Part shown: in pieces, positions 1 to 64,000 of the stretch | Numbering within the stretch: position 1 is the stretch's first letter | Layout: every line of letters begins with the position of its first letter | Virus record (IMG/VR): IMGVR_UViG_3300045988_175656 | DNA from: a virus | Length of the DNA: 64,000 nucleotides | Direction: 5' to 3' (one strand) | Notes under the pieces: model-generated | Database searches by the model: none | Told to the model about the DNA's origin: nothing | Seen by the model: only the letters and a program-made list of their open reading frames with translations | Position numbers and translations under genes: made by a program

Positions 1-1
1 T

Positions 2-1372
2 GAGTTAAAAACTATTTCTTGCACATTATCTGAAAATGATAAAAAAACATATAAAGATATTAAATCTAATTTAGAAAAACAATTTGGCTTCACTGAATAT
101 GGAATTTATGGCAAATGTAATGAAGGTATAGGGTGGAATATAGCTCAATATGCTAAAAATTGTGGTATAAATTCAACAATCATAGAAAGAATGTGCAAAA
201 AAAACGTATGGAAATCAATTGAAGGTTTTTTATTTAAAGGGAAAAAAATTCATTATAAGAAATATAATGAATTTAATTCATTATATGGAACTAATGTTTC
301 TAAAGTATTAACAGGAATAAGTTTTGATGGTAAATGTGTATATTGGAGAAAATCAGGTAAAAAAAATAATAAAGGAGTATATTCTGATATTGTTTTACCA
401 ATCAATAAAACTGTAAACGAATATGAAGCTCAGGCATTGTCCAATGAAATTGCATATGTTGGTATTATTAGAAAAATAATTAGAGGGAAAAATAAATTTT
501 ATGCTCAAATTACATTAAAAGGCTGTTTGCCAAGTAAAATAGATAAATCAACTAATTTATTTCGTAAACCTGCTATTGGACGAGTTGGGCTTGATATTGG
601 AACATCAACACTTGCAATAGCTTCTAATTCAAAAGTTGAATTATTAGAACTTGCTGACAAAGCACAACCTAATGAAAACAAAATTAAAATCATACAACGA
701 AAAATAGATAGGAGTATTCGTAAAAATAACCCTAATAAATTTAATGAAAATGGTACTATTAATATTTCAAATAAAAATAAATGGGTTATTTCTAAAAATT
801 GTCAGAAATTAAAATTGAAGCTAAAAGAAATGTACAGAAAATTATCAGTAATACGAAAATTGCAACATGAAGAATTAGCTAATCATATAATTTCATTAGG
901 AAACGAATGTTATATTGAGACTATGAGATGGAAAGGCTTACAAAAAAGGTCACAAAATGATGATATTAATAATAATGGAAAACCAAAAAAGAAAAAACGC
1001 TTTGGAAAAAGTATTAGTAATAGAGCACCATCACAATTAACAACTATTTTATCTAACAAATTGAACAATTATGGTTACAAATTATATCTAATAGATACAA
1101 CAAAATGTAGAGCTAGTCAATATAATCATATAACAAAAGAGTATAATAAAAAATCTTTAAATGAAAGATGGAATATTATGCCAAATGGTGATAAAATTCA
1201 AAGAGATTTATATTCAGCTTTTTTAATCCAAAATATTAATGATACATTGGATGGCTTTAATGAAAAATTATTAAATGATAATTATGATAACTTTAAAGTT
1301 ATGCATAATAAAGAGATTGAAAGATTAAGATTAATACCAAAGAAAAAATTATCGTCAATGGGAATTAAATAA
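2..1372 (+). CDS. TnpB/Cas12-family RuvC nuclease, candidate compact type V-like CRISPR effector (N-terminus cut by window edge)
   Basis: The frame is open from nt 2, with no stop before the track ATG at 191. RuvC-I GLDIGTSTLAIAS, RuvC-II CYIETMRWKGLQKR and RuvC-III QRDLYSAFLIQNI occur in the TnpB/Cas12 order. A TnpB-like FKGKK...VLPI...FYAQITLKG segment lies upstream. The usual CxxC..CxxC zinc finger between RuvC-II and -III is missing (one Cys only). A CRISPR array starts 244 nt downstream on the same strand. Confidence 0.75.
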   Translation, partial: ELKTISCTLSENDKKTYKDIKSNLEKQFGFTEYGIYGKCNEGIGWNIAQYAKNCGINSTIIERMCKKNVWKSIEGFLFKGKKIHYKKYNEFNSLYGTNVSKVLTGISFDGKCVYWRKSGKKNNKGVYSDIVLPINKTVNEYEAQALSNEIAYVGIIRKIIRGKNKFYAQITLKGCLPSKIDKSTNLFRKPAIGRVGLDIGTSTLAIASNSKVELLELADKAQPNENKIKIIQRKIDRSIRKNNPNKFNENGTINISNKNKWVISKNCQKLKLKLKEMYRKLSVIRKLQHEELANHIISLGNECYIETMRWKGLQKRSQNDDINNNGKPKKKKRFGKSISNRAPSQLTTILSNKLNNYGYKLYLIDTTKCRASQYNHITKEYNKKSLNERWNIMPNGDKIQRDLYSAFLIQNINDTLDGFNEKLLNDNYDNFKVMHNKEIERLRLIPKKKLSSMGIK

Positions 1373-1387
1373 TTTTAACTATAATAA

Positions 1388-1419
1388 TTTTGAAATTTAA
1401 AAAATAAGTTGTATATTTG
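1388..1419 (+). promoter_or_regulatory. Bacteroidota-type promoter (-33 TTTG, -7 TATATTTG) facing the CRISPR array
   Basis: TTTG at 1388-1391 and TATATTTG at 1412-1419, 20 nt apart. This is the same TATATTTGCA box seen before many genes in the window. Confidence 0.6.
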
Positions 1420-1615
1420 CAATGTAATAAAAAACAAGATTTGTTATCTTGGTCATCGTTAATGAGAACATTGGTTTTCTTGATGACGAATTTATTAAAT
1501 CGAATTAAGATTAGTTTTATTGAACTATGTGTGTCAATTTAGAAAATTTTATATTAGATTTAATATATACGATTATATCATAAATAATTGGTTATTAGCT
1601 ATTTGTTGAAGATGT

Positions 1616-2242
1616 GCTGTTTATGATATATAAATATATTGTATAAACAGGTTCGGTAATGATAACATCATCATCAAATGTGCTGTTTATGATATATAAA
1701 TATATTGTATAAACAGGAATATGGTATAGCAGGTGTGTTATTTGCCACTGTTTATGATATATAAATATATTGTATAAACAGGAGCAACGATTTTCAACGC
1801 AAAGGGCGCACGGCTGTTTATGATATATAAATATATTGTATAAACAGGATAACGTTCTTTAGTCTTATCTCCATAAGAGCTGTTTATGACATATAAATAT
1901 ATTGTATAAACAGGCAAGTATCGTTTATGGTTCTTGTAGCTATTGCTGTTTATGATATATAAATATATTGTATAAACAGGAAGTCAGTTTGTATGTTGTT
2001 CTTCCTCTCTGCTATTTATGACATATAAATGTATTGTATAAACAGGAGAAAAGGTATCTGGAGCGAAAAAGAATACGTTGTTTATGATATATAAAATATA
2101 TTGTATAAAACAAGCAAGAAATGTAGTGTGATTGATTTTTTTCTGTTGTTTATGATATATAAAATATATTGTATAAACAAGAATAGTGATGAACGCAGCC
2201 ACACTTGCTGTTTATGATATATGAGTTTATTATATAAACAGA
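1616..2242 (+). CRISPR. CRISPR array, 10 repeats and 9 spacers
   Basis: 36-nt repeat GCTGTTTATGATATATAAATATATTGTATAAACAGG, starting at 1616, 1682, 1747, 1813, 1879, 1945, 2011, 2077, 2145 and 2207. Repeats 1-6 are (near-)identical, repeat 7 has 3 substitutions, and repeats 8-10 are progressively degenerate with 1-2 nt insertions. The 9 spacers are unique, with lengths 30, 29, 30, 30, 30, 30, 30, 30 and 25 nt. Strand is inferred from the upstream promoter and from degeneracy at the 3' end. Confidence 0.93.
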
Positions 2243-2263
2243 GAATTAATCAGATATTTATTT

Positions 2264-3268
2264 ATGCAAAATAACTATTTATGTTATATAAATAACATAA
2301 CAATGGATATTTTCAAGAAAAAAGAAATAATAGTTGCAAATATAAAACGCTTTAATGCTAATAACATTAACCCAAATGATGTTATATTATGCAACACTGA
2401 TGAAGAGTTATTAAAATTAATTCTTCGCCAATCACCTAATTATTGGTTCAACAATTATGTTTTAACGTTAGAACAATTTGTTGATTTCTTCTCCGATTTA
2501 TTTGAAAAATATAATATTTTTACAACAGGAGAACATCATTTGTATGGAAGCCATAAAGGTTACGCATTTGGGGATGCAATATTATATGTCTATAACAATT
2601 ATGAATTGTATGCTTATCAAAAAGCAACTGTATATGCCTATACACAATCTCATATATACACTCATGACTTTACTAAAGCTGAAGCTCATAATTTAGCTTG
2701 TGTTGATATGTTTGATGCAAATTGTCACACTGAGTATTTTGATGAATCATGTGGCTATATTCATAATGGAGAAGCTATATCAAATGATAAATCAAATATA
2801 GTTTTAATTGAAGGCACTTTAACTTCTCATAATTATTCGCATATTAAGACTTTACCTGGTGGCTATAAAAATGTAACTGCAATGGATAATTGTACTCTTG
2901 AATTACATGGTTCTCCTTGTGTTGATTGCTATAATCATTGCCAAGTGAAAGCATATGATATGTCAGAAGTAACTTGTCATAATAATGTTTGTGTTGAATC
3001 ATATAATAAATCACAAATCATATTAAATGATTTATCTTCATGTGTTGCACATGATACTTCAATAATCCATATATGTGCAGCAAAATGTGTTAAACTAATG
3101 GATTTATCTATTGGTTATAATTATCATGATATTGCAATTCAAATGGATGTATCAGGAACATCTTATTTATGTGATTTAACTGATACATTTACACAAGTAC
3201 AAAATAATGGTACTATTAAATGGGAACAGTCAGGAAAGATATTCTCAAATCAAAGAAATTTAAATTAA
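2264..3268 (+). CDS. hypothetical Cys/His-rich protein with degenerate ~8-residue repeats (beta-solenoid-like)
   Basis: Track ORF starting 22 nt after the last CRISPR repeat (alternative ATG at 2303). It contains a recurring x-[YH]-[DN]-x-[SC]-x-[VI]-x pattern: VYAYTQSH, IYTHDFTK, YFDESCGY, VKAYDMSE, VTCHNNVC, VESYNKSQ. Confidence 0.6.
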   Translation: MQNNYLCYINNITMDIFKKKEIIVANIKRFNANNINPNDVILCNTDEELLKLILRQSPNYWFNNYVLTLEQFVDFFSDLFEKYNIFTTGEHHLYGSHKGYAFGDAILYVYNNYELYAYQKATVYAYTQSHIYTHDFTKAEAHNLACVDMFDANCHTEYFDESCGYIHNGEAISNDKSNIVLIEGTLTSHNYSHIKTLPGGYKNVTAMDNCTLELHGSPCVDCYNHCQVKAYDMSEVTCHNNVCVESYNKSQIILNDLSSCVAHDTSIIHICAAKCVKLMDLSIGYNYHDIAIQMDVSGTSYLCDLTDTFTQVQNNGTIKWEQSGKIFSNQRNLN

Positions 3269-3290
3269 CCATTTTATTTTAACCATATTT

Positions 3291-3320
3291 AACGAGACTT
3301 CTTTTGAGGTCTCGTTTTTT
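3291..3320 (+). terminator. rho-independent terminator (AACGAGAC/GTCTCGTT stem plus T-run), cassette copy 1
   Basis: 8-bp stem at 3291-3298 and 3309-3316, followed by T6. The loop carries the TTTG used as the -33 box of the next promoter. Confidence 0.75.
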
Positions 3321-3333
3321 GTTTGTACATTTG
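3303..3333 (+). promoter_or_regulatory. Bacteroidota-type promoter
   Basis: TTTG at 3303-3306 and TACATTTG at 3326-3333, 19 nt apart, 24 nt before ATG 3357. Confidence 0.6.
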
Positions 3334-3356
3334 CATAAACAAAAAATAAATAGAAT

Positions 3357-3947
3357 ATGAATAATTGGAAATATGTTAATCAGTTTTACAAAATAAAAGA
3401 CTCAAAATTTGAAGAACCATCAATATGGGTTAAGGGGGATGAAAATGATGTAATGTCCATACTTAATAAATGTGAATACGAAAATTTTCAAAAGAGTTTG
3501 GGGAATGGAATATTTCAAGAAGAAGCATTTAGAGTAAAACCTAATTCAATGATGGAATTTATTGATTTACCAAAGGAAGAAATGGATAAAATCAATGAAG
3601 AGTTTGCTCGCCCATTAGAAAGAATGACAGAAAAACGTTTTATTGAATGTGCATTGTATGTTTTAAATATTAATCCATATTTAGGTTCTTCTACATGTTT
3701 AGGATGGGAAGAATATAACGATTATACTAAAAATCCTAATTGGATGGGTGGAGATTATATTCTACCTGACAATAATAAATATCATATTTGTTTACACAAA
3801 GGAACTATGAGAATATACCCAGGTGAAGGAGACCCATTCTGTACTTGGATAACCAAAGAACCATTAATTGAATTTAAAATTAATTTGAATGAATGGGCTG
3901 AAAGAGTGACTAATAATGAAAGCACAATTAAAATAACACAATTATGA
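3357..3947 (+). CDS. hypothetical protein
   Basis: Track ORF and first gene after a terminator/promoter cassette. No motif recognised. Confidence 0.65.
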   Translation: MNNWKYVNQFYKIKDSKFEEPSIWVKGDENDVMSILNKCEYENFQKSLGNGIFQEEAFRVKPNSMMEFIDLPKEEMDKINEEFARPLERMTEKRFIECALYVLNINPYLGSSTCLGWEEYNDYTKNPNWMGGDYILPDNNKYHICLHKGTMRIYPGEGDPFCTWITKEPLIEFKINLNEWAERVTNNESTIKITQL

Positions 3948-4759
3948 GCAAAAGTTTAGAAGATGTATTAAACTATATGATTGTTGAGAAACCATATCCA
4001 TCTCAAATACAAAAAATATTTGATAATGGTATAATTCAAGAAATATCTGAAAGGAATGGTTTTTATATTATGCTTTTTAGTTTTCAACATAAAGGAAGTT
4101 TCATAATGAGCTATATGTCAACATCAAGAGACATATATTTAATGTGTGATGAATATATGAACGAAATTGCATATATTGGTGCTTTAATTGTTGATAGCAA
4201 ATATAAAATACATAGAGGTGTTTTGGAATCTTTTTTAAGAGATAGTAATGGTAACTATAAAATGAACACCACACAGCTTTTAACTAAAAGTGATGGTTTA
4301 AAACTTTCACATTTATTTAAAGATAAATATTTTAGTTCAATGATATTACCAATTGTTGTCACAGATATTTCAACTGCTTGGCGTGATTCAATAACAAACT
4401 ATAATTATGGTTATCCTCGTGGATATAATACTAAACCTGAATATGATGACTATGGTAATTATTATGGAGTTATAAAAGACATTTATACATTTATAAGTAG
4501 ACATAATTTTACTAGTGTTGAAAGCATTGAAAGAAATGTTAAATTTGGAATAGATAAACAAACAATTTTAACTAAATTAAATTGTGCATCTATTATTGGA
4601 AAATCGGTTGAAAAAGCTGGTAATAAAATTGGTAAATCTATTGAAGTTGGATGTGAGAATATTGCAAGAAGCAATTTTATGATTGGTTCATCAATTCAAA
4701 AAGCAGGTACTAGAATAGCAAATGGTGTAAATGGTTGTACATATGCTTATGGAGATTAA
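3944..4759 (+). CDS. hypothetical protein
   Basis: Track ORF with an ATGA start/stop overlap with the upstream gene. No motif recognised. Confidence 0.65.
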   Translation: MSKSLEDVLNYMIVEKPYPSQIQKIFDNGIIQEISERNGFYIMLFSFQHKGSFIMSYMSTSRDIYLMCDEYMNEIAYIGALIVDSKYKIHRGVLESFLRDSNGNYKMNTTQLLTKSDGLKLSHLFKDKYFSSMILPIVVTDISTAWRDSITNYNYGYPRGYNTKPEYDDYGNYYGVIKDIYTFISRHNFTSVESIERNVKFGIDKQTILTKLNCASIIGKSVEKAGNKIGKSIEVGCENIARSNFMIGSSIQKAGTRIANGVNGCTYAYGD

Positions 4760-4789
4760 TAAATATAGAAAATTATAAAATAATTAAAA

Positions 4790-5374
4790 ATGGACAATAA
4801 TCAAATATATCATTTTGTTAAAGTGAAAACTAAAGGTGATGAAGATTCAAAAGGAACTTGGTTACTTGAAGCTGATTCATTAAGAGTAATTAATGAACAC
4901 TTTAAAAAATATGTTGGAGCCGAAATTAAACAAGGTATGAAAGAAATCATATCTCGTATTAATGGTAAAGTAGGTCATTATACAAATAGTTTTGCTAGTA
5001 CTGTTGATACAATTATGCAATTTGGTGAAAAACCTTATTTAGTTGTTGCTACTGAATTGGAAAATGAAATGCTGCAAACCAGAATAAAAGGTTATCTTAA
5101 TGATAGAAAACAATATTTATCCGATTCTTTATCTGTTATTATCATGTCTCCACACTTAGAGATTATTGATGAAGAATATAAAGATGAAATGGTATATCCT
5201 CATGAAAGTAAACCATCATTAAATGATGTAAAATATATGACATGGTATGGTGGAAAACATTGGTATGCTAAAATAGGAAAAATTGATATTGTTGACAGAG
5301 ATAACAATCAAAAATGGAACACTCGCAAAGAAGCTGAAGAAGCAGCTAAATGGTATATTGAAACATTCTATTAA
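4790..5374 (+). CDS. hypothetical protein
   Basis: Track ORF in the co-oriented packed train. No motif recognised. Confidence 0.65.
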   Translation: MDNNQIYHFVKVKTKGDEDSKGTWLLEADSLRVINEHFKKYVGAEIKQGMKEIISRINGKVGHYTNSFASTVDTIMQFGEKPYLVVATELENEMLQTRIKGYLNDRKQYLSDSLSVIIMSPHLEIIDEEYKDEMVYPHESKPSLNDVKYMTWYGGKHWYAKIGKIDIVDRDNNQKWNTRKEAEEAAKWYIETFY

Positions 5375-5376
5375 TT

Positions 5377-5742
5377 ATGAAAAAACATATAACTTATTGC
5401 AATCAATGTGATAATTGTAAGGTATATCCTGACCCAGACTTTGATGATTGGTTTTGTCATGATGATATAAAAATTGTTTGTAATGTTAACAACATGACAA
5501 TGGCAAGTGCATGTCGTCCTTATGAAATAAATTCATTTAAAGTGCCTAAAAATTGTCCATTAATGAATAAAATGGAAGAAAAGCCTATTAAAAATACTAA
5601 TGATTTGATTAGAAAATTTATGAAGGATAATAATCTTGAAGAGATGCATATGGGTGCATTTATTCTTGAAGAATACAATAGTGTATGTATCAACAAAAAT
5701 GATATAGATAAAATAAATAATATAATTAACTTTAATAAATAA
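5377..5742 (+). CDS. hypothetical Cys-rich protein
   Basis: Track ORF. The N-terminal part has CxxCxxC plus further Cys/His, a possible zinc-binding site. Confidence 0.6.
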   Translation: MKKHITYCNQCDNCKVYPDPDFDDWFCHDDIKIVCNVNNMTMASACRPYEINSFKVPKNCPLMNKMEEKPIKNTNDLIRKFMKDNNLEEMHMGAFILEEYNSVCINKNDIDKINNIINFNK

Positions 5743-5745
5743 ATT

Positions 5746-6324
5746 ATGTCAGAAATTAAAATTACAACAGAAAAAGTAAGAGAAGCCTATAAGAAAGGTA
5801 ATGATTGTGTAAAAGATGTATTGCAAAATCTTTTTGGAGAAGAAGTATGTGCTCCGAAAAATGTAATGGATAGAGTAAAAACATTTGAAGATGCTTGTAT
5901 AGAAACAAATACAGACATCAAAGCATTTAATGAGATGACAAAGAATTTAGATGAACATGTGGTAACTTACATGAAATTAAGTATTATTGTTAAAGCTCTT
6001 AATGAAGATGATAAATTTCCGTACTTTACAAAAGAAGAATGGAGATATTACCCTTATTTTTGGTTATATACTAAAGATGAATATGAAAAAATGAACACCA
6101 AAGACAGAGAGAAAGTCTCTCGTGTCCTCTTTCGCTCGTATAACGATGCGCATTCGAATGGCGGTGTTGCGTATGCGGATGCGGTGGACGGTGCTTCGTG
6201 TGCGAGTAGCTATGTGGGTGCTCGGCTTGTTTTCCGAACAAGAGAACTTGCATTATATGCAGGGAAACAATTTATTGATTTATATGTAAAACATATATTT
6301 GATGCTGACATAATAAAAGATTAA
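5746..6324 (+). CDS. hypothetical protein carrying a GC-rich, A-poor codon island near its 3' end
   Basis: Track ORF. Codon usage switches abruptly at about 6114-6236 to GCG/GGC/GTG/TCG codons. The C-terminus reads VGARLVFRTRELALYAGKQF. Confidence 0.65.
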   Translation: MSEIKITTEKVREAYKKGNDCVKDVLQNLFGEEVCAPKNVMDRVKTFEDACIETNTDIKAFNEMTKNLDEHVVTYMKLSIIVKALNEDDKFPYFTKEEWRYYPYFWLYTKDEYEKMNTKDREKVSRVLFRSYNDAHSNGGVAYADAVDGASCASSYVGARLVFRTRELALYAGKQFIDLYVKHIFDADIIKD

Positions 6325-6333
6325 AATCATATT

Positions 6334-6624
6334 ATGAAGAAAGAAAAAAGAAAATGGGTCAAAGATGAAAAAAGGTTAATTAAACTGTTATATAGAACAG
6401 GTATTATTGATAGATATACATCAATTGATTCATTATATTGGGATTATTCTGGGAAGTTTCCCAGAATAATTTATACTAAAAATGATTATTTAGATAATAT
6501 TAATGATTATATTATTGTTGATATTGTTAACAGGGAGGAATATGGAAACATTTCACGAAAATCATTGATTAAACTTCTTAGTAAACTTCCAATTAAAAAC
6601 AACAAAACAATAAAAAACGTTTAA
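6334..6624 (+). CDS. hypothetical protein
   Basis: Track ORF in the packed train. Confidence 0.55.
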   Translation: MKKEKRKWVKDEKRLIKLLYRTGIIDRYTSIDSLYWDYSGKFPRIIYTKNDYLDNINDYIIVDIVNREEYGNISRKSLIKLLSKLPIKNNKTIKNV

Positions 6625-6626
6625 TA

Positions 6627-6725
6627 ATGATTGAAACTGTAATTTTAATTGCATTAGCAATTGTGTATTCCATAGGATGTATAATGGTTCGCATTTATAA
6701 ATGGAATAAAAGACGAAAAAATTAA
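6627..6725 (+). CDS. possible 32-aa single-pass membrane peptide
   Basis: ATG 6627 lies 3 nt after the previous stop. It translates as MIETVILIALAIVYSIGCIMVRIYKWNKRRKN (hydrophobic core, basic tail) and ends just before the terminator. It is below the track size cutoff. Confidence 0.35.
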   Translation: MIETVILIALAIVYSIGCIMVRIYKWNKRRKN

Positions 6726-6733
6726 GAATAATT

Positions 6734-6763
6734 AACGAGACTTATTTGCAAGTCTCGTTTTTT
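6734..6763 (+). terminator. rho-independent terminator, cassette copy 2
   Basis: AACGAGAC at 6734-6741 pairs with GTCTCGTT at 6752-6759, followed by a T-run. Confidence 0.75.
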
Positions 6764-6776
6764 GTTTCTATATTTG
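6745..6776 (+). promoter_or_regulatory. Bacteroidota-type promoter
   Basis: TTTG at 6745-6748 (inside the terminator loop) and TATATTTG at 6769-6776, 20 nt apart. Confidence 0.6.
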
Positions 6777-6801
6777 CATTATAATAAATTATAGAAATAG
6801 T

Positions 6802-7212
6802 ATGGAAAATTTTACATTAAAAGAATTAAAACAATGTGTTGAATATTGTGGTGGAGATAAAAAGAAAGTGAAAGAATGGATAAAAAATTGTAATCCATTA
6901 CCAACAACATTAAAAGAATTATTATCATATAATAAACTAAAAACTGTTGATTATGGTGATTTTCCCAATGATATTCAAGAAGATGTTACTCATTGTATAT
7001 ATACATTCGAAAAAGGATATACTACTAGTTTAAATAGGGTATTTGAGCGATTCTGTGATTATTTTTTAGATGATGAAGATGAAAATGTGTGGGATGATGA
7101 AAAAAAAGAATATAATTATGATGCGTTGGAAAAAGCATTTAACAAATATATTCCAGGTTTTGTAAAATTTCTAATTGATAATCAAGTAGGAGCAATTAGA
7201 AATTATTGGTAA
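6802..7212 (+). CDS. hypothetical protein
   Basis: Track ORF following a cassette. Confidence 0.65.
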   Translation: MENFTLKELKQCVEYCGGDKKKVKEWIKNCNPLPTTLKELLSYNKLKTVDYGDFPNDIQEDVTHCIYTFEKGYTTSLNRVFERFCDYFLDDEDENVWDDEKKEYNYDALEKAFNKYIPGFVKFLIDNQVGAIRNYW

Positions 7213-7225
7213 TATAATTGGAAAA

Positions 7226-7324
7226 ATGAAAATCATTGATTATATATTACTCAGTCTAATTTGGCTAATTATATTGTTTTTATTTGGTTGTGTTTATTAT
7301 GTAATGTTTATTATTAGATATTAG
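7226..7324 (+). CDS. possible 32-aa membrane peptide
   Basis: Translates as MKIIDYILLSLIWLIILFLFGCVYYVMFIIRY and fills the gap between two genes. It is below the track cutoff. Confidence 0.35.
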   Translation: MKIIDYILLSLIWLIILFLFGCVYYVMFIIRY

Positions 7325-7327
7325 AAT

Positions 7328-7651
7328 ATGGAAATTGAAGTAAAAGAAACTGTAACAAGGAAAATGAAAGTTTATCCTTGTATTAAATGTGGAAGTGAAA
7401 ATATTAAAATCTATAATTGTGGTTATAGTAGTTTTAATTGTGCTGGTGGCGAATGTAAAAGATGTGGTCATACTGTTGAAACTAATGCTAACTGGGATGT
7501 TACTGAATCAAGTTTAATTAAAGCTTGGAACAAAGAAAATGACCCATCAGTACTTATAGAACGTTTGGATAAAGAAAGACTTAAAATAATTGATGAAATC
7601 AAACGTCTTAAAAAATTAAAGAATAAAATGTCTAAATTAACCAAAGATTAA
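7328..7651 (+). CDS. zinc-ribbon protein, Lar-family-like (restriction alleviation-like)
   Basis: YPCIKCGSENI...CKRCGH followed by LIKAWNKEN, resembling the Lar-family CxxC...CxxC...A..WN signature. The tail is basic and coiled-coil-like. Confidence 0.45.
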   Translation: MEIEVKETVTRKMKVYPCIKCGSENIKIYNCGYSSFNCAGGECKRCGHTVETNANWDVTESSLIKAWNKENDPSVLIERLDKERLKIIDEIKRLKKLKNKMSKLTKD

Positions 7652-7655
7652 AAAT

Positions 7656-8060
7656 ATGATAGATATAGATTTTTATAAAGTAATACATGGAGAACAGATA
7701 TTGTTTAATAAATGTAAAGGAAAAACAATAAAAGATACCTATATTGGTAATGAAATTTTGTGCATTATATTTGATGATAATAGTTTTGTATATTTAGAAG
7801 AATACGATGATTATGGAAATATATCCAGATTTGACGATGTAAATATCAATTATTCTAATCTCAAAGATTATGTTGGGTATAATAAAGATGGTGAGTTATA
7901 TCATAGTGATGTTATGTCATTTATGATAAAAAATGAACTATTTGTAGAAAATGAATTAAAAGAATATTTGTACCCTCTTTTTGAAGAAGAAAAAAAGAAA
8001 ATAATAGAACGAGAACTTGCTGAGTATGAAAGGATTAAAAATAAGTATAATTTAAATTAA
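7656..8060 (+). CDS. hypothetical protein
   Basis: Track ORF. Confidence 0.6.
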   Translation: MIDIDFYKVIHGEQILFNKCKGKTIKDTYIGNEILCIIFDDNSFVYLEEYDDYGNISRFDDVNINYSNLKDYVGYNKDGELYHSDVMSFMIKNELFVENELKEYLYPLFEEEKKKIIERELAEYERIKNKYNLN

Positions 8061-8071
8061 TTAGTGTAGTT

Positions 8072-8278
8072 ATGAGAAAATTAATTGGAACTATTGTAGT
8101 AATATTATTGATTGTTGTAGGTTTTACAGGTGTTAATTTGAAAGTGAATGGAACTGCATTTAAAATTCCACCTTACATTAAAAATGTTATGAATGATAAA
8201 AAGAAAATTGATGAAGCAAAGAAAGTTTTTAATGAAGCAAAAGATAAATTAACTGATGAAGTTAAAGATGAAAAATAA
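8072..8278 (+). CDS. small membrane-anchored protein
   Basis: N-terminal hydrophobic helix LIGTIVVILLIVVGFTGV followed by a charged tail. Confidence 0.5.
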   Translation: MRKLIGTIVVILLIVVGFTGVNLKVNGTAFKIPPYIKNVMNDKKKIDEAKKVFNEAKDKLTDEVKDEK

Positions 8279-8281
8279 TCA

Positions 8282-8354
8282 TTTTAATGCGTTTTAAAAG
8301 ACTTTCGATTTAATATGAATAATCTATTGAATTTATAAATAAAACGCATTAAAA
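8282..8354. repeat. 14-bp perfect inverted repeat separated by 45 nt
   Basis: TTTTAATGCGTTTT at 8282-8295 and AAAACGCATTAAAA at 8341-8354, directly after the stop of the 8072-8278 gene. Confidence 0.8.
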
Positions 8355-8639
8355 CTAAAACAAATAGCATTATGAGCTATATTATTAATTATTTAGACAC
8401 TGATATAGGATTTACTAAAAATATCTTAAAGAAAGAAGATATTGGAAAACTGATTTTTATTATAAAAATTTAACATATATAATTTGTATCTGATAAATCA
8501 AAACATATTAATATCATTATAAGATATATTATAATATTAATTATATATTTTATTATAAAATTATATATAATAAGGTCCAATATATTAATACCAGTTATTA
8601 TTTAATTTGCAAATATAAATTATTAAAATATATTAAATT

Positions 8640-8981
8640 ATGGGAAATAAAACGTTAGATGACAAAGTAGCTGATTTAAGGAATAAGCTCACTCCATTAT
8701 ATAACTTGGCTGCTATAATGAATGAAATTGTGATAAACAAAGGTGAAGTCGAATTTAATGATGTGATTAAAAATTGTATTAATGATGCTAATCATTCTCT
8801 TCCAATAATTAGAAAAATTGTTGACTCATTGTTAGTGAATGATTATCCAATGTCAAAAGAACGTTTAAAAAGCATCTCACAAGAGTTTGCAAATAATGCT
8901 TGTATGCCTTATTGCTGGGAAGATGTTTATAACAGACTAATTGATAGAAGTGCATTACCTTTTAAAATTAAAGTAGAATGA
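8640..8981 (+). CDS. hypothetical protein
   Basis: Track ORF after the 360-nt AT-rich gap. Confidence 0.6.
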   Translation: MGNKTLDDKVADLRNKLTPLYNLAAIMNEIVINKGEVEFNDVIKNCINDANHSLPIIRKIVDSLLVNDYPMSKERLKSISQEFANNACMPYCWEDVYNRLIDRSALPFKIKVE

Positions 8982-9226
8982 ACGATTTTATAGGAACTAT
9001 GGTATCAAGAACAATATATGCTTATGTATCAGAAATTGTACTTGGTCCTGGATATGATGAAAAAGAAAATAATTGGTGGGTGATTGTTGATGTTATTTGG
9101 AATGATAATGGTTGCCCAATGCAAGAAAATTGTAAAATTTTAAAGTTTGATACTGAACATGAAGCAAAACAAATTAAAATTGGTACATGTGTTGATTCAG
9201 AAAAAAAGTTTTCATGGATAGATTAA
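8978..9226 (+). CDS. hypothetical protein
   Basis: Track ORF with a 4-nt overlap with the upstream gene. Confidence 0.55.
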   Translation: MNDFIGTMVSRTIYAYVSEIVLGPGYDEKENNWWVIVDVIWNDNGCPMQENCKILKFDTEHEAKQIKIGTCVDSEKKFSWID

Positions 9227-9414
9227 ATAAAAAAGATGTTTGGCATGATAATTGTCAACCAAATGTAGGGCAGTTAGTAATAGTAGTTGATGAAAATAAT
9301 ACAATATATGATTTTGGTTATTTTCATTTTAATGATTATGTTGATTATAAACATGGTTTTAGATGGGCATATATGAAAGATTTAGTAGATATAACAAATG
9401 GAAAAGAAAAATAG
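9214..9414 (+). CDS. hypothetical protein
   Basis: Track ORF with short overlaps on both sides. Confidence 0.5.
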   Translation: MDRLNKKDVWHDNCQPNVGQLVIVVDENNTIYDFGYFHFNDYVDYKHGFRWAYMKDLVDITNGKEK

Positions 9415-10015
9415 AACATCATCAGCAATTGTATCTTATAGATATGGTAGTATTGTATATGGTACTGATAATGAAAATTCAGATGAAGATATGATTTCAA
9501 TCATTTCTGACAATTTTGAGGATATGACTGAAAATGAAGGTCAAGGAAGAGTTGGAGATTATGACATTACTTTTTATAAGGAAAGTTATTTTATTGAAAA
9601 AATCAAAAATCATTCAATTGATGCTTTGGAATGTATTTTTCTCCCAAAAGATATGATTATTGGAGATAATAAATATCTTCAATATTTTCAACTTGATTTG
9701 CCGACGTTAAGAAATTCAATATCAGCTATATGCAATAATTCTTATGCTAAAGCAAAGAAGAAGTTAACAGTAAAAAAAGACTATGATTTCTATAAAGCAA
9801 TGAAATCATTATTTCATTCAATCAGGATTTTTGAATTTGGAAAACAAATAGCCATATTTGGTAAAATAACTAATTATCAGGCTTGTAATCACATATGGTA
9901 CATGATTAGCAAAGAAACATCTACTGATTGGGAATATTATCATAAAAAATATAAACCAATTTGGAATGAATATCATAGTGCATTTGTAAAAGTAGCAAGG
10001 AAGAAGCTTACTTAA
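9398..10015 (+). CDS. Pol-beta-fold nucleotidyltransferase-like protein (RlaP-like)
   Basis: N-terminal YGSIVYGTDNENSDEDMISI fits the GS-x-yG...SD-x-D motif of minimal nucleotidyltransferases. It is shorter than the second copy at 39732. Confidence 0.45.
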   Translation: MEKKNRTSSAIVSYRYGSIVYGTDNENSDEDMISIISDNFEDMTENEGQGRVGDYDITFYKESYFIEKIKNHSIDALECIFLPKDMIIGDNKYLQYFQLDLPTLRNSISAICNNSYAKAKKKLTVKKDYDFYKAMKSLFHSIRIFEFGKQIAIFGKITNYQACNHIWYMISKETSTDWEYYHKKYKPIWNEYHSAFVKVARKKLT

Positions 10016-10035
10016 CAATTTTTAACTATAATATT

Positions 10036-10066
10036 TTTGGGATTTAAAAAATAAATTGTATGTTTG
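10036..10066 (+). promoter_or_regulatory. Bacteroidota-type promoter
   Basis: TTTG at 10036-10039 and TATGTTTG at 10059-10066, 19 nt apart, before ATG 10083. Confidence 0.55.
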
Positions 10067-10082
10067 CACTAAAATATAAAAA

Positions 10083-10334
10083 ATGAAAGGCGTAATTAAT
10101 TTTTTTAATATCATTATAGTACCATTTTCCATTCTTATGGGATTTGTGTTTGAATTTAAATATATGTGGCTAATAATAGCCTTATATTCAAGTCTTATGC
10201 TTGTTAATATCACAATTAATACAATAGTTACTTCTATTATTGAAAAGAAATATGAAGAAAGTTATTCAGCTTTCTGGAGAACATTATTTGTGATTATATC
10301 AGCAATTAGTTGGACATTTGTAATTTATTCTTAA
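10083..10334 (+). CDS. small multi-pass membrane protein
   Basis: Three hydrophobic segments in 83 aa. Confidence 0.55.
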   Translation: MKGVINFFNIIIVPFSILMGFVFEFKYMWLIIALYSSLMLVNITINTIVTSIIEKKYEESYSAFWRTLFVIISAISWTFVIYS

Positions 10335-10336
10335 TT

Positions 10337-10510
10337 ATGTATATAAAACGTATAAATATAAATGGTTTTCCAAACCCAACAAATAAAATAGAGAAATATT
10401 ATTTTTTTAAAAATAAAACTCAGGAAGAAATTGAGCTTTTAGAAACAGTAGGTAAAATTATTACCAAATTTATTAAACTTTATCATATAAAAAACAAAAA
10501 ACATGAGTAA
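10337..10510 (+). CDS. hypothetical protein
   Basis: Internal ATG of track ORF 10310-10510, chosen because it starts right after the previous stop. Confidence 0.4.
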   Translation: MYIKRININGFPNPTNKIEKYYFFKNKTQEEIELLETVGKIITKFIKLYHIKNKKHE

Positions 10511-10841
10511 TATTATATTAGATTTCTTTCACAACATTACAAAAAGGAGTAATCCAAGGTTAAATGCAAAAGATGCGTATTTGAAAGCAAAATATCAACG
10601 TATTCAAACTGAAGAAGAAAGATTAAATGAATTTAAATTTAATCTTGATACTTTAATCTCAATCAAGTGTGATTCATGTACATGTTGTTGTGTGGTAGAA
10701 CTTGAAGAAGATTTGTCCAAGCATTTGGATGATATTATTAAAGAATATCGTGAATTAGGTTATACAGTTATTAATTTAAAAGATGAAGTAGAAGATATTG
10801 ATAACAATTATCTTTTTCTTTGTTGGGATAAAAAATATTAA
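10503..10841 (+). CDS. hypothetical protein
   Basis: Track ORF. Confidence 0.55.
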   Translation: MSNIILDFFHNITKRSNPRLNAKDAYLKAKYQRIQTEEERLNEFKFNLDTLISIKCDSCTCCCVVELEEDLSKHLDDIIKEYRELGYTVINLKDEVEDIDNNYLFLCWDKKY

Positions 10842-10845
10842 TATA

Positions 10846-11130
10846 ATGACTACACAAGATATTAGCAATATTTTAAATTCTATTAATGCTTCAATTCCAC
10901 CTAAACCAAAATATGCGTTAATAGCATCCGAATTTATAGTTGATTTAATAGTGAAAAATAGTGATTCTGCGTTTAATTTTGAACATGACTTCTGGATATA
11001 TAAAACACCTTATCATAACATTAATATTCGTATAGAACATACACTTCAAGGTTATGCAGCTATTTTATTTAAAGATGGAAAAGTAAAGGTCACTATTGAC
11101 AAAGAAGGTAAAGGGAAAATTTTTGCATAA
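10846..11130 (+). CDS. hypothetical protein
   Basis: Internal ATG (MTTQDIS...) of track ORF 10798-11130, which avoids overlap with the upstream gene. Confidence 0.55.
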   Translation: MTTQDISNILNSINASIPPKPKYALIASEFIVDLIVKNSDSAFNFEHDFWIYKTPYHNINIRIEHTLQGYAAILFKDGKVKVTIDKEGKGKIFA

Positions 11131-11162
11131 AATATAAATTAATATTATTTAACTTTTTGGTA

Positions 11163-11194
11163 TTTGCAATTAATCACTTTAAGTTGTATATTTG
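11163..11194 (+). promoter_or_regulatory. Bacteroidota-type promoter
   Basis: TTTG at 11163-11166 and TATATTTG at 11187-11194, 20 nt apart. Confidence 0.6.
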
Positions 11195-11224
11195 CATAAA
11201 ATAAGAGAATAAATTAAAGTGATT

Positions 11225-11470
11225 ATGTCAGAACAAATGAAAAATAATACAGTTGTTTTTATATTTGAAGGTAAACTGGATGATTTGTTAACAGATAATG
11301 GAAATATTAAATCAAGTAGATTGATTAAATTTGGGAATGAAACTGAATGTGGAAGTGAACAAAATTGGGATATTCAACTAACGTCTTATAATAATATTGA
11401 ACCTAAACATGAGAAGTTTGATAGTTTATTAGGGAAAAAAGTTAGAATTGTTGTTGAAACCATAGAATAA
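11225..11470 (+). CDS. hypothetical protein
   Basis: The track ORF begins at GTG 11219. The first ATG is at 11225. Confidence 0.5.
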   Translation: MSEQMKNNTVVFIFEGKLDDLLTDNGNIKSSRLIKFGNETECGSEQNWDIQLTSYNNIEPKHEKFDSLLGKKVRIVVETIE

Positions 11471-11486
11471 AAATACAAAGATTGTT

Positions 11487-12197
11487 ATGAATATGGATAG
11501 AACTTGGATGAAAGAAAAAATCACAATGAGTTATGAAGATTTATTTAATTATGTGATTCAATCAAGGGTTCTTGGGGATATGTTAAACGAAAATAAACTA
11601 GCTGAAGTGGGATTCGAAATCCCACATTTAGTTTATATACAAAAAAATAATAAATCACCTTATATGGAAACTGAAAAAAAATCTAAAGAAATATTATATA
11701 CTAATGGAGATGCTACTTCTCCAAAAGGAGAAGGTAAAAAATATATAGTACACGTTTGTAATGATATTGGGGGATGGGGACGAGGATTTGTACTTGCACT
11801 ATCAAATAAATGGGATTCTCCAGAAAAGAGTTATCGTGAATGGAATCGCAATGGATTTTATGAATTTCCTGATTCAACTAAATGTAAATTTGAATTAGGA
11901 AATATTCAAGTAGTTCCTGTTGAAGAAAATTTATCAGTTATTAATATGATTGGACAACATGGTTGTTATCCAACAATAGTTGATGGGGAAAAAATACAGC
12001 CAATTCGTTATAATGCTCTAAAAGAGTGTTTAATGAAAGTGGCAAAACTTGCTAAATCAACAAATGCTAGTGTTCATATGCCTATGATTGGAGCTGGACT
12101 TGCAGGTGGTGATTGGTCTATTATTGAAGGAATAATTAATAAAACTTTGATATTCCTTGGTGTTGATACAACTGTTTATATATTTGATGAAAAATGA
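11487..12197 (+). CDS. macro-domain protein (ADP-ribose binding/hydrolase fold)
   Basis: HVCNDIGGWGRGFVLALSNKW ... INMIGQHG ... VHMPMIGAGLAGGDW matches the conserved blocks of stand-alone macro domains. Confidence 0.6.
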   Translation: MNMDRTWMKEKITMSYEDLFNYVIQSRVLGDMLNENKLAEVGFEIPHLVYIQKNNKSPYMETEKKSKEILYTNGDATSPKGEGKKYIVHVCNDIGGWGRGFVLALSNKWDSPEKSYREWNRNGFYEFPDSTKCKFELGNIQVVPVEENLSVINMIGQHGCYPTIVDGEKIQPIRYNALKECLMKVAKLAKSTNASVHMPMIGAGLAGGDWSIIEGIINKTLIFLGVDTTVYIFDEK

Positions 12198-12198
12198 T

Positions 12199-12687
12199 AT
12201 GGAAAAACCTATTATTAATGAAGTATTTGCTGATAATGGTGAACATTCACATTGGGAATTAATAAACGCTGAAACAGGAGAGTTATTATGGAGCGAAGAT
12301 GTTGAGGAATCTAATATAAGATGGACTGGTAAACCTCTTACCGAAAATAAGAAAAATTCAGATATATTAAAAGATAATACTTTTAATAAGTATATCCCAA
12401 CTGATGATACAATTGAAGAAGTATTAAAGCACATACCAAGATATTTTGCCTTTGATAAAGTTTCAGGAAAACTATACAATAGTAATTCTCAGTCATATGA
12501 AGGAATTGATGGTGATACTGTTGTTTATACAACTTATATTAAAGGTGAGAAGAAAAAACTTAAAGGTACTGTTAAGGGTTATACAGAACATCAAATTGTT
12601 ATAACATATGAATATGGGACAGATATATTAACAGCCGAAAATGCTCAAAGAAAAGAAATTATTAAAAATAAAAAGTGGATTAAATGA
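12199..12687 (+). CDS. hypothetical protein
   Basis: Internal ATG (MEKPIINE...) of track ORF 12157-12687, starting 2 nt after the macro gene stop. Confidence 0.55.
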   Translation: MEKPIINEVFADNGEHSHWELINAETGELLWSEDVEESNIRWTGKPLTENKKNSDILKDNTFNKYIPTDDTIEEVLKHIPRYFAFDKVSGKLYNSNSQSYEGIDGDTVVYTTYIKGEKKKLKGTVKGYTEHQIVITYEYGTDILTAENAQRKEIIKNKKWIK

Positions 12688-13673
12688 CAGAAGTAGAGAA
12701 TTATACAGATGATTTCTTTTATGATGGTGATGAAAGAACTATTGGAAAAAATGATTATTGTAATTTCATGATTGAAGGTAGTGATTTTTTTCCTTGTAAA
12801 AAAGTCAGTAAATCACTACCAAATGGATATTATACAATAAGAAAAGATTACACACGAGGTATTTTCTTTAGAAAAAAAGAAGTTAATTTAGATAGATTAG
12901 TCAAATTTGACTCTTATCCTATGTATCAATTAATTTTAAAAGATATTGAAACTTTTTGGAATTCTGAAGAAGAATATGTTAAAAGAGGGAGAGTTTATAA
13001 AAGAAATATGCTTCTTTATTCTCCACCAGGAATGGGTAAAACATCTTTAATTAATTTATTAGTTGAAGATTTAGTAAAAAATCGTAATGGTTTTGTATTG
13101 TCATTAACTGATGATAATGATATTTTAAATTTTAACGATGCAATGTCTTATATTAGAGCAATTATGCCAACTAAGCCAATTATTGTAATAATTGAAGATA
13201 TTGATAATTTCATTGGTGAAGGTGCGGACAATAAATTAGAAACTGAAATTCTAAATATGCTTGATGGTATTAATAAACATAGTAATATTCTTACTATTGC
13301 TACAACAAATTATCCAGAGAATTTGACTGAAAGATATTTGAAAAGACCATCAAGATTTAATCGTAAGTTTTCATTTACTTATCCTGACGAAGCATTAAGA
13401 CGTGAGTTCTTAACAAAAGTTAACTTAGCTGAAGATATTGCGAAAATAGATTTAGATAAATGGGTTAAAGAAACAGAAGGGTGGACGGTTGATTATTTAA
13501 AAGAATTAAGTGATTCTGTATTTATCAATGGTTATACTGAAGAAGAATCATTTAAAGAAATCAACGAAATGATTAAAACTAATATTGTCAAGAATGACAA
13601 GCCAAAAAATAAACAAGGTGGCGTTGGTTTAAGACCAATACCAGGCGGTATTGTAAAAACATGTAATCCATGA
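12684..13673 (+). CDS. classical AAA+ ATPase
   Basis: Walker A SPPGMGKTSLI, Walker B IIVIIEDIDNF, and second region of homology TTNYPENL...RPSRFNRKFSF. Confidence 0.85.
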   Translation: MTEVENYTDDFFYDGDERTIGKNDYCNFMIEGSDFFPCKKVSKSLPNGYYTIRKDYTRGIFFRKKEVNLDRLVKFDSYPMYQLILKDIETFWNSEEEYVKRGRVYKRNMLLYSPPGMGKTSLINLLVEDLVKNRNGFVLSLTDDNDILNFNDAMSYIRAIMPTKPIIVIIEDIDNFIGEGADNKLETEILNMLDGINKHSNILTIATTNYPENLTERYLKRPSRFNRKFSFTYPDEALRREFLTKVNLAEDIAKIDLDKWVKETEGWTVDYLKELSDSVFINGYTEEESFKEINEMIKTNIVKNDKPKNKQGGVGLRPIPGGIVKTCNP

Positions 13674-15520
13674 GTGTTAAAACTTATAACTATTATAACA
13701 AAAGAGCCTATGTAGTCGGCGACATACATGGGCATTTTGACATTATAAAAAATCAAATAAAAACTTATAAAATTACAGATAGTGTAATTATATTTGCTGG
13801 TGATATTGGACTTGGATTTGAAAAAGCTGAACATTATAAACAAATATTTCCTAAGCTAAATAAAGTAATGAAAACGCAAGGAAATGTTTTATTGTTTACT
13901 AGAGGAAATCATGACTGTTTATCAAAAAATTTTACTATTCTTACAAAACGTGGATGGTTGAAATACAATGAATTATCTATGAATGATATGGTATTATCTT
14001 TTAATCCTGAAACAAAAATGTCAGAATGGCATAAAATTGATAATATTATTATCAAAGATAGTGAATTTATATATACAAGAAGAACTAATTCAATTGAATT
14101 TGAAGTAACTGAAAATCATAGGCATTTATTAACTAATGAAGATGGTGAGTATTTCTATAAAAAAACTAAAGACATTTCAAAATATAATAATAAGGATAAA
14201 ATTATACATGGAATGCCGATTTCTAACCATGAATATGAAATCAAAGATGATGAAATTAGAATTGTTGCATGGTTAATGACTGATGGTTATTATGATGATG
14301 TAAATCATAAATATTTTTGTATATCACAATCTAAAGAGCATTGCATTGAAAATATAAAAACTATTTTATCAAATTTAAAATGTAATTTTAGCCTTAATTA
14401 TAGGAAAACAAAAGATAAAACAATAATAATTAAGGGCACAACAGTTAAAAATGCTAAGAATGAAGGTGTTTTTAGATTAAAAACAGAATTTTCTAAATTT
14501 GTTAGAGATAATTTATTATCTGACAAATTTAAACTTCCTGATTGGGTTTATGAATTATCTTATAGACAATTAAAAATATTCACAGACACATTACTTGAAG
14601 CCAATGGTACTATTTTGAAACAAAAAGGAAATTACATGCTTTTTGGTACACATGAAATGCTATTTCAATTCCAACCATTGTTCTGTATGTGTGGATATAG
14701 ATGTGGACTTGTTCAAGATAATAGAGGTGATTGGAGATTAAATATATGCGAAAATAATTTATCAAATATAATAAGTAATGATAAGCCATTTAAAAAAGAA
14801 GAATATAATGATAAGGTATTTTGTATAACAACAGAATTATCCAATTTTTTTGTTTCACTTAATGGCAAATGTCATTTTACAGGTAATTGTCCTCAATATT
14901 TTGAAAACGAGTTAATAAACTATTCTAATATAAAATCAATTCCTGATTATTCAGTAATTAATTTTTATCAAGATTGGGATAATGAAATGAAAGAACCACC
15001 TAAATTTTCGATACTTTGTGTTGGGGGTGGTGTATCAATAGATAGACAATACAGATTGAATGCAGAAGCAGCTTCTATGATTGAATATAAATATTGGCAT
15101 CCAAATGCATCTAAAGAAGATATAGAAAAACATTGTAAAAAATATTATTGGAGCGATGAACTTCCAGTTTATGATGTTGATAAGTTGGATGAAATAACAA
15201 AAGAAGGGTATAATATTGCATATGTGGTAAGTCATACTGCTCCTGATTTTTGCTATCCATATACTAAAAAGGGAATTGAATCTTGGATGCGATTAGATGA
15301 AAATCTTGAAAAAGATGTTGATTTTGAAAGAAATACAATGACAAGTATTTACAATTACCTAATTAATCATAAACATATATTAATAGGATGGTATTATGGT
15401 CATTTTCATTCTCATTATGAATCATATTATGATAATGTAAAATTCACATTGCTTGATTGTGAACATCATAAGTGGGATATGGTTGAAATCGGATATAAAC
15501 CAATGGAGATTAATATATGA
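13670..15520 (+). CDS. calcineurin-like metallophosphoesterase interrupted by an intein
   Basis: The exteins carry GDIHGH, GDIGLG and GNHD on the N side, and VVSHTAP and YGHFHSH on the C side. A 324-aa insert sits directly after GNHD. Confidence 0.8.
   Translation: MSVKTYNYYNKRAYVVGDIHGHFDIIKNQIKTYKITDSVIIFAGDIGLGFEKAEHYKQIFPKLNKVMKTQGNVLLFTRGNHDCLSKNFTILTKRGWLKYNELSMNDMVLSFNPETKMSEWHKIDNIIIKDSEFIYTRRTNSIEFEVTENHRHLLTNEDGEYFYKKTKDISKYNNKDKIIHGMPISNHEYEIKDDEIRIVAWLMTDGYYDDVNHKYFCISQSKEHCIENIKTILSNLKCNFSLNYRKTKDKTIIIKGTTVKNAKNEGVFRLKTEFSKFVRDNLLSDKFKLPDWVYELSYRQLKIFTDTLLEANGTILKQKGNYMLFGTHEMLFQFQPLFCMCGYRCGLVQDNRGDWRLNICENNLSNIISNDKPFKKEEYNDKVFCITTELSNFFVSLNGKCHFTGNCPQYFENELINYSNIKSIPDYSVINFYQDWDNEMKEPPKFSILCVGGGVSIDRQYRLNAEAASMIEYKYWHPNASKEDIEKHCKKYYWSDELPVYDVDKLDEITKEGYNIAYVVSHTAPDFCYPYTKKGIESWMRLDENLEKDVDFERNTMTSIYNYLINHKHILIGWYYGHFHSHYESYYDNVKFTLLDCEHHKWDMVEIGYKPMEINI
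13916..14887 (+). mobile_element. intein with LAGLIDADG homing-endonuclease domain
   Basis: Starts with Cys (GNHD|CLSKNFTILT...). It has LAGLIDADG-like blocks IVAWLMTDGYYDD and FTDTLLEANGT, and ends HFTGN|C with a +1 Cys. The insertion lies inside a catalytic motif. Confidence 0.75.
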
Positions 15521-15618
15521 AAATAAAATTCAAAAAAATCATTGAAGCTATATATTGCTTTTGTTTTGGTTGTGACCCTGTATCTGTTGATAAAGAAAAT
15601 ACTGTAACAACAGATTAA
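15517..15618 (+). CDS. possible 33-aa peptide
   Basis: ATGA overlap with the phosphoesterase stop. Translates as MKIKFKKIIEAIYCFCFGCDPVSVDKENTVTTD. Below the track cutoff. Confidence 0.3.
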   Translation: MKIKFKKIIEAIYCFCFGCDPVSVDKENTVTTD

Positions 15619-15629
15619 AATTTGAATAT

Positions 15630-16022
15630 ATGGTTGCTAAGAAAAATAGTAAAGCAAAAAAGAAACTTACTAGCTCTGAAATTATGGAGCGAGTTATTGA
15701 TGTTGAGGAACTTGAAAAACGAAAACAAAGTTTAATAAAAGAAGAAGCTTTTTCAAAAGAAGAAATAGTTACCATAAAAGAAAAACGATGGTGGGAGCTT
15801 CCAATGAAAAAAACACTTTTTAAAACTGAAAAATATAAAGGTAAGTTTTATGGACAATATGAAGGATGGAGTGAAAATGTATGGATTGGACCTTATGATA
15901 CTGAAAAACAGTTGAATGATGTTATCAAGTCATATGTTGAAGAAACTAAAAAACCTGTAATGGAAAGAAACATAAAAAATGTTCACTCTATTGTTTTAAA
16001 AATAAAAGAAATAACATTATAA
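15630..16022 (+). CDS. hypothetical basic protein
   Basis: Track ORF with a Lys-rich N-terminus. Confidence 0.55.
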   Translation: MVAKKNSKAKKKLTSSEIMERVIDVEELEKRKQSLIKEEAFSKEEIVTIKEKRWWELPMKKTLFKTEKYKGKFYGQYEGWSENVWIGPYDTEKQLNDVIKSYVEETKKPVMERNIKNVHSIVLKIKEITL

Positions 16023-16026
16023 AATT

Positions 16027-16449
16027 ATGAGTTCAAGTATTTGGGTTAAATGCCCTAATTGTAAAGGTAGTGGAAAAATAGAAACTACTTTACAAGATTT
16101 AACAAAATGTCCTACTTGTAAAGGTAAGGGTATTATTAGTGAGGTAACAGGTTTACCGCCTGGGGAAACGGAAGATGTAACAATACAACCATTTACAATT
16201 CCAACATTTCCTATCACATCTCCAAGTGTAGTACCACAATATCCTTGGTATGTAAATCCTAATATAACATGTCAATATATAGGTAATACAGATATGGCTA
16301 AAGGTGATGATAATTGTACAATAAGTCTATTAAAGATAGACAAGGATGGCAATATAAATTATGAATTTGGTCAAGAATGTGGAAATGATTTCTTAAAAGT
16401 ATTTGAGGATATTGTTTCAAAATATGTAAATAAAGATATAAAAAAATAA
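16027..16449 (+). CDS. protein with DnaJ-type CxxCxGxG zinc-finger repeats
   Basis: CPNCKGSGKI and CPTCKGKGII near the N-terminus. Confidence 0.55.
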   Translation: MSSSIWVKCPNCKGSGKIETTLQDLTKCPTCKGKGIISEVTGLPPGETEDVTIQPFTIPTFPITSPSVVPQYPWYVNPNITCQYIGNTDMAKGDDNCTISLLKIDKDGNINYEFGQECGNDFLKVFEDIVSKYVNKDIKK

Positions 16450-16454
16450 TTGAA

Positions 16455-17228
16455 ATGGCAGAAACACATTTTCATACAATATTGGTAATAGGTGAAGAAC
16501 CTGAAAAAACTATTGCAAAATATAGTTCTGTAACTGAAGTTGAAAAACATTTAAAAATTAAAAGAGATGACGCTCCAAAATTATTAAATAAACACATTAA
16601 AGCAATCAAATCATTTTTAGATAGTGATAAGATTAAACTAACTTCTCGACAAAAAGATTACTTTAAAGAAGCATATCTTTCTTTAAAGGATATGGATGAA
16701 TTTGATTATTTCTTGGAAATAACTAAAGGTTGCACTTATGATGAAGAAACAGGAGATGCATATACAACTGAAAACCCAGATGCTATGTATCAAATGTATT
16801 ATATTGGAGATAAATGCCCATTTGCTGAACCATTTATTTTAAATGATGGAACGACATCTTACAGTGCTAAAGTTGAAGATATTGATTGGAGTAAAATGCA
16901 TATGAGTGTTGCTAAAATAGAATTATGCAAACGTGTATGGGCTTTAATTGTAGATGAAGATACACCAACTAATGAAAGAGAAGAAGAATTAGTTAAGAAT
17001 TGGGAAAAAAATAAAGCATATTTTAGCAATTTTATTGATTGTGATGAATATGTAAAACATACTTGTTCTTTTTGGCATTATGGGGTTACAGATGGAAAAA
17101 AATTCTCTGAAGTTGATTATACTATTTCTGACAAAGAATGGGTTGCTACATTTTATGATAAATTTGTTAAAGATTTAACACCTGAAACATTATTAACTGT
17201 GTGTGAAGTAAGAAAATTAGATGATTAA
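16455..17228 (+). CDS. hypothetical protein
   Basis: Track ORF. Confidence 0.65.
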   Translation: MAETHFHTILVIGEEPEKTIAKYSSVTEVEKHLKIKRDDAPKLLNKHIKAIKSFLDSDKIKLTSRQKDYFKEAYLSLKDMDEFDYFLEITKGCTYDEETGDAYTTENPDAMYQMYYIGDKCPFAEPFILNDGTTSYSAKVEDIDWSKMHMSVAKIELCKRVWALIVDEDTPTNEREEELVKNWEKNKAYFSNFIDCDEYVKHTCSFWHYGVTDGKKFSEVDYTISDKEWVATFYDKFVKDLTPETLLTVCEVRKLDD

Positions 17229-17243
17229 TTAGTCATTTTTTGA

Positions 17244-17272
17244 TTTAGTTTGATAATAATTATCAAACTAAA
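17244..17272 (+). promoter_or_regulatory. MASTF-leader palindrome, copy 1 (GA/TC variant)
   Basis: TTTAGTTTGATAATAATTATCAAACTAAA, a perfect 14+1+14 palindrome ending 5 nt before ATG 17278. Confidence 0.85.
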
Positions 17273-17277
17273 CAAAT

Positions 17278-17763
17278 ATGGCGAGCACATTTACAATTTT
17301 ACAAACAGGGAGAAGTCTATCTTATGCTTTTCAGCTAAATATAGATACATTAAATACTGATATTATTTTAAAAGAAGCCCACATTTATGGAAACCCAGAA
17401 GATATTATATTATCAGCTACCCAAGTAAGTTCTAATTCAATACAAATTGATATTACTTCAAACAACACAGTTGTACAAAATCCAAATGAAATACCATTAA
17501 CAGTTGCAATAGATTTTGGAATAATTGATACAGGTGATTATATATCTCTTAGTCTTAATGGGGAACAAACTATTACAAGTGCATGGTCAGACCATGATTT
17601 GTTAGAATGTGTACTTCCAAGTACACCATCTAGTTTAATATCATATGATATTGAATGTGTTAAAGAAAAATCTCCTTATTTTACATCAACAGTTGATTTC
17701 ACAGATGAAAATTTCCCATATACTATCAGATTAAGTGCTGAAATATTGGGAAATTTTCAATAA
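17278..17763 (+). CDS. MASTF-family protein 1
   Basis: N-terminus MASTFTILQTGRS, preceded by the leader palindrome and followed by a terminator cassette. Confidence 0.75.
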   Translation: MASTFTILQTGRSLSYAFQLNIDTLNTDIILKEAHIYGNPEDIILSATQVSSNSIQIDITSNNTVVQNPNEIPLTVAIDFGIIDTGDYISLSLNGEQTITSAWSDHDLLECVLPSTPSSLISYDIECVKEKSPYFTSTVDFTDENFPYTIRLSAEILGNFQ

Positions 17764-17785
17764 ACGAAATTCTTTATATAATTTT

Positions 17786-17815
17786 AACGAGAATCTTTTT
17801 AGGTTCTCGTTTTTT
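17786..17815 (+). terminator. rho-independent terminator, cassette copy 3
   Basis: AACGAGAA at 17786-17793 pairs with TTCTCGTT at 17804-17811, followed by a T-run. Confidence 0.7.
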
Positions 17816-17820
17816 ATTCG

Positions 17821-17828
17821 TATATTTG
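17821..17828 (+). promoter_or_regulatory. -7 box TATATTTG
   Basis: Directly follows the terminator, 21 nt before ATG 17849. Confidence 0.5.
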
Positions 17829-17848
17829 CAATATTAATTAATATAATC

Positions 17849-18211
17849 ATGAAAAATACATATAAATATTCTTGTAAAGTTGAAGTAAATGATGAAGATA
17901 CATTAAAAGAATTGTATGAATATTTACGACATCATAAATATGTTGTTGATAGTCCATATCAATCAGTTGGAAAATATTTAGCAAATATTTTAGTTACAGT
18001 TAATGATAAAAGATGGCTTTCATATTATCTTTATTATGAAAGATATGAAGGGTATGCTGTTTTAATAAGAAGTGATATTGAAAACTATCATACAAATACT
18101 ATTAATTGTGGTACTGATGTTGATTTATTTAAAAAATTAGTTATCATTAAATATGACGAAGATGATTTTGATTTAGGACTTTATAATGTATATAAAGCAT
18201 ATGAAAAATAA
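17849..18211 (+). CDS. hypothetical protein
   Basis: Internal ATG (MKNTYKY...) of track ORF 17735-18211, placed after the promoter. It shares an INCGTDVDLFKKL-type block with the 38841 ORF (FIDCGDNVDLLKVV). Confidence 0.6.
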   Translation: MKNTYKYSCKVEVNDEDTLKELYEYLRHHKYVVDSPYQSVGKYLANILVTVNDKRWLSYYLYYERYEGYAVLIRSDIENYHTNTINCGTDVDLFKKLVIIKYDEDDFDLGLYNVYKAYEK

Positions 18212-18620
18212 GTTATTAACAAGACAAGATTTTAAAGAAGAAGTTTTTAAAAGGGATAAACATAAATGTGTTGTTCCTGGATGTGAACAAAAAGCTGTTG
18301 ATGCACATCATATAATGGAAAGGAAATTGTTTTCTGATGGTGGTTATTATTTGAATAATGGAGCATCATTATGTGCTGAACATCATTTGGATGCTGAAAC
18401 AGGTAAAATAACAGTAAAGGAAATATTAGATTATGTTAAGATAGATATAGATGAAATTCCAATTCCTGATAATATAACAATTGTTGATTATGTAGGATTG
18501 ATAAAAACTGATTCACTTGATAAGTGGGGAGAAAGGAAGAAAGAAATTGATTCAATTAATGAATGGTGGAAACAATATGAAAATAAGAAAGTTAAAAAAG
18601 AAACTAAAGAAGAACAATGA
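18186..18620 (+). CDS. HNH endonuclease-domain protein
   Basis: CVVPGCEQKAVDAHHI...NNGASLCAEHH is an HNH signature. The start is uncertain (ATG 18186 or 18201). Confidence 0.6.
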   Translation: MYIKHMKNKLLTRQDFKEEVFKRDKHKCVVPGCEQKAVDAHHIMERKLFSDGGYYLNNGASLCAEHHLDAETGKITVKEILDYVKIDIDEIPIPDNITIVDYVGLIKTDSLDKWGERKKEIDSINEWWKQYENKKVKKETKEEQ

Positions 18621-18744
18621 TTTTGTTAAAATCATGTGGCTTAAACATGTTAAAGAATGGTGTAAATTAAGTCATAAACTTTATAATATCTATCCAACAA
18701 TTACTAAACATTATATAAAATTTTGCAATAATAAAATAAAATGA
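18577..18744 (+). CDS. possible small basic protein
   Basis: Internal ATG of track ORF 18517-18744. It still overlaps the HNH gene 3' end, so it is doubtful. Confidence 0.3.
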   Translation: MKIRKLKKKLKKNNDFVKIMWLKHVKEWCKLSHKLYNIYPTITKHYIKFCNNKIK

Positions 18745-18944
18745 AAAATATTATAAAAATAAAAATAGCTTTATGGATTATTTTATGTCCTCTTATTCTT
18801 ATGTGGTTGTGGAACTTTGTAATGCCTAAATTTGGCATTATTGAAATTAACTATATTGAAGCATTTGCATTAAGAATTATTACAAGTATTTTATTTAAAA
18901 CTAATCAATCTCTTTTAAATGATTTTAATGAGATAGGAAAATAA
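18741..18944 (+). CDS. small membrane protein
   Basis: Two hydrophobic segments in 67 aa. Confidence 0.45.
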   Translation: MKNIIKIKIALWIILCPLILMWLWNFVMPKFGIIEINYIEAFALRIITSILFKTNQSLLNDFNEIGK

Positions 18945-18957
18945 ATGAGAAATAGAA

Positions 18958-19560
18958 ATGAAAAAAATAGGCTTATTTTTTGGAACATTTAATCCAATCC
19001 ATAATGGTCACTTAATGATGGCTAATTATATTGTTAATAATACCGATATTTCAACAGTATTATTTGTTGTTAATCCAACTGCGCCATTTAAAAAGAAAGA
19101 TAACCTTCTTAGTTTTGAAGATAGAGTGGATATGGTTGATTTAGCAATTGCTAATGTTAAACATATTAGGTCTACTAAGATGGAAAATGATTTGCCATTA
19201 CCAGCATATACATATAATACTTTTAGACATTGTGTTAAAACATATGGAGAAAACTTTGAATTTGTATTAATTCTTGGATGTGATAATTTAGATAAATTAT
19301 CACGATGGAAAAACGCTGCTGAAATTATTGAAAATCATGAAATATATGTTTGCCCAAGAAACGGAATTGATTATAATAAAGAAATTGCCAAGATTAAGAG
19401 TAATTTCAAAGTTAAAGCAATTTATGTTGTTACAGATGTTCCAGAGTGTAATCTAAGTTCTACATTTATTAGAAAACAAATAAAAGAAGGTAAAAATATA
19501 GAATTTTATGTACCAACTGATGTAAGAAAATATATAGAAAATAAAAAATTTTATTTGTGA
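18958..19560 (+). CDS. nadD: nicotinate/nicotinamide mononucleotide adenylyltransferase
   Basis: GTFNPIHNGHL (the (H/T)xGH motif) at the N-terminus and LSSTFIRKQI (the ISSTxxR motif) near the C-terminus. The size is typical for NadD/NMNAT. Confidence 0.85.
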   Translation: MKKIGLFFGTFNPIHNGHLMMANYIVNNTDISTVLFVVNPTAPFKKKDNLLSFEDRVDMVDLAIANVKHIRSTKMENDLPLPAYTYNTFRHCVKTYGENFEFVLILGCDNLDKLSRWKNAAEIIENHEIYVCPRNGIDYNKEIAKIKSNFKVKAIYVVTDVPECNLSSTFIRKQIKEGKNIEFYVPTDVRKYIENKKFYL

Positions 19561-19576
19561 TTTGTTATTTTTTTCA

Positions 19577-19605
19577 TTTAGTTTACTAATAATTAGTAAA
19601 CTAAA
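19577..19605 (+). promoter_or_regulatory. MASTF-leader palindrome, copy 2
   Basis: TTTAGTTTACTAATAATTAGTAAACTAAA, preceded by TTGTTATTTTTTT and ending 6 nt before ATG 19612. Confidence 0.85.
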
Positions 19606-19611
19606 CAAACA

Positions 19612-19995
19612 ATGGCAAGTACTTTTAAAATTTATCAAGAGGGAAAACTCAATGATTATGATATTACAATAGATTTGCATACTGATGGTGATGCAGAAAG
19701 AGTAACATGTAAAATCAAATGGACTGATAGTGATGGTAATACTGGTAGTCAACAATTAGACACTGATAAAATTTCATCTTATACAATACATGTTAATGCT
19801 AATAATTCTATTTCTATAATAATTTCAGGAGTTGATATAATGTATTATAGAAATAAAGAAGAAGCTGAATGCTGTAATACTTCTGTATATGTTGAATGTA
19901 ATCCACCGCTTACATGGAGTGAAGGCGTAGATGAAATTTCAGGCGAATATCCAGGTGGTAATGCTTCTATATATGGTTATGGAGAAATATGCTAA
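19612..19995 (+). CDS. MASTF-family protein 2
   Basis: N-terminus MASTFKIYQEGKL. Confidence 0.75.
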   Translation: MASTFKIYQEGKLNDYDITIDLHTDGDAERVTCKIKWTDSDGNTGSQQLDTDKISSYTIHVNANNSISIIISGVDIMYYRNKEEAECCNTSVYVECNPPLTWSEGVDEISGEYPGGNASIYGYGEIC

Positions 19996-20016
19996 AAATA
20001 TAATTTAATATAAATT

Positions 20017-20047
20017 AACGAGAATTCTTTGGGATTCTCGTTTTTTG
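20017..20047 (+). terminator. rho-independent terminator, cassette copy 4
   Basis: AACGAGAAT at 20017-20025 pairs with ATTCTCGTT at 20034-20042, followed by T6. Confidence 0.75.
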
Positions 20048-20059
20048 TTTATATATTTG
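20028..20059 (+). promoter_or_regulatory. Bacteroidota-type promoter
   Basis: TTTG at 20028-20031 (in the terminator loop) and TATATTTG at 20052-20059, 20 nt apart. Confidence 0.6.
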
Positions 20060-20086
20060 CATTATTAATTAATAACGAATAAAAAT

Positions 20087-20686
20087 ATGAGGAAATTTAT
20101 TGTAGCAAACATATCATCTTATATTGGACAATGTGTTGAAGCAGAACATTATTATTGTACTATCTACAAAAACATACAAATTGATATTGATAAAAATATA
20201 TCAGTTTTACATCATTGTAGAACTTCTTTTGAAAAAGAAGAACTTTATAAAGTTCTTAGTAAAGAAGATGCTGAAACTCTTAATAAAAAAGATAATTATT
20301 CCTTTTGGGAAGAAGGTAGTAAAGTTACTCGTTTCAATTCAATTGCTGAAATTAAAGAAGAATTATTAAAACAATTTCCTAATGATAATATTGTTACATA
20401 TGAAGATTGTGAACCTCATAGAGAGATGTTGATTAAAATTGATGGTGAAATAAAATCAATTGATTTTTTAGGCGAAATTTGGAATACAGTACCAAATTCA
20501 GTATGGAAAGATTTACTGCCTGAGCATTTTAAAGTTAAATGTGAATGTGGCAAAGAATATAGTGAAGAGGAAATACAAGAACTTATTTTCACTCATAAAA
20601 TTGGAAATAGAGAACTTGCTGTTTTTGATATAGATTTTTGTTACTGTTGTAAAAGACCTTATTTAATGTGGAATGTAGTATTATGA
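20087..20686 (+). CDS. hypothetical protein
   Basis: Track ORF. Confidence 0.65.
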   Translation: MRKFIVANISSYIGQCVEAEHYYCTIYKNIQIDIDKNISVLHHCRTSFEKEELYKVLSKEDAETLNKKDNYSFWEEGSKVTRFNSIAEIKEELLKQFPNDNIVTYEDCEPHREMLIKIDGEIKSIDFLGEIWNTVPNSVWKDLLPEHFKVKCECGKEYSEEEIQELIFTHKIGNRELAVFDIDFCYCCKRPYLMWNVVL

Positions 20687-21348
20687 AATATTGGATATGT
20701 ACTTATACATCCACCAATGACCAGGGATTAGGAGTTGGGGTTGTTACAAAAAGTGAAGAAAAACCAAGAATTGAATGGGAAAATGTTGAATGGAAAGAAA
20801 TATCTGAAGATGATTATAATAATTGCCTTGACCCTGTTAATGGTAGTCGATTTATTAATTCGATTCTTGATATACCACAATATATCATCACAGATATAGT
20901 GGGGAAAGTTGTTTATGAAGGTTCTTATATGGCTTGTGAATGGTATAAAGAGAAAGGTGGGGATGTTAGGACTTTTGGTGGCAATATTATTTTAAGAAAA
21001 ACACATATTGAAAACATTGCTAAAAAATCAATGAAAAGTGTATGGTGGAATACAATACAACATATGATTGAAATTGAAGGTGGAAAACTTAATTCAGATA
21101 CTATTAAATTTGTTGATAGGATAATAACCAATAAATTAGTACCATATAAACATCAGTTATCACAAGATGAAACTGTATTGAGAAGTTTTTTCAAAACTAA
21201 GTTTATAACATTTAATGATATTGATGTACCTGTTGAAAACAGACAAATAGTATATGATTTGGGTGAGTTTATTCGTTTTAGATTAACATTTGGGGATAGA
21301 CCAATTAATCATGAAGCCGTTGTTGAAATTAATATAAACTTATTATAA
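20683..21348 (+). CDS. hypothetical protein
   Basis: Internal ATG (MKYWICT...) of track ORF 20668-21348, giving an ATGA overlap with the upstream stop. Confidence 0.6.
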   Translation: MKYWICTYTSTNDQGLGVGVVTKSEEKPRIEWENVEWKEISEDDYNNCLDPVNGSRFINSILDIPQYIITDIVGKVVYEGSYMACEWYKEKGGDVRTFGGNIILRKTHIENIAKKSMKSVWWNTIQHMIEIEGGKLNSDTIKFVDRIITNKLVPYKHQLSQDETVLRSFFKTKFITFNDIDVPVENRQIVYDLGEFIRFRLTFGDRPINHEAVVEININLL

Positions 21349-21349
21349 T

Positions 21350-21721
21350 ATGGAATTACCAATTGAATTTAGATTAGTAAAAATCAAAAACTTATATCAA
21401 ATAGAATATAGGACTGTTGATATTTTCAAAAGTGTTCCAACATTTTCAAATTTTCCAAACAAGAGTAAAATTAAATGGGAAACCATACCTTATTATTTTA
21501 TAGAAGATAATAGAGTGAAAGAAACTACTTTAAAATATAGAGATATTGATGGATGTTGCATGTTTATCAGTAAACATCAAAAAGGCTCAGATATTAATAA
21601 TTGGTGTTTTAATATGAAAAACATGTTAGAACAAGAATTATATCAAAAGAATATTGTAAGTCAAGAAGATAACGAACTATATGATAAATATAGAATTGTT
21701 GAAATTATTAATGGAGATTAA
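21350..21721 (+). CDS. hypothetical protein
   Basis: Track ORF. Confidence 0.6.
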   Translation: MELPIEFRLVKIKNLYQIEYRTVDIFKSVPTFSNFPNKSKIKWETIPYYFIEDNRVKETTLKYRDIDGCCMFISKHQKGSDINNWCFNMKNMLEQELYQKNIVSQEDNELYDKYRIVEIINGD

Positions 21722-21740
21722 ACATAAAATTAATATAACA

Positions 21741-22124
21741 ATGAGATACTTAAATAAACTTAAAGAAATTATTAATGATTGGTTCAGAGATAAAACAATG
21801 GAACAATATGAAAAATATCTTCTGAATAATAAAGGTAAAAAGTGTCGTTTTCATATTGATAGAAGTGACTATGGAATAATTCGGCTAAAGTTTAATGCTG
21901 AAAGCGAACATGATTGGATAACTTTTATTCATTTCTACTGTTCTTCAACTGAAGAACAAATTAATTATTATGAGCAAACATTTGGTAATGAAAGTGTTAA
22001 TGAATTTATTGAAACCCATTCAATGATTGATGATATTCTAAAGGAATTTGAAAGAGATAAGGAGCGAATTGCAAAAGAAATCCAAAGGCAAAAAGACTAT
22101 AAACGTTCTTATAACATATATTAA
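21741..22124 (+). CDS. hypothetical protein
   Basis: Internal ATG (MRYLNKL...) of track ORF 21681-22124, which avoids overlap. Confidence 0.55.
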   Translation: MRYLNKLKEIINDWFRDKTMEQYEKYLLNNKGKKCRFHIDRSDYGIIRLKFNAESEHDWITFIHFYCSSTEEQINYYEQTFGNESVNEFIETHSMIDDILKEFERDKERIAKEIQRQKDYKRSYNIY

Positions 22125-22157
22125 CTTTAAAAATTTTTATATTATACCATAATTTAG

Positions 22158-22165
22158 TATATTTG
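22158..22165 (+). promoter_or_regulatory. -7 box TATATTTG
   Basis: Lies 5 nt before ATG 22170, which would give a nearly leaderless transcript. Confidence 0.45.
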
Positions 22166-22169
22166 CATT

Positions 22170-22310
22170 ATGAAAGAATATATAAAACGTTTTTTGGATA
22201 AATGGTTATGTTGTCATCAATGGGAAACCTACGAAAAAATATTGGTTAGAACCGATTTTGGTGGCTCTTATTATCGTTATATCCTAATTTGTAAAAATGT
22301 GGAAAAATAA
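22170..22310 (+). CDS. possible 46-aa protein
   Basis: Translates as MKEYIKRFLDKWLCCHQWETYEKILVRTDFGGSYYRYILICKNVEK. Below the track cutoff. Confidence 0.35.
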   Translation: MKEYIKRFLDKWLCCHQWETYEKILVRTDFGGSYYRYILICKNVEK

Positions 22311-22333
22311 AAAGATTAAAAAGCAATAATTAA

Positions 22334-23005
22334 ATGTTATATAAAGGTTTAAATATAGTAAATTGTGATTGTGTAAGATATTTTCAACTTATGAAAGACA
22401 ATCAATATCTTGCAATCATTGACCAAGAAGGTATCATAAAAGCTTCATTTATTAAAATGGGCGGGAAAATTTATGAATATTTTGACATATTCACAATTAA
22501 ATGTCTTGATGATTATAAAGAATTTGTTTATCCGTTATCATTTTTGTTTAGAAATGAACCTAATGCAAAAACATATATTTACCATATCTGTGATGAATAT
22601 GAATGGAATGAAAGATTAAAAGCTAATAATCTTAAATGGGCTAAAGAAGAGCTTAAAGATAGCAATTCTAATGCCAAACTAATATATGAAGAAATTTTAA
22701 AAAATGGTGGTAAATTTGTATCATTTGGGTCACTACCCAATGATGTGGGTTTATTAGTCTGTGCAGTTTCAAGTGATGAAGATTATTATTGGGTTTACAT
22801 AGAAACAAATTTAAAGGTTCATTTATCATCTTGTGTTGGTGGCTATGAAATTATTGAAGGTAATGAAGTAGAGTTTAATATATTAAAACATTTAATAGAG
22901 AATGACCCTGAAAGTTTATATCTAAGAATATTGGAGAACTTTAAAGGTACAAGTGATGCAATATTTACCCCTATTGTTATTAGTAAAACATTTAAAAAAG
23001 AATAA
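22334..23005 (+). CDS. hypothetical protein
   Basis: Track ORF. Confidence 0.65.
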   Translation: MLYKGLNIVNCDCVRYFQLMKDNQYLAIIDQEGIIKASFIKMGGKIYEYFDIFTIKCLDDYKEFVYPLSFLFRNEPNAKTYIYHICDEYEWNERLKANNLKWAKEELKDSNSNAKLIYEEILKNGGKFVSFGSLPNDVGLLVCAVSSDEDYYWVYIETNLKVHLSSCVGGYEIIEGNEVEFNILKHLIENDPESLYLRILENFKGTSDAIFTPIVISKTFKKE

Positions 23006-23010
23006 ATAAT

Positions 23011-23217
23011 ATGTCAGTAATTATCACAAAAAATAAAACAATATTTTATTGTAATACTTGTAATAATACTTTAAGTGGTGGTAATTTTGTTGCAATGCAA
23101 CAGATAATTTTTAATTGTGGATGGGTTATATTGCCAAATAAAAATTGTTATTGTGATAAGTGTGCTCATAAATACAATATCATACATGAGCCAAAAATTT
23201 GTGTAATTGAAAAATAG
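23011..23217 (+). CDS. small zinc-ribbon protein
   Basis: CNTCNN...CYCDKC, two CxxC pairs. Confidence 0.5.
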   Translation: MSVIITKNKTIFYCNTCNNTLSGGNFVAMQQIIFNCGWVILPNKNCYCDKCAHKYNIIHEPKICVIEK

Positions 23218-23258
23218 TAATTATATGGAAACAACTAAATATCCATAGCATTTATTGA

Positions 23259-23286
23259 GAAAAATTAGTTATTCATCTAATTTTTC
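23259..23286 (+). terminator. hairpin, possible terminator
   Basis: GAAAAATTAG and CTAATTTTTC form a 10-bp stem with an 8-nt loop. The downstream T-tract is weak. Confidence 0.4.
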
Positions 23287-23322
23287 AGTATTCTTTTCAT
23301 ATTTATATAAAAATAATAAAAT

Positions 23323-24216
23323 ATGAAAGAATATATATGCCCTTTTTGTAATAAAGTAATGCATAGAAATGCTATACATCACATTTATAATTGTGAAGAA
23401 AATGAACAAGATATTTCTAAAGATGAAATTAGAATTAAATATTTGGAGTATAATTTCAGTAAAGAAACTATTAAAAAATTGATAGAAGATTATATTAATT
23501 TATATTCTCTTCCAATGTTACGGGAAAAATATGACATAGATTATAAATCAATTCAATTTATATTAAAATATAATGATATTGAAATTAGGAATAGTTCTAA
23601 AAGTGCAAAATTAATATCAATGCCTAAATATAAAAAAACTTGTAATATGAAATATGGAACTGATAATGTTTCTAAATTAGACTTTATACAAGAAAAAAAG
23701 AAAAAAACATTTTTAAAACATTATGGTGTTGATAATATATGGAAAACTAAAGACTATGTAAAAAATATATGGAAAAATTATAGTGAAGAAAAAAAACAAG
23801 AAATAATTAGAAATGTTTATGCATCAATAAATAAAAATAAATCTGTTGGAAGCAAAATAGAAAAAAGAGTTGCATCTATTTTAGATGATATGAATATATC
23901 ATATTGTAGACAATTTTTTATAAATGGTTCAAGACATCCATATGATTTTAGATTAACTAATTCAAATATATTGATTGAAGTTAATGGTAGATGGTGGCAC
24001 GCAGACCCAAGATATTATAATGAAAAAGATATAATTAAACAACCAGGTAAAAAATATAATTTAAAAGCCAAAGATATTTGGGATAAGGATAAAAAAATAA
24101 TTGATTTTGCTTTGAAAAACGGTTTTATTGTTGTAACTTTGTGGGAAGATGATATAAATGACAAAGATGATTGTGAGTTAATGAAATTTATTATAGATAC
24201 TTTAAATAACATATAA
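23323..24216 (+). CDS. putative homing-type endonuclease with Vsr/DUF559-like PD-(D/E)XK C-terminal domain
   Basis: N-terminal CPFC..H..H zinc motif, KYGxDN repeats (KYGTDNVSK, HYGVDNIWK), and C-terminal PYDFRL...ILIEVNGRWWH resembling the D...E-x-(D/N)G-xx-H core of Vsr/DUF559 nucleases. Confidence 0.55.
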   Translation: MKEYICPFCNKVMHRNAIHHIYNCEENEQDISKDEIRIKYLEYNFSKETIKKLIEDYINLYSLPMLREKYDIDYKSIQFILKYNDIEIRNSSKSAKLISMPKYKKTCNMKYGTDNVSKLDFIQEKKKKTFLKHYGVDNIWKTKDYVKNIWKNYSEEKKQEIIRNVYASINKNKSVGSKIEKRVASILDDMNISYCRQFFINGSRHPYDFRLTNSNILIEVNGRWWHADPRYYNEKDIIKQPGKKYNLKAKDIWDKDKKIIDFALKNGFIVVTLWEDDINDKDDCELMKFIIDTLNNI

Positions 24217-24217
24217 T

Positions 24218-24892
24218 ATGAATAATAATGATAGAAAATATCCAAGAACTTTACATGTACCTTTTAGTGAAAGTATAACACCTGATGATAGAAGGTGTGA
24301 AAGTGATTGGTTTGATTACTTAAAAGATAAAACACTTGTTTTAACGGAAAAGTTAGATGGTTCACAAAGTTATATTTGTAGAGATGGTGTTTATGCTCGT
24401 TCTCATGCAACTGTTACTGATAATCCTTGGGATAAGAATCTATTTGAAAAAGGTGGTACATATGACCAAGTGAAAGGATGGCTTGCAGAAAATGAAGGAA
24501 TTTATGGCGAAAATATGTATGGTGTTCATTCAATTGAATATAATAAGTTGCCTTCTTATTTTTTCATGTTTGCTGCTCGTGATGATAAAAGATGGTATTC
24601 ATGGAAAGAAGTTGAAGAACTATCATCCATATTAGGTATTGAACATGTACCAGTTCTTGAAATAAGACGTTTTGAGACAGTTTCAGAACTTGAACAAGCA
24701 ATTGCATTCCACATGAAAAATGGTAGCAAATATGGGGACACAATTGAAGGGGTTGTTGTAAGAAACATTGAATCATTTCCATTAGATGATTTTTCTAAAA
24801 ATGTAGTTAAGTATGTTAGAAAAAATCATGTTCAAACAGATGAACATTGGAAAAAAAATTGGAAAAGAGCTAAATTAATGTTTGAATATTAA
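24218..24892 (+). CDS. ATP-dependent RNA ligase (Rnl2-superfamily nucleotidyltransferase)
   Basis: N-terminal YPRTLHVPFS, adenylylation motif I TEKLDGSQ (KxDG) and a downstream GIYGENMYG block. The size fits stand-alone RNA ligases. Confidence 0.7.
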   Translation: MNNNDRKYPRTLHVPFSESITPDDRRCESDWFDYLKDKTLVLTEKLDGSQSYICRDGVYARSHATVTDNPWDKNLFEKGGTYDQVKGWLAENEGIYGENMYGVHSIEYNKLPSYFFMFAARDDKRWYSWKEVEELSSILGIEHVPVLEIRRFETVSELEQAIAFHMKNGSKYGDTIEGVVVRNIESFPLDDFSKNVVKYVRKNHVQTDEHWKKNWKRAKLMFEY

Positions 24893-24893
24893 T

Positions 24894-25151
24894 ATGACAG
24901 AACAAGAATCTTTAAATTTTTATGAGAGTTATGTGAAAAATAACCCTCAATATAATCAAACAAGATGGGAACGTTGTGAGTTTGAAGAATATCGTAATTG
25001 TTTGGCTAAATTTCTTAAATATCCACAAGGTCATAGATGGAAATTCCCTGAATGGTTTGATATTCAAGATATTGCATTTAAAGTACTTGTAGATAAAAGT
25101 AAAATAACTGAAGAAGAATACAAATTCTATTGTTTAAGATTCAAAGTATGA
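24894..25151 (+). CDS. hypothetical protein
   Basis: Internal ATG (MTEQESL...) of track ORF 24882-25151, starting 2 nt after the ligase stop. Confidence 0.55.
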   Translation: MTEQESLNFYESYVKNNPQYNQTRWERCEFEEYRNCLAKFLKYPQGHRWKFPEWFDIQDIAFKVLVDKSKITEEEYKFYCLRFKV

Positions 25152-25177
25152 TTAATAATAAAAATAAACATATAAAA

Positions 25178-25669
25178 ATGAAAAAAGTTATTAAATGGTT
25201 TTTGGGGGCTATTTTGATTATATTAATCATACAAGCTGTTTTTGTGGTAATACCTTATACTATTTCTACATTTAATGAACAAAAAGACATAAGAAATTCT
25301 TATAGTCAAAAGGTTCAAGAAAAAGAAGTTATTATGAATGAATTTACATCTTGTTTAACAAATAGTTTGAATATCAGTAATACTAATGCCAAATATTTTA
25401 AGGAAAATATTCAAATTATTATGGATAACAGACAAGATGGAATGGGATTAATGTGGAAATGGGTTAAAGAAATAAACCCCAATGCAAATTATAAAGAAGT
25501 TGCAGACCTATTTAAAAATATGCAACAAATGTATAGTGAAAAACGTGATATTATCATTAAAGCTAATGCTGATATATTCATGTTACAAAAACGGGATAAA
25601 GACTTAATAACTAAGTTTCCATCCTCAGTTGTTATTAAAGTGTTTGGAGAAACTACACCAATAAAATAG
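25178..25669 (+). CDS. membrane-anchored protein, paralog A of the 25955 gene
   Basis: N-terminal TM helix followed by NEQKDIRNSYSQKVQEKE...YFKENIQIIMDNRQDG..MWKWVKEINPNANY, alignable with the C-terminal half of 25955-26812. Confidence 0.6.
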   Translation: MKKVIKWFLGAILIILIIQAVFVVIPYTISTFNEQKDIRNSYSQKVQEKEVIMNEFTSCLTNSLNISNTNAKYFKENIQIIMDNRQDGMGLMWKWVKEINPNANYKEVADLFKNMQQMYSEKRDIIIKANADIFMLQKRDKDLITKFPSSVVIKVFGETTPIK

Positions 25670-25671
25670 AT

Positions 25672-25866
25672 ATGGAAAATAGTTTCATAATTGAAGAATG
25701 GGTCTTAGAGGATGTTATTGATACTTTAAGACAAATGCAGAATTATCGAGATGAAGTTTCTACTACTGAAACTGCATTAGATAGAAGTATTGCTAATAGT
25801 AAAAAGTTATTGGAGAGTGTCAAAAATACTAAGCCAATTTATTATGGCAAATTTCACAAATATTAA
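25672..25866 (+). CDS. hypothetical protein
   Basis: Track ORF. Confidence 0.5.
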   Translation: MENSFIIEEWVLEDVIDTLRQMQNYRDEVSTTETALDRSIANSKKLLESVKNTKPIYYGKFHKY

Positions 25867-25954
25867 TATATAAAATTTTGTAGTATTAAATATTTTGTTT
25901 TACTTTGTATTGTAATTGTTAAATGAAATATTAAACATTTAAACTTAAAAGAAA

Positions 25955-26812
25955 ATGAGCGAAAAAATTGAGAGTAGAAAAGATGTTAGAAACGTGGCTG
26001 TTGTTTTTGGAAACTATGTTATCAACACACCAATTTTGTTGTTTGCAATATTTGTTGCATATTCAATATTAGTTGGTATTATCACATTTAGTAATCCAAT
26101 CCCTGAAATTTTTGGAAATAATGCTAAAGGAGAGTGTACTGGTTGGTTTGTATTTTATTGTGCTATTGAAATTATAGCATGGGCTGTTTATAGTTTTATT
26201 TACTTCATGGCTTCATATGAAAGTAATTCAACAGAAAAAGATGTGAAATCAATTCTAATACTTGATATTGCAAATAAGAAAGATGAAGAAGATGCTAATA
26301 AAATTAAAGTAAGTTGGAAAAAACTTGTATGGCTTATTATTGCAGTTCTTGTTATTTTTAGCGGATATAAAGCAACAAAATATTCTTTAACTGAAGGTGT
26401 AGCTGTATATAACGAACAGAAAGATATTCGTAACACTTATGAACAGAAGGTTCAAGAAAGAAATATTATGATGTCTGAATTTATGGACTGTTTGACAAGT
26501 TCTCTTAAAGTTAGTGAAACTAATGCAAATTATTTTAAAGAGAATATTCAGTCTATTATGGAAAACCGTAAAGATGGTGATAAACTTATGTGGAAATGGG
26601 TAACAGAGGTTAATCCTAATGCAAATTTCAACGAAGTATCTGAAATGTTCCAACATATGCAATCACTTTATTTAGAAAAAAGAAGTTCAATTATTGCAAT
26701 TAATAAAGTATTGTTTGAACTTGAAAAAAGAGATGCTAATCTTAGAACTATGTTCCCTTCTAATATGATTATTAATCTTGTTGGGGAAACAGAACCTTTA
26801 ATTAGAAAATAA
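25955..26812 (+). CDS. multi-pass membrane protein, paralog B
   Basis: Extra N-terminal TM segments followed by NEQKDIRNTYEQKVQERN...YFKENIQSIMENRKDG..MWKWVTEVNPNANF. Confidence 0.65.
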   Translation: MSEKIESRKDVRNVAVVFGNYVINTPILLFAIFVAYSILVGIITFSNPIPEIFGNNAKGECTGWFVFYCAIEIIAWAVYSFIYFMASYESNSTEKDVKSILILDIANKKDEEDANKIKVSWKKLVWLIIAVLVIFSGYKATKYSLTEGVAVYNEQKDIRNTYEQKVQERNIMMSEFMDCLTSSLKVSETNANYFKENIQSIMENRKDGDKLMWKWVTEVNPNANFNEVSEMFQHMQSLYLEKRSSIIAINKVLFELEKRDANLRTMFPSNMIINLVGETEPLIRK

Positions 26813-26831
26813 CTGATATTAAATCTTTTGT

Positions 26832-27557
26832 ATGATTGATTACAAAATTGGTGATTGGGTAGAAACTTGTCATATAATGCCTGGTATTGTTCAAAGTGTT
26901 GATATTAAACAAGGTATTGTAGAAATTTTCTACCCACATTATAAAGAACAAGATGATAGATATACAGGTGGTTCTTGTTGTTCAACTGAACATTGTGGTG
27001 TTCATAAAATTACTGAAGAACAAGCTCATATGATGTTATCTATTGGTGAAGAACGTTTAACCCGTTTATGGGATTTTCTTAAAAGAAATGTTAAAATAAA
27101 ATCAATAGAAGGAAAAATTGAATTTTATAAAAAACAAGTGAAAAAAATTTCTGAACATATTGATGATGCTAATTTTAAACATTGGGCTTTTCCTGATATT
27201 GAAAAAGGTAAATCATCTTATGATTGTGCTTTTAATTCATTTAGTAGGGGCTTGAAAGAATATGAAGAGAAACTTTATGAAGCGTGGAAAGAACATGAGA
27301 GATTATGGGAACAAACTATTGCTGATTTGTACAATGGAGTTGTAAATAATATAACACAAGGCATATGGCTATCTTATCCTAAAGTACATATTGAAAAAAT
27401 GGAAGGTGGTTTTAGGATTTTAACTATAAGAACTGGAGAACGTTTTCTTGCTAAAAAATTCCATTGTTCAAAATGGAATCAACCAAGTAATAAAAAATAT
27501 CGCAAAAACAAATATATAATAATTAAAAAATATGATACGTTTTATAGAAACAATTAA
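26832..27557 (+). CDS. hypothetical protein
   Basis: Track ORF. Confidence 0.65.
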   Translation: MIDYKIGDWVETCHIMPGIVQSVDIKQGIVEIFYPHYKEQDDRYTGGSCCSTEHCGVHKITEEQAHMMLSIGEERLTRLWDFLKRNVKIKSIEGKIEFYKKQVKKISEHIDDANFKHWAFPDIEKGKSSYDCAFNSFSRGLKEYEEKLYEAWKEHERLWEQTIADLYNGVVNNITQGIWLSYPKVHIEKMEGGFRILTIRTGERFLAKKFHCSKWNQPSNKKYRKNKYIIIKKYDTFYRNN

Positions 27558-27711
27558 ATTTGAATGTTCAAATAGAGGTAAATTACTATGGATTACAACA
27601 CCTAATAATGTTAGGGTTATCGGATTTTGGAATAAGGATTATGAAACTGACCCCAAAAGAAAAAAGTTTTATCAAAAATGGTATAATGACCATACATCAT
27701 GTGGTAGTTAG
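27532..27711 (+). CDS. possible 59-aa protein (alternative to track ORF 27560-27748)
   Basis: MIRFIETIKFECSNRGKLLWITTPNNVRVIGFWNKDYETDPKRKKFYQKWYNDHTSCGS reads more protein-like than the overlapping track ORF. It overlaps the upstream gene by 26 nt. Confidence 0.3.
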   Translation: MIRFIETIKFECSNRGKLLWITTPNNVRVIGFWNKDYETDPKRKKFYQKWYNDHTSCGS

Positions 27712-27726
27712 TAAATTCATTATTAT

Positions 27727-28098
27727 ATGGAAAAAATTTTATATTTAACATTAAAAAAACAATGGTTTGACCTAATTTCTTCTGGGGTAAAAACTGAAGA
27801 ATATAGGGAGATTAAACCATATTGGATTAAACGTTTAACAAAATGTAAAGGTAATAACTCTTTTGACAAGACAGGTTTCTTTTGTGCTAAAGCTAATTGT
27901 TGGTCTTGTTTAACAAGAACTTCAATTGGTTTCCATCCAGCTGATTATACACATGTGCATTTCAGACTTGGATATGCTAAAGAAGCACCTACCATGAAAT
28001 TTGAAATTAGTGGCTTCACAATTGGATGCGGAAATCCTGATTGGGGTGGTACAGATAAAGATGTTTTTATTATTAAATTAGGTAAAAGAATATATTAA
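27727..28098 (+). CDS. ASCH-domain (PUA-like) protein
   Basis: N-terminus LKKQWFDLISSGVKTEEYREIKPYW matches the ASCH signature. Confidence 0.6.
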   Translation: MEKILYLTLKKQWFDLISSGVKTEEYREIKPYWIKRLTKCKGNNSFDKTGFFCAKANCWSCLTRTSIGFHPADYTHVHFRLGYAKEAPTMKFEISGFTIGCGNPDWGGTDKDVFIIKLGKRIY

Positions 28099-28100
28099 CT

Positions 28101-28364
28101 ATGGCAGCATATTTAGCAGTAAATAAAAATGGTGATGAAAGGATATTTGAAGAATGTCCAACTTATCATAGATTAGAAGAACAGTGGGTTATTGAAACTG
28201 AAAGGGAAGAATTGGTTCATATTGACAATTATGATTATTCAGCAGGTACACAATGGGAAACTACAACTGAATATTATTATGGTGTACCACTTCCAAAAGG
28301 CTCTATTAAAAAACTTATTGGAAAAGATTTAACTGTTATTGATGAACCCTTTTTAATTGAATAG
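28101..28364 (+). CDS. hypothetical protein
   Basis: Track ORF. Confidence 0.55.
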   Translation: MAAYLAVNKNGDERIFEECPTYHRLEEQWVIETEREELVHIDNYDYSAGTQWETTTEYYYGVPLPKGSIKKLIGKDLTVIDEPFLIE

Positions 28365-28365
28365 G

Positions 28366-29112
28366 ATGGAAAATAAAATAGAATACAAAGATGTAATAAA
28401 AAGTACATCTCATGACCAAAAAGAAATTATGTATAATATCATGCAACTTCATAATGGTGGAAAACCGTTTTATGCTGATATGACATATAGTAGTGGAAAA
28501 TTTTATGAGCCTAAAAAGGGTGACAAATATATAATTCCTGCTCCAACTGTTAAATTGGATGTTGTGCCACAATTTAATGATGTATTAAAATTAGAACCAT
28601 TGGGTAAACTTCCATTTGAGGATAATTCTATTGAATCACTTGTTATTGATTTACCTTTTGTTATCGCTCCACGTGATTCTGCTTCAACAAAACTTACAGA
28701 CCAAAACGGAAGAAATGTTATTATGAATCGTTTTTCTTCTTATTATCCTGTTGCTGAAATGCTTGAAAGTTATCATCATTGGATTAATGAAGCATATAGA
28801 GTATTAAAACCTGATGGCATTTGTGTATTTAAATGCCAAAGTACTGTAACAGGTGGAAAACAACTTATGAGTTGTGAATATAGTTGGCTTTGTGCAACAG
28901 CAGCAGGTTTTTATACTTTAGACCAGTTTTTCTTATTGGCTAAGAATAGACTACATAGTGGAAAGATTAAAACACAGCAACATGCAAGAAAATTCACATC
29001 TACTTTTTATGTATTTAAAAAATCAGACAAAAAGAAAATTTCTTATGTGAAATGGATGGATGATGAAAAACAATCTGAATTTATAAAAAATTTACAAGAC
29101 CAATTAGTATAG
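28366..29112 (+). CDS. possible SAM-dependent (DNA) methyltransferase
   Basis: LVIDLPFV resembles a (D/N/S)PP(F/Y)-type motif IV, and YRVLKPDGICVFK is typical of the MTase C-terminal region. No clear FxGxG motif was seen, so the call is weak. Confidence 0.4.
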   Translation: MENKIEYKDVIKSTSHDQKEIMYNIMQLHNGGKPFYADMTYSSGKFYEPKKGDKYIIPAPTVKLDVVPQFNDVLKLEPLGKLPFEDNSIESLVIDLPFVIAPRDSASTKLTDQNGRNVIMNRFSSYYPVAEMLESYHHWINEAYRVLKPDGICVFKCQSTVTGGKQLMSCEYSWLCATAAGFYTLDQFFLLAKNRLHSGKIKTQQHARKFTSTFYVFKKSDKKKISYVKWMDDEKQSEFIKNLQDQLV

Positions 29113-29115
29113 TTT

Positions 29116-29643
29116 ATGGGACATAGTACGATTATAACTAGAGGAAAAGAATTGGCTTTTCTTCTTCGTCATGATAAAGAATATAAATTTGATAAACATG
29201 GATGGAGAGAAGTTTCAGACCTTATTAAAAATCATCACTATACAATGGATGAACTTAATGAAATTGTTGAAACGAATGATAAAAAACGTTATGAGTTTTC
29301 TGATGATAAAAAGAAGATTCGTGCAAGACAAGGGCATTCAATTGCTGTTGATGTGGAATTGAAAGAAACAACCCCACCTGATGTTCTTTATCATGGAACT
29401 GCTACTCGTTTTATTAGTTCAATTAATAAGCATGGTATTTTAAAAGGTACAAGACAACATGTACATCTTTCTGAAACAATAAGTATTGCAAAAAATGTTG
29501 GAAAGAGACATGGAAACCCTTGTGTTTTTGAAATTGATTCTAAACAAATGTTTGATGATGGTTGCAAATTTTATTTATCAAATAATGGAGTATGGCTTAC
29601 CGATTTCGTGGATAAAAAATATTTTTTAAAATGTATATTTTAA
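29116..29643 (+). CDS. kptA: RNA 2'-phosphotransferase Tpt1/KptA
   Basis: LAFLLRHD...DKHGW...NDKKRYEF...IRARQGHSI...LYHGT...RQHVHLS: all canonical Tpt1 blocks are present in order. Confidence 0.9.
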   Translation: MGHSTIITRGKELAFLLRHDKEYKFDKHGWREVSDLIKNHHYTMDELNEIVETNDKKRYEFSDDKKKIRARQGHSIAVDVELKETTPPDVLYHGTATRFISSINKHGILKGTRQHVHLSETISIAKNVGKRHGNPCVFEIDSKQMFDDGCKFYLSNNGVWLTDFVDKKYFLKCIF

Positions 29644-29919
29644 ATGGAAAATACTCTTATTTCTTTACCCTTAGCAGAAAAAAGACTTATTGCTAATGAT
29701 ATTCTACTCAAATATCATAGAAGATATAGGGAGCGTACAAGTAGTATGTATTATCATTGGACTTATTTAAAAGAGAAAAATGGAAAGTTACTTCTTATAA
29801 AATGCTATCAACATAATGATTCTTATGTTTGTAATGAAGAAAATCCTGTTAATATAGACCAAGTGTTTAAAAATGAATATGATTATGTAATGGCTTTAAT
29901 AAAAGAATATGGAAAATAA
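29644..29919 (+). CDS. hypothetical protein, paralog pair member 1
   Basis: SSMYYHWTYLKEKNGKLLLIKCYQHNDS aligns with the next gene. Confidence 0.55.
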   Translation: MENTLISLPLAEKRLIANDILLKYHRRYRERTSSMYYHWTYLKEKNGKLLLIKCYQHNDSYVCNEENPVNIDQVFKNEYDYVMALIKEYGK

Positions 29920-30244
29920 ATTATTGGGGTTAAATAAAATTTATAAAAAAATATTAGCAGAGAAAATAATTTGTAAATACATTTACAAATATACATCACA
30001 TTATAGTGGAATGTATTATCATTGGACAGATATTAAATGTGATAAAAATAATAGTGGCATTATTTTGGTTAAATGTTCAAGCCATGATTATTCCCCTCAT
30101 ATCAATGAAGATACAAGAGAATATATAGATGAAGTATTAACAGAACATTATGATGAAATTATGAAAACATTAATGGAACATATTGATGATTTTAATGATT
30201 CTCCATTAGGTTTTGTATTTAATGATTTAAAAAAAGTAGTATAA
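29909..30244 (+). CDS. hypothetical protein, paralog pair member 2
   Basis: SGMYYHWTDIKCDKNNSGIILVKCSSHDYS. Confidence 0.55.
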   Translation: MENKLLGLNKIYKKILAEKIICKYIYKYTSHYSGMYYHWTDIKCDKNNSGIILVKCSSHDYSPHINEDTREYIDEVLTEHYDEIMKTLMEHIDDFNDSPLGFVFNDLKKVV

Positions 30245-30248
30245 TACT

Positions 30249-30695
30249 ATGGCAAGACATTTTAATGAAGAAATGAAAGATATATGTGAATGGAATAATG
30301 GCAAATATATTATTCCTTGTTTGGTGGATTTTGATGGAACAATTGTTAAACATTGTTTTCCTTTAATTGGAGAACCAGTTCCACATGCTTTAGATTTAAT
30401 GTGTGAATATACACAAAAATATAATTGTGGATGGATTTTGGACACAATGAGAAGTGGAAAATTACTTCAAGATGCTGTTGACTATTTAATATCTAATGGC
30501 ATTAAATTGTATGGTATTGGGAAACATCCTACTCAATACAAATGGACAACATCTAATAAAGCGTATGGAATGTTTAGATGGGATGATAATTGTGCATGTG
30601 CTCCATTAATTGAAGAAAATAATGAGAGAGGGTATTTAGATTGGTTAGCTGTGGATAAAATTATTAGACCTAAATTAGAGCTTATAACAAAATAA
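30249..30695 (+). CDS. HAD-superfamily hydrolase-like protein
   Basis: LVDFDGTIV resembles HAD motif I (DxDGT). The other motifs are not clear. Confidence 0.4.
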   Translation: MARHFNEEMKDICEWNNGKYIIPCLVDFDGTIVKHCFPLIGEPVPHALDLMCEYTQKYNCGWILDTMRSGKLLQDAVDYLISNGIKLYGIGKHPTQYKWTTSNKAYGMFRWDDNCACAPLIEENNERGYLDWLAVDKIIRPKLELITK

Positions 30696-30747
30696 ACTTA
30701 ACCTTTTTTGAAGTGCATATATTTATTATTAGTAATAATATAAATAT

Positions 30748-31863
30748 ATGAGTAGAAAAAAGACATTAAATGAATTTATTGATAAGGCAAAAGAGGTACA
30801 TGGTAATAAATATGATTACTCAAAAGTGAATTATATAAACTCACAAGAAAAAGTATGTATTGTTTGCCATGAACATGGTGAATTTTGGCAGCTTCCATTT
30901 AAACATTTAAAAGGTCAAGGATGCCCAAAATGCTTTAGAAATAATCTTAGTGATATATTAAAATTTTCAATAGATGAATTTATCAAAAAAGCAAAAGAAA
31001 AACATGGATATAAATATGATTATTCAAAAGTAGAATATATAAATAATAAGACAAAGGTTTGTATCATATGTCCTGAACATGGAGAATTTTGGCAAACACC
31101 ACATAATCATTTAAAAGGTTATGGGTGTTCTAAATGCAGTGGAAATTATTTACATACATTAAATGAATTTATTGAAAAATCCAAAGAAATACATGGTGAT
31201 AAATATGGCTACTCTAAAGTAGATTATATTAATGCACTAACAAAAGTATGCATTGTTTGCTCTGAACATGGTGACTTTTGGCAAACACCACATAATCATT
31301 TAAAAGGTCAAGGATGTCCAAAATGCTTTTACACTAAAAATAGTGAAGAAAAGAAGCTAACTTTAGAAATTTTTATTGAAAAAGCAAAAGAGATACATGG
31401 TGATAAATATGATTATTCAAAAGTAAATTATAAAGGATTTCATGATAAAGTATGTATTCTTTGTAAAGAACATGGTGAATTTTGGCAAACACCTGCACAT
31501 CATTTAAGTGGACAAGGATGTAGAAAATGCAATGAAAGTAAATTAGAAAGAATAACAAGAATATTTTTAAAAAAACATAATATAATATCTATTCAAGAAA
31601 AGACTTTTGATTGGTTGATAAAAGACAAAAATCTAAAATTGGATTTTTATTTACCTGAATATAATGTAGCAATTGAATGCCAAGGAATACAACATTTTAA
31701 GCCAATTAATTATTTTGGTGGCTTAAAAGGATTTGAATATATTAAAAAATGTGATTTAATAAAAAAACAAAAATGTTATGAAAATGGTATTAAATTATTT
31801 TATGTCAATTATTATGATGACATAGAACAAAATTTATTAGAAATTATAAATAAATTAAAATAA
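30748..31863 (+). CDS. endonuclease with four tandem zinc-ribbon repeats and a Vsr/DUF559-like C-terminal nuclease domain
   Basis: Four ~63-aa repeats (HG.KYDYSKV.YIN...KVC..C.EHGEFWQ.P..HLKGQGCPKC), followed by LDFYLPEYNVAIECQGIQHF. Confidence 0.6.
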   Translation: MSRKKTLNEFIDKAKEVHGNKYDYSKVNYINSQEKVCIVCHEHGEFWQLPFKHLKGQGCPKCFRNNLSDILKFSIDEFIKKAKEKHGYKYDYSKVEYINNKTKVCIICPEHGEFWQTPHNHLKGYGCSKCSGNYLHTLNEFIEKSKEIHGDKYGYSKVDYINALTKVCIVCSEHGDFWQTPHNHLKGQGCPKCFYTKNSEEKKLTLEIFIEKAKEIHGDKYDYSKVNYKGFHDKVCILCKEHGEFWQTPAHHLSGQGCRKCNESKLERITRIFLKKHNIISIQEKTFDWLIKDKNLKLDFYLPEYNVAIECQGIQHFKPINYFGGLKGFEYIKKCDLIKKQKCYENGIKLFYVNYYDDIEQNLLEIINKLK

Positions 31864-31882
31864 CATTTTTTAATAATATTAA

Positions 31883-31914
31883 TTTGTTTAATTTCTAAAT
31901 ATATATTATCTTTG
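31883..31914 (+). promoter_or_regulatory. Bacteroidota-type promoter
   Basis: TTTG at 31883-31886 and TATCTTTG at 31907-31914, 20 nt apart. Confidence 0.5.
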
Positions 31915-31940
31915 TATTATCAATTTAAGTATCAAATAAT

Positions 31941-32135
31941 ATGAATAAAAGAGAAGCGAAGATATTAGCATTAGAAGTATTTGCAAAATATGCTGATAAC
32001 CTACTTGAAGTGGATGAAGTTTATAACAATATTCATACAACTAAAGATTGCGATTTAATTAACATTGCTTTTGATGAATTAGCAATTAGTTTAAAGAAAA
32101 GAGCTGAAAAATTGAAGTCTAATAAAACAAAATGA
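31941..32135 (+). CDS. hypothetical protein
   Basis: Track ORF. Confidence 0.5.
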   Translation: MNKREAKILALEVFAKYADNLLEVDEVYNNIHTTKDCDLINIAFDELAISLKKRAEKLKSNKTK

Positions 32136-32611
32136 TTATGGAGTTAAATGTAGTTGCCTATCCAGAAATTTTATTAACGAAGCATTTAAATGATGTATAT
32201 TCTACACATGATTTTCCCGAATTTAAAATGTTGAATAATATGGAAACAGAAAAACAAAAAGCATATGTAATTATGGAGCATTATGGCTCTTATGATGATA
32301 GTTATCAACTTGTCTATGGTGTTACTTTAGATAAAGTAAAAGCTGAAATACTTAAAACAGAAAGTATTGAAAGTCATAAGAAAAAATCTGAATCAGAACT
32401 TCCTATGACATGGGAAAAATTTGGAGAATTAGAAGAAATTTATTGTGAAAAATTGGAAGAGTTCAATAATGATGAAGATGCTCTGTTCGCTTCTGGATGG
32501 TGTTTTGATGATTATACAATGGAAGAGTTTTACATGATGGAAGATTTATATGATGATTATTTTCATGATGAATATGTAATGACTCATATTATTGAAACTG
32601 ATTTGTTTTAA
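32132..32611 (+). CDS. hypothetical acidic protein
   Basis: Track ORF with an ATGA overlap. Confidence 0.6.
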   Translation: MIMELNVVAYPEILLTKHLNDVYSTHDFPEFKMLNNMETEKQKAYVIMEHYGSYDDSYQLVYGVTLDKVKAEILKTESIESHKKKSESELPMTWEKFGELEEIYCEKLEEFNNDEDALFASGWCFDDYTMEEFYMMEDLYDDYFHDEYVMTHIIETDLF

Positions 32612-32665
32612 ATGTAATGTTTAGCATTTAAAATTTGTTAAAAAGTGCGTTTTTATTTATTAACA

Positions 32666-32697
32666 TTTGCGTTTTGCTTAAATAAGTCGTATATTTG
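32666..32697 (+). promoter_or_regulatory. Bacteroidota-type promoter
   Basis: TTTG at 32666-32669 and TATATTTG at 32690-32697, 20 nt apart. Confidence 0.55.
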
Positions 32698-32707
32698 CAA
32701 TACAAAA

Positions 32708-32941
32708 ATGTTAATAACTATGAACAATTATAGAAGATTTAAGTTTGTTAAAGAGCTAAAAAAGAGTGAAACAGAAAAAATTCCAGTAGGCTCAGAAATT
32801 ACAGTATTAAACGATACCATATATTTTAATGGTGGAATGATTACACCTGCAAATTATAATTACTTTAATAAATTACTTGCTAATGAGATAGCTTATCCAT
32901 ATTATTTGCAAGAAGTTATTATACCTGTTGACAAGGTTTAA
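32708..32941 (+). CDS. hypothetical protein
   Basis: First ATG after the promoter. Track ORF 32645-32941 would begin inside the promoter. Confidence 0.5.
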   Translation: MLITMNNYRRFKFVKELKKSETEKIPVGSEITVLNDTIYFNGGMITPANYNYFNKLLANEIAYPYYLQEVIIPVDKV

Positions 32942-32971
32942 AGAATAATTTAAATAATTTGGATATGATAG

Positions 32972-33484
32972 GTGGGATTAAGAGATACTGTACAGAGAAT
33001 GTACTTACAAGGACTTGAAGATGAAAGTCTTGTGATGGAAGTAACCAAAAGAAAATTTGGGGGAAATGTAAGAAAGTCTACAAGAAATGAAGATATGAAG
33101 GAACATATTGATTTTTGGTGGATTTCTGATAATGGTAATGAATACGGTTTTGATGTTAAAGGTGTTAAGAAAAATAAACGTACTGATAAAGTTGGTGATG
33201 ATAAAATAAATTGGATTGAATTAATAAATGTTCAAGGAAATCCAGGATGGGTTTATGGAAATGCCAAATATATAGCATTCTTAACAAATGAATCTGTATT
33301 ATATGTACCAAGAAAAAAATTGGCTTCTTATATTGAAGAAAAAATAAAAGGAAAGTCACTTTCAACAGTTAATCCATCTTCTTGTTACATACCATATCAA
33401 AGATATGGAAGAATGGATATGATTGTAAAGGTTCCAACAAGCGATTTGAAAGAAATTGCTAAACATGAAATAATGTTAGAATAA
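32972..33484 (+). CDS. hypothetical protein (possible PD-(D/E)XK nuclease fold)
   Basis: Track ORF with a GTG start. EHIDFWW...GFDVKGVKK loosely resembles a D...(D/E)xK core. Confidence 0.45.
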   Translation: MGLRDTVQRMYLQGLEDESLVMEVTKRKFGGNVRKSTRNEDMKEHIDFWWISDNGNEYGFDVKGVKKNKRTDKVGDDKINWIELINVQGNPGWVYGNAKYIAFLTNESVLYVPRKKLASYIEEKIKGKSLSTVNPSSCYIPYQRYGRMDMIVKVPTSDLKEIAKHEIMLE

Positions 33485-33494
33485 AATAAATATT

Positions 33495-33626
33495 ATGAGA
33501 CTAACTGTAACAAATAGAAAATCTATTTCTGATGATTTATCAATTTATGATTGTTTAGCCAAAAAGGGTGATTTTATTGAAGTTACTGAATGGGCTAATG
33601 GTGAAGGGTATAATATATCAAGATAA
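33495..33626 (+). CDS. possible 43-aa protein
   Basis: Translates as MRLTVTNRKSISDDLSIYDCLAKKGDFIEVTEWANGEGYNISR and fills an otherwise empty gap. Confidence 0.3.
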   Translation: MRLTVTNRKSISDDLSIYDCLAKKGDFIEVTEWANGEGYNISR

Positions 33627-33632
33627 AAAATT

Positions 33633-33992
33633 ATGAAAACAGTTGAAGAATATGAATATTTTCTTTCTTATTTGCGTTATAGATTTCCAGCTATGTCTAT
33701 ATGTGAAGAAGAGTATGAAAAAATTATTCATACATTAAGATTAATAGCTCTTTATTGCCCTGATAATAATAGATTGATTTTTCATTATAACCATATAATA
33801 GATTTTAATTGTATAAAAGGAATATTTTTTAGACCTAAAACAATAAAGTCTATTCCAGAATTCTATGAAATATCATATGTGGATGAATTTTTTAACGTAA
33901 AACCAATACCATTTAATCTTAGTTTCGTTGAACAATTATATGAAATAGTACAAAAAGAAGTAAAAAATAATACTGATGAAATTAATAAATAA
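33633..33992 (+). CDS. hypothetical protein
   Basis: Track ORF. Confidence 0.6.
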
Positions 33993-34251
33993 AGGTGAAA
34001 TATTATCTGATGGTGTAGATGATATATATGATATTATCTTTAGAGAATATACACATAAAGGGTTTTGTGATGTTGATTTTGAAGGTGTTAAATTTATCAC
34101 AACTAAATTTGCAGGTAAATTGTTTGGCAGGTTATATGATAATTTAGGGAAAGAAGAATTTTATAAAAACATTCACATAATTAATATGTCTAATGATGTA
34201 AAAATTAGTTATGAAGTTGGTTTAATTAGATATATAAAATATTTTATATAA
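33976..34251 (+). CDS. STAS-like (DUF4325-type) small protein
   Basis: [32 protein letters not shown]...IHIINMS fits the DUF4325 pattern. Confidence 0.45.
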
Positions 34252-34254
34252 AGT

Positions 34255-34464
34255 ATGGGAAAATTAAAAGATTTAGCTGAAAAATGTTGTACACAGGAAA
34301 CTTTTGTAATTGAAAATCCTGGACCTAAACTTCTCGCATTTATTAACGATATGCGAGAACGTAAGAATAAAATGATAGAAGAGTCTAAAAGAGAATATAT
34401 TAGACATGCGTTTCTATCTGATGATAATATGCATAATACTTTTTATATGTATTACATATATTAA
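34255..34464 (+). CDS. hypothetical protein, possibly the 5' part of a frameshifted gene
   Basis: Track ORF ending in an odd FYMYYIY tail. A long start-less ORF continues in the -1 frame. Confidence 0.5.
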   Translation: MGKLKDLAEKCCTQETFVIENPGPKLLAFINDMRERKNKMIEESKREYIRHAFLSDDNMHNTFYMYYIY

Positions 34465-34763
34465 CTGAAAACTACCCTGATGATGAAACAGATGAAAAAC
34501 TTGAAAATGCTCTTGAATCTTTTGGTTATGAAGGTGATGTCATTTTTCTTAAAAATGATGAAGATGAATATCAAGTATTTGGAGTCTTTAACAATGGAAC
34601 TAATGGAAAAGAGGGTTGCATATTAAATTCCATGAAAGACGTTACTAATAGATTAGAAAAATTAAAATCTAATGAAAATGTGAAATGGTGTCAAATATTA
34701 GATACTACTATTGATAATATGGATGATGTTTATGCTTGGTATTTAACATTTACTTTAAAATGA
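34437..34763 (+). other. start-less open frame continuing the 34255 gene in the -1 frame
   Basis: The frame is open from 34437 to TGA 34761-34763 and reads like protein (...HILTENYPDDETDEKLENALESFGYEGDVIFLKNDEDEYQVFG...). There is no in-frame ATG before 34632. A T5 run at 34440-34444 sits at the frame junction. Confidence 0.45.
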
Positions 34764-34772
34764 TATTAGATA

Positions 34773-35423
34773 ATGGAAAATAAACTAAATATTCCAAAAA
34801 TATGGTTTACATCGGATTGCCACATATCACATAAAAACGTGATTAAGCATTGTCCAGGAAGAGCACTTGCTGGAAATTTCAATATAAATGATATTGAAGC
34901 CCATGATAATTGGCTTATTGACAAATGGAATACAACTATTAGCAAAAAAGACATTGTTTATATTATTGGCGATTTTTGTTTTGCAAATAGAGAGGAAACC
35001 ATAAAATTGTTAGGAAAATTAAATGGCGACAAGCATTTGATTTTGGGAAATCATGATAAATCATCAGACCATTTATTTAATTATTTCAAATCAATTTCTC
35101 AAATCAAAGAAGTTAAATTTAGAAAAGATAACTTTCCTTTTTTAAAAGAAGATTTTGATGTAATTATGTGTCATTATCATATGATTAACTGGAATAGAAA
35201 ACATTATGGTTCAGTTGAGGTATGTGGGCACTCTCATGGTAGGTTAGATGATTATAATTTAGAATCTCCTGACCTTAGAGTTGATGTGGGCATTGATGGT
35301 AAATTAGCTAATTATGAGTTTATTTCATTAGAAAAACTATATAAGTTTTTCAAAGAAAAGGCTGAAGGTAAATTATTTGCTGATTATGCAAGAGAAAAGA
35401 AAGATGAAAACATGTTAATATGA
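34773..35423 (+). CDS. metallophosphoesterase
   Basis: SDCHISH, IIGDF, LGNHD, CHYH and GHSHG, the full calcineurin-like motif set. Confidence 0.8.
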   Translation: MENKLNIPKIWFTSDCHISHKNVIKHCPGRALAGNFNINDIEAHDNWLIDKWNTTISKKDIVYIIGDFCFANREETIKLLGKLNGDKHLILGNHDKSSDHLFNYFKSISQIKEVKFRKDNFPFLKEDFDVIMCHYHMINWNRKHYGSVEVCGHSHGRLDDYNLESPDLRVDVGIDGKLANYEFISLEKLYKFFKEKAEGKLFADYAREKKDENMLI

Positions 35424-35899
35424 AAGTTATTTTTTTAGACTTTGATGGAGTTATTACAACAATGAAAAGCCATTGGAATCTTTGTAAAGAGAAAATGGAA
35501 TTGGTTAAAGAAATTGTAGATAAAACAGGTGCTAAAATCGTCATATCTTCTTCATGGAGACATTCAACATTAGAAAGCACTTTGGATTATATCACTACAT
35601 TAGGAAATGCTTTTGTACATAATGTGACATTTCTCATGCCTGAAGATGTTGTAGGTGTAACTGATAGAATTTATTACCATAAATGTAGTGATAAAGAAAA
35701 GCATGAATATCATGTTTGTCGTGGTGTTGAAATTGAACATTATTTGTATGAACATCCTGAAATTAAAAATTATGTAATTCTTGATGATGATTCTGATATG
35801 TTACTTTCACAAAGAAAACATTTTGTTAAAACAGATACATTAAGAGGTATATCAAAGAAAAATGTTGAAACAGCTATTAAAATTTTAAATTCAAAATGA
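35420..35899 (+). CDS. HAD-like phosphatase of the type associated with RNA-repair proteins
   Basis: VIFLDFDGVITT (motif I), VISSSWR, and ILDDDSD near the C-terminus. Confidence 0.55.
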   Translation: MKVIFLDFDGVITTMKSHWNLCKEKMELVKEIVDKTGAKIVISSSWRHSTLESTLDYITTLGNAFVHNVTFLMPEDVVGVTDRIYYHKCSDKEKHEYHVCRGVEIEHYLYEHPEIKNYVILDDDSDMLLSQRKHFVKTDTLRGISKKNVETAIKILNSK

Positions 35900-36543
35900 T
35901 AAAATTAGAAAACATTATTAAAAATGGTTTACCTTGGATTAAGGTAACTGATTCGCTTCCAGAAGAAGGTGCTCGTGTGTTGGTTCATCTATTCTATTAT
36001 TACAAATATGCTGACAGAGAAGCTGAAACACGTTCACTCATAGATATTCTTACTTATAAAAATGGTACATGGACAAACGACCAAGATGAAGTGTATCTTG
36101 GACAAAAAGTATCAAAAGATGATATTTTAATCACCCATTGGTTGCCACTTTTGAAGCCAAAGACTAATGATGAAGTAGAAATAGAAGAAGCTGATGATGT
36201 GGAAAAACTAATGAGAGTTTTCTCTATTGAAAATGTTGAACGTAATATAAGAACCCATACTAGGGGTGGGATATATATCACATTTAATAGTAGTGATAAC
36301 ATTAAAAAAAATGATTTATTTGAAATAAAACTTTATGATAAGTATTATTATTTTGAAGCTGAATCAATCAAAGTCATTGGGAAATTGTTAGAAGTACAAG
36401 CTACTGAAACTGGATATTGGGCAAATAAGCTATCAAATTTAAAACAAGATATTGACTTGCGAGATGTTATTGATGTTGAAGTTTTCCCAATAAAAGATGA
36501 AAGAAAAATAGCGCAAATTAGAGATGCTGCATGTTGGTGTTAA
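35896..36543 (+). CDS. DUF551-like N-terminal domain protein
   Basis: LPWIKVTDSLPEEGARVLV...ITHWLPL matches the DUF551 pattern common in phages. Confidence 0.5.
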   Translation: MIKLENIIKNGLPWIKVTDSLPEEGARVLVHLFYYYKYADREAETRSLIDILTYKNGTWTNDQDEVYLGQKVSKDDILITHWLPLLKPKTNDEVEIEEADDVEKLMRVFSIENVERNIRTHTRGGIYITFNSSDNIKKNDLFEIKLYDKYYYFEAESIKVIGKLLEVQATETGYWANKLSNLKQDIDLRDVIDVEVFPIKDERKIAQIRDAACWC

Positions 36544-36571
36544 ATAAATTTTAATAAAAATATATAATAAA

Positions 36572-37186
36572 ATGAGTAGATTTAAAATTGGCGATAAAGT
36601 AGCCATCAATCAAGACACAATAGATATTAGAGGAACAATCAAGGCAATTGTTCCTGGTTCATATAATGATGAAACTGGAGAGTATGTGAAAGATACTTAT
36701 TTGGTTGAAGATAAAGCGACTGAACAAACAGTTGAATGTACTAAAGACCAATTGGTATTAATTAATCGCCCTTCTCCAAAAACCGAGCTTGAAAATAAGA
36801 ACAAGAGTAAAAATGAAACAATGTTTTATACAAAATATAACAATATTGTAGTTGTTGGTATAAGAACAGAAGAAAAGGAAATTGCATCTAAGGAAATGAA
36901 AACATCAGTAAAATTTAAAGGAAGAACAATTCCTGGTATTTTTACTGCAAAATATACGAAACCATTAAGACGTTTTGTTATTGGTTATTCAATTTGCCAT
37001 TCTGATGACGAATTTGATATGAATATAGGTGTGGAAGTTGCTAAAGAAAGAGCATTGCATAAACCAGCTGGTGAATTAAGAAGTAATAATTGGACTATGT
37101 TACAAGATGACCAATGTGAAATGCTTGTTAAGTGTGAAGCCGAATATATTTTTAATAATATTAAAAAATATATTAATAGAAAATAA
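36572..37186 (+). CDS. hypothetical protein
   Basis: Track ORF. Confidence 0.65.
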   Translation: MSRFKIGDKVAINQDTIDIRGTIKAIVPGSYNDETGEYVKDTYLVEDKATEQTVECTKDQLVLINRPSPKTELENKNKSKNETMFYTKYNNIVVVGIRTEEKEIASKEMKTSVKFKGRTIPGIFTAKYTKPLRRFVIGYSICHSDDEFDMNIGVEVAKERALHKPAGELRSNNWTMLQDDQCEMLVKCEAEYIFNNIKKYINRK

Positions 37187-37211
37187 AATATAATAAATTG
37201 TTATTTTTTCA

Positions 37212-37239
37212 TTTAGTTTACTAATAATTAGTAAACTAA
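37212..37239 (+). promoter_or_regulatory. MASTF-leader palindrome, copy 3
   Basis: TTTAGTTTACTAATAATTAGTAAACTAA, preceded by TTGTTATTTTTT. ATG at 37247. Confidence 0.85.
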
Positions 37240-37246
37240 TGAGAAA

Positions 37247-38170
37247 ATGGCTAGTACATTTACAATTAAACAAGAAGGATATGATGACCCATACACATAT
37301 AGACTTGGTATGGTTGGTAATGGAGTAAGATTATGTATTGCTCCTAAAAAGGAAGGTGGAAGTCAATTATTCAGAAAAGAAGATGAAAATATATGGACTT
37401 CCATTTCATATGATAATAATGGAAAATATATTGCTTGTGGTAGAACACCAAGTGGTACAGGGTGTATAAGTATTTCATCTGATAAATGTGAAACGTGGTC
37501 AGAGACAAAAATTTTAGGTGATATATGGGCTGGAGTTGCATGTGGAAATGGTAAATATGTTGTTGTTGGCAGAAACGGATATGTTGGCATGTCAACAGAT
37601 GGTGAAAATTGGGACATATCTCAAATTGATAATGATTTAAGTTGTTCAAGTATTGCTTATGGTAATAATATGTTTATTATTGTTGGTAATACCATATCAA
37701 CTCCAACTGCTCCTAAATCTTATGTATTAAAAAATGGTAGTGATGAATGGGTTGAACTTAAATATAGTTCAACAAGTTTTACTATTGAATCAATTACTTA
37801 TAGTGATTATTCAAACAGATTTGTTAGTGTTGGAAGTAGTTTAGCACTATCAACAAGAGATGCTGATTATTGGGATATTGAAAGAGTTGCAGATGGTGCT
37901 GATTTATATGCAGTTGCATATGTAAATAGAGAAATTGCAGTAGGTAATCATGAAGAAATTTATTATAATGGTGCAAATGGATGGAAATTAGTTCCATATG
38001 ATTCACCTGGTAATATTATATGGCTAAGTGTTGCTTATATTCCTGGAATGAAAGCTCATATAGCTGTTGGTACTTCAGGGTATTCAGTTGCATTTACAGA
38101 TAGTAATAATAGAACTGCAAAAACAAGGTTTTGGACTAAAGATTTATTATGTGTTATTAATGTTGTTTAA
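37247..38170 (+). CDS. MASTF-family protein 3 with beta-propeller-like repeats
   Basis: N-terminus MASTFTIKQEGYD. Six repeats each end in hydrophobic-x-V/A-G (GKYIACG, GKYVVVG, NMFIIVG, NRFVSVG, REIAVG, AHIAVG). Confidence 0.75.
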   Translation: MASTFTIKQEGYDDPYTYRLGMVGNGVRLCIAPKKEGGSQLFRKEDENIWTSISYDNNGKYIACGRTPSGTGCISISSDKCETWSETKILGDIWAGVACGNGKYVVVGRNGYVGMSTDGENWDISQIDNDLSCSSIAYGNNMFIIVGNTISTPTAPKSYVLKNGSDEWVELKYSSTSFTIESITYSDYSNRFVSVGSSLALSTRDADYWDIERVADGADLYAVAYVNREIAVGNHEEIYYNGANGWKLVPYDSPGNIIWLSVAYIPGMKAHIAVGTSGYSVAFTDSNNRTAKTRFWTKDLLCVINVV

Positions 38171-38173
38171 TTT

Positions 38174-38201
38174 AAAGCCCTATAATTATAGGGCTTTTTT
38201 T
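38174..38201. terminator. bidirectional terminator between convergent genes
   Basis: AAAGCCCTATAATTATAGGGCTTTTTTT, a GC-cored hairpin flanked by A- and T-runs. Confidence 0.8.
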
Positions 38202-38202
38202 A

Positions 38203-38661
38203 TTATCCTGATACATCATAAGTAAAACCATTATTTGAACTATCAATTATGACTTTAGTTTCATCATTCGATTTTAATTTAATTTCAAATACTTTTGCTG
38301 CTCCACTTGGTTTAGGGTCAATACATGAAATTACTCCATTTGGAAAATTTTCTGAACTACTATCATCCAAATAACAATATTCTGGGTTGTTGGTATTAGG
38401 ATTTATATATAACATATAAGAATCATCACCTGTGTTCTTATAATAATACTTTAATAAATTAAAATTATCCAATATTTCAATATCAACATATTGAAACCAG
38501 TTAAATGTAGGTGAATTACCACTATTTGTTTTTGCCTTTATTGGCAATTCATATATTCCACATTCCCACCATGAAGCATTTAGATATGATGATGATGAAT
38601 CAATATATGCAGTAACTAATTCTTCTTTTCCTTGTTGTATAATTGTAAAAGTGCTAGCCAT
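38203..38661 (-). CDS. MASTF-family protein 4
   Basis: N-terminus MASTFTIIQQGKE. Confidence 0.75.
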   Translation of the reverse strand: MASTFTIIQQGKEELVTAYIDSSSSYLNASWWECGIYELPIKAKTNSGNSPTFNWFQYVDIEILDNFNLLKYYYKNTGDDSYMLYINPNTNNPEYCYLDDSSSENFPNGVISCIDPKPSGAAKVFEIKLKSNDETKVIIDSSNNGFTYDVSG

Positions 38662-38668
38662 GTTTTGT

Positions 38669-38693
38669 TAGTTTACTAATTATTAGTAAACTA
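38669..38693 (-). promoter_or_regulatory. MASTF-leader palindrome, copy 4
   Basis: In gene orientation it reads TAGTTTACTAATAATTAGTAAACTA, preceded by TTGTTATTTTTTT. Confidence 0.85.
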
Positions 38694-38748
38694 TTTAAAA
38701 AAATAACAATTTTTAATATTTTTTATTCATACATTTCAATAAAAAGTT

Positions 38749-38756
38749 GTATATTT
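38749..38756 (+). promoter_or_regulatory. -7 box TATATTTG
   Basis: GTTGTATATTTGCAGT, upstream of the 38841 gene. Confidence 0.45.
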
Positions 38757-38840
38757 GCAGTGTAATCATAATTTTTGCATATAATCACATGTTATGATAA
38801 TATGCATTATATATGATTATTAATTGATAATTAATGACTT

Positions 38841-39458
38841 ATGACAAAAAAACAAGATACTGAATATAAATATTGGTGTAAATTCCAAGAAGAAAATTGT
38901 AACTACTGTTGGGGAAGTGTATTTAATTCTATTCCACAAGAGTTTAAAAACAAATACAATGCAGTATGTTATATTGAGGATATTGATAAAGCAGTTGGAG
39001 TTGGGGTATTTTTAAGAACTTTAGGTTATAAAATACAAAATATGCATCATCCTAGAATATTTTATGATGTGTGTTCTTTGAATCATACATTGTATGTTGA
39101 TGAATTTGGTATATCTTATAATGGGGCAGACAGAGAAAACCCATTAGAATTTATTACTAAATGGGTTTCTGATAGAAACAAAGAACGTGCTGAAGGAAAA
39201 GAATTTCATTATCAAAATGAATTTATTGATTGTGGTGATAATGTGGATTTGTTGAAAGTAGTGGCGAGTTTAACAGATACTAATGATTTAAATCAACCAT
39301 TCATTAGAACATTGCCAAATGGAGAAGAAGATTGGTATATAAACACACAATGGAAACATTTTGAAACTGACTGTAATGTTGAATGGGCAAAAAAAGCTTG
39401 TAGAAAAGCAACATTAGATGAAATAATAAATCATTTTAAAAATAATGGAAAATATTAA
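38841..39458 (+). CDS. hypothetical protein
   Basis: Track ORF sharing a CG.(D/N)VDL block with the 17849 ORF. Confidence 0.65.
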   Translation: MTKKQDTEYKYWCKFQEENCNYCWGSVFNSIPQEFKNKYNAVCYIEDIDKAVGVGVFLRTLGYKIQNMHHPRIFYDVCSLNHTLYVDEFGISYNGADRENPLEFITKWVSDRNKERAEGKEFHYQNEFIDCGDNVDLLKVVASLTDTNDLNQPFIRTLPNGEEDWYINTQWKHFETDCNVEWAKKACRKATLDEIINHFKNNGKY

Positions 39459-39720
39459 AATAGAGGATAGGGAAGTTTATTTGGTATTGAGACCAAATGA
39501 TTTGATAGAAAAATTATCTATCAACCAATGGAATGATTTTATTACAAGGTATGAAAATGATAAACTTTCATTAGTTACCCCATATGATGAAAAATATGAC
39601 GGATGGTTTTTTGTTACAACAACATTAAAAAACATAATTGAAAATCATTCATTATACGATTTAAGATTTCTTTATGAATATAGAACTGAACATCATTTAT
39701 CTTTTGAAGATAAAAAATAA
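39445..39720 (+). CDS. hypothetical protein
   Basis: Track ORF. Confidence 0.55.
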   Translation: MENIKIEDREVYLVLRPNDLIEKLSINQWNDFITRYENDKLSLVTPYDEKYDGWFFVTTTLKNIIENHSLYDLRFLYEYRTEHHLSFEDKK

Positions 39721-39731
39721 ATTAATATAAT

Positions 39732-41033
39732 ATGAAAGAATATACATTTGATGAAATAAGAAAAGAAGGGTTGTTAATATATGAATATATTCGTGGTTCT
39801 CATGCTTATGGTTTACAAAAACCTGATGGTACCAGTGATGTTGATACAGCAGGTGTTTATCTTGAACCAATTGAACAAGTTTTAGGGCTTGGATTGGATT
39901 TTCAAGAACAAATTGAAGATGAAAAACATGATAATGTTTGGTTTTCATTAAGAAAATTCATGGAAATGCTTCTTTCTTCAAATCCAACAGTACTCGAATC
40001 TTTATTCATTCCTGAAGATAAAATTTTGTACGAACACCCTATAATGACAGAAATTAAAAAATATAGAAACGCCTTTGTGACAAAGGCATGTTTTAAACCA
40101 TTTATGGGTTATGCTAAAACACAAATTATAAAAGCTCGTGGTCTCAATAAGAAAATAGTAAATCCAGTCAAAGAACGTTTAGAACCTCTTGATTTTGCTT
40201 ATACTTTTTACAATCAAGGAAGTACTAAGATTAAAAATTGGCTTGAATATAGGGGTTTAAAACAGCAATATTGTGGACTTGTACATATACCTAATATGCA
40301 TGATACATATGGTGTATATTATGATTGGGGTAATCATTTTAATGATAATGGTATAACTGTTGAACAATTATGGAATGACTATGTTAATATGGAGAAAGAT
40401 AATCAATTATCTCATATGTGTGAATGTATTGTTGAAACATACCATATAGTTGGTCATGCTGAACTTGAAAATTGGTTTGAAGAACAAAAGCCAATTGGTT
40501 ATAAAGGTATGGTTGGTGAAGATGGACTTTCAAATGAATTAAGATTATCTTCAGTTTCTAAGGGTGAAATGCCAATATGTCATTTGACTTATAACAAAGA
40601 TGGCTATACTAAACATTGTAAGGATTATAAAGCTTATAAGGATTGGGAGAAGAATAGAAATCCTGAAAGATATAAAGAAAACAAGGAAAAGGATTTTGAC
40701 AGAAAAAATATGTCACATAGTGTAAGATTAATGCATATGGGACTTGAAATAGCAAAAACTGGACAAGTTAATGTTGATAGAACAAATATTGACAGAGATT
40801 TCATTCTTGATATTCGTCTTGGCAATTCAACTTATGATGAATTGATTAATTATCTTGATTCAAAAAAGGAAGAAATGGAAAATGCGATGGCAAAATCTAC
40901 TCTACCAGAAAATATTGATGTTGAATTTGTAAATAATCTTTTATTGAAAGTTAGAAAAAAACAATATAAATATTTCATATGGAATAGATTAAAAGCTAAA
41001 TATTTCATATGGAATAGAACAAAAACTATATAA
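39732..41033 (+). CDS. RlaP-type (RNA ligase-associated) Pol-beta-fold nucleotidyltransferase
   Basis: IRGSHAYGLQKPDGTSDVDTAGVY at the N-terminus. The length and architecture fit the PF10127-type family. Confidence 0.6.
   Translation: MKEYTFDEIRKEGLLIYEYIRGSHAYGLQKPDGTSDVDTAGVYLEPIEQVLGLGLDFQEQIEDEKHDNVWFSLRKFMEMLLSSNPTVLESLFIPEDKILYEHPIMTEIKKYRNAFVTKACFKPFMGYAKTQIIKARGLNKKIVNPVKERLEPLDFAYTFYNQGSTKIKNWLEYRGLKQQYCGLVHIPNMHDTYGVYYDWGNHFNDNGITVEQLWNDYVNMEKDNQLSHMCECIVETYHIVGHAELENWFEEQKPIGYKGMVGEDGLSNELRLSSVSKGEMPICHLTYNKDGYTKHCKDYKAYKDWEKNRNPERYKENKEKDFDRKNMSHSVRLMHMGLEIAKTGQVNVDRTNIDRDFILDIRLGNSTYDELINYLDSKKEEMENAMAKSTLPENIDVEFVNNLLLKVRKKQYKYFIWNRLKAKYFIWNRTKTI
40967..41018 (+). repeat. 22-bp perfect direct repeat, period 30
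   Basis: TAAATATTTCATATGGAATAGA at 40967-40988 and 40997-41018, encoding KYFIWNR twice at the extreme C-terminus of the RlaP-like gene. Confidence 0.85.
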
Positions 41034-41036
41034 ATA

Positions 41037-41070
41037 AAATGGGGAAGTAAGCCAATACTTCCCCATTCTT
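41037..41070. terminator. bidirectional terminator
   Basis: GGGGAAGTA at 41041-41049 pairs with TACTTCCCC at 41056-41064, between convergent genes. Confidence 0.75.
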
Positions 41071-41081
41071 AATTTATTATT

Positions 41082-41534
41082 TTAAAGAATTGGATGTTCA
41101 ATTGTTAAACCAGCATTAACAGTTATTCCATCAACAATTATTGTAAATGTACAATAATCATCATAATTACCTTCTGCTTTATCTTTATCATATATACACT
41201 GTAAATCAGCAATTGCCATTTGATTATTATGAGTAGTCACACAGTTTTTCCAATAATTAAAATTAACATCAGTAGTAGATTGATATGGACTTAAATTAAC
41301 TTCTAAATGTCCATAATACGAACTACCACTCATATTAACAGCTAAATTAGTAGTTACTCTATCTCCTGCAATATCTGATATTGTAACATCAAGATAATCA
41401 CCATTCATATATTGTTCTGTATTTGATGGTGGTGTTCCCCCAGGTGTAAAAACCATACCATTTGCAGTTAATCTAATACTAAAAGTTATGGTTCTTAAAT
41501 TTCCATCTTGATTAATTCTAAAAGTACTCGCCAT
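41082..41534 (-). CDS. MASTF-family protein 5
   Basis: N-terminus MASTFRINQDGNL. Confidence 0.75.
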   Translation of the reverse strand: MASTFRINQDGNLRTITFSIRLTANGMVFTPGGTPPSNTEQYMNGDYLDVTISDIAGDRVTTNLAVNMSGSSYYGHLEVNLSPYQSTTDVNFNYWKNCVTTHNNQMAIADLQCIYDKDKAEGNYDDYCTFTIIVDGITVNAGLTIEHPIL

Positions 41535-41541
41535 TGTCTTG

Positions 41542-41570
41542 TTTAGTTTACTAATTATTAGTAAACTAAA
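41542..41570 (-). promoter_or_regulatory. MASTF-leader palindrome, copy 5
   Basis: Full 29-nt palindrome, preceded in gene orientation by TTGTTATTTTTT. Confidence 0.85.
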
Positions 41571-41588
41571 TGAAAAAATAACAATTTT

Positions 41589-41891
41589 TTAGTCAGGATA
41601 TTGATAAATTCCATCAGTTGTTGGAGTACAATGACACCACCAGTCTCCTGTTGTTCTAAATCCCCATATATTTGTCTGCCCTTTTTGTACAATTACTGTT
41701 TTAGAAATATGTCTTCCAGGGTTATCACAATCAATATACATTATTAATACACTTATGTCAACATTTGTTGGATGCTCAAATCTTAAATCATATTGATTAC
41801 AATTACTTCCTTCATCACCTTCTTTTTTTGGTAATATATTATTCATTGGTAATGATTTACCTACTTGGTTAATTATGAATGTGCTTGCCAT
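41589..41891 (-). CDS. MASTF-family protein 6
   Basis: N-terminus MASTFIINQVGKS. Confidence 0.7.
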   Translation of the reverse strand: MASTFIINQVGKSLPMNNILPKKEGDEGSNCNQYDLRFEHPTNVDISVLIMYIDCDNPGRHISKTVIVQKGQTNIWGFRTTGDWWCHCTPTTDGIYQYPD

Positions 41892-41897
41892 GTTTTG

Positions 41898-41926
41898 TTT
41901 AGTTTACTAATTATTAGTAAACTAAA
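41898..41926 (-). promoter_or_regulatory. MASTF-leader palindrome, copy 6
   Basis: Full 29-nt palindrome, 6 nt from the start codon. Confidence 0.85.
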
Positions 41927-42028
41927 CAAAAAAATTCATCTCCTATTTGCTTAAAATGAAACAACTTACAAAGTAATTTTCATTAATAACAAATTATGAA
42001 CAAATATTTATAGTAAAATTATAAAGAG

Positions 42029-44434
42029 ATGACAGAATTTGATTTAAATAATCCTTTTAATGATGCTTCAAAGGATGGTATGTTACCTGATGGTTGTGGT
42101 ATTTTTGAAAGATATTATACAAGTGGACAAGAAGTAGATTTTTGTGGTCTTTCTCCAAATCCAGATGATTATGAAACACCACAAACATTATATGAAAAAA
42201 TATTGGAGTTAGTAAAAAGAATAATTGTAGCTGTTGATTTAAACACTAATGGAACATATAAACCATCTGATTTCGATATTTATCCATTAATTGCAAATGC
42301 AACATCAGTTAAAGATGCTGTTGAAAGATTGTCAAAATATATTGAAGATTTACAACAGAAAAAATTTGATAAACTTAATTTAAAATTAAAATATGAAAAT
42401 GGTAATGTTTCATTAGTTTTTAATGGTGAAGCTTATACTACTATTAATATACCTGAAGAACAATTTCTTGATAGTGAAGAAACTAAATTCATTTCGGCTG
42501 CTACTATTGATGATTATATGAATGACTCTTCTGTAATTGTTGGAAAACCTTATTTGAAACTAAGTTTCAAAACAATTGATGCAAGTGGTAAACCTTCTAT
42601 TACATATACATACATTCCAATGACTTATTTATTTAATGTTTATGGTGTGGAAGATACCAATTCAATTGATATGCATATGGTTGCTTCAGGAGATACAAAT
42701 GTATTTTCAGGTGATTTAAGAATAAATGATGTTAGTAGTAATGCGTTAAAAGTAGATGCTTTGGGAGCATATGTTGAAGATTTAAATCCTATTATTGAAG
42801 CTGAACAAATTCGTGCTGAAGCTGCTGAAAAAACATTGACAGATGATTTGGCTAAAGAAGTAACTCGTGCAACCAATATGGAATATAACATTATTAATAT
42901 GGTTAGTAATGAAACTGATAGAGCCATAGAAGCTGAAAAGAAACTACAAGACCAAATTACAACTGAAGTTAATCGTGCGTCAAATACTGAACAACAATTA
43001 TATGACAGAATACAAGCTGAACAAACTCGTGCTGTTAGAGTGGAAGGTGATTTACGTGATGATTTAAATTTTGAAATTCAACGTTCAACTAACAAAGATA
43101 TACAATTAGAAAATGCAATTAAGGCTGAACAAACTCGTGCTGAAGCTGCTGAAAAAACATTGACAGATGAAATTGTAGCGGAAACTAATAGAGCTAAAAA
43201 TGAAGAAACAAGAATTGAAAAAGACTTAAATGACAAAATCATAAATAATTCAGATGCTCTTGCTGCTGAAGTAACTCGTGCTAAAAGTGAAGAAACGAGA
43301 ATTGAAACCAAGTTTGATACTTTAGTTTCTGCTAATACCACAGCAATTGAAACTGAAGTAACTCGTGCAACTAATGCTGAAGCTGCACTGAATAAGAAAA
43401 TTGAGGACGAAACAACTCGTGCAAAAGCTGCCGAAAAAGTTAATGCTGATGCAATTGTAACAGAAACGACAAGAGCAACTAATAGAGAGAATGAATTAGA
43501 TGCTGATATTAAAAATAGAATAAAATCTATAACTGGAAGTAATGGTATTAATGCAACAACAGATATTAATAAAAATGTAACTCTTTCAGGAAAAGTTAAA
43601 TCAGGTGATAAAATATTATCAGTTGATAGTAATGGTTTTTCATCTACATTAGGAATGTCAATAAGTGGTAAAACCATTAGTTTGACAGGTATTGGCAATT
43701 CTGAAATATCTAAAATTACTGTTCCTGGTGATGATTTAACATTTGCTGGCAGTAATGGCATAACAGTTGTTAAAAGTGGTGATACAGTTACCTCAACTAT
43801 TATTGTAGACCCTAATTCGTCAAATCAATTAACAAAAAGTAGTACAGGATTGATGGTAAATCCTGAAAACATTACATTAGTTGATTCAACAGGTGGAACT
43901 AAAATATTAACCACAACAGCTAATTTAGTTATTGTTAATGTAACCTCACAATTAAACTATATTGGTATATCAAATAGTAAACAAGATAAAATAACATTTT
44001 TTAATAATAGTGCATTAGAAGTATTGTTTTCATTTAATAATTCTTCAGCAGGAACTAATAAATTTGTTAAAGATTATATAATAACTTCATTAGCTTTACC
44101 AAGTAAAGGCTCAATTGATTTTGTTAAAAGAAATGATGGATGGCACGTATCTTCATTATTTGGTTTATCTTACTTTCCAGATTTGAGTGATTCTTCACGT
44201 AGTGATGATTATGCATTAATTGTTAAAAAAGATGGAACTGCAACTATTGAAGAAATTGTTGATATGAAAGCTTGGGATGAATCTATATTGTCTGATTTAA
44301 GTGCTGTACAATTAGAAAATATGTTTCCTAATGCTCATGCAGGTTTTCAATTAGTATGTTATTCAAATAATTGTATATATGAAAAAGCTAACGAGTTAGG
44401 TGGATGGTTAAAAATAAATTGTGTAAAATTATAA
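42029..44434 (+). CDS. tail fibre-like protein with long coiled-coil repeat region
   Basis: 801 aa. The centre holds more than 15 repeats of the type E(V/T)xRAxxxExxL (EQIRAEAAEKTL, EVTRATNME, EVNRASNTE, EQTRAVRVE, ETNRAKNEE, EVTRAKSEE, ETTRAKAAE, ...). The C-terminus is beta-rich. Confidence 0.6.
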   Translation: MTEFDLNNPFNDASKDGMLPDGCGIFERYYTSGQEVDFCGLSPNPDDYETPQTLYEKILELVKRIIVAVDLNTNGTYKPSDFDIYPLIANATSVKDAVERLSKYIEDLQQKKFDKLNLKLKYENGNVSLVFNGEAYTTINIPEEQFLDSEETKFISAATIDDYMNDSSVIVGKPYLKLSFKTIDASGKPSITYTYIPMTYLFNVYGVEDTNSIDMHMVASGDTNVFSGDLRINDVSSNALKVDALGAYVEDLNPIIEAEQIRAEAAEKTLTDDLAKEVTRATNMEYNIINMVSNETDRAIEAEKKLQDQITTEVNRASNTEQQLYDRIQAEQTRAVRVEGDLRDDLNFEIQRSTNKDIQLENAIKAEQTRAEAAEKTLTDEIVAETNRAKNEETRIEKDLNDKIINNSDALAAEVTRAKSEETRIETKFDTLVSANTTAIETEVTRATNAEAALNKKIEDETTRAKAAEKVNADAIVTETTRATNRENELDADIKNRIKSITGSNGINATTDINKNVTLSGKVKSGDKILSVDSNGFSSTLGMSISGKTISLTGIGNSEISKITVPGDDLTFAGSNGITVVKSGDTVTSTIIVDPNSSNQLTKSSTGLMVNPENITLVDSTGGTKILTTTANLVIVNVTSQLNYIGISNSKQDKITFFNNSALEVLFSFNNSSAGTNKFVKDYIITSLALPSKGSIDFVKRNDGWHVSSLFGLSYFPDLSDSSRSDDYALIVKKDGTATIEEIVDMKAWDESILSDLSAVQLENMFPNAHAGFQLVCYSNNCIYEKANELGGWLKINCVKL
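42800..43170 (+). repeat. 47-nt near-identical direct repeat pair inside the fibre gene
   Basis: GCTGAACAAA(T/C)TCGTGCTGAAGCTGCTGAAAAAACATTGACAGATGA at 42800-42846 and 43124-43170, with one mismatch. Confidence 0.85.
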
Positions 44435-44437
44435 CAA

Positions 44438-45817
44438 ATGGATAAATATGGAAACTATATAAAAAGAATTCCAAGCCCTGATGCAAATAGAACAACAATT
44501 TTTACAACATTTAATTATGCATTCCAAAATTATTATTCAAATGATTTCAATTATATTCCAAATCCAGTTATAAATTCAGATTATAATTGTTACATACGAT
44601 TTGATTCAGAAACGCCTGGTGAAGTAGTTGTTGATTGGGGGGATGGAAACATTGAAACATTCAAAATGAGAAAATATGGCACAAATGCATATATTGCTGC
44701 TTGGAGAACACTTAATGTTGATTATAGGAAAAACCCATCAGCAACAGGTGGTGGATGGAGCTTAGGTATTGACCAAGACACAGGAGAGTATATAAGACCC
44801 TATCCAAATCACCATTATGCTGATGATGATATAAATGGTGAAAGAGTTATTAGGATGACATTTACTTGTGATATTATAAGAGCATATTTTAACACAACTG
44901 TACATCATAATTTCCCAATATTAGAAATGACTAATCTAAAACAATTACTATTAACGGATAATAAATACATTAATGAAATACCATATAGTAGAATTACTAA
45001 GTTAAAAAACTTAACTTATCTTAATTTTAATAGATTAGGTGGTACATTACAATATATTCCTGATTCAATTTTTGATATGACAGGTTTAACATCATTGACA
45101 TTAGCTGGAGTTGTTAATCTCTCTAATTTAGATTCATCTAATATTAGAAAAATATCTAATTTAAAAAAATTAACAACATTAGATTTAAACACAACACAAA
45201 TACCACAATATATCAAAGAGTTTAACGATTTGCCAAACTTGGTATCTTTAAACATTGCGCCTAATGTTAATTCAGATACACAACCAAGATTTGATGAAGT
45301 TACTCAAATAAATCAAAAATTAACAAACCTTAATTATATGGGGTCTAATTGGATAGCAGGTAGAGTCAGAACTAATTGGGCTGATTGGATAAGCGGAAAA
45401 GGAATTGGGAATATACAAACACTTTATGCTGATTATGCTCCAAAATTGACTTGGAATTTGCCAGAATATATAAGAAACGAAATGCGTTCTTTATCTACAA
45501 TTAATCTAATTAATGATACACCAACACAAGATAGAGCAGATACTTTTGTTAATAATTTTTATAATTATGTTACAGGATGGACACAAATTACTATGTCATC
45601 AATAGCAAAAGATGGTAAAAGAAACCAATTATATGGATTATATGTTAATTTATATAGCGCATCTGAGCCACAAAACAATACAAGACCATCAGGTGTGGAA
45701 CAAGCCCCATCTGGTTTTGTAAAAGGCTCTAATAATGGCAACCCAACAACTCCAATGGAAAAAATATATGTGTTAAAAAATAACTATGCACAAGCATGGA
45801 ATGTTAAACCAGCATAA
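44438..45817 (+). CDS. leucine-rich-repeat protein, tandem paralog 1 (putative receptor-binding/adhesin)
   Basis: N-terminal VDWGDGNIETF module, central LxxLxLxxN-type repeats (LKNLTYLNFN, LTSLTLAG, LKKLTTLDLN, LPNLVSLNI), and a conserved C-terminus APSGFVKGSNNGNPTTPMEKIYVLKNNYAQAWNVKPA. Confidence 0.7.
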   Translation: MDKYGNYIKRIPSPDANRTTIFTTFNYAFQNYYSNDFNYIPNPVINSDYNCYIRFDSETPGEVVVDWGDGNIETFKMRKYGTNAYIAAWRTLNVDYRKNPSATGGGWSLGIDQDTGEYIRPYPNHHYADDDINGERVIRMTFTCDIIRAYFNTTVHHNFPILEMTNLKQLLLTDNKYINEIPYSRITKLKNLTYLNFNRLGGTLQYIPDSIFDMTGLTSLTLAGVVNLSNLDSSNIRKISNLKKLTTLDLNTTQIPQYIKEFNDLPNLVSLNIAPNVNSDTQPRFDEVTQINQKLTNLNYMGSNWIAGRVRTNWADWISGKGIGNIQTLYADYAPKLTWNLPEYIRNEMRSLSTINLINDTPTQDRADTFVNNFYNYVTGWTQITMSSIAKDGKRNQLYGLYVNLYSASEPQNNTRPSGVEQAPSGFVKGSNNGNPTTPMEKIYVLKNNYAQAWNVKPA

Positions 45818-45819
45818 AA

Positions 45820-47190
45820 ATGTTAACTAGAACTTACAAAATTGATAATACAAATAGAGTAGTACTTTATATGCAAGGAGAATATGCATTTAAAAGTTTA
45901 TATTTCTCTAATCCACAACAAACACCTACACCGACAACAGGTTCAGACCATAATTCAACAATTAGGTTTCAATCTTCAAGTCCAGGTAGTGTAACTGTTG
46001 ATTGGGATGATGGAAATGTTGAAACATTTCAAATGCAAAATAACGGTTCATCTTATATAATTGGATGGCGTTGTTTGGATGTTGATTATTATAAAAATCC
46101 ATCATCAACAGGTGGTGGGTGGGGATGGGGTATTGACCAAAGCACTGGTCAATACATAAAACCATTACCAAATCATCATTACACAGATGGAGAAACAAGA
46201 GAAAGGCATATTATCATAACATTTACTTGTGAAGATGTATATTATTTCAATAGTGAAACTGTTACCATGTGGAGTTTTCCTATTTTGGAATTACCTGCTT
46301 TACAGACATTAGGAATTTCATATACTAGCTATATAAACGAAATACCTTTTGTGAGAATATCTAAAGTCAAAAATTTAACAACTTTAAATTTTACATCATT
46401 AGGTAGCAAATTGCAATTTATTCCTGATTCGCTATTTGAGATGACAGGCTTAACATCATTAGCAATATCAGGTGTATTTAATTTAAGTGACCCAGATGCA
46501 TCTAATTTTAGAAATATTAAAAAACTTAAAAATTTAAAATCATTAACAGCAACAGTTTGTAATATAACAACTTATATAAAAGAATTTAATGATTTACCAA
46601 AGTTAGAAAATTTAAATATTAGTAATGCAAACTTAGCTTATTATGGTGCTGATGGAGTACCAACTTTCAACGAAATATCAACTATTAACCCATCAATTAA
46701 AATAATGAATGTTCTTGGAGCAGGTTATAGTGGTAGTGGTATTAGAACTTCGTGGATGGAGAATGTATTTGCTGGAAAAGGATTAGAAAATTTAACTCAA
46801 TTATTAATCGAATATCAAAATAATCTTACTTTAATATTGCCTGAATATTTGAAAGAAATGAATAGTTTAAATTATATTTATGGGTTAAATTCTTTTAAAA
46901 GTCAAAGTAGAGCCGATACATGGGTAAATAATTTATATAGTTACATGACTAATTGGGAACAAGTAACTATGACAAATAAACTTAAAAATGGTAAACGTAA
47001 TCAGTTTTATGGTTTAAGTGTAAGTATGTGGTCAAGTAGTTATCCTTATGATTATAGACCATCAGGAACATATCAAGCCCCATCTGGTTTTGTAAAGGGT
47101 GTTAGTAATGGTAATCCAACAACACCAATGGAAAAAATATATGTAATGCAAAACAACTATGCTCATAGTTGGAATATAAGACCAGCATAA
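45820..47190 (+). CDS. leucine-rich-repeat protein, tandem paralog 2
   Basis: Collinear with the previous gene: VDWDDGNVETF, LRR core, and C-terminus APSGFVKGVSNGNPTTPMEKIYVMQNNYAHSWNIRPA. Confidence 0.7.
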   Translation: MLTRTYKIDNTNRVVLYMQGEYAFKSLYFSNPQQTPTPTTGSDHNSTIRFQSSSPGSVTVDWDDGNVETFQMQNNGSSYIIGWRCLDVDYYKNPSSTGGGWGWGIDQSTGQYIKPLPNHHYTDGETRERHIIITFTCEDVYYFNSETVTMWSFPILELPALQTLGISYTSYINEIPFVRISKVKNLTTLNFTSLGSKLQFIPDSLFEMTGLTSLAISGVFNLSDPDASNFRNIKKLKNLKSLTATVCNITTYIKEFNDLPKLENLNISNANLAYYGADGVPTFNEISTINPSIKIMNVLGAGYSGSGIRTSWMENVFAGKGLENLTQLLIEYQNNLTLILPEYLKEMNSLNYIYGLNSFKSQSRADTWVNNLYSYMTNWEQVTMTNKLKNGKRNQFYGLSVSMWSSSYPYDYRPSGTYQAPSGFVKGVSNGNPTTPMEKIYVMQNNYAHSWNIRPA

Positions 47191-47193
47191 ATA

Positions 47194-47222
47194 AAAAAAG
47201 GAGAAGTCATTCTCCTTTTTTA
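47194..47222. terminator. bidirectional terminator
   Basis: AAAAAAGGAGAAGTCATTCTCCTTTTTT, between convergent genes. Confidence 0.8.
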
Positions 47223-47226
47223 TTAT

Positions 47227-48603
47227 TTAATAGTTAATATTATTAATATGTTTAAAGCATTCTTCTTTAGTGATAAGTGGGTTATTTAGCCATAATTTAG
47301 TTAAATAATCTAAATATAATTTAACTTTTGGACCAGGCTCTATATTCTTATATGATATAATATCTTCACCATTAACAGGAAGTTTTAGTTTAAAAGCATC
47401 TAATCCTTGTTCAACTAATTTATCACTTCTTTCTTTGATTAATCTTACCTGATTTGGCATACAATGGTCAGATTTATGTGCTCTATTATCTGCATCAATC
47501 AAATCCATTGTAAGTTCAAATGTGTCACCAAGAGCTAATTGTAATTTACGAACACTTTTATCTTTTAATTTTGCACAATCATCACCAAACGATTTAGTTC
47601 TCATATGAGCATTTACAGCCTTTCTAACACGTTTAATTATATCATTCGGGTATTTCATTGTTCTCATTCTAACCTCACTTAAAAAGGCTGAAACGTTCTC
47701 ATGATTGTAAAAATGAATTTTTCCATTTTCATCAACTGTTTTAGTTTTTATTTTACCTAAATCATGAAACAATGCAGCAACTCTATTTTCAAGAATTGGT
47801 TTTGTATTATCAACAACCATTAGTGTATGTTCCCATGCAGTTCCAAAATGATATTCATTCTGTTCAAGATTCACCATTTCAACAAAATCAGGAAGGACGT
47901 ACTGAAGTAAACCTGTTTTTTCTAACATTCTTAAACCAACACTCGGTTTTTTTGTTAAAAGAATTTTATTTATTTCATCAGTAACCCTTTCTTGTGTGAT
48001 AATTTGAATTCTTTCAACATTATCAATAATTCCTTGCATTGTTTTTTCTTCTATTTCCCATCCATAACGAGATGCAAATCTTATACAACGAAGCATACGG
48101 AGAGCATCTTGGTTAAATATAATATTTGGGTTAGAAGTAGAACGAATAATTTTACTATTTAAATCGTTTAGACCTTTTCCAGAAAAATCGTATAATTCAT
48201 CAGTTGATATATTAATAAACATTGAATTAATCGTAAAATCTCTTCTCAAACATTCTTCTTCAATTGTACAACTTTCCACTATTGGATTTCTTGAATCATC
48301 TTTATATTTTTCACTTCTTGGTGCAACACATTCGATTTTTTCTCCCATAAAATTGAACATAGCAGTTCCATAAAGTCCATAACAAAGAGGTGGATGTAAC
48401 TTCATCTTATCACAAAACCAAATTGCGAAATCTATACCTGCATTAATATCACCATCAATCAATAAATCAATATCATTTGACTGATTACCCATAATCAAAT
48501 CTCTCACATAACCACCAACTACCATAACTCTATTCTCATATTCAGTATTTTTGATAGTGTCTTTAATTGAAAGTAATATTTTATTTTCTATTTTAATATT
48601 CAT
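47227..48603 (-). CDS. cca: CCA-adding tRNA nucleotidyltransferase with C-terminal HD domain
   Basis: GGYVRDLIMGNQSNDIDLLIDG (the GG-x-VRD...DxD motif), RRDFTINSMF, RFASRYG, and HD motif FHDLGK. Confidence 0.85.
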   Translation of the reverse strand: MNIKIENKILLSIKDTIKNTEYENRVMVVGGYVRDLIMGNQSNDIDLLIDGDINAGIDFAIWFCDKMKLHPPLCYGLYGTAMFNFMGEKIECVAPRSEKYKDDSRNPIVESCTIEEECLRRDFTINSMFINISTDELYDFSGKGLNDLNSKIIRSTSNPNIIFNQDALRMLRCIRFASRYGWEIEEKTMQGIIDNVERIQIITQERVTDEINKILLTKKPSVGLRMLEKTGLLQYVLPDFVEMVNLEQNEYHFGTAWEHTLMVVDNTKPILENRVAALFHDLGKIKTKTVDENGKIHFYNHENVSAFLSEVRMRTMKYPNDIIKRVRKAVNAHMRTKSFGDDCAKLKDKSVRKLQLALGDTFELTMDLIDADNRAHKSDHCMPNQVRLIKERSDKLVEQGLDAFKLKLPVNGEDIISYKNIEPGPKVKLYLDYLTKLWLNNPLITKEECFKHINNINY

Positions 48604-48608
48604 ATTAT

Positions 48609-48887
48609 TTAATCTTTAATAACCTTTTCCATTAATTCAACTGTATAATCATCAAGAATATCTCCTGCCATTTCAGATAATTCAGGAAATTTTGTCCTTA
48701 AATAATTTCTAATCTGCATTCCTTCTCTAAGATGAACAGGATGTGCTGGTAATCCTTTTTTATCCATATTTAGTTTAAGTACAGGAAATACACTACCTTT
48801 CAGTCCTTTAAGATGTTTAAAGTATCTTACATTTTCTTCTCCAAGCCATATTTTTAATGTCTTGACATACAATTTTTCATTTAACAT
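48609..48887 (-). CDS. hypothetical protein
   Basis: First ATG (MLNEKLYV...). The track start at 48914 is a TTG lying inside the promoter box. Confidence 0.55.
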   Translation of the reverse strand: MLNEKLYVKTLKIWLGEENVRYFKHLKGLKGSVFPVLKLNMDKKGLPAHPVHLREGMQIRNYLRTKFPELSEMAGDILDDYTVELMEKVIKD

Positions 48888-48911
48888 ATGATATACTTTT
48901 ATTTTATGCTG

Positions 48912-48919
48912 CAAATATA
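48912..48919 (-). promoter_or_regulatory. -7 box TATATTTG (minus strand)
   Basis: The plus strand reads CAAATATA, 25 nt upstream of ATG 48887. Confidence 0.5.
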
Positions 48920-48974
48920 TGACTTTTTATTTAATCAGCCAAAAAAACTACATTAAAAATTGTTATTTTTTTAA

Positions 48975-49002
48975 TTTAGTTTACTAATAATTAGTAAACT
49001 AA
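48975..49002 (+). promoter_or_regulatory. MASTF-leader palindrome, copy 7
   Basis: TTTAGTTTACTAATAATTAGTAAACTAA, preceded by TTGTTATTTTTTT. Confidence 0.85.
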
Positions 49003-49008
49003 CAAAAC

Positions 49009-49338
49009 ATGGCGAGCACATTTAAAATTATACAAGCAGCACATATAATAAAAAATGATTGTACAATTAGAATCAGTAGAGTAGGTGGTTCATGTGTAGA
49101 TATTAGAGCATCTATACCAACAACATCAAAAGTAAATGTATTCTTAAATATAACATATTCAGATGGTATGGGCAATCAAGAGGACATATGGTTAATTACA
49201 ATCCCAAAGGGAACAGAATCATCTTATAGAACTTGTTATGGAATGGGTGGAGATGAAATAGAAATAATGTCAGCTTCTCTTAACGATTTTTCGCCATCAC
49301 AAGACGATACAACAATTTATGATGTCATAGTATCTTAA
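49009..49338 (+). CDS. MASTF-family protein 7
   Basis: N-terminus MASTFKIIQAAH. Confidence 0.7.
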   Translation: MASTFKIIQAAHIIKNDCTIRISRVGGSCVDIRASIPTTSKVNVFLNITYSDGMGNQEDIWLITIPKGTESSYRTCYGMGGDEIEIMSASLNDFSPSQDDTTIYDVIVS

Positions 49339-49357
49339 AAAATTAAGTATTTTTCGA

Positions 49358-49386
49358 TTTAGTTTACTAATAATTAGTAAACTAAA
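49358..49386 (+). promoter_or_regulatory. MASTF-leader palindrome, copy 8
   Basis: Full 29-nt palindrome, 7 nt before ATG 49394. Confidence 0.85.
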
Positions 49387-49393
49387 CAAAATA

Positions 49394-49789
49394 ATGGCAA
49401 GCACTTTTAAAATTATGCAGCAAGGATATACACCATTAGTAAAAACATTATACATAAATGTTAGTGGAACTTCTGATTTAATCACAATAAACATTGTTGG
49501 TGATGATGGTAACTTTCATTATCCAACTTCAGTTTTATATTTTGCTCTTGAATTTAATTCAGGCGGTAATAGTTGTGTTGGAACTACAATAGATATTGAA
49601 TATAGTAATTTAGAAAATTCACCTATGTATATGAATGTAACAGGCGATTTTGGTAGTAGAACTATTAATAGAAATTCAATATCAATTACTGATTTAGGTT
49701 GTGATGGCAACTATGAAATACCAATTTATATATACTATGGTGGTAATCAATCAGATGATACCTATGATTATGTTGTAAGAGTTGTGTAA
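49394..49789 (+). CDS. MASTF-family protein 8
   Basis: N-terminus MASTFKIMQQGYT. Confidence 0.7.
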   Translation: MASTFKIMQQGYTPLVKTLYINVSGTSDLITINIVGDDGNFHYPTSVLYFALEFNSGGNSCVGTTIDIEYSNLENSPMYMNVTGDFGSRTINRNSISITDLGCDGNYEIPIYIYYGGNQSDDTYDYVVRVV

Positions 49790-49819
49790 ATTTTTCTCCT
49801 TTAGTACAGCATTTTTGCA

Positions 49820-49848
49820 TTTAGTTTGATAATAATTATCAAACTAAA
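49820..49848 (+). promoter_or_regulatory. MASTF-leader palindrome, copy 9 (GA/TC variant)
   Basis: TTTAGTTTGATAATAATTATCAAACTAAA, the same double compensatory variant as copy 1. Confidence 0.85.
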
Positions 49849-49853
49849 CAAAC

Positions 49854-50204
49854 ATGGCAAGCACTTTTACAATTTTACAAGATGGGTATGTACCATTAAA
49901 GCCACATATTAATATTCATCTTGAAGATGGAAATTATGGTACAGGGATGGACGGTTTTTTTATAATTGCAACTGCTGAAAAACCTGTTAATAGTAACTTA
50001 ACAATAACAGGTACAGTATATGCATTAGGAGATAATATTGAGAAAGAAATATCAAAGAATTTTACATTATATATAAATAAGTCATCAACAAATGGAGATA
50101 CACATGTATTTAATAATACGCCACAAATATGGTTAAATTATATGGACAATTTAAGTGTATCTCCAAATGAAGATTCATTATATTCATATGATGTTAATTG
50201 GTAG
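49854..50204 (+). CDS. MASTF-family protein 9
   Basis: N-terminus MASTFTILQDGYV. Confidence 0.7.
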   Translation: MASTFTILQDGYVPLKPHINIHLEDGNYGTGMDGFFIIATAEKPVNSNLTITGTVYALGDNIEKEISKNFTLYINKSSTNGDTHVFNNTPQIWLNYMDNLSVSPNEDSLYSYDVNW

Positions 50205-50206
50205 TA

Positions 50207-50635
50207 TTAAAAATCAAACTTACCATATTTTACCATAGACCATACATATAGAGGGACTGTTGAAATATAAATAAAATTCCATATTAATCCTTGTATTTTT
50301 GGACTTTCATTTACTTCAATGTTTCTTCTATATGTAATTCTTTCTTTATAAGATTCAGAATCCCCAGATGATATTGATGTTGTTCTACATTCAACTAATG
50401 GTGCTCTAAACAAATCCATTTCAATATCTGTTTGTCTAAACATTTTATGGAATGTTTCAAAGTATTCATCTTCCATTAGACTATTATAATTTTCTTTCCC
50501 AAGAAGTTCTAAAAAATAATACCACATAGTGTATTCTTCATAAGGATAGTTGTTTCCATTGTCCTTACCTTTTAAAACATTATCAATTAATTCTAAACTT
50601 TTGTTATAGTAATCAACTTCCTTCATATTTTTCAC
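50207..50635 (-). CDS. hypothetical protein
   Basis: Track ORF and last gene of a minus-strand train. Confidence 0.6.
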   Translation of the reverse strand: MKNMKEVDYYNKSLELIDNVLKGKDNGNNYPYEEYTMWYYFLELLGKENYNSLMEDEYFETFHKMFRQTDIEMDLFRAPLVECRTTSISSGDSESYKERITYRRNIEVNESPKIQGLIWNFIYISTVPLYVWSMVKYGKFDF

Positions 50636-51092
50636 TTATTTTATTTATTATTTCTCTTACTGTATATCGTTCAAAGTTAATATTTTCATATAATATTACA
50701 TATGAATATCCTTTACCTTCAATTTTATTTTCATATTGTATATACTTAATTCCCATATCTAAAAGAAAATTCCTCAATTCTTCTAGAGTTTTAACTTCTT
50801 GTATTTTTATACTTGGATAATAATGTAAAATTTGTCCTTTCACATTATCAAAATCAGCCCATGATATACAATCAGGTAATTCTATACAATTTTTATTATC
50901 AATATCAATGTTTATTTCATATACATATGATTTGAAGAATGTTTCAGTATAACATTTACCAATATCCATTATACGATACAATGCTTGTTCTAATGTTCCA
51001 CAATGAAATCCAATATCACAACATTTATATAATAAAACTTCTTCAAAGCAATCATGACTTCCATGAAATATTTTCACTTTCATGCTTTTCAC
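50613..51092 (-). CDS. hypothetical protein
   Basis: Track ORF. Confidence 0.6.
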   Translation of the reverse strand: MKSMKVKIFHGSHDCFEEVLLYKCCDIGFHCGTLEQALYRIMDIGKCYTETFFKSYVYEINIDIDNKNCIELPDCISWADFDNVKGQILHYYPSIKIQEVKTLEELRNFLLDMGIKYIQYENKIEGKGYSYVILYENINFERYTVREIINKISEKYEGS

Positions 51093-51338
51093 TTAATTAG
51101 ATTCTTTTTTGTGGCATTGACAATCAGGATTATGAACAAAACCACTTGCTCCATCATATCCAGTTGAACTATTAAACCATATGTAATCATGACCTTTATA
51201 AGTAAATTCTTTACTATACAAAGAAGTTCCATATTGGTCTTTGAAAATATGCTCTCTTTCTAAATTAAGTTTTGGTGCATTATTATTTTGACATGACATT
51301 AACCCAAACAATGCAATAATATAACATATTTTTTTCAT
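51093..51338 (-). CDS. small lipoprotein
   Basis: Signal peptide with lipobox: MKKICYIIALFGLMS|CQNN. Confidence 0.6.
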   Translation of the reverse strand: MKKICYIIALFGLMSCQNNNAPKLNLEREHIFKDQYGTSLYSKEFTYKGHDYIWFNSSTGYDGASGFVHNPDCQCHKKESN

Positions 51339-51361
51339 ATTATTTATTTTTAGTTTTATAT

Positions 51362-51604
51362 TTATTCAAATTTTACATATCCCACTCTATTCAGTTCTTG
51401 ACAATAAAAAAATATCGTCTTATAATAATGATATTCTTCATCAGAAGAGGAATATATGTCAAATTCATTATCAAACATTAATATAATAACCAGTTTAACT
51501 AATTCAGGAAATGGAACTGTTTTAAACAAATTGACATATACATCTTCTTTATCATATTTTTTAGCGAAGAATAAAATGCTATCTTCTAAAGATTGTCTAT
51601 CCAT
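51362..51604 (-). CDS. hypothetical protein
   Basis: Track ORF. Confidence 0.55.
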   Translation of the reverse strand: MDRQSLEDSILFFAKKYDKEDVYVNLFKTVPFPELVKLVIILMFDNEFDIYSSSDEEYHYYKTIFFYCQELNRVGYVKFE

Positions 51605-51923
51605 ATTTTTCTTTCATTCTTTTAATCCATTTTAAATAACATTCTTTTGTTTCTTGTTCAGCTAACTTTTCTAATGATTCTATATCATTGGATTCATTAT
51701 CTTCATTTTCATTATAAAAATGATAAAAATTATTAAATGGGTCATATTTTATGAACTCTTCTGTTCTACAAAACGGACATGGTATTTCTTCATCTGATTC
51801 ATAAAGATTGCTATTTTCATCACATTTATCCATATCATAAAGTTTTCCATTAATGCAACATGCATCTGGGTATGAAGCCCCGAAAAATGGAAATTGTGGA
51901 CAAGGTTTATTATTCTCGTTCAT
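51597..51923 (-). CDS. hypothetical Cys-rich acidic protein
   Basis: Track ORF. Confidence 0.55.
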   Translation of the reverse strand: MNENNKPCPQFPFFGASYPDACCINGKLYDMDKCDENSNLYESDEEIPCPFCRTEEFIKYDPFNNFYHFYNENEDNESNDIESLEKLAEQETKECYLKWIKRMKEKYG

Positions 51924-51934
51924 ATATAATATTA

Positions 51935-52708
51935 TTAATTAACATTAAATGCATCTTCAAGTGACATGATTAGTTTTTGCATATCTGCTTTATAAAAACC
52001 TGCACTATTAGTACAATTACACTCTATAATTTTATAACCATTTTTAGTTAAACAAATGTCCATAACAAATGTATCATTAACTTGATACAAACTAACCATT
52101 TGATTAACAAAATCATATGCATCATTATCAATAATATCACTTAAATAATAGTTTCCACCAACATTATAAACACTTGCAGTTGCAATTTCACCTTTTACAA
52201 TCCAAAATCTTATTTCATTTAAAATATTTTTAACTGATGATACTTGAACCAAAGTATCATCAGTTAATATACTATTTGGGTTAAGTTTTAATTTTTCAAT
52301 AAAAGAGTACCAATCATCTTTATCTTTAAAAACTCTTCCAGTAAATGCTTTGGTATCTTTGGTTGGTCTCGCAAAAAAGGAAGTGTGAGGTGTAACATCT
52401 TTTACTTTCATTATTTTTGAATCCGCATTTAGTAAATTGTCACCATAGTATTTACTATATACCTCATAATCATGATTTTCATTCATAAATGACCCAGGAT
52501 TCCATTCATATTTTCTTGCAATCTTAGCCATTCTAACAGCACCAAATGGAAATATATCTTTTCTATCAGTATGAATAGTAATGTTATCATTATTAGGCTG
52601 AAGTTTAATGATTTCATAATCCAATTCTAACCTTTCTAATGTTCTTATTAAATTTTCATAATTTTCTTCTCTAAATAGTTTTTCTTGAATTACATAATAC
52701 ATAATCAA
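51935..52708 (-). CDS. ATP-grasp-like protein
   Basis: FFARPTKDTKAFTGRVF and IRFWIVKGEIATASVY resemble the phage ATP-grasp (DUF4343-type) pattern. The assignment is weak. Confidence 0.4.
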   Translation of the reverse strand: MIMYYVIQEKLFREENYENLIRTLERLELDYEIIKLQPNNDNITIHTDRKDIFPFGAVRMAKIARKYEWNPGSFMNENHDYEVYSKYYGDNLLNADSKIMKVKDVTPHTSFFARPTKDTKAFTGRVFKDKDDWYSFIEKLKLNPNSILTDDTLVQVSSVKNILNEIRFWIVKGEIATASVYNVGGNYYLSDIIDNDAYDFVNQMVSLYQVNDTFVMDICLTKNGYKIIECNCTNSAGFYKADMQKLIMSLEDAFNVN

Positions 52709-52728
52709 TCTTTTTAAAATTTATAATG

Positions 52729-52736
52729 CAAATATA
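52729..52736 (-). promoter_or_regulatory. -7 box TATATTTG (minus strand)
   Basis: The plus strand reads CAAATATA, about 20 nt upstream of the 52708 start. Confidence 0.5.
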
Positions 52737-52779
52737 CAAATATAAAATGGAAATATGAAACTATTCTTATTAAATAATG

Positions 52780-53094
52780 TTAATCATTAACTGACTTATG
52801 TTCTGTAAAGCTCCACTCCTTATTATAATCACTTTCAATTGAACAATCAATAATGAAATATTTTATAACCTCATTCTGATTATCTTCAGTTACTTTTGAA
52901 CCTTTTATTTTCAAAGGTTCAATAATCCACCAATTCTTGTTATCTATAAGTCCTGTATTATCATCAATTGATTCATTTGTGTGATAATACAAATTTTGGG
53001 AATCAACCCAATGTGTCTCACTTTCATCACCTTCTATGTATAGATAGGCAGGTGTAGCAAAACCATTTAAAAATTCATATTTGTCTCTTTCCAT
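52780..53094 (-). CDS. hypothetical protein
   Basis: Track ORF. Confidence 0.6.
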   Translation of the reverse strand: MERDKYEFLNGFATPAYLYIEGDESETHWVDSQNLYYHTNESIDDNTGLIDNKNWWIIEPLKIKGSKVTEDNQNEVIKYFIIDCSIESDYNKEWSFTEHKSVND

Positions 53095-53096
53095 AT

Positions 53097-53618
53097 TTAT
53101 TTAATATTATTTAACAAACTTATTGCTCGACTAACTATATCAATAATCTCAATTTTGGTCATATAGTTAAATCCTTGACCACCATCATCATGTACAAAAA
53201 AGAAACCATCATCTTCTCCTAAATGAAACAATGTATAATAGATTGTTTCAGAGCTATATGAATGTTTTTCCTTATATCCTAATATACAAATGCCACCACA
53301 AGCACAATTAAGTACATATATTCTTGTGATATATTCCTCATAGCCTTCAACTTTATTTCTAAAAATTCTTTCAATAGTTCCATCACCTCTTTGTGTGACA
53401 TTCAAATCGAACATTTCATTTTGGTCTAAAGAATACATTCCATCTTGTCCTTTTCCTTGTTCATCCCAAATTGCGCTTATGTCATAACTAATAAGGTCAT
53501 GAATTCTTTGGAAGAATGTTCCATCTTCTTTTAATTTTTCATTAGCATATTCGATTCCATCACGAAAACCTGTTTTATATTCATGTGAATTTTTATCTAT
53601 CTTATCCTTTTTTATCAT
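53097..53618 (-). CDS. hypothetical protein
   Basis: Start moved to the ATG at 53618 (MIKKDKIDK...), because the track start at 53645 lies inside or upstream of the promoter box. Confidence 0.6.
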   Translation of the reverse strand: MIKKDKIDKNSHEYKTGFRDGIEYANEKLKEDGTFFQRIHDLISYDISAIWDEQGKGQDGMYSLDQNEMFDLNVTQRGDGTIERIFRNKVEGYEEYITRIYVLNCACGGICILGYKEKHSYSSETIYYTLFHLGEDDGFFFVHDDGGQGFNYMTKIEIIDIVSRAISLLNNIK

Positions 53619-53634
53619 TTTGTTAATGTTTTTG

Positions 53635-53642
53635 CAAATATA
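53635..53642 (-). promoter_or_regulatory. -7 box TATATTTG (minus strand)
   Basis: The plus strand reads CAAATATA, directly downstream (in minus orientation) of the terminator cassette. Confidence 0.55.
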
Positions 53643-53645
53643 CAA

Positions 53646-53677
53646 ATAAAAAACGAGAACCTAAAAAGATTCTCGTT
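53646..53677 (-). terminator. rho-independent terminator, cassette copy 5 (minus strand)
   Basis: The minus strand reads AACGAGAATCTTTTTAGGTTCTCGTTTTTT, the same AACGAGA/TCTCGTT stem as the plus-strand cassettes. Confidence 0.75.
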
Positions 53678-53694
53678 AAATATCATTAATTTGT

Positions 53695-56600
53695 TCAAAA
53701 TGGGTTTTTCCATTTTGGTGGAATACTTGAATAGTTATTTAAATTATAACATTTATTAAAGCATCCAGTTCCACTTGGTGTACTTGGGTATTCAGGTTTA
53801 TTAGCTCTTTCCCACAATTCAATACCATCCGTTCCTGTTGGCGTATTTCCTGTTAAACTAGTACAGCCACTAAATGTACCATTAAAAGAAAGAACATTTT
53901 TGTTATTATCAAATAAATTATTTGGTATAGATGCTAAATTTTCACAATCCCTAAATACATTATTAAAATATCTTACATTTGGAGTATATACAAATAAATT
54001 TTCAGGTATTGAAACTATTTGAGGTAAATAACTAAATGTACCACTAAAACCAGTGACTAATATATTATATTTAAATAAATCTTCGGGTATAGTAGCTGTT
54101 AAACCTTTACAACCGCTAAATGTGTTTTCAAAGTCAACTACATTAGGACAATTTTTAAATAAATTTTCGGATATTACACCTGTTAAACCTGAACAATTAC
54201 TAAATACTCCACCTATTTTAGTGACAACAGTATTATTTTTAAATAAATTTTCTGGTATTTCCCCTATAATATTGGTTTTTGAAAAAAACAAATGAAAAGT
54301 TTGTACTTTAGTATTATTTTTAAATAGATTTTCAGGTATTGTGCCTGTTAAACCTATACACCCACTAAATGTACCTGTAAAATCAGTTACTTCAGGGCAA
54401 TTTACAAATAGATTTTCAGGTATTGTGCCTGTTAAACCTGAACATCCACTAAATGTTTGCCAAAATGATTCTGTTTTGGTATTATTTTTAAATAAATTTT
54501 CTGATATTGAACCTGTTAAACCTGAACAATTACTAAATGTAGTGTTAAAATATTTTACATTAGAACAATTTTTAAATAAATTCTCAGGAATAGAACCTGT
54601 TAAACTTGAACAGTAACTAAATGTATTGGCAAATGTTGTAACTTTTGTACAATTTGCAAATAAATTTTCTGGTATTGAACCTGTTAAATTTCTACAACTT
54701 CCAAATATGCCACCAAAATTTGTTACATTATAACAATTATCAAACATATTATCATATATAGCAGTAGTTAAGCCTGAACAACTTAAAAAACACCCACTTA
54801 AAGTTTCAAGATTATAACAATAATCAAAAAAACCTTTAGGAACTGTTATTAATTTATTACATTTGGCAAAAGTATAAGATAAATTTGTTACATTTGTAAA
54901 TGCTCCATAAGTATCTGTTGGAATACTTTCTAAATTAGTACAACCTGAAAACGCATATGATAAATCAGTAATACCCATCCATATACTACCCCAACTAACA
55001 ACTTTAGTTAATAATTCTGGATTAAAATTATGAGCATCTAATTTATCAAATGTCCCATTTATTGTAATTGTATATGTTCCTGTATTACTATATGTATGGG
55101 ACGGATTATTATTAGTTACTGTTTGAACTGCTGAATTATCTCCCCAATCAATTGTACAATTAACATTTCCTGATATTGGTAAATAAATTAAATTAGTTCC
55201 TAATGATGATATGGTATATTCTAATATCATTGGAAAAGTCTCGTTACAACGCCAAACTGGGTCTATTATATGGTATCTATTCAAATTAGTATCACGGCAA
55301 AAACATTGTGTTCCATTTATAGAACTTGGATAACCTGTTTGCCCTGCTCTTTCCCATAATTGTAAATTATCTGTACCTGTTGGCGTATTACCTGTCAAAC
55401 CTTTACAACCCTGAAATGTGTTACTGAAATTAGTTACTTTTTTGCAAACATCAAAAATATTATTTGGTATTGAACCTGTTAGACCTGAGCAATTATTAAA
55501 TAAATTAGCAAAAGTTGTTACTTCTTTATTATTAACAAATAACCCATCAGGAATAGATGCAATATTATAACATCCACTAAATGTAAAACTAAAGTTTGTA
55601 ACAATAGTATTATTGATGAATAATGTAGATGGAATAGATGTTAAACCTGTACAACTACTGAAAGCTCCACCAAAAGTTGTAACTTTAGTATTAGTTGAAA
55701 ATAAGTTAGATGGTATGGAATCCAATTTATTATCATTTTGAAAAATATTTAAGAAACTTGTAACTTCTATATTATTAGTAAATAATGTTTCAGGTATATT
55801 AACCAAATTACGACAAGAAGCAAATGCTGAACTAAAACCAGTTACATTGATATTATTTGCAAACAATGTTGATGGTATTGATGTTAAACTTGTACAAGAA
55901 CTAAATACACCTGCCATATCAATTACATTAATACAATTATCAAATAATTCTTCAGGAATTGATTGTAGCTTTGTACAATTATTAAATGTTCCATTAAATG
56001 ATGATACATTATAACAATGAAAAAATAAATTTCCTGGAATTGATACCAAATTGGAACAATAAGAAAATGTATTTAAAAAACTATTTACGTTAATAAATGT
56101 TTCATAATCGTCATTTGTAATTTCAACTAAGTTAATACATCTACTAAATGCATTGTCCATATTTGTTAATAATGTATTAGTATTACCCCAACTAATTATT
56201 TTAGTGACATTAGTTGAACAATTGTACATTCTTTCGAAATCACCATTTATTTTTACAATATAAGTTCCAGCAGTTTGATATGTATGGGATGGTCTATCAG
56301 ATGTAACAATTTCCTTACTACTTTCATTACCCCAATCAATTTCACAATTAACATTGCCTGATATTGGTAGTGTAACTATCAGATTATCAGGTAATACATT
56401 AAATTCTAATGTAAATGGAATTGGTGGAATTGGCTCAATCCAAAAATCACCTTCTTTTGGTTTATCAGGTGCAGTTTCACTAATAGTTATAGTTGGTATT
56501 GATGTATTTATTTTATCTAATGTATATTGTTTAGAACGAAACGGAACAATATCATCAGCATCATTTTTAACAAATAACGTTTCTTTACCAGTACTATTAT

Positions 56601-56700
56601 TTAATACTAATTCACCATTCTCTATTTCATTTATATCAGGAAAATAAACATCATTATTTAACAATGTGTTTGAATTTTTGATAATTACTATATCTTTCAT
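53695..56700 (-). CDS. BspA-type leucine-rich-repeat surface/adhesin-like protein, two-module
   Basis: 1001 aa with dozens of ~23-aa repeats (F..C..LTGSIPENLF.N...VT.F...F). There are two collinear modules. Each begins LPISGNVNC.IDWG...PSHTY...GTY...ING.F and ends GNTPTGTD..(Q/E)LWERA...YPS..(N/S)GT.CF. Confidence 0.8.
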   Translation of the reverse strand: MKDIVIIKNSNTLLNNDVYFPDINEIENGELVLNNSTGKETLFVKNDADDIVPFRSKQYTLDKINTSIPTITISETAPDKPKEGDFWIEPIPPIPFTLEFNVLPDNLIVTLPISGNVNCEIDWGNESSKEIVTSDRPSHTYQTAGTYIVKINGDFERMYNCSTNVTKIISWGNTNTLLTNMDNAFSRCINLVEITNDDYETFINVNSFLNTFSYCSNLVSIPGNLFFHCYNVSSFNGTFNNCTKLQSIPEELFDNCINVIDMAGVFSSCTSLTSIPSTLFANNINVTGFSSAFASCRNLVNIPETLFTNNIEVTSFLNIFQNDNKLDSIPSNLFSTNTKVTTFGGAFSSCTGLTSIPSTLFINNTIVTNFSFTFSGCYNIASIPDGLFVNNKEVTTFANLFNNCSGLTGSIPNNIFDVCKKVTNFSNTFQGCKGLTGNTPTGTDNLQLWERAGQTGYPSSINGTQCFCRDTNLNRYHIIDPVWRCNETFPMILEYTISSLGTNLIYLPISGNVNCTIDWGDNSAVQTVTNNNPSHTYSNTGTYTITINGTFDKLDAHNFNPELLTKVVSWGSIWMGITDLSYAFSGCTNLESIPTDTYGAFTNVTNLSYTFAKCNKLITVPKGFFDYCYNLETLSGCFLSCSGLTTAIYDNMFDNCYNVTNFGGIFGSCRNLTGSIPENLFANCTKVTTFANTFSYCSSLTGSIPENLFKNCSNVKYFNTTFSNCSGLTGSISENLFKNNTKTESFWQTFSGCSGLTGTIPENLFVNCPEVTDFTGTFSGCIGLTGTIPENLFKNNTKVQTFHLFFSKTNIIGEIPENLFKNNTVVTKIGGVFSNCSGLTGVISENLFKNCPNVVDFENTFSGCKGLTATIPEDLFKYNILVTGFSGTFSYLPQIVSIPENLFVYTPNVRYFNNVFRDCENLASIPNNLFDNNKNVLSFNGTFSGCTSLTGNTPTGTDGIELWERANKPEYPSTPSGTGCFNKCYNLNNYSSIPPKWKNPF

Positions 56701-56752
56701 TTATATAATATTTTACTTATAAATATCCCAAACACATTCTTACTTTTTTAAT

Positions 56753-56779
56753 TGCTTTACTAATTATTGATAAACTAAA
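56753..56779 (+). promoter_or_regulatory. MASTF-leader palindrome, copy 10 (degenerate)
   Basis: TGCTTTACTAATTATTGATAAACTAAA has imperfect symmetry. ATG at 56785. Confidence 0.6.
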
Positions 56780-56784
56780 TAAAT

Positions 56785-57813
56785 ATGGCAAGTTATTTTA
56801 AAGTTATGCAAGATGGAAGAGAAGTTGAGTTCTCTTTTTATCTTAATAATCTAGTTGTGAGAGTACCATACACCAATGGATATTTTTCTCTTGTAGGCGA
56901 AACATCTGATTCAATTGGCAGTGTTACAATTGTTTCAACAAAAGAAGGTGTTGATATTCCTTACACTATATCAACAAGTGATAGTTGGTTAACTTCAGAA
57001 ACAGGCAAAATTATCTTATCTGAAAATACAGGGGGAGAACGTAGAGGTACTGCGACAATTACACAAAGTGAAAGTGATGAAGATATTGTGATTACCTTTA
57101 TTCAAGAAGCAAAACCTGCTGACAATTATACATTTGCTTTTGTAAGCAATGATACTGTTGATTCACCTGCAAGTGGAATGTCATTTAATGTATATCTTGA
57201 AAGTTATAGTGGTAATACGCAAGACAATACAGTAGGAGCAACACACACATCTTTACCTGATTGGATTACAGGATGGGAAAGTGTTGATATGGGTACTGGT
57301 TATGTTGCATTTACAGGACGAACAGTTGCAAATGATACTTATCAAGATAGAACAGCAGTGATTACATTTACTCAAAATGAATCTGGAAAAATACTTAGAT
57401 TTACAGTTACACAAGAAGCTAAACAAGAGTTGAAAGTTCCAATGTCATGGGATATTAATTTTACTAATGATTCAACAACTCAAACAACTTCACGTTTCTA
57501 TTTAACATTAAGAGATGGTTCAAATTGGATTAATGCATTCTCTTTATTAAGAGGTCAAATGAATTCAGGTATAACAGAAAGAGAACAGGGTAGTTATACA
57601 AGTGGAACTGAAGAAGCGTTTACTGCAACATCATGTACAATATTATCAACATCAGGTAAAAGGGATTTATATTCGATTTATTTTAATGGTACATTAGTTA
57701 TACAAACAACTATTCAGGGTGATGGTAATGAACATACAGTTTCATTAAGAAGTCGTATTCCTGTTACTGGTTTAGAAATGAAATGGACTGGACAAGTAAC
57801 ATATATGGATTAA
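56785..57813 (+). CDS. MASTF-family protein 10 (variant MASYF) with BACON-like domains
   Basis: N-terminus MASYFKVMQDGRE. Two segments end RRGTATITQSESDEDIVITFIQEAK and RTAVITFTQNESGKILRFTVTQEAK, the typical ends of BACON domains. Confidence 0.7.
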   Translation: MASYFKVMQDGREVEFSFYLNNLVVRVPYTNGYFSLVGETSDSIGSVTIVSTKEGVDIPYTISTSDSWLTSETGKIILSENTGGERRGTATITQSESDEDIVITFIQEAKPADNYTFAFVSNDTVDSPASGMSFNVYLESYSGNTQDNTVGATHTSLPDWITGWESVDMGTGYVAFTGRTVANDTYQDRTAVITFTQNESGKILRFTVTQEAKQELKVPMSWDINFTNDSTTQTTSRFYLTLRDGSNWINAFSLLRGQMNSGITEREQGSYTSGTEEAFTATSCTILSTSGKRDLYSIYFNGTLVIQTTIQGDGNEHTVSLRSRIPVTGLEMKWTGQVTYMD

Positions 57814-57817
57814 TAGG

Positions 57818-57848
57818 AAAATCCCTCTTTGAAAAGAGGGATTTTTTT
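57818..57848 (+). terminator. rho-independent terminator
   Basis: AAATCCCTCTTTGAAAAGAGGGATTTTTTT. Confidence 0.8.
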
Positions 57849-57876
57849 ATGTACTAATTTTTGTTATTTTTTATGA

Positions 57877-57903
57877 TAGTTTACTAATAATTAGTAAACT
57901 AAA
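57877..57903 (+). promoter_or_regulatory. MASTF-leader palindrome, copy 11
   Basis: TAGTTTACTAATAATTAGTAAACTAAA, preceded by TTGTTATTTTTT. It has the longest spacer, 14 nt, to ATG 57918. Confidence 0.85.
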
Positions 57904-57917
57904 TAAATACAAACAAC

Positions 57918-58865
57918 ATGGCGAGTACTTTTAAAATTACACAAGAAGGTAAAATTTCAGATATATATGAATTTGAATTTTACAGCCCATCAGGGGAAAC
58001 AGATGTTACCATTAATGCAAATTCATCTTCGGGTGAAGATTCCACTATTAGTAATGTTAAATCATTGAAAAATGGTTCTTATATTGGATATAATAGGGAA
58101 ATTGGTTGTTCTTGGGTTACTTTTCAAACAGGTTCATTATATTGGGAAAAGAATACAAATGGAACACCTAGAACTTGTGTTATTACATTAACACAAAATG
58201 AAAGTAATAAAAAAATGTATATTAGAATTAACCAAGCAGGTGAATATACATTTAAATGGGATGGTACAGATAATACTAATGTACAAGATACTGTGGATTA
58301 TAATGCAAGTTCTTTTAATAATGGATGGTCTAAAACAAGAAATGTTATAAGTGAATATAATTATGACAAAATTAGTTGGTCTGCCACAACAGATGCTTCT
58401 TGGATAACTCCAACATGGAATTCATCAACAGGTCAAACTAATTACATGACATTAAAAATTAATTCAGATAATACAGGAAGTAGTACACGTACAGGTGTAG
58501 TTACATTGAAACAAGATGTATCAAATAAAATACTGACTTGGACTATTATACAGCAAACACAAGCTCAGTATAAACCATCTATTTACTTCAAAGTATCACC
58601 ATTTAGTACTTATATATTTAATATTCAAATAGACACTGAAAAAAGTGCATTTAATGCTAGACCTTATAGTGAGTTACAAATTGAATGTACTTGGCATTCA
58701 AGTAGTGGTAATGTAGTTTATCATACTTTAAAATTTCCAGCTGATGCTGAAGAAAGTGAATTTTATTCAATACCTGAAGGTGATAGACCAACAACGTTAA
58801 CTAATGCAGTTACTATTGTGAATATAACTCCATCATTTGATAATGTATATTATTATCGTATTTAA
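57918..58865 (+). CDS. MASTF-family protein 11 with BACON-like domains
   Basis: N-terminus MASTFKITQEGKI. Contains CSWVTFQTG...PRTCVITLTQNESNKKMYIRINQ and ASWITPTW...TRTGVVTLKQDVSNKILTWTIIQQ. Confidence 0.7.
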   Translation: MASTFKITQEGKISDIYEFEFYSPSGETDVTINANSSSGEDSTISNVKSLKNGSYIGYNREIGCSWVTFQTGSLYWEKNTNGTPRTCVITLTQNESNKKMYIRINQAGEYTFKWDGTDNTNVQDTVDYNASSFNNGWSKTRNVISEYNYDKISWSATTDASWITPTWNSSTGQTNYMTLKINSDNTGSSTRTGVVTLKQDVSNKILTWTIIQQTQAQYKPSIYFKVSPFSTYIFNIQIDTEKSAFNARPYSELQIECTWHSSSGNVVYHTLKFPADAEESEFYSIPEGDRPTTLTNAVTIVNITPSFDNVYYYRI

Positions 58866-58866
58866 A

Positions 58867-58886
58867 ATGTACTCAATTGAGTACAT
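58867..58886. repeat. perfect palindrome ATGTACTCAATTGAGTACAT (copy 1)
   Basis: Starts 2 nt after the stop of the 57918 gene. The 18-nt core recurs at 63458. Confidence 0.85.
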
Positions 58887-58895
58887 ATAGGTATT

Positions 58896-58942
58896 AAAAA
58901 AGCTATGTGTTAACTTTAATATAGTTTCACATAGCTTTTTTC
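58896..58942. terminator. bidirectional terminator
   Basis: AGCTATGTG at 58901-58909 pairs with CACATAGCT at 58928-58936, flanked by A5 and T6. Confidence 0.7.
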
Positions 58943-58943
58943 T

Positions 58944-59354
58944 TTAATCTTTCCAAAATTTCAGCCAACTAAAAGATGTGTAAGAAGTTCTCTCTTCACA
59001 TGGTAAACTCCATTCTTTACCCATAAGAATAGCTTGTTTAACAAAACTAACTTTTTGAATGTCACCTTTTATCAAATATTCTACTAAAAAATATATATTG
59101 TATAATATGAAAGGGAGTAACAATAATAATAGCAGCCACCATGAATGTATGCCTACTTCTAATAATAGAAATAGTAACACAATAAGTAATGCAGCCCCTA
59201 CTCCAGAGAAATCAGCAAATTGATTCTTATAAGTGTCTATCATAAGTTTAGTTTCTGCTGAAATTTCTGCATCTTTAATATATACAAAAGGGGAAATAAG
59301 AATAGCATTCAGATTAAGTTTCTTTGCTATTCTTGAATTAAATTTTTGAATCAT
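58944..59354 (-). CDS. membrane protein
   Basis: Two long hydrophobic segments: GVGAALLIVLLFLLL and WWLLLLLLLPFILYNIYFLV. Confidence 0.6.
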   Translation of the reverse strand: MIQKFNSRIAKKLNLNAILISPFVYIKDAEISAETKLMIDTYKNQFADFSGVGAALLIVLLFLLLEVGIHSWWLLLLLLLPFILYNIYFLVEYLIKGDIQKVSFVKQAILMGKEWSLPCEERTSYTSFSWLKFWKD

Positions 59355-59472
59355 AATTTATAGGTTTTACCTATAAATATATCTCACGTTTTTAATTTAT
59401 ATTGACAATAATTCGTTTAAAATTCATTAACACAAATTAGATTTAATTATATAATTACCTATGAAGTATAAA

Positions 59473-59510
59473 AGTGGTACGAAATTAGTAAATTAATCTC
59501 ATACCACCAA
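59473..59510 (-). terminator. possible terminator (minus strand)
   Basis: The minus strand reads GTGGTA...TACCAC followed by TTTTAT, just downstream of the ligase gene. The stem is short. Confidence 0.4.
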
Positions 59511-59530
59511 ATTTTTATTGTTAAATTTTG

Positions 59531-60256
59531 TTATGCCTTTGATTTAGCTATTAAATTGCGATAATCAACAGTTTTAATCTTAACAATAATTCTCTCTCCC
59601 TGTTTATTAAAAAGTTGAACAGTGGGCTTTAAAACAAGTCCCTCAGCTTCATATTCTGTATTCTCTGCAATTGGGGATTTAAAACCTCTTCTTACCATCT
59701 CTTCTGCTTCTTTCAAAGTCATTTGTCCATAGTAGTAACAAGTAGGCAAATTAAGTTTGGCTGCAATATCAAGTTTAGCATCTCTATCGAGCCACCAACC
59801 ATTAATCATTACATCAAATACACGCACCCCACAATCATTTTTAATGTAATTTCCACCTTTCTGAATTTTCACTCCATACCCCTCTCCATAAATTCTTACA
59901 TTGAGTTCTTTCTTGTTACCATTTTCATCATATTCAGCAGGAAAAATTTCTTGCATCATTTCAACAGTAACAAGTTCTTCCATTTTCTTTTTAAGATGCT
60001 TAGGAATGTCTGCATTAGCTGATTTACCATGAATTTCAAGAGTTGTGCCATCCCAATACCAAAATACATTAGTACCATCTACCTTTTCTTCTGCATCCCA
60101 AAGGCAATTATAAAGGTATTTAAATTCAGGACGTGAAAAATCACCAATAATAATCTGATTTTTTAACGGTCCTTCAGTATAACGTTTATACAATGTATTG
60201 ATTTTTGTATAAGTACGATGATGTTGTTCAAATGCTGTTAATTCCTTTTCTTCCAT
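59531..60256 (-). CDS. ATP-dependent RNA ligase-family nucleotidyltransferase (second copy, different subfamily)
   Basis: Motif I AEEKVDGTN (KxDG), motif III-like RIYGEGYG, motif IV AEGLVLKP, and motif V IVKIKT. Confidence 0.7.
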   Translation of the reverse strand: MEEKELTAFEQHHRTYTKINTLYKRYTEGPLKNQIIIGDFSRPEFKYLYNCLWDAEEKVDGTNVFWYWDGTTLEIHGKSANADIPKHLKKKMEELVTVEMMQEIFPAEYDENGNKKELNVRIYGEGYGVKIQKGGNYIKNDCGVRVFDVMINGWWLDRDAKLDIAAKLNLPTCYYYGQMTLKEAEEMVRRGFKSPIAENTEYEAEGLVLKPTVQLFNKQGERIIVKIKTVDYRNLIAKSKA

Positions 60257-60262
60257 TTTTTT

Positions 60263-60541
60263 CTAATTTATTTCAAAATTACACAATATTGCTTTTTTAT
60301 TAATTTTAACAATGTTACATGATTTTAAATATGATATATATTCATCTATAAATGAATGTATATAAGGTTTAATTTTTTCAAAATCACAATCACATCCTAT
60401 CCAATCATCTTTTTCATTTTTCTTTATAAAAGTTGAAAAAGACCATTCTTCTTTTTCAAAATCAAAATACACATTTAATTGTAAAAAATATGTTTGATAA
60501 TATTCCCCTTTTTTAAAAATTTTAGTTAATACTGGTTTCAT
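60263..60541 (-). CDS. hypothetical protein
   Basis: Track ORF. Confidence 0.55.
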   Translation of the reverse strand: MKPVLTKIFKKGEYYQTYFLQLNVYFDFEKEEWSFSTFIKKNEKDDWIGCDCDFEKIKPYIHSFIDEYISYLKSCNIVKINKKAILCNFEIN

Positions 60542-61049
60542 TCTTTTTTAACACTTTATCTCTATTTATTAATTTATCTAAACGTGAATTTAAAGGTCTA
60601 TCAAAATTTTCAATTGCTTTCTGTAAAAATTCTTCTTTGGTTATTTCAACCAAATCATAATCATAATCAAAAAATACTTTAAAATCTATTGAAGTATCTC
60701 TCAAACCTTTACCATAGTCACTATTGAAATCATAAACGCCAAACAAACATCTGTTTACAGTTATTAATTTATATGGAAACATATAAATTGTATCATAAAA
60801 CGCACAATTTTTAAATGTTAATTTAAAATATTTATACAGATTAGTTTGCCAAAAATTCAATATTTCCTCATATTGTTTTTCAATTGGAGCTACTTCTTCC
60901 TCATATTTTTTAATTAATTTATCTAATAACTCAACTGATTCTACATCATCTTTTGACTGTTTTTTTTCTCTTTCAAGTTGATTAATTTTTAATCTAAGAT
61001 TAGTCATTTGTTTAATATCTACTGCCATAATGATTAAAATTTTAAACAA
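60522..61049 (-). CDS. hypothetical protein with N-terminal coiled coil
   Basis: Track ORF. Confidence 0.6.
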   Translation of the reverse strand: MFKILIIMAVDIKQMTNLRLKINQLEREKKQSKDDVESVELLDKLIKKYEEEVAPIEKQYEEILNFWQTNLYKYFKLTFKNCAFYDTIYMFPYKLITVNRCLFGVYDFNSDYGKGLRDTSIDFKVFFDYDYDLVEITKEEFLQKAIENFDRPLNSRLDKLINRDKVLKKNETSIN

Positions 61050-61587
61050 ACATTATTAAACAAGCAACTGTAATGATAACAAGTAATCCACCATAGCAAA
61101 AAGCAACAGAGTCACCATCTCCACTATCATATCTATATTCCTTTTCAAATTGCATTTTTTCCTTAATAAAATGTTTTTTAATAAGGGTTTTATGTGGTTT
61201 ATATGAATTAATTAAATTTATCATAATTGGCACACCAATTACCAATACTAAAATACCTATTATTATGCGTATAATATCTTTCCCCACAAATTTCCATACA
61301 ACAACATTCATAGCTGTTTTACCTAATGTTGTTTCAGATATTCGTGTTGCAGAACCTTCAATAGCCATCAATGCACTATTAACACCTTCACCAATTTCTT
61401 TACCCAAACCTGCCCATTTACCAATAGTTTTATAAGTGTTCTCTTTTTCAATACTTTCTTTAACATTGATTGGAAGAGCATTATATTGCTCTGCTGTAAG
61501 AGTTACAGTACTATTACTACTATTCTGTGCAAATGTCACAAAGCAAGTTAAAAAACTAAAAATTAATAAAATTAAAACTTTTTTCAT
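61042..61587 (-). CDS. secreted/membrane protein
   Basis: N-terminal signal-like MKKVLILLIFSFLTCFVTFA plus two later hydrophobic helices. Confidence 0.6.
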   Translation of the reverse strand: MKKVLILLIFSFLTCFVTFAQNSSNSTVTLTAEQYNALPINVKESIEKENTYKTIGKWAGLGKEIGEGVNSALMAIEGSATRISETTLGKTAMNVVVWKFVGKDIIRIIIGILVLVIGVPIMINLINSYKPHKTLIKKHFIKEKMQFEKEYRYDSGDGDSVAFCYGGLLVIITVACLIMFV

Positions 61588-61588
61588 A

Positions 61589-61714
61589 TTATTTTTCTTC
61601 TTTTATTTCTTCAAATTCAATACCAAATTCTTTACAATCTTCTATAAATGATTCAAGCGTGGCTGTTTCTAACCATTCATCCATTAATTCAATTACAGAT
61701 TTTTCACACTCCAT
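61589..61714 (-). CDS. possible 41-aa acidic protein
   Basis: Translates as MECEKSVIELMDEWLETATLESFIEDCKEFGIEFEEIKEEK and exactly fills the gap between two minus-strand genes. Below the track cutoff. Confidence 0.35.
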   Translation of the reverse strand: MECEKSVIELMDEWLETATLESFIEDCKEFGIEFEEIKEEK

Positions 61715-62024
61715 GTTCATTAGCCATTAAATATAAATCAATCCAAGCAGCCATAGCTTCATACCCTTCACAATTATGAATTACTTGTCGTTTAGCATTA
61801 TCAACAGCAAGATATGTGTCAAATTCATTATTTTTTTCACCATCAAATATTTTATATACAACAACATTTTTGTCACCTTTAACTGTATGACCGCCCCATT
61901 GTGGTTTATCTTTTTGTACCCATTCAGTTAAGTCTCGTTCAAGAAACCAATGCAAATGATTATTATCTGTTTGAATATATTTACAATTTTTCTTTTCTCT
62001 TTCAATAAGTTCTTCTAATGTCAT
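61704..62024 (-). CDS. hypothetical protein
   Basis: Track ORF. Confidence 0.6.
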   Translation of the reverse strand: MTLEELIEREKKNCKYIQTDNNHLHWFLERDLTEWVQKDKPQWGGHTVKGDKNVVVYKIFDGEKNNEFDTYLAVDNAKRQVIHNCEGYEAMAAWIDLYLMANEHGV

Positions 62025-62030
62025 AATATT

Positions 62031-62228
62031 TTAATTAAATGTAATTACTATATGTTGAGATAAAAATACAATTGTTTCAATTAAAAAACCAAAAAGAAAT
62101 ACACTACCTATAATAGCAAATCTTTTATATTTTTTGATTGAATAATCATTTAATAATGCTGAATTGAATATGTACCATATCCAACATGTAAGTCCTAATA
62201 TTAAAAATATAATACTCGTTATTGCCAT
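62031..62228 (-). CDS. small two-TM membrane protein
   Basis: Two hydrophobic helices in 65 aa. Confidence 0.5.
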   Translation of the reverse strand: MAITSIIFLILGLTCWIWYIFNSALLNDYSIKKYKRFAIIGSVFLFGFLIETIVFLSQHIVITFN

Positions 62229-62422
62229 GTTATTTGTATATTATTACCAACAATAAAAATTACAATAGTTTCTATAAAAATTAGAAGTATAAATCCAATT
62301 AATATTGAATTTATAATATATCCATCTGATTTTTCATAAGAAGTATCTGTCATTAATATTTTAATGAAGCAGAACATTATCATAAACGATATATAAAGTA
62401 CATTTGTTCCTGTAACAAGCAT
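62219..62422 (-). CDS. small two-TM membrane protein
   Basis: Two hydrophobic helices in 67 aa, adjacent to a similar gene. Confidence 0.5.
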   Translation of the reverse strand: MLVTGTNVLYISFMIMFCFIKILMTDTSYEKSDGYIINSILIGFILLIFIETIVIFIVGNNIQITWQ

Positions 62423-62492
62423 AACTAATTGTTTTATTATTATGGTACAAAGATATGAACTAATATTTAGTTTACCAAATTTAAAATGTTAA

Positions 62493-62828
62493 TTAATCTT
62501 TAATTGGTACAATTTTATATCCACAATCTTTTAATGCTTCTTCCATAAAAGCCATTCCACAGTTACTACCTAACCATTGAATAATAGTTGATGCAATTAG
62601 TTTATCATTTGGTGACATAACATGATGCCAAGAACCATCATCAGCAATAAAAAGGTCTTGAAGTATTCCATTCCCTCGATTAATCCAAGAACATTTAGTA
62701 TTGTTCTTTCTCCAATGTTTAGAAAATGCTTCTTCTCTTGGATTTGTTTCATTCAATCTATGATTATGAAATCCAATATAACGTTTGCCAATTGTTTTAG
62801 CTTTTTGTTTCATTTCTTCACTATCCAT
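62493..62828 (-). CDS. hypothetical protein
   Basis: Start moved to the ATG at 62828 (MDSEEMKQ...), downstream of the promoter box. Confidence 0.55.
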   Translation of the reverse strand: MDSEEMKQKAKTIGKRYIGFHNHRLNETNPREEAFSKHWRKNNTKCSWINRGNGILQDLFIADDGSWHHVMSPNDKLIASTIIQWLGSNCGMAFMEEALKDCGYKIVPIKD

Positions 62829-62853
62829 ATATAAATCTATTTTTAATACTATG

Positions 62854-62861
62854 CAAATATA
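62854..62861 (-). promoter_or_regulatory. -7 box TATATTTG (minus strand)
   Basis: The plus strand reads CAAATATA. The minus strand reads TCGTATATTTGCATA. Confidence 0.5.
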
Positions 62862-62917
62862 CGAATTAATTATGAACAAAGAAAAAATATTTTAATAAAA
62901 TATGTGAATTTTTGCGA

Positions 62918-63029
62918 TTAGTTTAATAATAATTATTAAACTAATTAACAACACAGAAAAATGTCATCTCTGTAACCATATATGGCGTTATATGGGAAAG
63001 TCCCTCAAAATTTTTTGAGGGATTTTTTG
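62918..63029 (+). pseudogene. orphan MASTF leader: palindrome variant plus ~55 nt plus terminator (gene remnant or small RNA)
   Basis: TTAGTTTAATAATAATTATTAAACTAA at 62918-62944 is a compensated A/T variant. It is followed only by a 4-codon ATG (62961) and a stray ATGGCG (62982), then the terminator TCCCTCAAAATTTTTTGAGGGATTTTTT (63001-63029). Confidence 0.5.
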
Positions 63030-63052
63030 TTATATAATGTTATTTTTTTAAG

Positions 63053-63077
63053 TAGTTTACTAATAATTAGTAAACTA
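63053..63077 (+). promoter_or_regulatory. MASTF-leader palindrome, copy 13
   Basis: TAGTTTACTAATAATTAGTAAACTA, preceded by TGTTATTTTTTT. Confidence 0.85.
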
Positions 63078-63085
63078 ACAAAACA

Positions 63086-63451
63086 ATGGCAAGCGAATTT
63101 AGAATTTACCAATATGGTAAACCAAAACCTATTACAGTAAAATGGAGTATGGTAAATAACATGCAAAATCCACCTGCTTGTATTCAATCATTCCATTTTT
63201 ATTTTAATAATGGAAAAACTATAAATATACAAGGTGGTGGTGGAATATGTTATGGTAGTACAAGAAATGGTACTATAAGTGGGATAGCATCTGCAAGCGA
63301 TTTTCCACTCACAATAACATCTTATGAATATCAATATTCTAGTAATCCTAATACCTCTGGAATGAACTATTCTGTAAACATTTCATCTTATACATATAGT
63401 GATTATCAACAAGGAAAAACATTAGAAATTACAGTTAACAGTTATATTTAA
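63086..63451 (+). CDS. MASTF-family protein 12 (variant MASEF)
   Basis: N-terminus MASEFRIYQYGKP. Confidence 0.7.
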   Translation: MASEFRIYQYGKPKPITVKWSMVNNMQNPPACIQSFHFYFNNGKTINIQGGGGICYGSTRNGTISGIASASDFPLTITSYEYQYSSNPNTSGMNYSVNISSYTYSDYQQGKTLEITVNSYI

Positions 63452-63457
63452 TCTTAT

Positions 63458-63475
63458 TGTACTCAATTGAGTACA
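63458..63475. repeat. perfect palindrome TGTACTCAATTGAGTACA (copy 2)
   Basis: Lies 7 nt after the stop of the 63086 gene and is identical to the core at 58868-58885. Confidence 0.85.
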
Positions 63476-63490
63476 TTTAACTTGCTATAT

Positions 63491-63545
63491 AAAAATAAGA
63501 TTACCTAACCTTAGTTATCACGCTAAAAGTTAGGTAATCTTTTTA
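63491..63545. terminator. bidirectional terminator
   Basis: 13-bp stem AAGATTACCTAAC (63497-63509) and GTTAGGTAATCTT (63529-63541), flanked by A5 and T-run. Confidence 0.7.
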
Positions 63546-63554
63546 ATTTAAGTA

Positions 63555-64000
63555 TTATGCTGCAATTAACAAATCAAACGCTTTTTGACATTTCTTGTAA
63601 GCATCACCATCAATAAGGCTGTTGAATCTTTCTTCTGCACCATTCTTATACGTTTTGTTGTTATTGTAGAATGATGTAAACCCATTGTACACCCACAACT
63701 TAGTACCTCTCCAATATTCTTGACCAACACCATTCTCTATTGTATCACGCAAATCTTGAATCTGATTTTTTGCTCGTGTTGAAATTTCTTCAACTGAATC
63801 AATGTTCATGTTTGCCATTTTCAGCAATTTCATTTGTGCATCATTCAAGAATACATTTGCAACAGTTTCTTTAATCTGTGCATCTGTAAATGATTGTTGT
63901 GTAAGGTTATTCAAATATGCTTCAACATTCTGTCTGTAAAGTCCATGAAGCCCAAGTACTTGCTTTGCTTTCTTCAAGTTTTCTTCATCAGAAAAATCCA
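63555..64000 (-). CDS. DUF932-like phage/plasmid protein, C-terminal part (continues past right edge)
   Basis: The frame stays open to nt 64000, and the track start is a TTG. The C-terminus WRGTKLWVYNGFTSFYNN...RFNSLIDGDAYKKCQKAFDLL resembles the DUF932 tail. Confidence 0.5.
   Translation of the reverse strand, partial: DFSDEENLKKAKQVLGLHGLYRQNVEAYLNNLTQQSFTDAQIKETVANVFLNDAQMKLLKMANMNIDSVEEISTRAKNQIQDLRDTIENGVGQEYWRGTKLWVYNGFTSFYNNNKTYKNGAEERFNSLIDGDAYKKCQKAFDLLIAA

Follow-up and report, generated by a model that had tools for sequence, protein, structure and literature searches.

At the left end of the window, by which we mean the whole 64,000-nt stretch of viral DNA analysed here (IMG/VR record IMGVR_UViG_3300045988_175656), a gene for a compact RuvC nuclease is followed on the same strand by a leader and a CRISPR array (Table 1). 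We consider it very likely that this locus is a miniature type V system of the V-U or 'TranC' kind, derived from TnpB and carried by a phage; the comparison with the numbered clades of this kind is by description. The sequence comparisons support the view that the effector would be an evolutionary intermediate, namely a TnpB which came into possession of an array. The locus would thus offer a legible snapshot of the passage from transposon nuclease to CRISPR effector, with about 45% identity to its transposon-borne relatives, an omega-RNA-like leader and a predicted PAM that equals the transposon target motif.

Table 1. Position of the features at the left end of the window
Feature	Position	Strand	Basis
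Effector gene, C-terminal 456 codons and stop of a 552-aa TnpB-derived RuvC nuclease	2..1372	+	translation, orthologues
RuvC-I catalytic Asp D294 (full-length numbering), GLDIGT	593..595	+	invariant in alignment A1
RuvC-II catalytic Glu E402, IETM	917..919	+	invariant in A1
RuvC-III catalytic Asp D498, QRDLYSAF	1205..1207	+	at least 90% in A1; Asn in P0001 alone
Bacteroidota-type promoter TTTG-N19-TAtaTTTG	1389..1419	+	motif enrichment, sigma-70 scan
Leader, putative diverged omega-RNA scaffold, proposed tracrRNA-like	1428..1615	+	covariance model, covariation, fold
Leader hairpin H1, CAAGAU-uugu-u-AUCUUG	1435..1451	+	4/7 pairs change on both sides
Leader hairpin H2: outer stem, GUUAAU, inner hairpin	1452..1487	+	omega-RNA model positions 23-58
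Leader helix 4, long imperfect stem	1505..1553	+	18 pairs, 93% of cells paired
Predicted anti-repeat, complementary to repeat positions 2-31	1565..1587	+	inverted-repeat search, RNAduplex, MFE fold
CRISPR array, 10 repeats (consensus GCTGTTTATGATATATAAATATATTGTATAAACAGG) and 9 spacers	1616..2242	+	repeat detection
Spacer S1	1652..1681	+	30/30 in five IMG/VR viral contigs
Spacer S3	1783..1812	+	30/30 in eight metagenome contigs, protospacer preceded by TTAC

The effector ORF lies in frame 2, is open at the left window edge and ends with a stop at 1370-1372. Judging from an orthologue with 94% identity (P0001), which is 552 aa long, the missing N-terminus should amount to 96 codons left of the window; a second orthologue with 86% identity (P0002) is also 552 aa in length. 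The guess of a first-pass annotation that a TnpB/Cas12f-sized protein starts just outside the window was thus right. The same annotation had placed the three RuvC motifs correctly, GLDIGTSTLAIAS (RuvC-I) at nt 587-625, IETMRWKGLQKR (RuvC-II) at nt 914-949 and QRDLYSAFLIQNI (RuvC-III) at nt 1199-1237, with FKGKK at nt 233-247 and FYAQITLKG at nt 497-523 upstream of them. An alignment of 14 proteins of the effector's family (A1) shows the catalytic residues to be conserved, two of them throughout and the third nearly so, and the D/E/D triad is intact in the window effector, P0002, P0003 and P0005. Between RuvC-II and RuvC-III the effector has a single Cys (position 369 in the portion encoded by the window). 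The absence of the zinc finger had been noted correctly, but it is a loss common to the whole TnpB family: CxxC...CxxC is missing from every member of A1, the transposon-borne TnpBs included.

Its sequence places the effector in the zinc-finger-less ISCbt1-type family of TnpB proteins (IS200/IS605/IS607). The NCBIfam model guided_TnpB matches it with E=1.8e-15. With NCBIfam NF040570 the part encoded in the window reaches 57 bits, P0001 37 bits and the more distant P0005 (56% identity) 54 bits, all under the cut-off of 100 bits; since the transposon-borne relatives P0118 (84 bits) and P0008 (78 bits) miss this cut-off too, the whole ISCbt1-type family appears to be a divergent TnpB branch. An AF2 model of the effector (pLDDT 82) has its best Foldseek matches among TnpB, Cas12f, Cas12m and Cas12p (E about 1e-10), with the TnpB proteins of ISFba1 and ISDra2 and Cas12f at the top of the list. 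Searches of PDB sequences, with the single sequence and with a profile, gave only marginal matches to ISDra2 TnpB (E about 0.2). The split RuvC domain with D...E...D residues spaced as in TnpB, seen in A1, and the WED/REC/RuvC fold of the model are those of the TnpB superfamily. Among about 3,600 homologues, the closest ones beyond the effector's own clade are 476-520 aa long and align over their whole length with 43-48% identity; they have the same triad and likewise lack the zinc finger. Many of them lie on contigs of about 2.1 kb, and in phage records such relatives, for instance ISCbt1 of phage c-st, are labelled ISCbt1 or IS200/IS605 OrfB with an adjoining OrfA; the P0008 gene adjoins a serine recombinase gene. 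Compared with these transposon-borne cousins the effector carries about 65 extra residues, mostly helices of the N-terminal REC-like part.

The effector nests inside the transposon family in a neighbour-joining tree. A strict regex, weak in that it recovered only two positive controls, detected no LE/RE motifs. Common ancestry of every array-linked member is supported by 0/100 bootstraps and is rejected on this neighbour-joining tree. The locus does not look like an active IS: in the relatives, the 10 kb preceding the gene contain no TnpA or Resolvase Pfam match (the upstream side is absent from the window), the gene has its own promoter, 3′ of a terminator, and no evidence for multiple copies was obtained. 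In contrast, multicopy sets are present among 71 genome loci of transposon-borne relatives. These loci are nearly all from Bacillota, with a few from Fusobacteriaceae and one from Acholeplasmataceae. The IS relatives are found on Bacillota chromosomes while the phage has a Bacteroidota-associated look, a gap that speaks against our reading.

Following the effector stop codon there is a promoter that had been annotated as host-type and that is indeed of the Bacteroidota type. The motif TTTG-N18-21-TAnnTTTG is found 14 times in the window versus 4.8 times expected, a number reached by 0/100 shuffles, and a sigma-70 scan also detects the copy in front of the leader. In the orthologous locus L003, leader copy C is likewise preceded by a promoter of this kind. 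Presumably this promoter drives transcription of the leader and the array.

The leader, about 190 nt long and on the same strand as the effector gene, corresponds in diverged form to the 5′ scaffold that the family's omega-RNA carries. At the transposon-borne loci this RNA is conserved over about 170 nt, with GGGAGTNTCAG as its 3′ end. A covariance model built from 25 transposon omega-RNAs alone (R1) matched, over 203 kb of sequence that included the window and relatives, only leaders situated between gene and array, with E-values of 2.8e-8 (L041), 3.7e-8 (L079), 2.2e-6 (L012), 0.015 (window) and 0.04 (L003). When both strands of the 64-kb window were searched by cmsearch with filters off, the best match was at 1452-1487 (24 bits, E=0.005) and the runner-up scored 13 bits; the match in the leader is partial, covering 36 of 130 model positions with a modest score. 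In an alignment of eight leader sequences, 95% of cells can pair and compensatory changes occur in 13 pairs; slid controls give 39-51% and 0-2 pairs, respectively. Six of the 12 pairs of hairpin H2 are compensatory, the sequence GAUUAGU in helix 4 is common to transposon omega-RNAs, and the fold of the leader has a z value of -2.7. No Rfam family was matched in window positions 1-3600. Since the leader covaries and also matches the transposon omega-RNA model, it is probably more than a promoter or an adaptation leader. The first-pass annotation had suggested that a TnpB captured an array in place of its omega-RNA. The capture itself is in line with the identity of about 45% to ISCbt1-type TnpBs; the replacement of the omega-RNA is not borne out, as its 5′ scaffold corresponds to the leader. 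The omega-RNA seems to have been kept as array leader, with only the terminal hairpin and the guide swapped for anti-repeat, repeat and spacer.

The array, located as annotated earlier and on the gene strand, has repeats of 36-38 nt and spacers of 25-30 nt. The last three repeats are degenerate, which indicates that the leader lies on the gene side. In the MFE fold the predicted anti-repeat is base-paired to repeat 1, and RNAduplex gives -16.7 kcal/mol for its duplex with the repeat. As regards a tracrRNA, homology of the leader to omega-RNA and covariation are observed, and the anti-repeat is a prediction from folding. One could also imagine that the repeat hairpin alone is the guide handle, as with Cas12a, Cas12j and Cas-lambda, and that the leader is only a promoter or adaptation leader. 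The window repeat can fold on itself (-9.4 kcal/mol) and might therefore provide a tracr-independent handle; the repeats of the window, L001 and L003B form hairpins of -8 to -10 kcal/mol, and the layout of the repeat resembles that of the terminal omega-RNA hairpin plus ...CAG. Moreover, the anti-repeat duplexes are AU-rich and anti-repeat specificity is weak in A-type arrays, where cognate pairing is no more stable than pairing with a foreign repeat. However, the A and C repeats of L003 barely fold (-2.5 kcal/mol) with an identical effector, and scaffold elements with compensatory changes, needless for a plain promoter or leader, persist in the leader. In L003 and L004, moreover, every array comes with a separate leader whose anti-repeat fits it, and the leaders of the B arrays pair specifically with the divergent repeat of their array (-21 to -23 versus -8 to -12 kcal/mol). 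The activity of ISDra2 TnpB, furthermore, requires its RNA scaffold (PMC10097598). We thus regard a guide made from the repeat hairpin alone as unlikely.

A search for the targets of the spacers and for a PAM, which the first-pass annotation had proposed, led to perfect matches for two of the six spacers searched, so that the PAM is derived from two independent protospacers. The protospacer of S1, within a 121-aa ORF among tail-like genes, is preceded by TTAC, or by TTAT in one of the five contigs. The S3 target is part of an integrated element, several of its eight contigs being chromosome-sized; the protospacer lies in an ORF of 101 aa that adjoins a serine invertase/integrase, and a chromosomal gene flanking the element has 65% identity to a protein of Mediterranea (Bacteroidaceae). 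The background frequency of TTAC in the target loci is 0.004-0.007. The same tetranucleotide is present at the left junction of six Cytobacillus copies of the transposon relatives, whose IS left ends were located by blastn, and also in several other genera, for copies whose left end had been recovered completely. Thus, the 5′-TTAC flank of both protospacers appears to be the ancestral TAM of the effector's transposon family. Exact IMG/VR scans for S2, S3, S4, S5 and S9 returned nothing, the nine spacers joined gave no match with phages and plasmids by blastn, nor did both target regions by megablast, and no self-targets of the spacers occur within the window. Spacer 2 of L010 has matches that are flanked by TTTC and mismatched in the seed, which makes them candidate escape variants.

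The order of gene, leader and array is kept in orthologues from 94% down to 55% identity. An array is linked to the effector gene in the window, in L001 (whose contig terminates within the array), in L010 and in L003/L004/L006, and this linkage recurs in P0007, L041, L044 and L079. Three leader-array modules accompany P0005 in L003 and L004. Neither P0001 nor P0005 had a relative in scans of IMG/VR. That a mobile TnpB has come to lie by chance beside an unrelated array belonging to another system would be compatible with the position of the effector in the tree, and with PADLOC and NCBIfam scores that are the same as for transposon-borne members. Such a coincidence is nevertheless hardly credible considering the conserved order, the recurrent linkage and the absence of further cas genes. 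It would also leave aside a leader that apparently derives from omega-RNA and a protospacer flank matching the family TAM, and the relatives have no TnpA in the upstream 10 kb and no LE/RE by the weak regex.

In the mechanism that we propose for an array-linked TnpB, the leader would serve as tracrRNA. In cis, the leader with repeat 1 and spacer 1 might fold like an omega-RNA or a single-guide RNA, while in trans the anti-repeat could pair with the remaining repeats, the duplexes being trimmed by a host RNase. Loaded with scaffold and crRNA, the nuclease would locate TTAC-flanked protospacers and cut the DNA with its RuvC site, and cutting would destroy rival phages and mobile elements in a shared host. 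Spacers could be renewed by host Cas1-Cas2 acting in trans. For the window system, nuclease activity of the effector, RNA processing and spacer acquisition are all proposed by inference. As to cutting, the RuvC-III Asn of P0001, otherwise so close to the window effector, and the L010 copy of the effector, which is interrupted by a stop codon and carries an internal deletion, suggest a system that is without uniform selection; they would fit a protein that binds without cutting, with silencing as for Cas12m, Cas12c and TldR, or a system that is decaying or non-functional. We consider this to be very unlikely: in the window copy, as in P0002, P0003 and P0005, the triad is kept. In addition, loci with an identical P0005 differ in their spacers, the window and L010 have no spacers in common, and the leader-proximal S1 matches its target perfectly, which argues for current use.

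Among the known systems, TranC (Jin et al., Cell 2025, as described in PMC13565253 and bioRxiv 10.64898/2026.03.27.714800) comprises transposon-CRISPR intermediates, and V-U6 to V-U45 are further candidates (PMC10691335). The window system resembles TranC and V-U systems in its compact TnpB-like effector with an array downstream and no adaptation genes, and in its short array with repeats in the range of 32-38 nt. TranC guides are reported to stem from an omega/reRNA split into tracr-like scaffold and crRNA, and a short PAM, an expanded REC part and phage-borne cases such as CauTranC9 are likewise reported. Descent from the zinc-finger-less ISCbt1-type family sets the window system apart. LaTranC in particular had no sequence match in the PDB searches, aligns by Foldseek at 12% identity and has the PAM TTC versus the TTAC predicted here. 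With the ISCbt1-type TnpBs, the window system would share a homologous 5′ RNA scaffold, the TTAC motif and a guide that follows the scaffold in the 3′ direction, on the same strand as the gene; it differs in having an anti-repeat and a repeat-spacer array instead of a terminal hairpin and a single guide.

Cas12f (V-F) and Cas12n (V-N, formerly V-U4) are also miniature proteins with a TnpB-like fold (Foldseek E-values with the effector model are 8.7e-10 for CnCas12f1, 3e-9 for AsCas12f and a weak 1.8e-3 for RdCas12n), have a long tracrRNA between gene and array and are encoded at many loci without an adaptation module, but the window effector is without a zinc finger, which in Cas12f belongs to the TNB domain. 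The PADLOC models Cas12f and Cas12u4 match weakly (1e-7 to 1e-10); for Cas12f the value is 4.5e-8 over about 80 residues, and transposon-borne P0118 scores equally well or better. Such equal scores in transposon-borne relatives point to superfamily similarity rather than to membership in Cas12f or Cas12n, and this assignment was rejected. Cas12p, the 'Cas12 hacker', has been described as an early TnpB-to-Cas12 intermediate that is phage-encoded, has 500-700 aa, uses tracrRNA and crRNA and recognizes the PAM GTN (bioRxiv 10.1101/2025.01.20.633832). The window effector is alike in its phage origin, size range and predicted RNAs; it was not assigned to Cas12p given 12-13% identity by fold only (9jfs, 9jg3), no PDB sequence match and TTAC instead of GTN. 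Finally, the first-pass annotation had considered a place in the Cas12j (CasPhi) or Cas-lambda clades, which are phage-borne single RuvC effectors having arrays without cas1, cas2 and cas4. This affiliation was discarded: there is no PADLOC or NCBIfam match, both proteins are missing from the top 50 matches of Foldseek in the PDB, and the window effector is about 200 residues shorter. Cas12j and Cas-lambda are larger and process their crRNA themselves without tracrRNA (PMC10734277, PMC12141684), in contrast to the conserved structured leader and anti-repeat found here.

Transposon-to-CRISPR intermediates have been described in other lineages, and the window system probably adds one more of that kind; as the concepts of TranC, V-U and phage-encoded mini-Cas12 are already published, the finding is less surprising. 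Whether it reflects a very recent and uncatalogued transition in a phage, independent of the published TranC, V-U and Cas12 lineages, is a tentative matter on which we lean towards doubt. Such a transition would imply that the leader is a readable omega-RNA forming a natural single-guide RNA with repeat 1 and spacer 1, that this scaffold also acts in trans for the spacers further along and that the TAM TTAC was kept as PAM. It would further imply that the TnpB family became CRISPR-linked at least three separate times and that arrays are refreshed via host Cas1-Cas2. Because array-linked and transposon-borne members stand side by side in one TnpB family, the steps of the transition are directly comparable. 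With its 552 aa, a predicted PAM of 4 nt and a scaffold that spans about 160-190 nt, the nuclease is also a candidate compact genome editor.

The phage origin of the window, already noted by the first-pass annotation, is supported by PHROG matches, tail-like genes and the contexts of the relatives, and the carrier is probably a large phage with a gut Bacteroidales host; its relatives attain 115 kb or more. Megablast of window positions 1-12000 against GenBank phages found no match and a tRNA scan of the window detected none. The next gene downstream (2264-3268), described earlier as unlike Cas1, Cas2 or Cas4, belongs to no Pfam, NCBIfam or PADLOC family, and a PADLOC scan of 100 window ORFs detected none of these three proteins. 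Spacer content varies between strains, yet cas1, cas2 and cas4 were not detected; host Cas1-Cas2 acting in trans would be the probable source of new spacers. The best reading of the targets is a use in phage-versus-phage conflict, in which a gut phage would turn its minimal CRISPR system on a competing phage and on an integrated element, probably within the same Bacteroidales hosts.

The first-pass annotation had described, at the left edge of the window, an open ORF with three RuvC motifs, followed by a promoter, a CRISPR array and a gene without resemblance to Cas1, Cas2 or Cas4. The ORF, the motifs and the array were all located (see table), the window has 14 occurrences of the Bacteroidota-type promoter motif compared to 4.8 expected (0/100 shuffles reach 14), and Pfam, NCBIfam and PADLOC gave nothing for the next ORF. 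The observation thus holds throughout. Since the last three repeats are degenerate, the gene-facing end is the leader end of the array. A scan found no terminator-like site between promoter and array end, the first one past the promoter lying beyond the next ORF. A cassette ...TCTCGTTTTTTGTTTnTAnATTTG in which the T-run after a terminator-like hairpin overlaps a Bacteroidota-type promoter recurs at 3291-3333, 6745-6776 and 20028-20059; only the first of these hairpins was detected by the scan.

Positions of the features of the effector locus and of related loci, with matches to the omega-RNA covariance model R1
Feature	Locus	Position	R1 E value	Remarks
Effector ORF	window	2-1372 (+)		open at left edge; 456 codons, stop 1370-1372
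RuvC motifs	window	587-625, 914-949, 1199-1237
Promoter TTTG-N19-TATATTTG	window	1389-1419		Bacteroidota type, 3' of effector stop
Leader	window	1428-1615 (+)		~190 nt, between promoter and array
CRISPR array	window	1616-2242		ten repeats (36-38 nt), nine spacers (25-30 nt)
Next ORF	window	2264-3268
First terminator-like site past promoter	window	3291-3316
Three leader-array modules	L003	11663-13400
Three leader-array modules	L004	11663-13560
Omega-RNA-like scaffold and array	L041	5470-5930
Omega-RNA-like scaffold and array	L044	5458-5870
Omega-RNA-like scaffold and array	L079	5515-6280
Omega-RNA-like scaffold and array	L012	1766-2560
R1 match	L041		2.8e-8	full length
R1 match	L079		3.7e-8	full length
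R1 match	L012 / L013		2.2e-6	full length
R1 match	window and L001	1452-1487 (window)	0.015	model positions 23-58
R1 match	L003 / L004 / L006		0.04	full length
Tail-like protein gene	window	53698-56700 (-)		1001 aa; internal 84-nt DNA repeats, 54304-54738
BACON-domain protein genes	window	56785-57810 (+), 57918-58862 (+)

A search of 5.8 billion proteins returned ~3,600 homologues of the effector. The five close clusters are P0001 (94% identity, 552 aa), P0002 (86%, 552 aa), P0003 (55%, 557 aa), P0005 (56%, 553 aa) and P0004, a 280-aa fragment; outside them, the matches listed are 457-520 aa long with 42-48% identity, and many reside on ~2.1 kb contigs, the usual signature of a repeated insertion sequence. 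In GenBank phages (Clostridium phage c-st, C. difficile phiCD211-like phages and Geobacillus virus E3), tblastn matches are annotated as IS200/IS605 OrfB or 'ISCbt1', with an IS200-type OrfA immediately upstream of the OrfB relative in c-st and E3, while the homologue P0008 (510 aa) adjoins a serine recombinase in an IS607-like arrangement. The 71 family loci found by scanning one genome per species are nearly all from Bacillota, with a few Fusobacteriaceae and one Acholeplasmataceae, and several of these genomes carry multiple copies. The window protein is therefore a member of a large, active TnpB family. Its gene has its own promoter, placed after a terminator, and no TnpA was found within 10 kb upstream in its relatives.

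The effector matches NCBIfam guided_TnpB (E=1.8e-15, 57 bits for a cut-off of 100 bits), Cas12u4 (3e-10) and Cas12f (4.5e-8) in PADLOC and Pfam OrfB_IS605 (0.025), all of them matches at the superfamily level only. The Cas12u4 and Cas12f matches are uninformative on subtype because the transposon-borne homologues P0118 and P0008 score as well as or better than array-linked proteins with PADLOC and NCBIfam. Within the family alignment D294 and E402 are invariant and D498 nearly so, P0001 alone having an Asn; this orthologue (L001 10001-11659), in which the RuvC-III Asp is replaced in the motif QRNLYSAF, may represent a sister strain whose nuclease is dead or weakened. The zinc finger is absent, as already noted in the first-pass annotation, and this is a trait of the whole family including the transposon copies, from which the 552-aa clade differs mainly by ~45 extra residues in the N-terminal helical region and two short insertions. 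Sequence searches of the PDB with the effector gave nothing significant. The best PDB matches of an AlphaFold2 model of P0001 (mean pLDDT 82) are ISFba1 TnpB, Cas12m2, CnCas12f1, Cas12p, AsCas12f, ISDra2 TnpB and LaTranC, with E values of 1e-8 to 1e-10 at only 7-15% identity. Two origins had been proposed for the system, a phage clade of the Cas12j or Cas-lambda type or a TnpB that became CRISPR-linked. Neither Cas12j nor Cas-lambda is among the 50 best structural matches of the model, which speaks against the former; the latter we judge to be right, and the feature to be real.

Arrays accompany other members of the family as well. The contigs of P0001 and P0002 end at or just before the array. 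At the P0005 loci L003, L004 and L006 arrays with a related repeat (GTTGTTAATAACATTAATTTGAAATGTATATACAAG) follow the gene, and in L003 and L004 a single effector gene precedes three consecutive modules, each with its own leader copy, the middle array differing in the 5' half of its repeat (GATTGGTATG... in L003; GATAGGTATG... in L004). The 115-kb scaffold L010 has an array and an 86% identical effector (9706-11220) broken by an in-frame stop after 96 codons and by a deletion that fuses codon ~376 directly to a repeat, and several of its repeats lack the central part; this could reflect decay or misassembly. The order gene, ~200-240 nt scaffold, array is found with P0007 (517 aa, 43% identity; L012 and L013, unclassified metagenome contigs) and in the bacterial genome loci L041, L044, L079 (Anaeromassilibacillus senegalensis) and perhaps L058, Eubacteriales and Ruminiclostridium MAGs being also represented among the bacterial loci. 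These members group apart from the phage clade in a neighbour-joining tree, where the phage 552-aa clade and the bacterial array-linked clade are each monophyletic in 100/100 bootstraps, the sister of the phage clade is the IS607-linked group P0008/P0014/P0032, and a single clade of all array-linked proteins appears in 0/100. Subject to the limits of neighbour joining, CRISPR linkage would have been gained, or lost, several times within one TnpB family. The surroundings of the effector locus in L003 (1-9900 and 13490-18340), and likewise in L004, contain runs of at least 25 consecutive same-strand ORFs of ~80-100 aa, in which Pfam found nothing and which look like a tandemly expanded small-protein family.

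The transposon copies have a well conserved ~170-nt omega-RNA 3' of the stop codon that ends in a terminal hairpin and then ...GGGAGTNTCAG at the right end of the element. Model R1 was trained solely on 25 transposon-borne omega-RNAs (their 5' 130 positions) and searched against both strands of 203 kb of array-linked loci; the nine matches obtained at E up to 10 all fall on the gene strand, in the interval that separates the effector gene from its array. With filters off, the leader gave the best match in the whole window (24 bits, E=0.005; runner-up 13 bits). The matched element comprises an outer stem, GUUAAU and an inner hairpin, and a downstream GAUUAGU motif is common to leader and omega-RNAs. 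Eight aligned leaders (window, L001 and the copies of L003, L004 and L006) yield a consensus of 37 pairs, with 95% of cells paired compared to 39-51% when partners are slid and changes on both sides in 13 pairs compared to 0-2 in the slid controls; the covariation score was reached by 0/500 shuffles. Together with the R1 matches, this covariation shows that the leader is a structured RNA under selection, homologous to the RNA bound by the ancestral nuclease.

Near the array, an anti-repeat at 1565-1587 is complementary to repeat positions 2-31 (-16.7 kcal/mol), and an equivalent segment is present in L001, L003, L004 and L012. The duplexes of A-type arrays are AU-rich and without specificity. 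The most telling case is that of the middle arrays, where the repeat 5' half reads GATTGGTA (L003) or GATAGGTA (L004) and the respective leaders end in a matching ...TACCAATC: their anti-repeats form duplexes of -21 to -23 kcal/mol with their own repeat, compared to -8 to -12 when the repeat is A-type, so that nature itself provides a covariation test of tracr:repeat pairing. The minimum free energy fold of leader, repeat 1 and spacer 1 (1428-1681; z-score -2.7) recovers H1, H2 and helix 4 of the leader; in it the anti-repeat is base-paired to repeat 1, and the spacer lies past this duplex at the transcript 3' end. This predicted layout is that of an omega-RNA or an engineered single-guide RNA. 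The repeat 3' ends (...CCAG in the bacterial array-linked clade, ...ACAGG in the window) recall the omega-RNA right end ...TCAG.

Five IMG/VR viral contigs (21-30 kb) contain a 30/30 match to the leader-proximal spacer S1, within a 121-aa ORF neighboured by tail and tail-fibre-like genes; phrog_13589 is matched by one gene flanking this target and by a window ORF. For S3, 30/30 matches were found in eight metagenome contigs, among them some of 0.5, 1.7 and 5 Mb, in a 101-aa ORF adjoining a serine invertase/integrase and small phage-like genes. This target looks like an integrated element; its loci have ~30-36% GC (39-41% with more chromosomal flank), and one of the chromosomal genes nearby shares 65% identity with a Mediterranea massiliensis (Bacteroidaceae) protein. 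No exact match was found in IMG/VR for S2, S4, S5 and S9, and for the remaining spacers the search covered only GenBank phages and PLSDB plasmids, which gave no match. TTAC precedes the S1 and S3 protospacers when they are read along the + strand of the array (TTAT in one S1 contig), a tetranucleotide with a frequency of 0.004-0.007 in the target loci; the 3' flanks have nothing in common. Independently, TTAC also abuts the left end of six Cytobacillus transposon copies and, in several further genera, of copies recovered with a complete left end. In IS200/IS605 elements a conserved tetranucleotide serves as insertion target and as TnpB TAM, and that of IS608 is likewise TTAC (PMC5934647, PMC8612924). 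The identity of the inferred PAM with the ancestral TAM supports the direction of transcription, the guide position 3' of the repeat and a retained ancestral DNA-recognition surface.

The arrays turn over. L003, L004 and L006 have an identical effector and differing arrays, including the first spacer; array A of L003 has one extra spacer, and the third (C) arrays of L003 and L004 differ in most spacers. Window and L010 have no spacer in common. Spacer 2 of L010 matches the viral contig family targeted by S1 (L096, L097, L099, L100) with 3-4 mismatches, in the best case at positions 1, 4 and 22, and with TTTC instead of TTAC; speculatively, these targets may be escape variants. Cas1, Cas2 and Cas4 models had no match among 100 window ORFs, and in relatives the Pfam annotation of the 10-kb stretch preceding the effector gene revealed none of these genes. 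That spacers change with no adaptation module nearby suggests that host machinery acquires them in trans.

Phage-borne type V systems include CauTranC9, the Cas12p 'hacker', Cas12j and Cas-lambda. Assignment of the effector to Cas12f, Cas12n, Cas12p, Cas12j, Cas-lambda or LaTranC went against every sequence test applied. We have filed the system, which would operate in the manner of these, under the V-U/TranC kind, the numbered V-U and TranC clades being compared by description only. Around 40-50 independent births of type V effectors from TnpB have been catalogued, V-U6 to V-U45 (PMC10691335, PMC12669027). The TranC work sees the driving force of this transition in a functional split of the omega/reRNA that yielded a tracrRNA and a crRNA (as cited in PMC13565253, bioRxiv 10.64898/2026.03.27.714800, bioRxiv 10.1101/2025.09.28.678669). 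Distinctive here are the very close relationship of the effector to active transposon copies, a leader still detectable with the transposon omega-RNA model, an inferred PAM equal to the TAM (TTAC) and at least three array-linked lineages in one TnpB family on the neighbour-joining tree; in the relatives, several leader-array modules serve one effector, and anti-repeat and repeat co-vary. We infer cleavage and RNA processing, as well as the tracr function and the way in which spacers are acquired.

PHROG families (62) were matched among 100 window ORFs, including HNH and homing endonucleases, RNA ligases, an RNA 2'-phosphotransferase, a CCA-adding enzyme, a methyltransferase and two 'virion structural protein' matches; neither a capsid nor a terminase gene could be recognised in the window. 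The tail-like protein has DUF285 and PKD domains and resembles phage tail proteins; it and the adjacent BACON-domain proteins probably serve in host recognition, and they point to Bacteroidales as the host. In relatives there are a tail-spike domain (Peptidase_S74) and extended series of very small ORFs. The window is therefore read as a large phage of Bacteroidales, which is well supported, not proven. An HNH/homing-endonuclease gene (phrog_559, E=2e-86) contains a ~393-nt tandem duplication with a 189-nt sub-repeat (30763-31493). RNA-repair gene sets are typical of phages countering tRNA-cleaving defences; that of the window comprises an RlaP-type nucleotidyltransferase and a CCA-adding enzyme with an HD domain, at 39732-41030 (+) and 47230-48603 (-), besides the RNA ligase and 2'-phosphotransferase matches elsewhere. 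Finally, an R2K-type ATP-grasp gene lies at 51938-52708 (-), ~50 kb from the effector and on the opposite strand, whereas in L001 (300-1082 +), L002 and L010 it shares the strand of the effector, which it precedes by ~9-10 kb. This suggests that these related phages differ in gene order or that two paralogues exist.

Follow-up and report, generated by a model that had tools for sequence, protein, structure and literature searches.

Twelve genes and one decayed leader in the window, the 64,000-nucleotide stretch of viral DNA that was analysed, form a leader-tag family with a common layout: a T-rich box in fixed register, a palindrome (perfect over 12-14 bp) and an N-terminus MAS(T)FxIxQxG. The preferred explanation, to which a probability of roughly 45% is given, is a portable cassette of a Jug-like jumbo phage of Bacteroides/Phocaeicola that defines a regulon, supplies a docking tag and is maintained by conversion. 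Such a module would span about 95 nt, comprising the T-rich box, the palindrome, an A/C-rich spacer and the first ~11-13 codons, and would have been attached to no fewer than 16 unrelated bodies of binding type, mostly acidic and rich in beta structure. Co-regulation, timing and docking of the family proteins are inferred.

Members of the family and their distribution

With filters off, a covariance model of box and palindrome yields exactly 13 sites in the window. Scores are 58.8-69.4 bits for eleven of them, 56.5 for the leader-only copy (62903-62947) and 28.4 for the degenerate leader (56737-56781); the next match, at 16.7 bits, is noise. The sequence-only reading had given twelve start coordinates, their N-terminal peptides and protein lengths of 100-342 aa, all of which are correct, as is its description of the box, exact (TTGTTATTTTTT) in six copies and TGTTATTTTTT in a seventh. 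An exact TGTTATTTTT occurs nine times in the window, and eight of these sites adjoin a family palindrome. The copies are as follows.

17230-17274, + strand, leader (box and GA-variant palindrome); gene 17278-17763, 161 aa, MASTFTILQTG; 66.9 bits; intrinsic terminator after the gene
19562-19607, + strand, leader; gene 19612-19995, 127 aa with 5 Cys, MASTFKIYQEG; 61.4 bits; terminator downstream
37198-37242, + strand, leader; gene 37247-38170, 307 aa, MASTFTIKQEG; 66.2 bits; the body is a 7-bladed beta-propeller
38665-38709, - strand, leader; gene 38203-38661, 152 aa, MASTFTIIQQG; 64.7 bits; all-beta, sandwich-like
41540-41584, - strand, leader; gene 41082-41534, 150 aa, MASTFRINQDG; 69.4 bits; second of a tandem pair
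41896-41940, - strand, leader; gene 41589-41891, 100 aa, MASTFIINQVG; 63.1 bits
48960-49005, + strand, leader; gene 49009-49338, 109 aa, MASTFKIIQAA; 58.8 bits; first in a three-gene tandem array
49344-49388, + strand, leader; gene 49394-49789, 131 aa, MASTFKIMQQG; 66.4 bits
49806-49850, + strand, leader (GA-variant palindrome); gene 49854-50204, 116 aa, MASTFTILQDG; 62.7 bits
56737-56781, + strand, degenerate leader (8/12 pairs); gene 56785-57813, 342 aa, MASYFKVMQDG; 28.4 bits; BACON domains, Pfam E 1.5e-8
57861-57905, + strand, leader; gene 57918-58865, 315 aa, MASTFKITQEG; 62.7 bits; BACON domain, Pfam E 8.8e-7
62903-62975, + strand, leader-only copy: box and variant palindrome (symmetric), ATTAGTTTAATAAT-A-ATTATTAAACTAAT, then an ORF of 4 codons, MSSL*, at 62961-62975; 56.5 bits
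63037-63081, + strand, leader; gene 63086-63451, 121 aa, MASEFRIYQYG; 64.3 bits

The leader-only copy is a decayed member of the family, and its remnant is also conserved in L003, L004 and L006. No terminator was found between the tandem members 41891(-) and 41534(-). The leader at 56737-56781 folds into no stable RNA hairpin, and the BACON member that follows it works, or at least persists, despite the degenerate palindrome.

A search of viral contigs (about 3 million), metagenome records (241 million) and protein representatives (1.84 billion) recovers the signature beyond the window and, across all three collections, confines it to one clade of ~376-398 kb human-gut contigs. The coding pattern ATGGCNAGYACNTTYNNNATHNNNCARNNNGG matches a single contig clade in IMG/VR. 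In the metagenome collection, every low-GC match carries the palindrome, with 12/12 pairs in all but five (L057, with 11/12, and the degenerate-leader MASYF BACON subfamily, with 8-9/12), and the palindrome is absent from the high-GC soil matches. Because the coding pattern is confined to one clade in IMG/VR and the palindrome accompanies every low-GC metagenome match, the family signature is not a product of chance. Contig size, human-gut source and host link are consistent with an assignment of the clade to the Jug phages of Bacteroides/Phocaeicola. The statement that no described family has this signature holds, since the leader has no match in Rfam, the small members have none in Pfam, and the main text of the paper on the Jug phages (PMC12880540) makes no mention of leader, tag or family.

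The box and the palindrome

The box has the consensus nATTTTT[T/G/C], and the palindrome begins exactly 2 nt after it. While the register between box and palindrome is fixed, the distance to the ATG varies, with an A/C-rich spacer of 4-14 nt. The canonical promoter TAnnTTTGCA occurs 22 times against 8.7 expected, and never in a family leader. The earlier statement that these genes lack TAnnTTTG holds in part, as the box fits 6-8 of the 8 positions of that element. The box may be a degenerate Bacteroidota -7 promoter element, TAnnTTTG weakened by loss of the G, or the palindrome may be an operator; either would suggest a separate regulon. The promoter assignment may be wrong, since most copies of the box lack the G and Jug phages, the putative clade, encode their own RNA polymerase subunit (PMC12880540).

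In the preferred explanation, the transcription start would lie at the foot of the palindrome, giving transcripts a 5'-terminal hairpin of about -11 kcal/mol, and the palindrome might alternatively, or additionally, serve as an operator for a dimeric protein. In either mode, the family genes would form one regulon, apart from the TAnnTTTGCA genes. The proposal of a separate regulon with a hairpin gains sequence-level backing from covariation, from the coupling of palindrome and tag and from a class distinct from the 22 TAnnTTTGCA promoters. The box itself closely approaches the host -7 element and is not unrelated to it. The suggested late timing is unsupported.

Compensatory changes preserve the stem, which is 99.7% paired, with five covarying pairs and 21 double-changed cells. 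None of 500 shuffles reaches this level, and slid controls pair at 18-56%. In L039, a 1-bp insertion is compensated so that both arms are lengthened. The translation start after the palindrome is unstructured in the RNA fold. G-U pairs are absent from the stem in intact copies and the stem sequence is strongly conserved in about 80 copies, so these features are as compatible with a DNA site or with quasi-palindrome correction as they are with an RNA hairpin.

It is possible, if somewhat doubtful, that the palindrome acts purely as double-stranded DNA, as an operator bound by a dimeric repressor or activator of the phage or the host, with the RNA hairpin incidental. The lack of G-U wobble and the very strong conservation of the arm sequence itself, beyond pairing, would both be accounted for, as would a perfect dyad whose central base is free (A in 69 copies, T in 13). 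The operator would overlap the promoter or lie just downstream of it, and the fixed register with a promoter-like box resembles an operator centred near +13. However, five positions vary solely as compensated pairs and hybrid half-sites are found in none of 82 copies, even though a dimer that accepts both half-site variants should accept hybrids too; the compensated insertion in L039 would also change the half-site spacing. Compensated pairs of this kind could, however, also come from quasi-palindrome correction or from conversion of the whole palindrome.

The tag and the bodies that carry it

The bodies are unrelated to one another by BLAST and hhalign. They also differ in fold, including a 7-bladed propeller, BACON repeats or domains (in three subfamilies) and small beta-sandwiches. 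The claim that members share nothing beyond leader and tag is nevertheless slightly too strong, since a second beta-strand pattern follows the tag and a C-terminal motif, [ST]P[SN]x[DE]...YxYxV, is common to about 5-6 of the 16 subfamilies. AlphaFold2 models of members have different folds: the 307-aa protein (37247) is predicted to be a propeller (pLDDT 86.2; Foldseek propeller matches at E about 1e-9), and the 152-aa member (38661-), which has 25 orthologue clusters and no Pfam domain, is all-beta and sandwich-like (pLDDT 69). All but one of the 12 proteins have a pI of 4.1-5.4. LRR, PKD and DUF285 proteins are encoded by neighbouring genes, with "tail protein" matches.

Judged from its codons, the tag is shown to be under selection at the peptide level. 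Wobble positions vary, with third positions at GCN, AGY, ACN and GGN carrying 0.4-1.0 bit, while positions 1 and 2 of the conserved codons lie near 2 bits (1.4-2.0). The homologues of the propeller are Bacteroides lipoproteins; at the place of the phage protein's tag they have a lipobox and a linker rich in Pro/Glu. Tag positions 6-26 align with the BACON-BACON junction, ...TLTITQQGKSLEPVFSID..., a weak similarity of 9-12 bits per repeat. The tag may resemble a BACON domain's final strand and take the place of the lipoprotein anchor.

According to the preferred explanation, the tag, MASTFxIxQxGK, would be an amphipathic N-terminal beta-strand that substitutes for the bacterial homologues' lipoprotein anchor and docks the acidic modules, by beta-strand addition, on one common acceptor, most likely at the virion surface. 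Peptide-level selection, replacement of the homologues' lipoprotein signal, the likeness to a BACON terminal strand and the model of the propeller member, in which tag residues 1-16 are unstructured (pLDDT below 50), indirectly favour the docking or packaging role proposed earlier; the search for a partner, however, returned no acceptor, and across 548 kb of related DNA only family members have BACON-like domains. The model of the 152-aa member packs the tag strand into a hairpin (residues 12-20, pLDDT 80-86), so the tag may simply be the first strand of the domain.

This packing also suits an unlikely alternative, in which the tag has no function and the selected unit is a regulatory and translation-initiation cassette whose conversion tract also takes in ~35 nt of coding sequence, with the N-terminal strand retained as a harmless first beta-strand. 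Leader and tag do travel between paralogues as a single block, and their coupling is strict, with a palindrome lacking the tag only in the one decayed copy. A bias at the nucleotide level at codons 2-3 (GCG 36% against 4% genome-wide; Ser always AGY, with AGC at 50% against 4%) fits GC-biased conversion or an RNA-level requirement, and codon 6 is always ANA. Yet the variation of the tag is strongly codon-periodic, the conserved F5, I7, Q9 and G11 alternate so as to form one face of a strand, and the tag is invariant across orthologues whose bodies fall to 46% identity. Conversion homogenises copies within a genome but cannot stop the consensus from drifting between phage groups.

ClpX N-motif-1 is found in Dps (STAKL) and lambda O (NTAKI), and A-S-T-F-K-I, as it would stand after removal of Met, recalls it. 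A degradation or processing signal like this ClpXP motif (polar-T-hydrophobic-basic-hydrophobic, S-T-F-K-I), giving the proteins a common short half-life, is nonetheless most improbable, because position 6 is Lys or Arg in only ~60% of copies (otherwise Thr or Ile) and the conservation of Q9 and G11 lies outside the motif. To our knowledge, nothing is known of ClpX recognition in Bacteroides.

Exchange between copies and comparison with known systems

Orthologues whose bodies are 96-100% identical bear different palindrome variants and different tag residues. The 41891(-) gene and its L058 orthologue, with bodies 96% identical, have different palindrome variants and differ at three tag residues, and the L068 orthologue of the 63086 gene bears another tag, MASTFTIFQEG. 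Among close pairs, variable tag sites differ at 15.4% and bodies at 3.7%, about a fourfold excess. These sequence comparisons show that leader and tag have been exchanged between paralogues independently of the bodies, by recombination or gene conversion. The idea of a recombination handle is the only one of the three earlier readings to draw direct support from the data. This exchange keeps the module uniform and allows bodies to be captured or swapped.

Site-specific recombination, integron attC- or shufflon-like, with the palindrome as a recombinase site that mobilises or inverts cassettes, is very unlikely. Palindromes of 25-29 bp with an asymmetric centre do resemble recombinase core sites; copies lie in both orientations, cassette content and tandem arrays vary among phage groups, and a leader with a short MASTF ORF adjoins an IS1595-family transposase in L014 and L080. 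Against this, the order and orientation of members are syntenic in related genomes, no recombinase is associated with the family, and the homology block enters the coding region, as expected of homologous exchange. Since each copy has its own start codon, inversion would change nothing.

Other systems share parts of the design. Stem-loop stabilisers of the ompA 5' UTR type and lac-type operators place a hairpin or dyad just downstream of a promoter-like element and ahead of an unstructured translation start, as the leader does. In the leader, however, the sequence beyond the structure is conserved in about 80 copies. In donor-strand complementation (the N-terminal extensions of chaperone-usher pilins, strand exchange in Bacteroidia type V pili), a short terminal beta-strand is likewise used, and the tag has alternating hydrophobics, F5 and I7, ahead of an Ig-like or other beta domain; the likeness is one of sequence pattern, and no incomplete-fold acceptor was found in the 548 kb of related DNA. 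Phages with multiple receptor-binding proteins (CBA120 tailspikes; G7C gp63.1/gp66; the branched fibres of the jumbo phages RaK2, K64-1 and Kp24) also join a common N-terminal attachment element to variable C-terminal bodies, but their anchors are folded domains of 100-300 aa without a palindromic leader, whereas the tag is an 11-aa strand. Tandem BACON repeats occur in crAssphage and gut phages (PMC6949934). The family shares BACON domains, propeller homology and a gut-Bacteroidales niche with crAssphage BACON proteins and Bacteroides surface lipoproteins, but differs from the latter in having the MASTF tag in place of signal peptides.

In T4, a short N-terminal peptide, the capsid-targeting sequence, is present on IPI, IPII, IPIII and Alt. 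There, as in the family, a peptide of ~10 residues is all that otherwise unrelated and mostly small proteins have in common, a conserved upstream region precedes each of the genes, and the internal-protein locus is a hot spot of gene replacement. By this analogy, the tag could itself direct loading into the prohead core, cleavage by the prohead protease and ejection with the DNA, for example of anti-defence effectors. A phage of ~390 kb has capsid space for many internal proteins, the conserved I-x-Q...G could be a processing site, and the extension modelled on the propeller is unstructured. Such a role is improbable, since the tag has no sequence similarity to the T4 peptide and lacks the conserved Glu cleavage site or any other invariant cleavage residue at its end (position 10 is Glu in 27/82 copies), and no link to a protease was found. 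T4 internal proteins are basic, whereas family proteins are strongly acidic, with identifiable bodies of extracellular glycan-binding types (BACON, and a propeller with relatives among surface lipoproteins). Passage through a tail channel is unlikely for a propeller of 307 aa or a multi-domain protein of 342 aa, and the palindromic leader has no T4 counterpart.

In T4-type phages, promoter-early stem-loop (PeSL) cassettes place a promoter and stem-loop before ORFan genes in plastic regions, and recombination between copies shuffles genes (PMC2839356, PMC4122927). The family has the same kind of repeated composite leader, with exchange seen directly between paralogues. The PeSL stem-loop, however, is a G/C-rich terminator upstream of a sigma-70 promoter, whereas the family stem, rich in A/T, comes after the box and has no U-run behind it; PeSL also ends before the coding region, while the family block takes in 11-13 codons under peptide-level selection. 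The cassette appears to be an undescribed means of co-regulating, and perhaps docking, swappable proteins of host or mucus interaction; its closest analogues are the T4 capsid-targeting sequences and the PeSL cassettes, and it belongs to neither.

Leaders and tags of the family

All members of the family share a clade-specific, strictly coupled leader-tag block that is selected for both its stem and its peptide, sits on unrelated acidic bodies of glycan-binding type, and is homogenised by recombination. The leader consists of a T-rich box (T-box) and a palindrome, the tag of the first 11-13 or so residues (MASTFxIxQxG), and the body of the remaining protein. The twelve ORF starts located from the sequence alone are all correct. 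Each ORF encodes the N-terminus MAS(T/Y/E)Fx(I/V)xQx(G/A) and is 100-342 residues long, and upstream of each lies the palindrome TTTAGTTTACTAAT-A-ATTAGTAAACTAAA or a symmetric variant of it, with the T-rich box further upstream. The copies in the window are as follows.

17278, plus strand: start of family gene
19612, plus strand: start of family gene
37247, plus strand: start of family gene, 307-aa product
38661, minus strand: start of family gene, 152-aa product
41534, minus strand: start of family gene
41891, minus strand: start of family gene
49009, plus strand: start of family gene
49394, plus strand: start of family gene
49854, plus strand: start of family gene
56785, plus strand: start of family gene, degenerate leader (covariance-model score 28.4 bits)
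57918, plus strand: start of family gene
62903-62947: leader-only copy (covariance-model score 56.5 bits)
63086, plus strand: start of family gene

A covariance model built from 35 distinct leaders, a check that the sequence-only reading had proposed, finds exactly 13 leader sites when the window is scanned with filters off. Besides the leader-only copy and the degenerate leader, eleven sites score 58.8-69.4 bits, and all non-family matches score at most 16.7 bits. The leader-only (thirteenth) copy has only a four-codon ORF, MSSL*, downstream, a remnant also kept by related contigs. In the tandem arrays 41891>41534 and 49009>49394>49854, each gene keeps its own leader, with no intervening terminator; GC-rich intrinsic terminators close most family genes.

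The T-box reads nATTTTT followed by T, G or C, and ends in a fixed register 2 nt before the 14-nt arm, while the ATG follows the 29-nt palindrome at a variable distance of 4-14 nt. Since the box is fixed to the palindrome and the ATG is not, box and palindrome form one unit. Bacteroidota sigma-A promoters have the -7 element TAnnTTTG together with a -33 TTTG. The T-box agrees with this -7 element at 6-8 of 8 positions; the final G is present in a minority of copies, and there is no consistent -33 TTTG. A T-box acting as a -7 element would place the transcription start at the hairpin base. A sigma-70 -35/-10 reading (TTGTTA ... AATAAT) was rejected, the spacing being 18-19 nt and the host promoters here being of the Bacteroidota type. 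Other genes of the window use the canonical Bacteroidota -7 element TAnnTTTGCA (mostly TATATTTGCA), which occurs at 22 sites against 8.7 expected (for example 3326, 6769, 11187, 20052 and 52727), usually immediately 3' of a GC-rich terminator; this excess supports Bacteroidota as the probable host group. A third promoter-like motif, ATATTTATA[A/G]GTAAAA, is found at 56711-56726(-) and 59365-59380(-), 10-15 nt upstream of the starts of a 1001-aa DUF285/PKD gene and of the 59354(-) gene, and a similar motif one base shorter, ATATTTATAGTAAAA, lies just upstream of the 42029(+) start of an 801-aa gene. The ATATTTATA[A/G]GTAAAA class may be a promoter for the phage's own RNA polymerase.

Among 82 distinct copies, stem positions 1-12 of the palindrome are essentially always Watson-Crick paired and positions 13-14 are paired part of the time; the centre is A in 69 and T in 13. 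At the five stem positions that vary, every change is compensated by the partner (AC/GT to GA/TC in 22 copies, T-A to G-C, T-A to C-G and G-C to C-G), and there is one compensated 1-bp insertion. In the 35-sequence leader alignment, 99.7% of the cells are paired, with double changes in 5 pairs (21 cells). None of 500 shuffles reaches the observed values, and sliding the partner by 1-3 columns lowers the pairing to 18-56%. With compensatory changes above controls, the stem is held by structural selection, which fits an RNA hairpin, a DNA hairpin or palindrome correction alike. Folded as RNA, the palindrome is predicted to form a hairpin of about -11 kcal/mol (z = -3 to -5), and the A-rich start region stays open. 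A palindrome acting purely as an operator at the DNA level would account for the lack of G-U pairs and for the strong sequence conservation, and we consider this reading less likely than not.

Two further assignments of the hairpin were rejected. The coding-strand T-run lies 5' of the hairpin, the wrong side for an intrinsic (Rho-independent) terminator, and on the other strand an A-run follows it. The stem of an N4-type single-stranded hairpin promoter is 5-7 bp, against 12-14 bp here, and no marks of N4-like or crAss-like phages were found.

In the conserved tag codons, positions 1 and 2 hold near 2 bits and the third positions hold 0.4-1.0 bit at GCN, AGY, ACN and GGN. Since the third positions vary freely and the first two are conserved, selection acts on the tag peptide. 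It is unlikely that the tag is functionless and hitch-hikes on a regulatory conversion tract, as the codon-periodic conservation extends across deep divergence. Synonymous codon choice in the tag is abnormal (for example at 17281-17286): Ala2 is GCG in 36% of the copies against 4% genome-wide in the window's genes, Ser3 is always AGY, with AGC at 50% against 4% on the same basis, and only ANA codons (K, T, R or I) occur at position 6. GC-biased gene conversion could explain the excess of GCG and AGC, a constraint at the RNA level being the other candidate.

The conserved F5, I7, Q9 and G11 alternate with the variable positions 6, 8 and 10, which as a residue pattern is the signature of one face of a putative β-strand. 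Next to the tag come a turn (xGK) and then another strand, in which hydrophobic residues alternate. A profile of the first 30 residues (30 columns), searched against 1.84 billion representative proteins, gives 28 matches at E ≤1e-3, of which 25, all at target residues 1-30, are family members. One of the three non-family matches, an 855-aa lipoprotein, has nine BACON domains in tandem. In repeat after repeat, at 9-12 bits each, the last strand of a BACON domain, the linker and the first strand of the next domain ('...QTLTITQQGKSLEPVFSID...') align with tag positions 6-26, and this weak motif also ends the internal BACON domains of the 56785 and 57918 proteins. Because the motif stands at the ends of BACON domains, the tag has the appearance of an Ig-like domain's terminal strand left on its own, a resemblance rather than proven homology. 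No acceptor domain lacking its last strand was found in 548 kb of related loci, where BACON-like domains occur only in family members. That the tag is a degron, as a resemblance to the ClpX N-motif would suggest, is hardly credible.

Bodies and neighbouring genes

BLAST divides the bodies into about 16 subfamilies, and profile-profile comparison finds no similarity between them; the best hhalign probability among 15 body subfamilies is 16%. The earlier description of the bodies as unrelated holds at the level of the fold (propeller, BACON and sandwich) and fails for a C-terminal motif common to about 5-6 small subfamilies. This motif, [ST]P[SN]x[DE]...YxYxV (about 5-6 of the 16; for example SPSQDDTTIYDV, SPNEDSLYSYDV and TPSFDNVYYYRI), is carried by the products of 49009, 49394, 49854, 38661 and 57918 and their relatives, and hints at a common last strand or a partial homology among some small members.

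The 307-aa product of 37247 is modelled by AlphaFold2 as a 7-bladed β-propeller (pLDDT 86.2, pTM 0.87). Foldseek aligns the model with the 7-bladed propellers WD40, Ycf48 and Kelch (TM up to 0.73; Ycf48 E 1.6e-9), and homologues of the protein (E 6e-19) carry PF13088 (BNR_2) and PF25852, the protein itself having no Pfam match. The body is confidently predicted to be a BNR/Ycf48-like 7-bladed β-propeller. Its closest non-phage relatives are Bacteroides proteins with 28-37% identity (for example B. intestinalis EAJ06_02840), in which a lipoprotein signal, a Cys with acidic residues after it, and a Pro/Glu-rich linker stand exactly at the place of the phage tag. Residues 1-16 of the model have a pLDDT below 50 and no regular secondary structure, so that the tag appears to be a free extension in this member.

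BACON domains (PF13004, cut-off 25) are present in three subfamilies, with 34.9 bits (E 1.5e-8) in the 56785 product and 29.3 bits (E 8.8e-7) in the 57918 product. The 152-aa product of 38661(-) is modelled as an all-β sandwich (pLDDT 69), in which the tag strand pairs with residues 12-20. Besides its own orthologue, A0A8S5RYN8 from 'Myoviridae sp. ctNQV2', Foldseek finds no significant neighbour of this model, only generic Ig-like matches (E >0.01). Pfam searches with nine small or propeller members gave nothing, and NCBIfam and PDB sequence searches with the larger members gave nothing useful. The pI is 4.1-5.4 in 11 of the 12 family proteins.

Genes next to the family code for LRR, PKD and DUF285 proteins that weakly resemble annotated tail proteins. 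Within the 1001-aa gene (53695-56700, minus strand), 84/168-nt tandem repeats at 54304-54738 encode DUF285/LRR-like repeats, and the product is a putative adhesin or tail protein. Amid the family genes are also a CCA-adding enzyme or poly(A)-polymerase-family protein (PolyA_pol + HD; 47227-48603(-)) and an RlaP-type nucleotidyltransferase (39732-41033(+)); no tRNA gene was found in the window.

Distribution and exchange between copies

Two independent IMG/VR scans, one exact for the palindrome core and one for the degenerate coding pattern of the peptide, lead to the same handful of contigs, 215-380 kb in length. In a metagenome collection, all low-GC matches come from human-gut assemblies, on contigs of up to 381,678 and 398,575 bp, and match the palindrome at 12/12, except for one 11/12 copy (contig L057) and the leaders of the MASYF BACON subfamily (8-9/12). 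The high-GC MASTF matches from soil metagenomes have no palindrome and are chance matches; as they lack it, chance was rejected as the origin of the signature. Among 50,697 phage records there was no match by megablast (19 kb) or by tblastn (152-aa member).

The family-bearing contigs are 376,957-398,575 bp long and come from the human gut; the window has a GC content of 0.23-0.30, Bacteroidota-type promoters and Bacteroides homologues. The Jug phages, jumbo phages of the human or animal gut, have genomes of 360-402 kb with 27-30% GC, Bacteroides/Phocaeicola hosts and their own RpoC-like RNA polymerase subunit (PMC12880540). In size, GC, habitat and the Bacteroides links the family clade fits the Jug phages, to which we assign it tentatively. 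The words palindrome, promoter, N-terminal and paralog do not occur in the main text of the Jug-phage paper (PMC12880540), a literature search on the word 'MASTF' gave no relevant match, and an Rfam search of the 64 kb window gave 0 matches. We found no description of the leader-tag family in the literature, in keeping with the earlier statement that no described family was known to have this signature.

An HNH/homing endonuclease gene of the window (30748-31863) has an internal duplication of about 190/390 nt (30763-31493), which fits the high number of homing endonucleases that Jug phages are reported to have (PMC12880540). A CRISPR-like array at 1604-2242 is built of a 36-nt, partly palindromic repeat, GCTGTTTATGATATATAAATATATTGTATAAACAGG, in about 10 copies, with unique spacers of about 30 nt and a period of 65-68. 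Directly upstream is a 393-aa ORF (191-1372) with two matches: the RNA-guided endonuclease TnpB family (NCBIfam NF040570) at E 4.9e-16, which is below the curated cut-off, and a PHROG 'transposase' at E 1e-31. Array and ORF may be a very compact Cas12/TnpB-type system on a jumbo gut phage.

The 117-aa proteins of contigs L009 and L036 are 100% identical past residue 20, and their palindromes are of the AC and GA variants, respectively, which amounts to four coordinated base differences. The bodies of the 100-aa gene of the window and its L058 orthologue are 96% identical; the palindrome variant and three tag residues differ. Exchange of leader and tag with a conserved body is also seen in the 121-, 127-, 131-, 152- and 161-aa subfamilies. 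A comparison of 115 pairs whose bodies are at least 90% identical gives a per-site difference of 15.4% at tag positions 6, 8 and 10 and of 3.7% in the bodies. These differences are direct evidence of recombination or gene conversion between copies, in which leader and tag move separately from the body. Of the roles that the sequence-only reading had considered, a recombination handle is the only one that the data demonstrate, through these orthologue swaps. Synteny is conserved, which makes site-specific recombination of cassettes very unlikely; integron-like or shufflon-like cassettes were rejected, since each copy also has its own ATG.

A 1.6-kb low-GC segment (L080 1-1621; L014 3432-5058) contains a family leader, a 38-aa MASTF ORF and an IS1595-family transposase, and is 91% identical between the phage-like contig L014 and the 11-kb contig L080. 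The rest of L080 (47-52% GC) has genes typical of Bacteroidales conjugative elements (ArdC, Toprim/DUF3991 and DUF4099/DUF3945). The segment is either an IS-mediated transfer or an assembly chimera at the IS; on either reading it links the phage to a Bacteroidales host.

Proposed role and comparison with known systems

In the reading that we prefer, to which we give a probability of about 0.45, the leader-tag block defines a separate regulon and the tag docks the modules on a common partner, probably the virion. The regulon would work through a promoter-proximal hairpin or operator, docking would proceed by β-strand addition, and the tag would take the place that the membrane anchor has in the bacterial homologues. 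A more specific reading, which we consider rather improbable, is that the tag is a universal donor strand for 12-15 exchangeable glycan- or host-binding modules on one virion acceptor or in a head-to-tail polymer. The modules (propeller, BACON and small sandwiches) would be placed by β-strand complementation under the common control of the palindromic leader, and the leader-tag block would serve as a homologous-recombination handle by which new binding modules, some from Bacteroides surface lipoproteins, are captured. Such a natural 'plug-and-display' system, if real, has no described counterpart among phages.

[quoted passage not shown] Should the tag dock on the virion, as in the preferred reading, it would explain the diversified host or mucus adhesion of a giant phage and provide a ready 11-residue display tag for Bacteroides phage engineering; a leader that proves to be a regulatory hairpin or operator would be the first cis-element defined in Jug phages. 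The exchange of leader and tag offers a clean natural example of a phage joining an expression-and-targeting unit to newly acquired domains.

Two known systems come closest: the T4 capsid-targeting sequence, which has polymorphic internal-protein genes, and the promoter/stem-loop cassettes called PeSL; both have a similar logic, and a defining feature of each is absent here. T4-type capsid-targeting sequences, which mark proteins for packaging inside the capsid and are removed on maturation, end in Glu, the cleavage residue of the prohead protease, in an L/I-x-x-E context. The family tag, in contrast, has no conserved Glu at its end: at position 10, Glu occurs in 27 of 82 copies, the others having A, D, Q, Y, T or S, and the only invariant residues nearby are Q9 and G11. 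The tag shares with such a sequence its N-terminal place on diverse proteins, but a T4-like capsid-targeting function is quite improbable, given that no cleavage residue is conserved, that the proteins are acidic and that their bodies are of glycan-binding type. In the PeSL cassettes of T4-type phages, a sigma-70-like early promoter is combined with a G/C-rich stem-loop that terminates upstream transcription (PMC2839356, PMC4122927). The family stem differs in being A/T-rich (GC 0.13-0.22), its T-run comes before the stem, and the GC-rich terminators are separate and placed after the genes. As with PeSL, the copies recombine, and the palindrome variant and tag residues differ between orthologues whose bodies are 96-100% identical.
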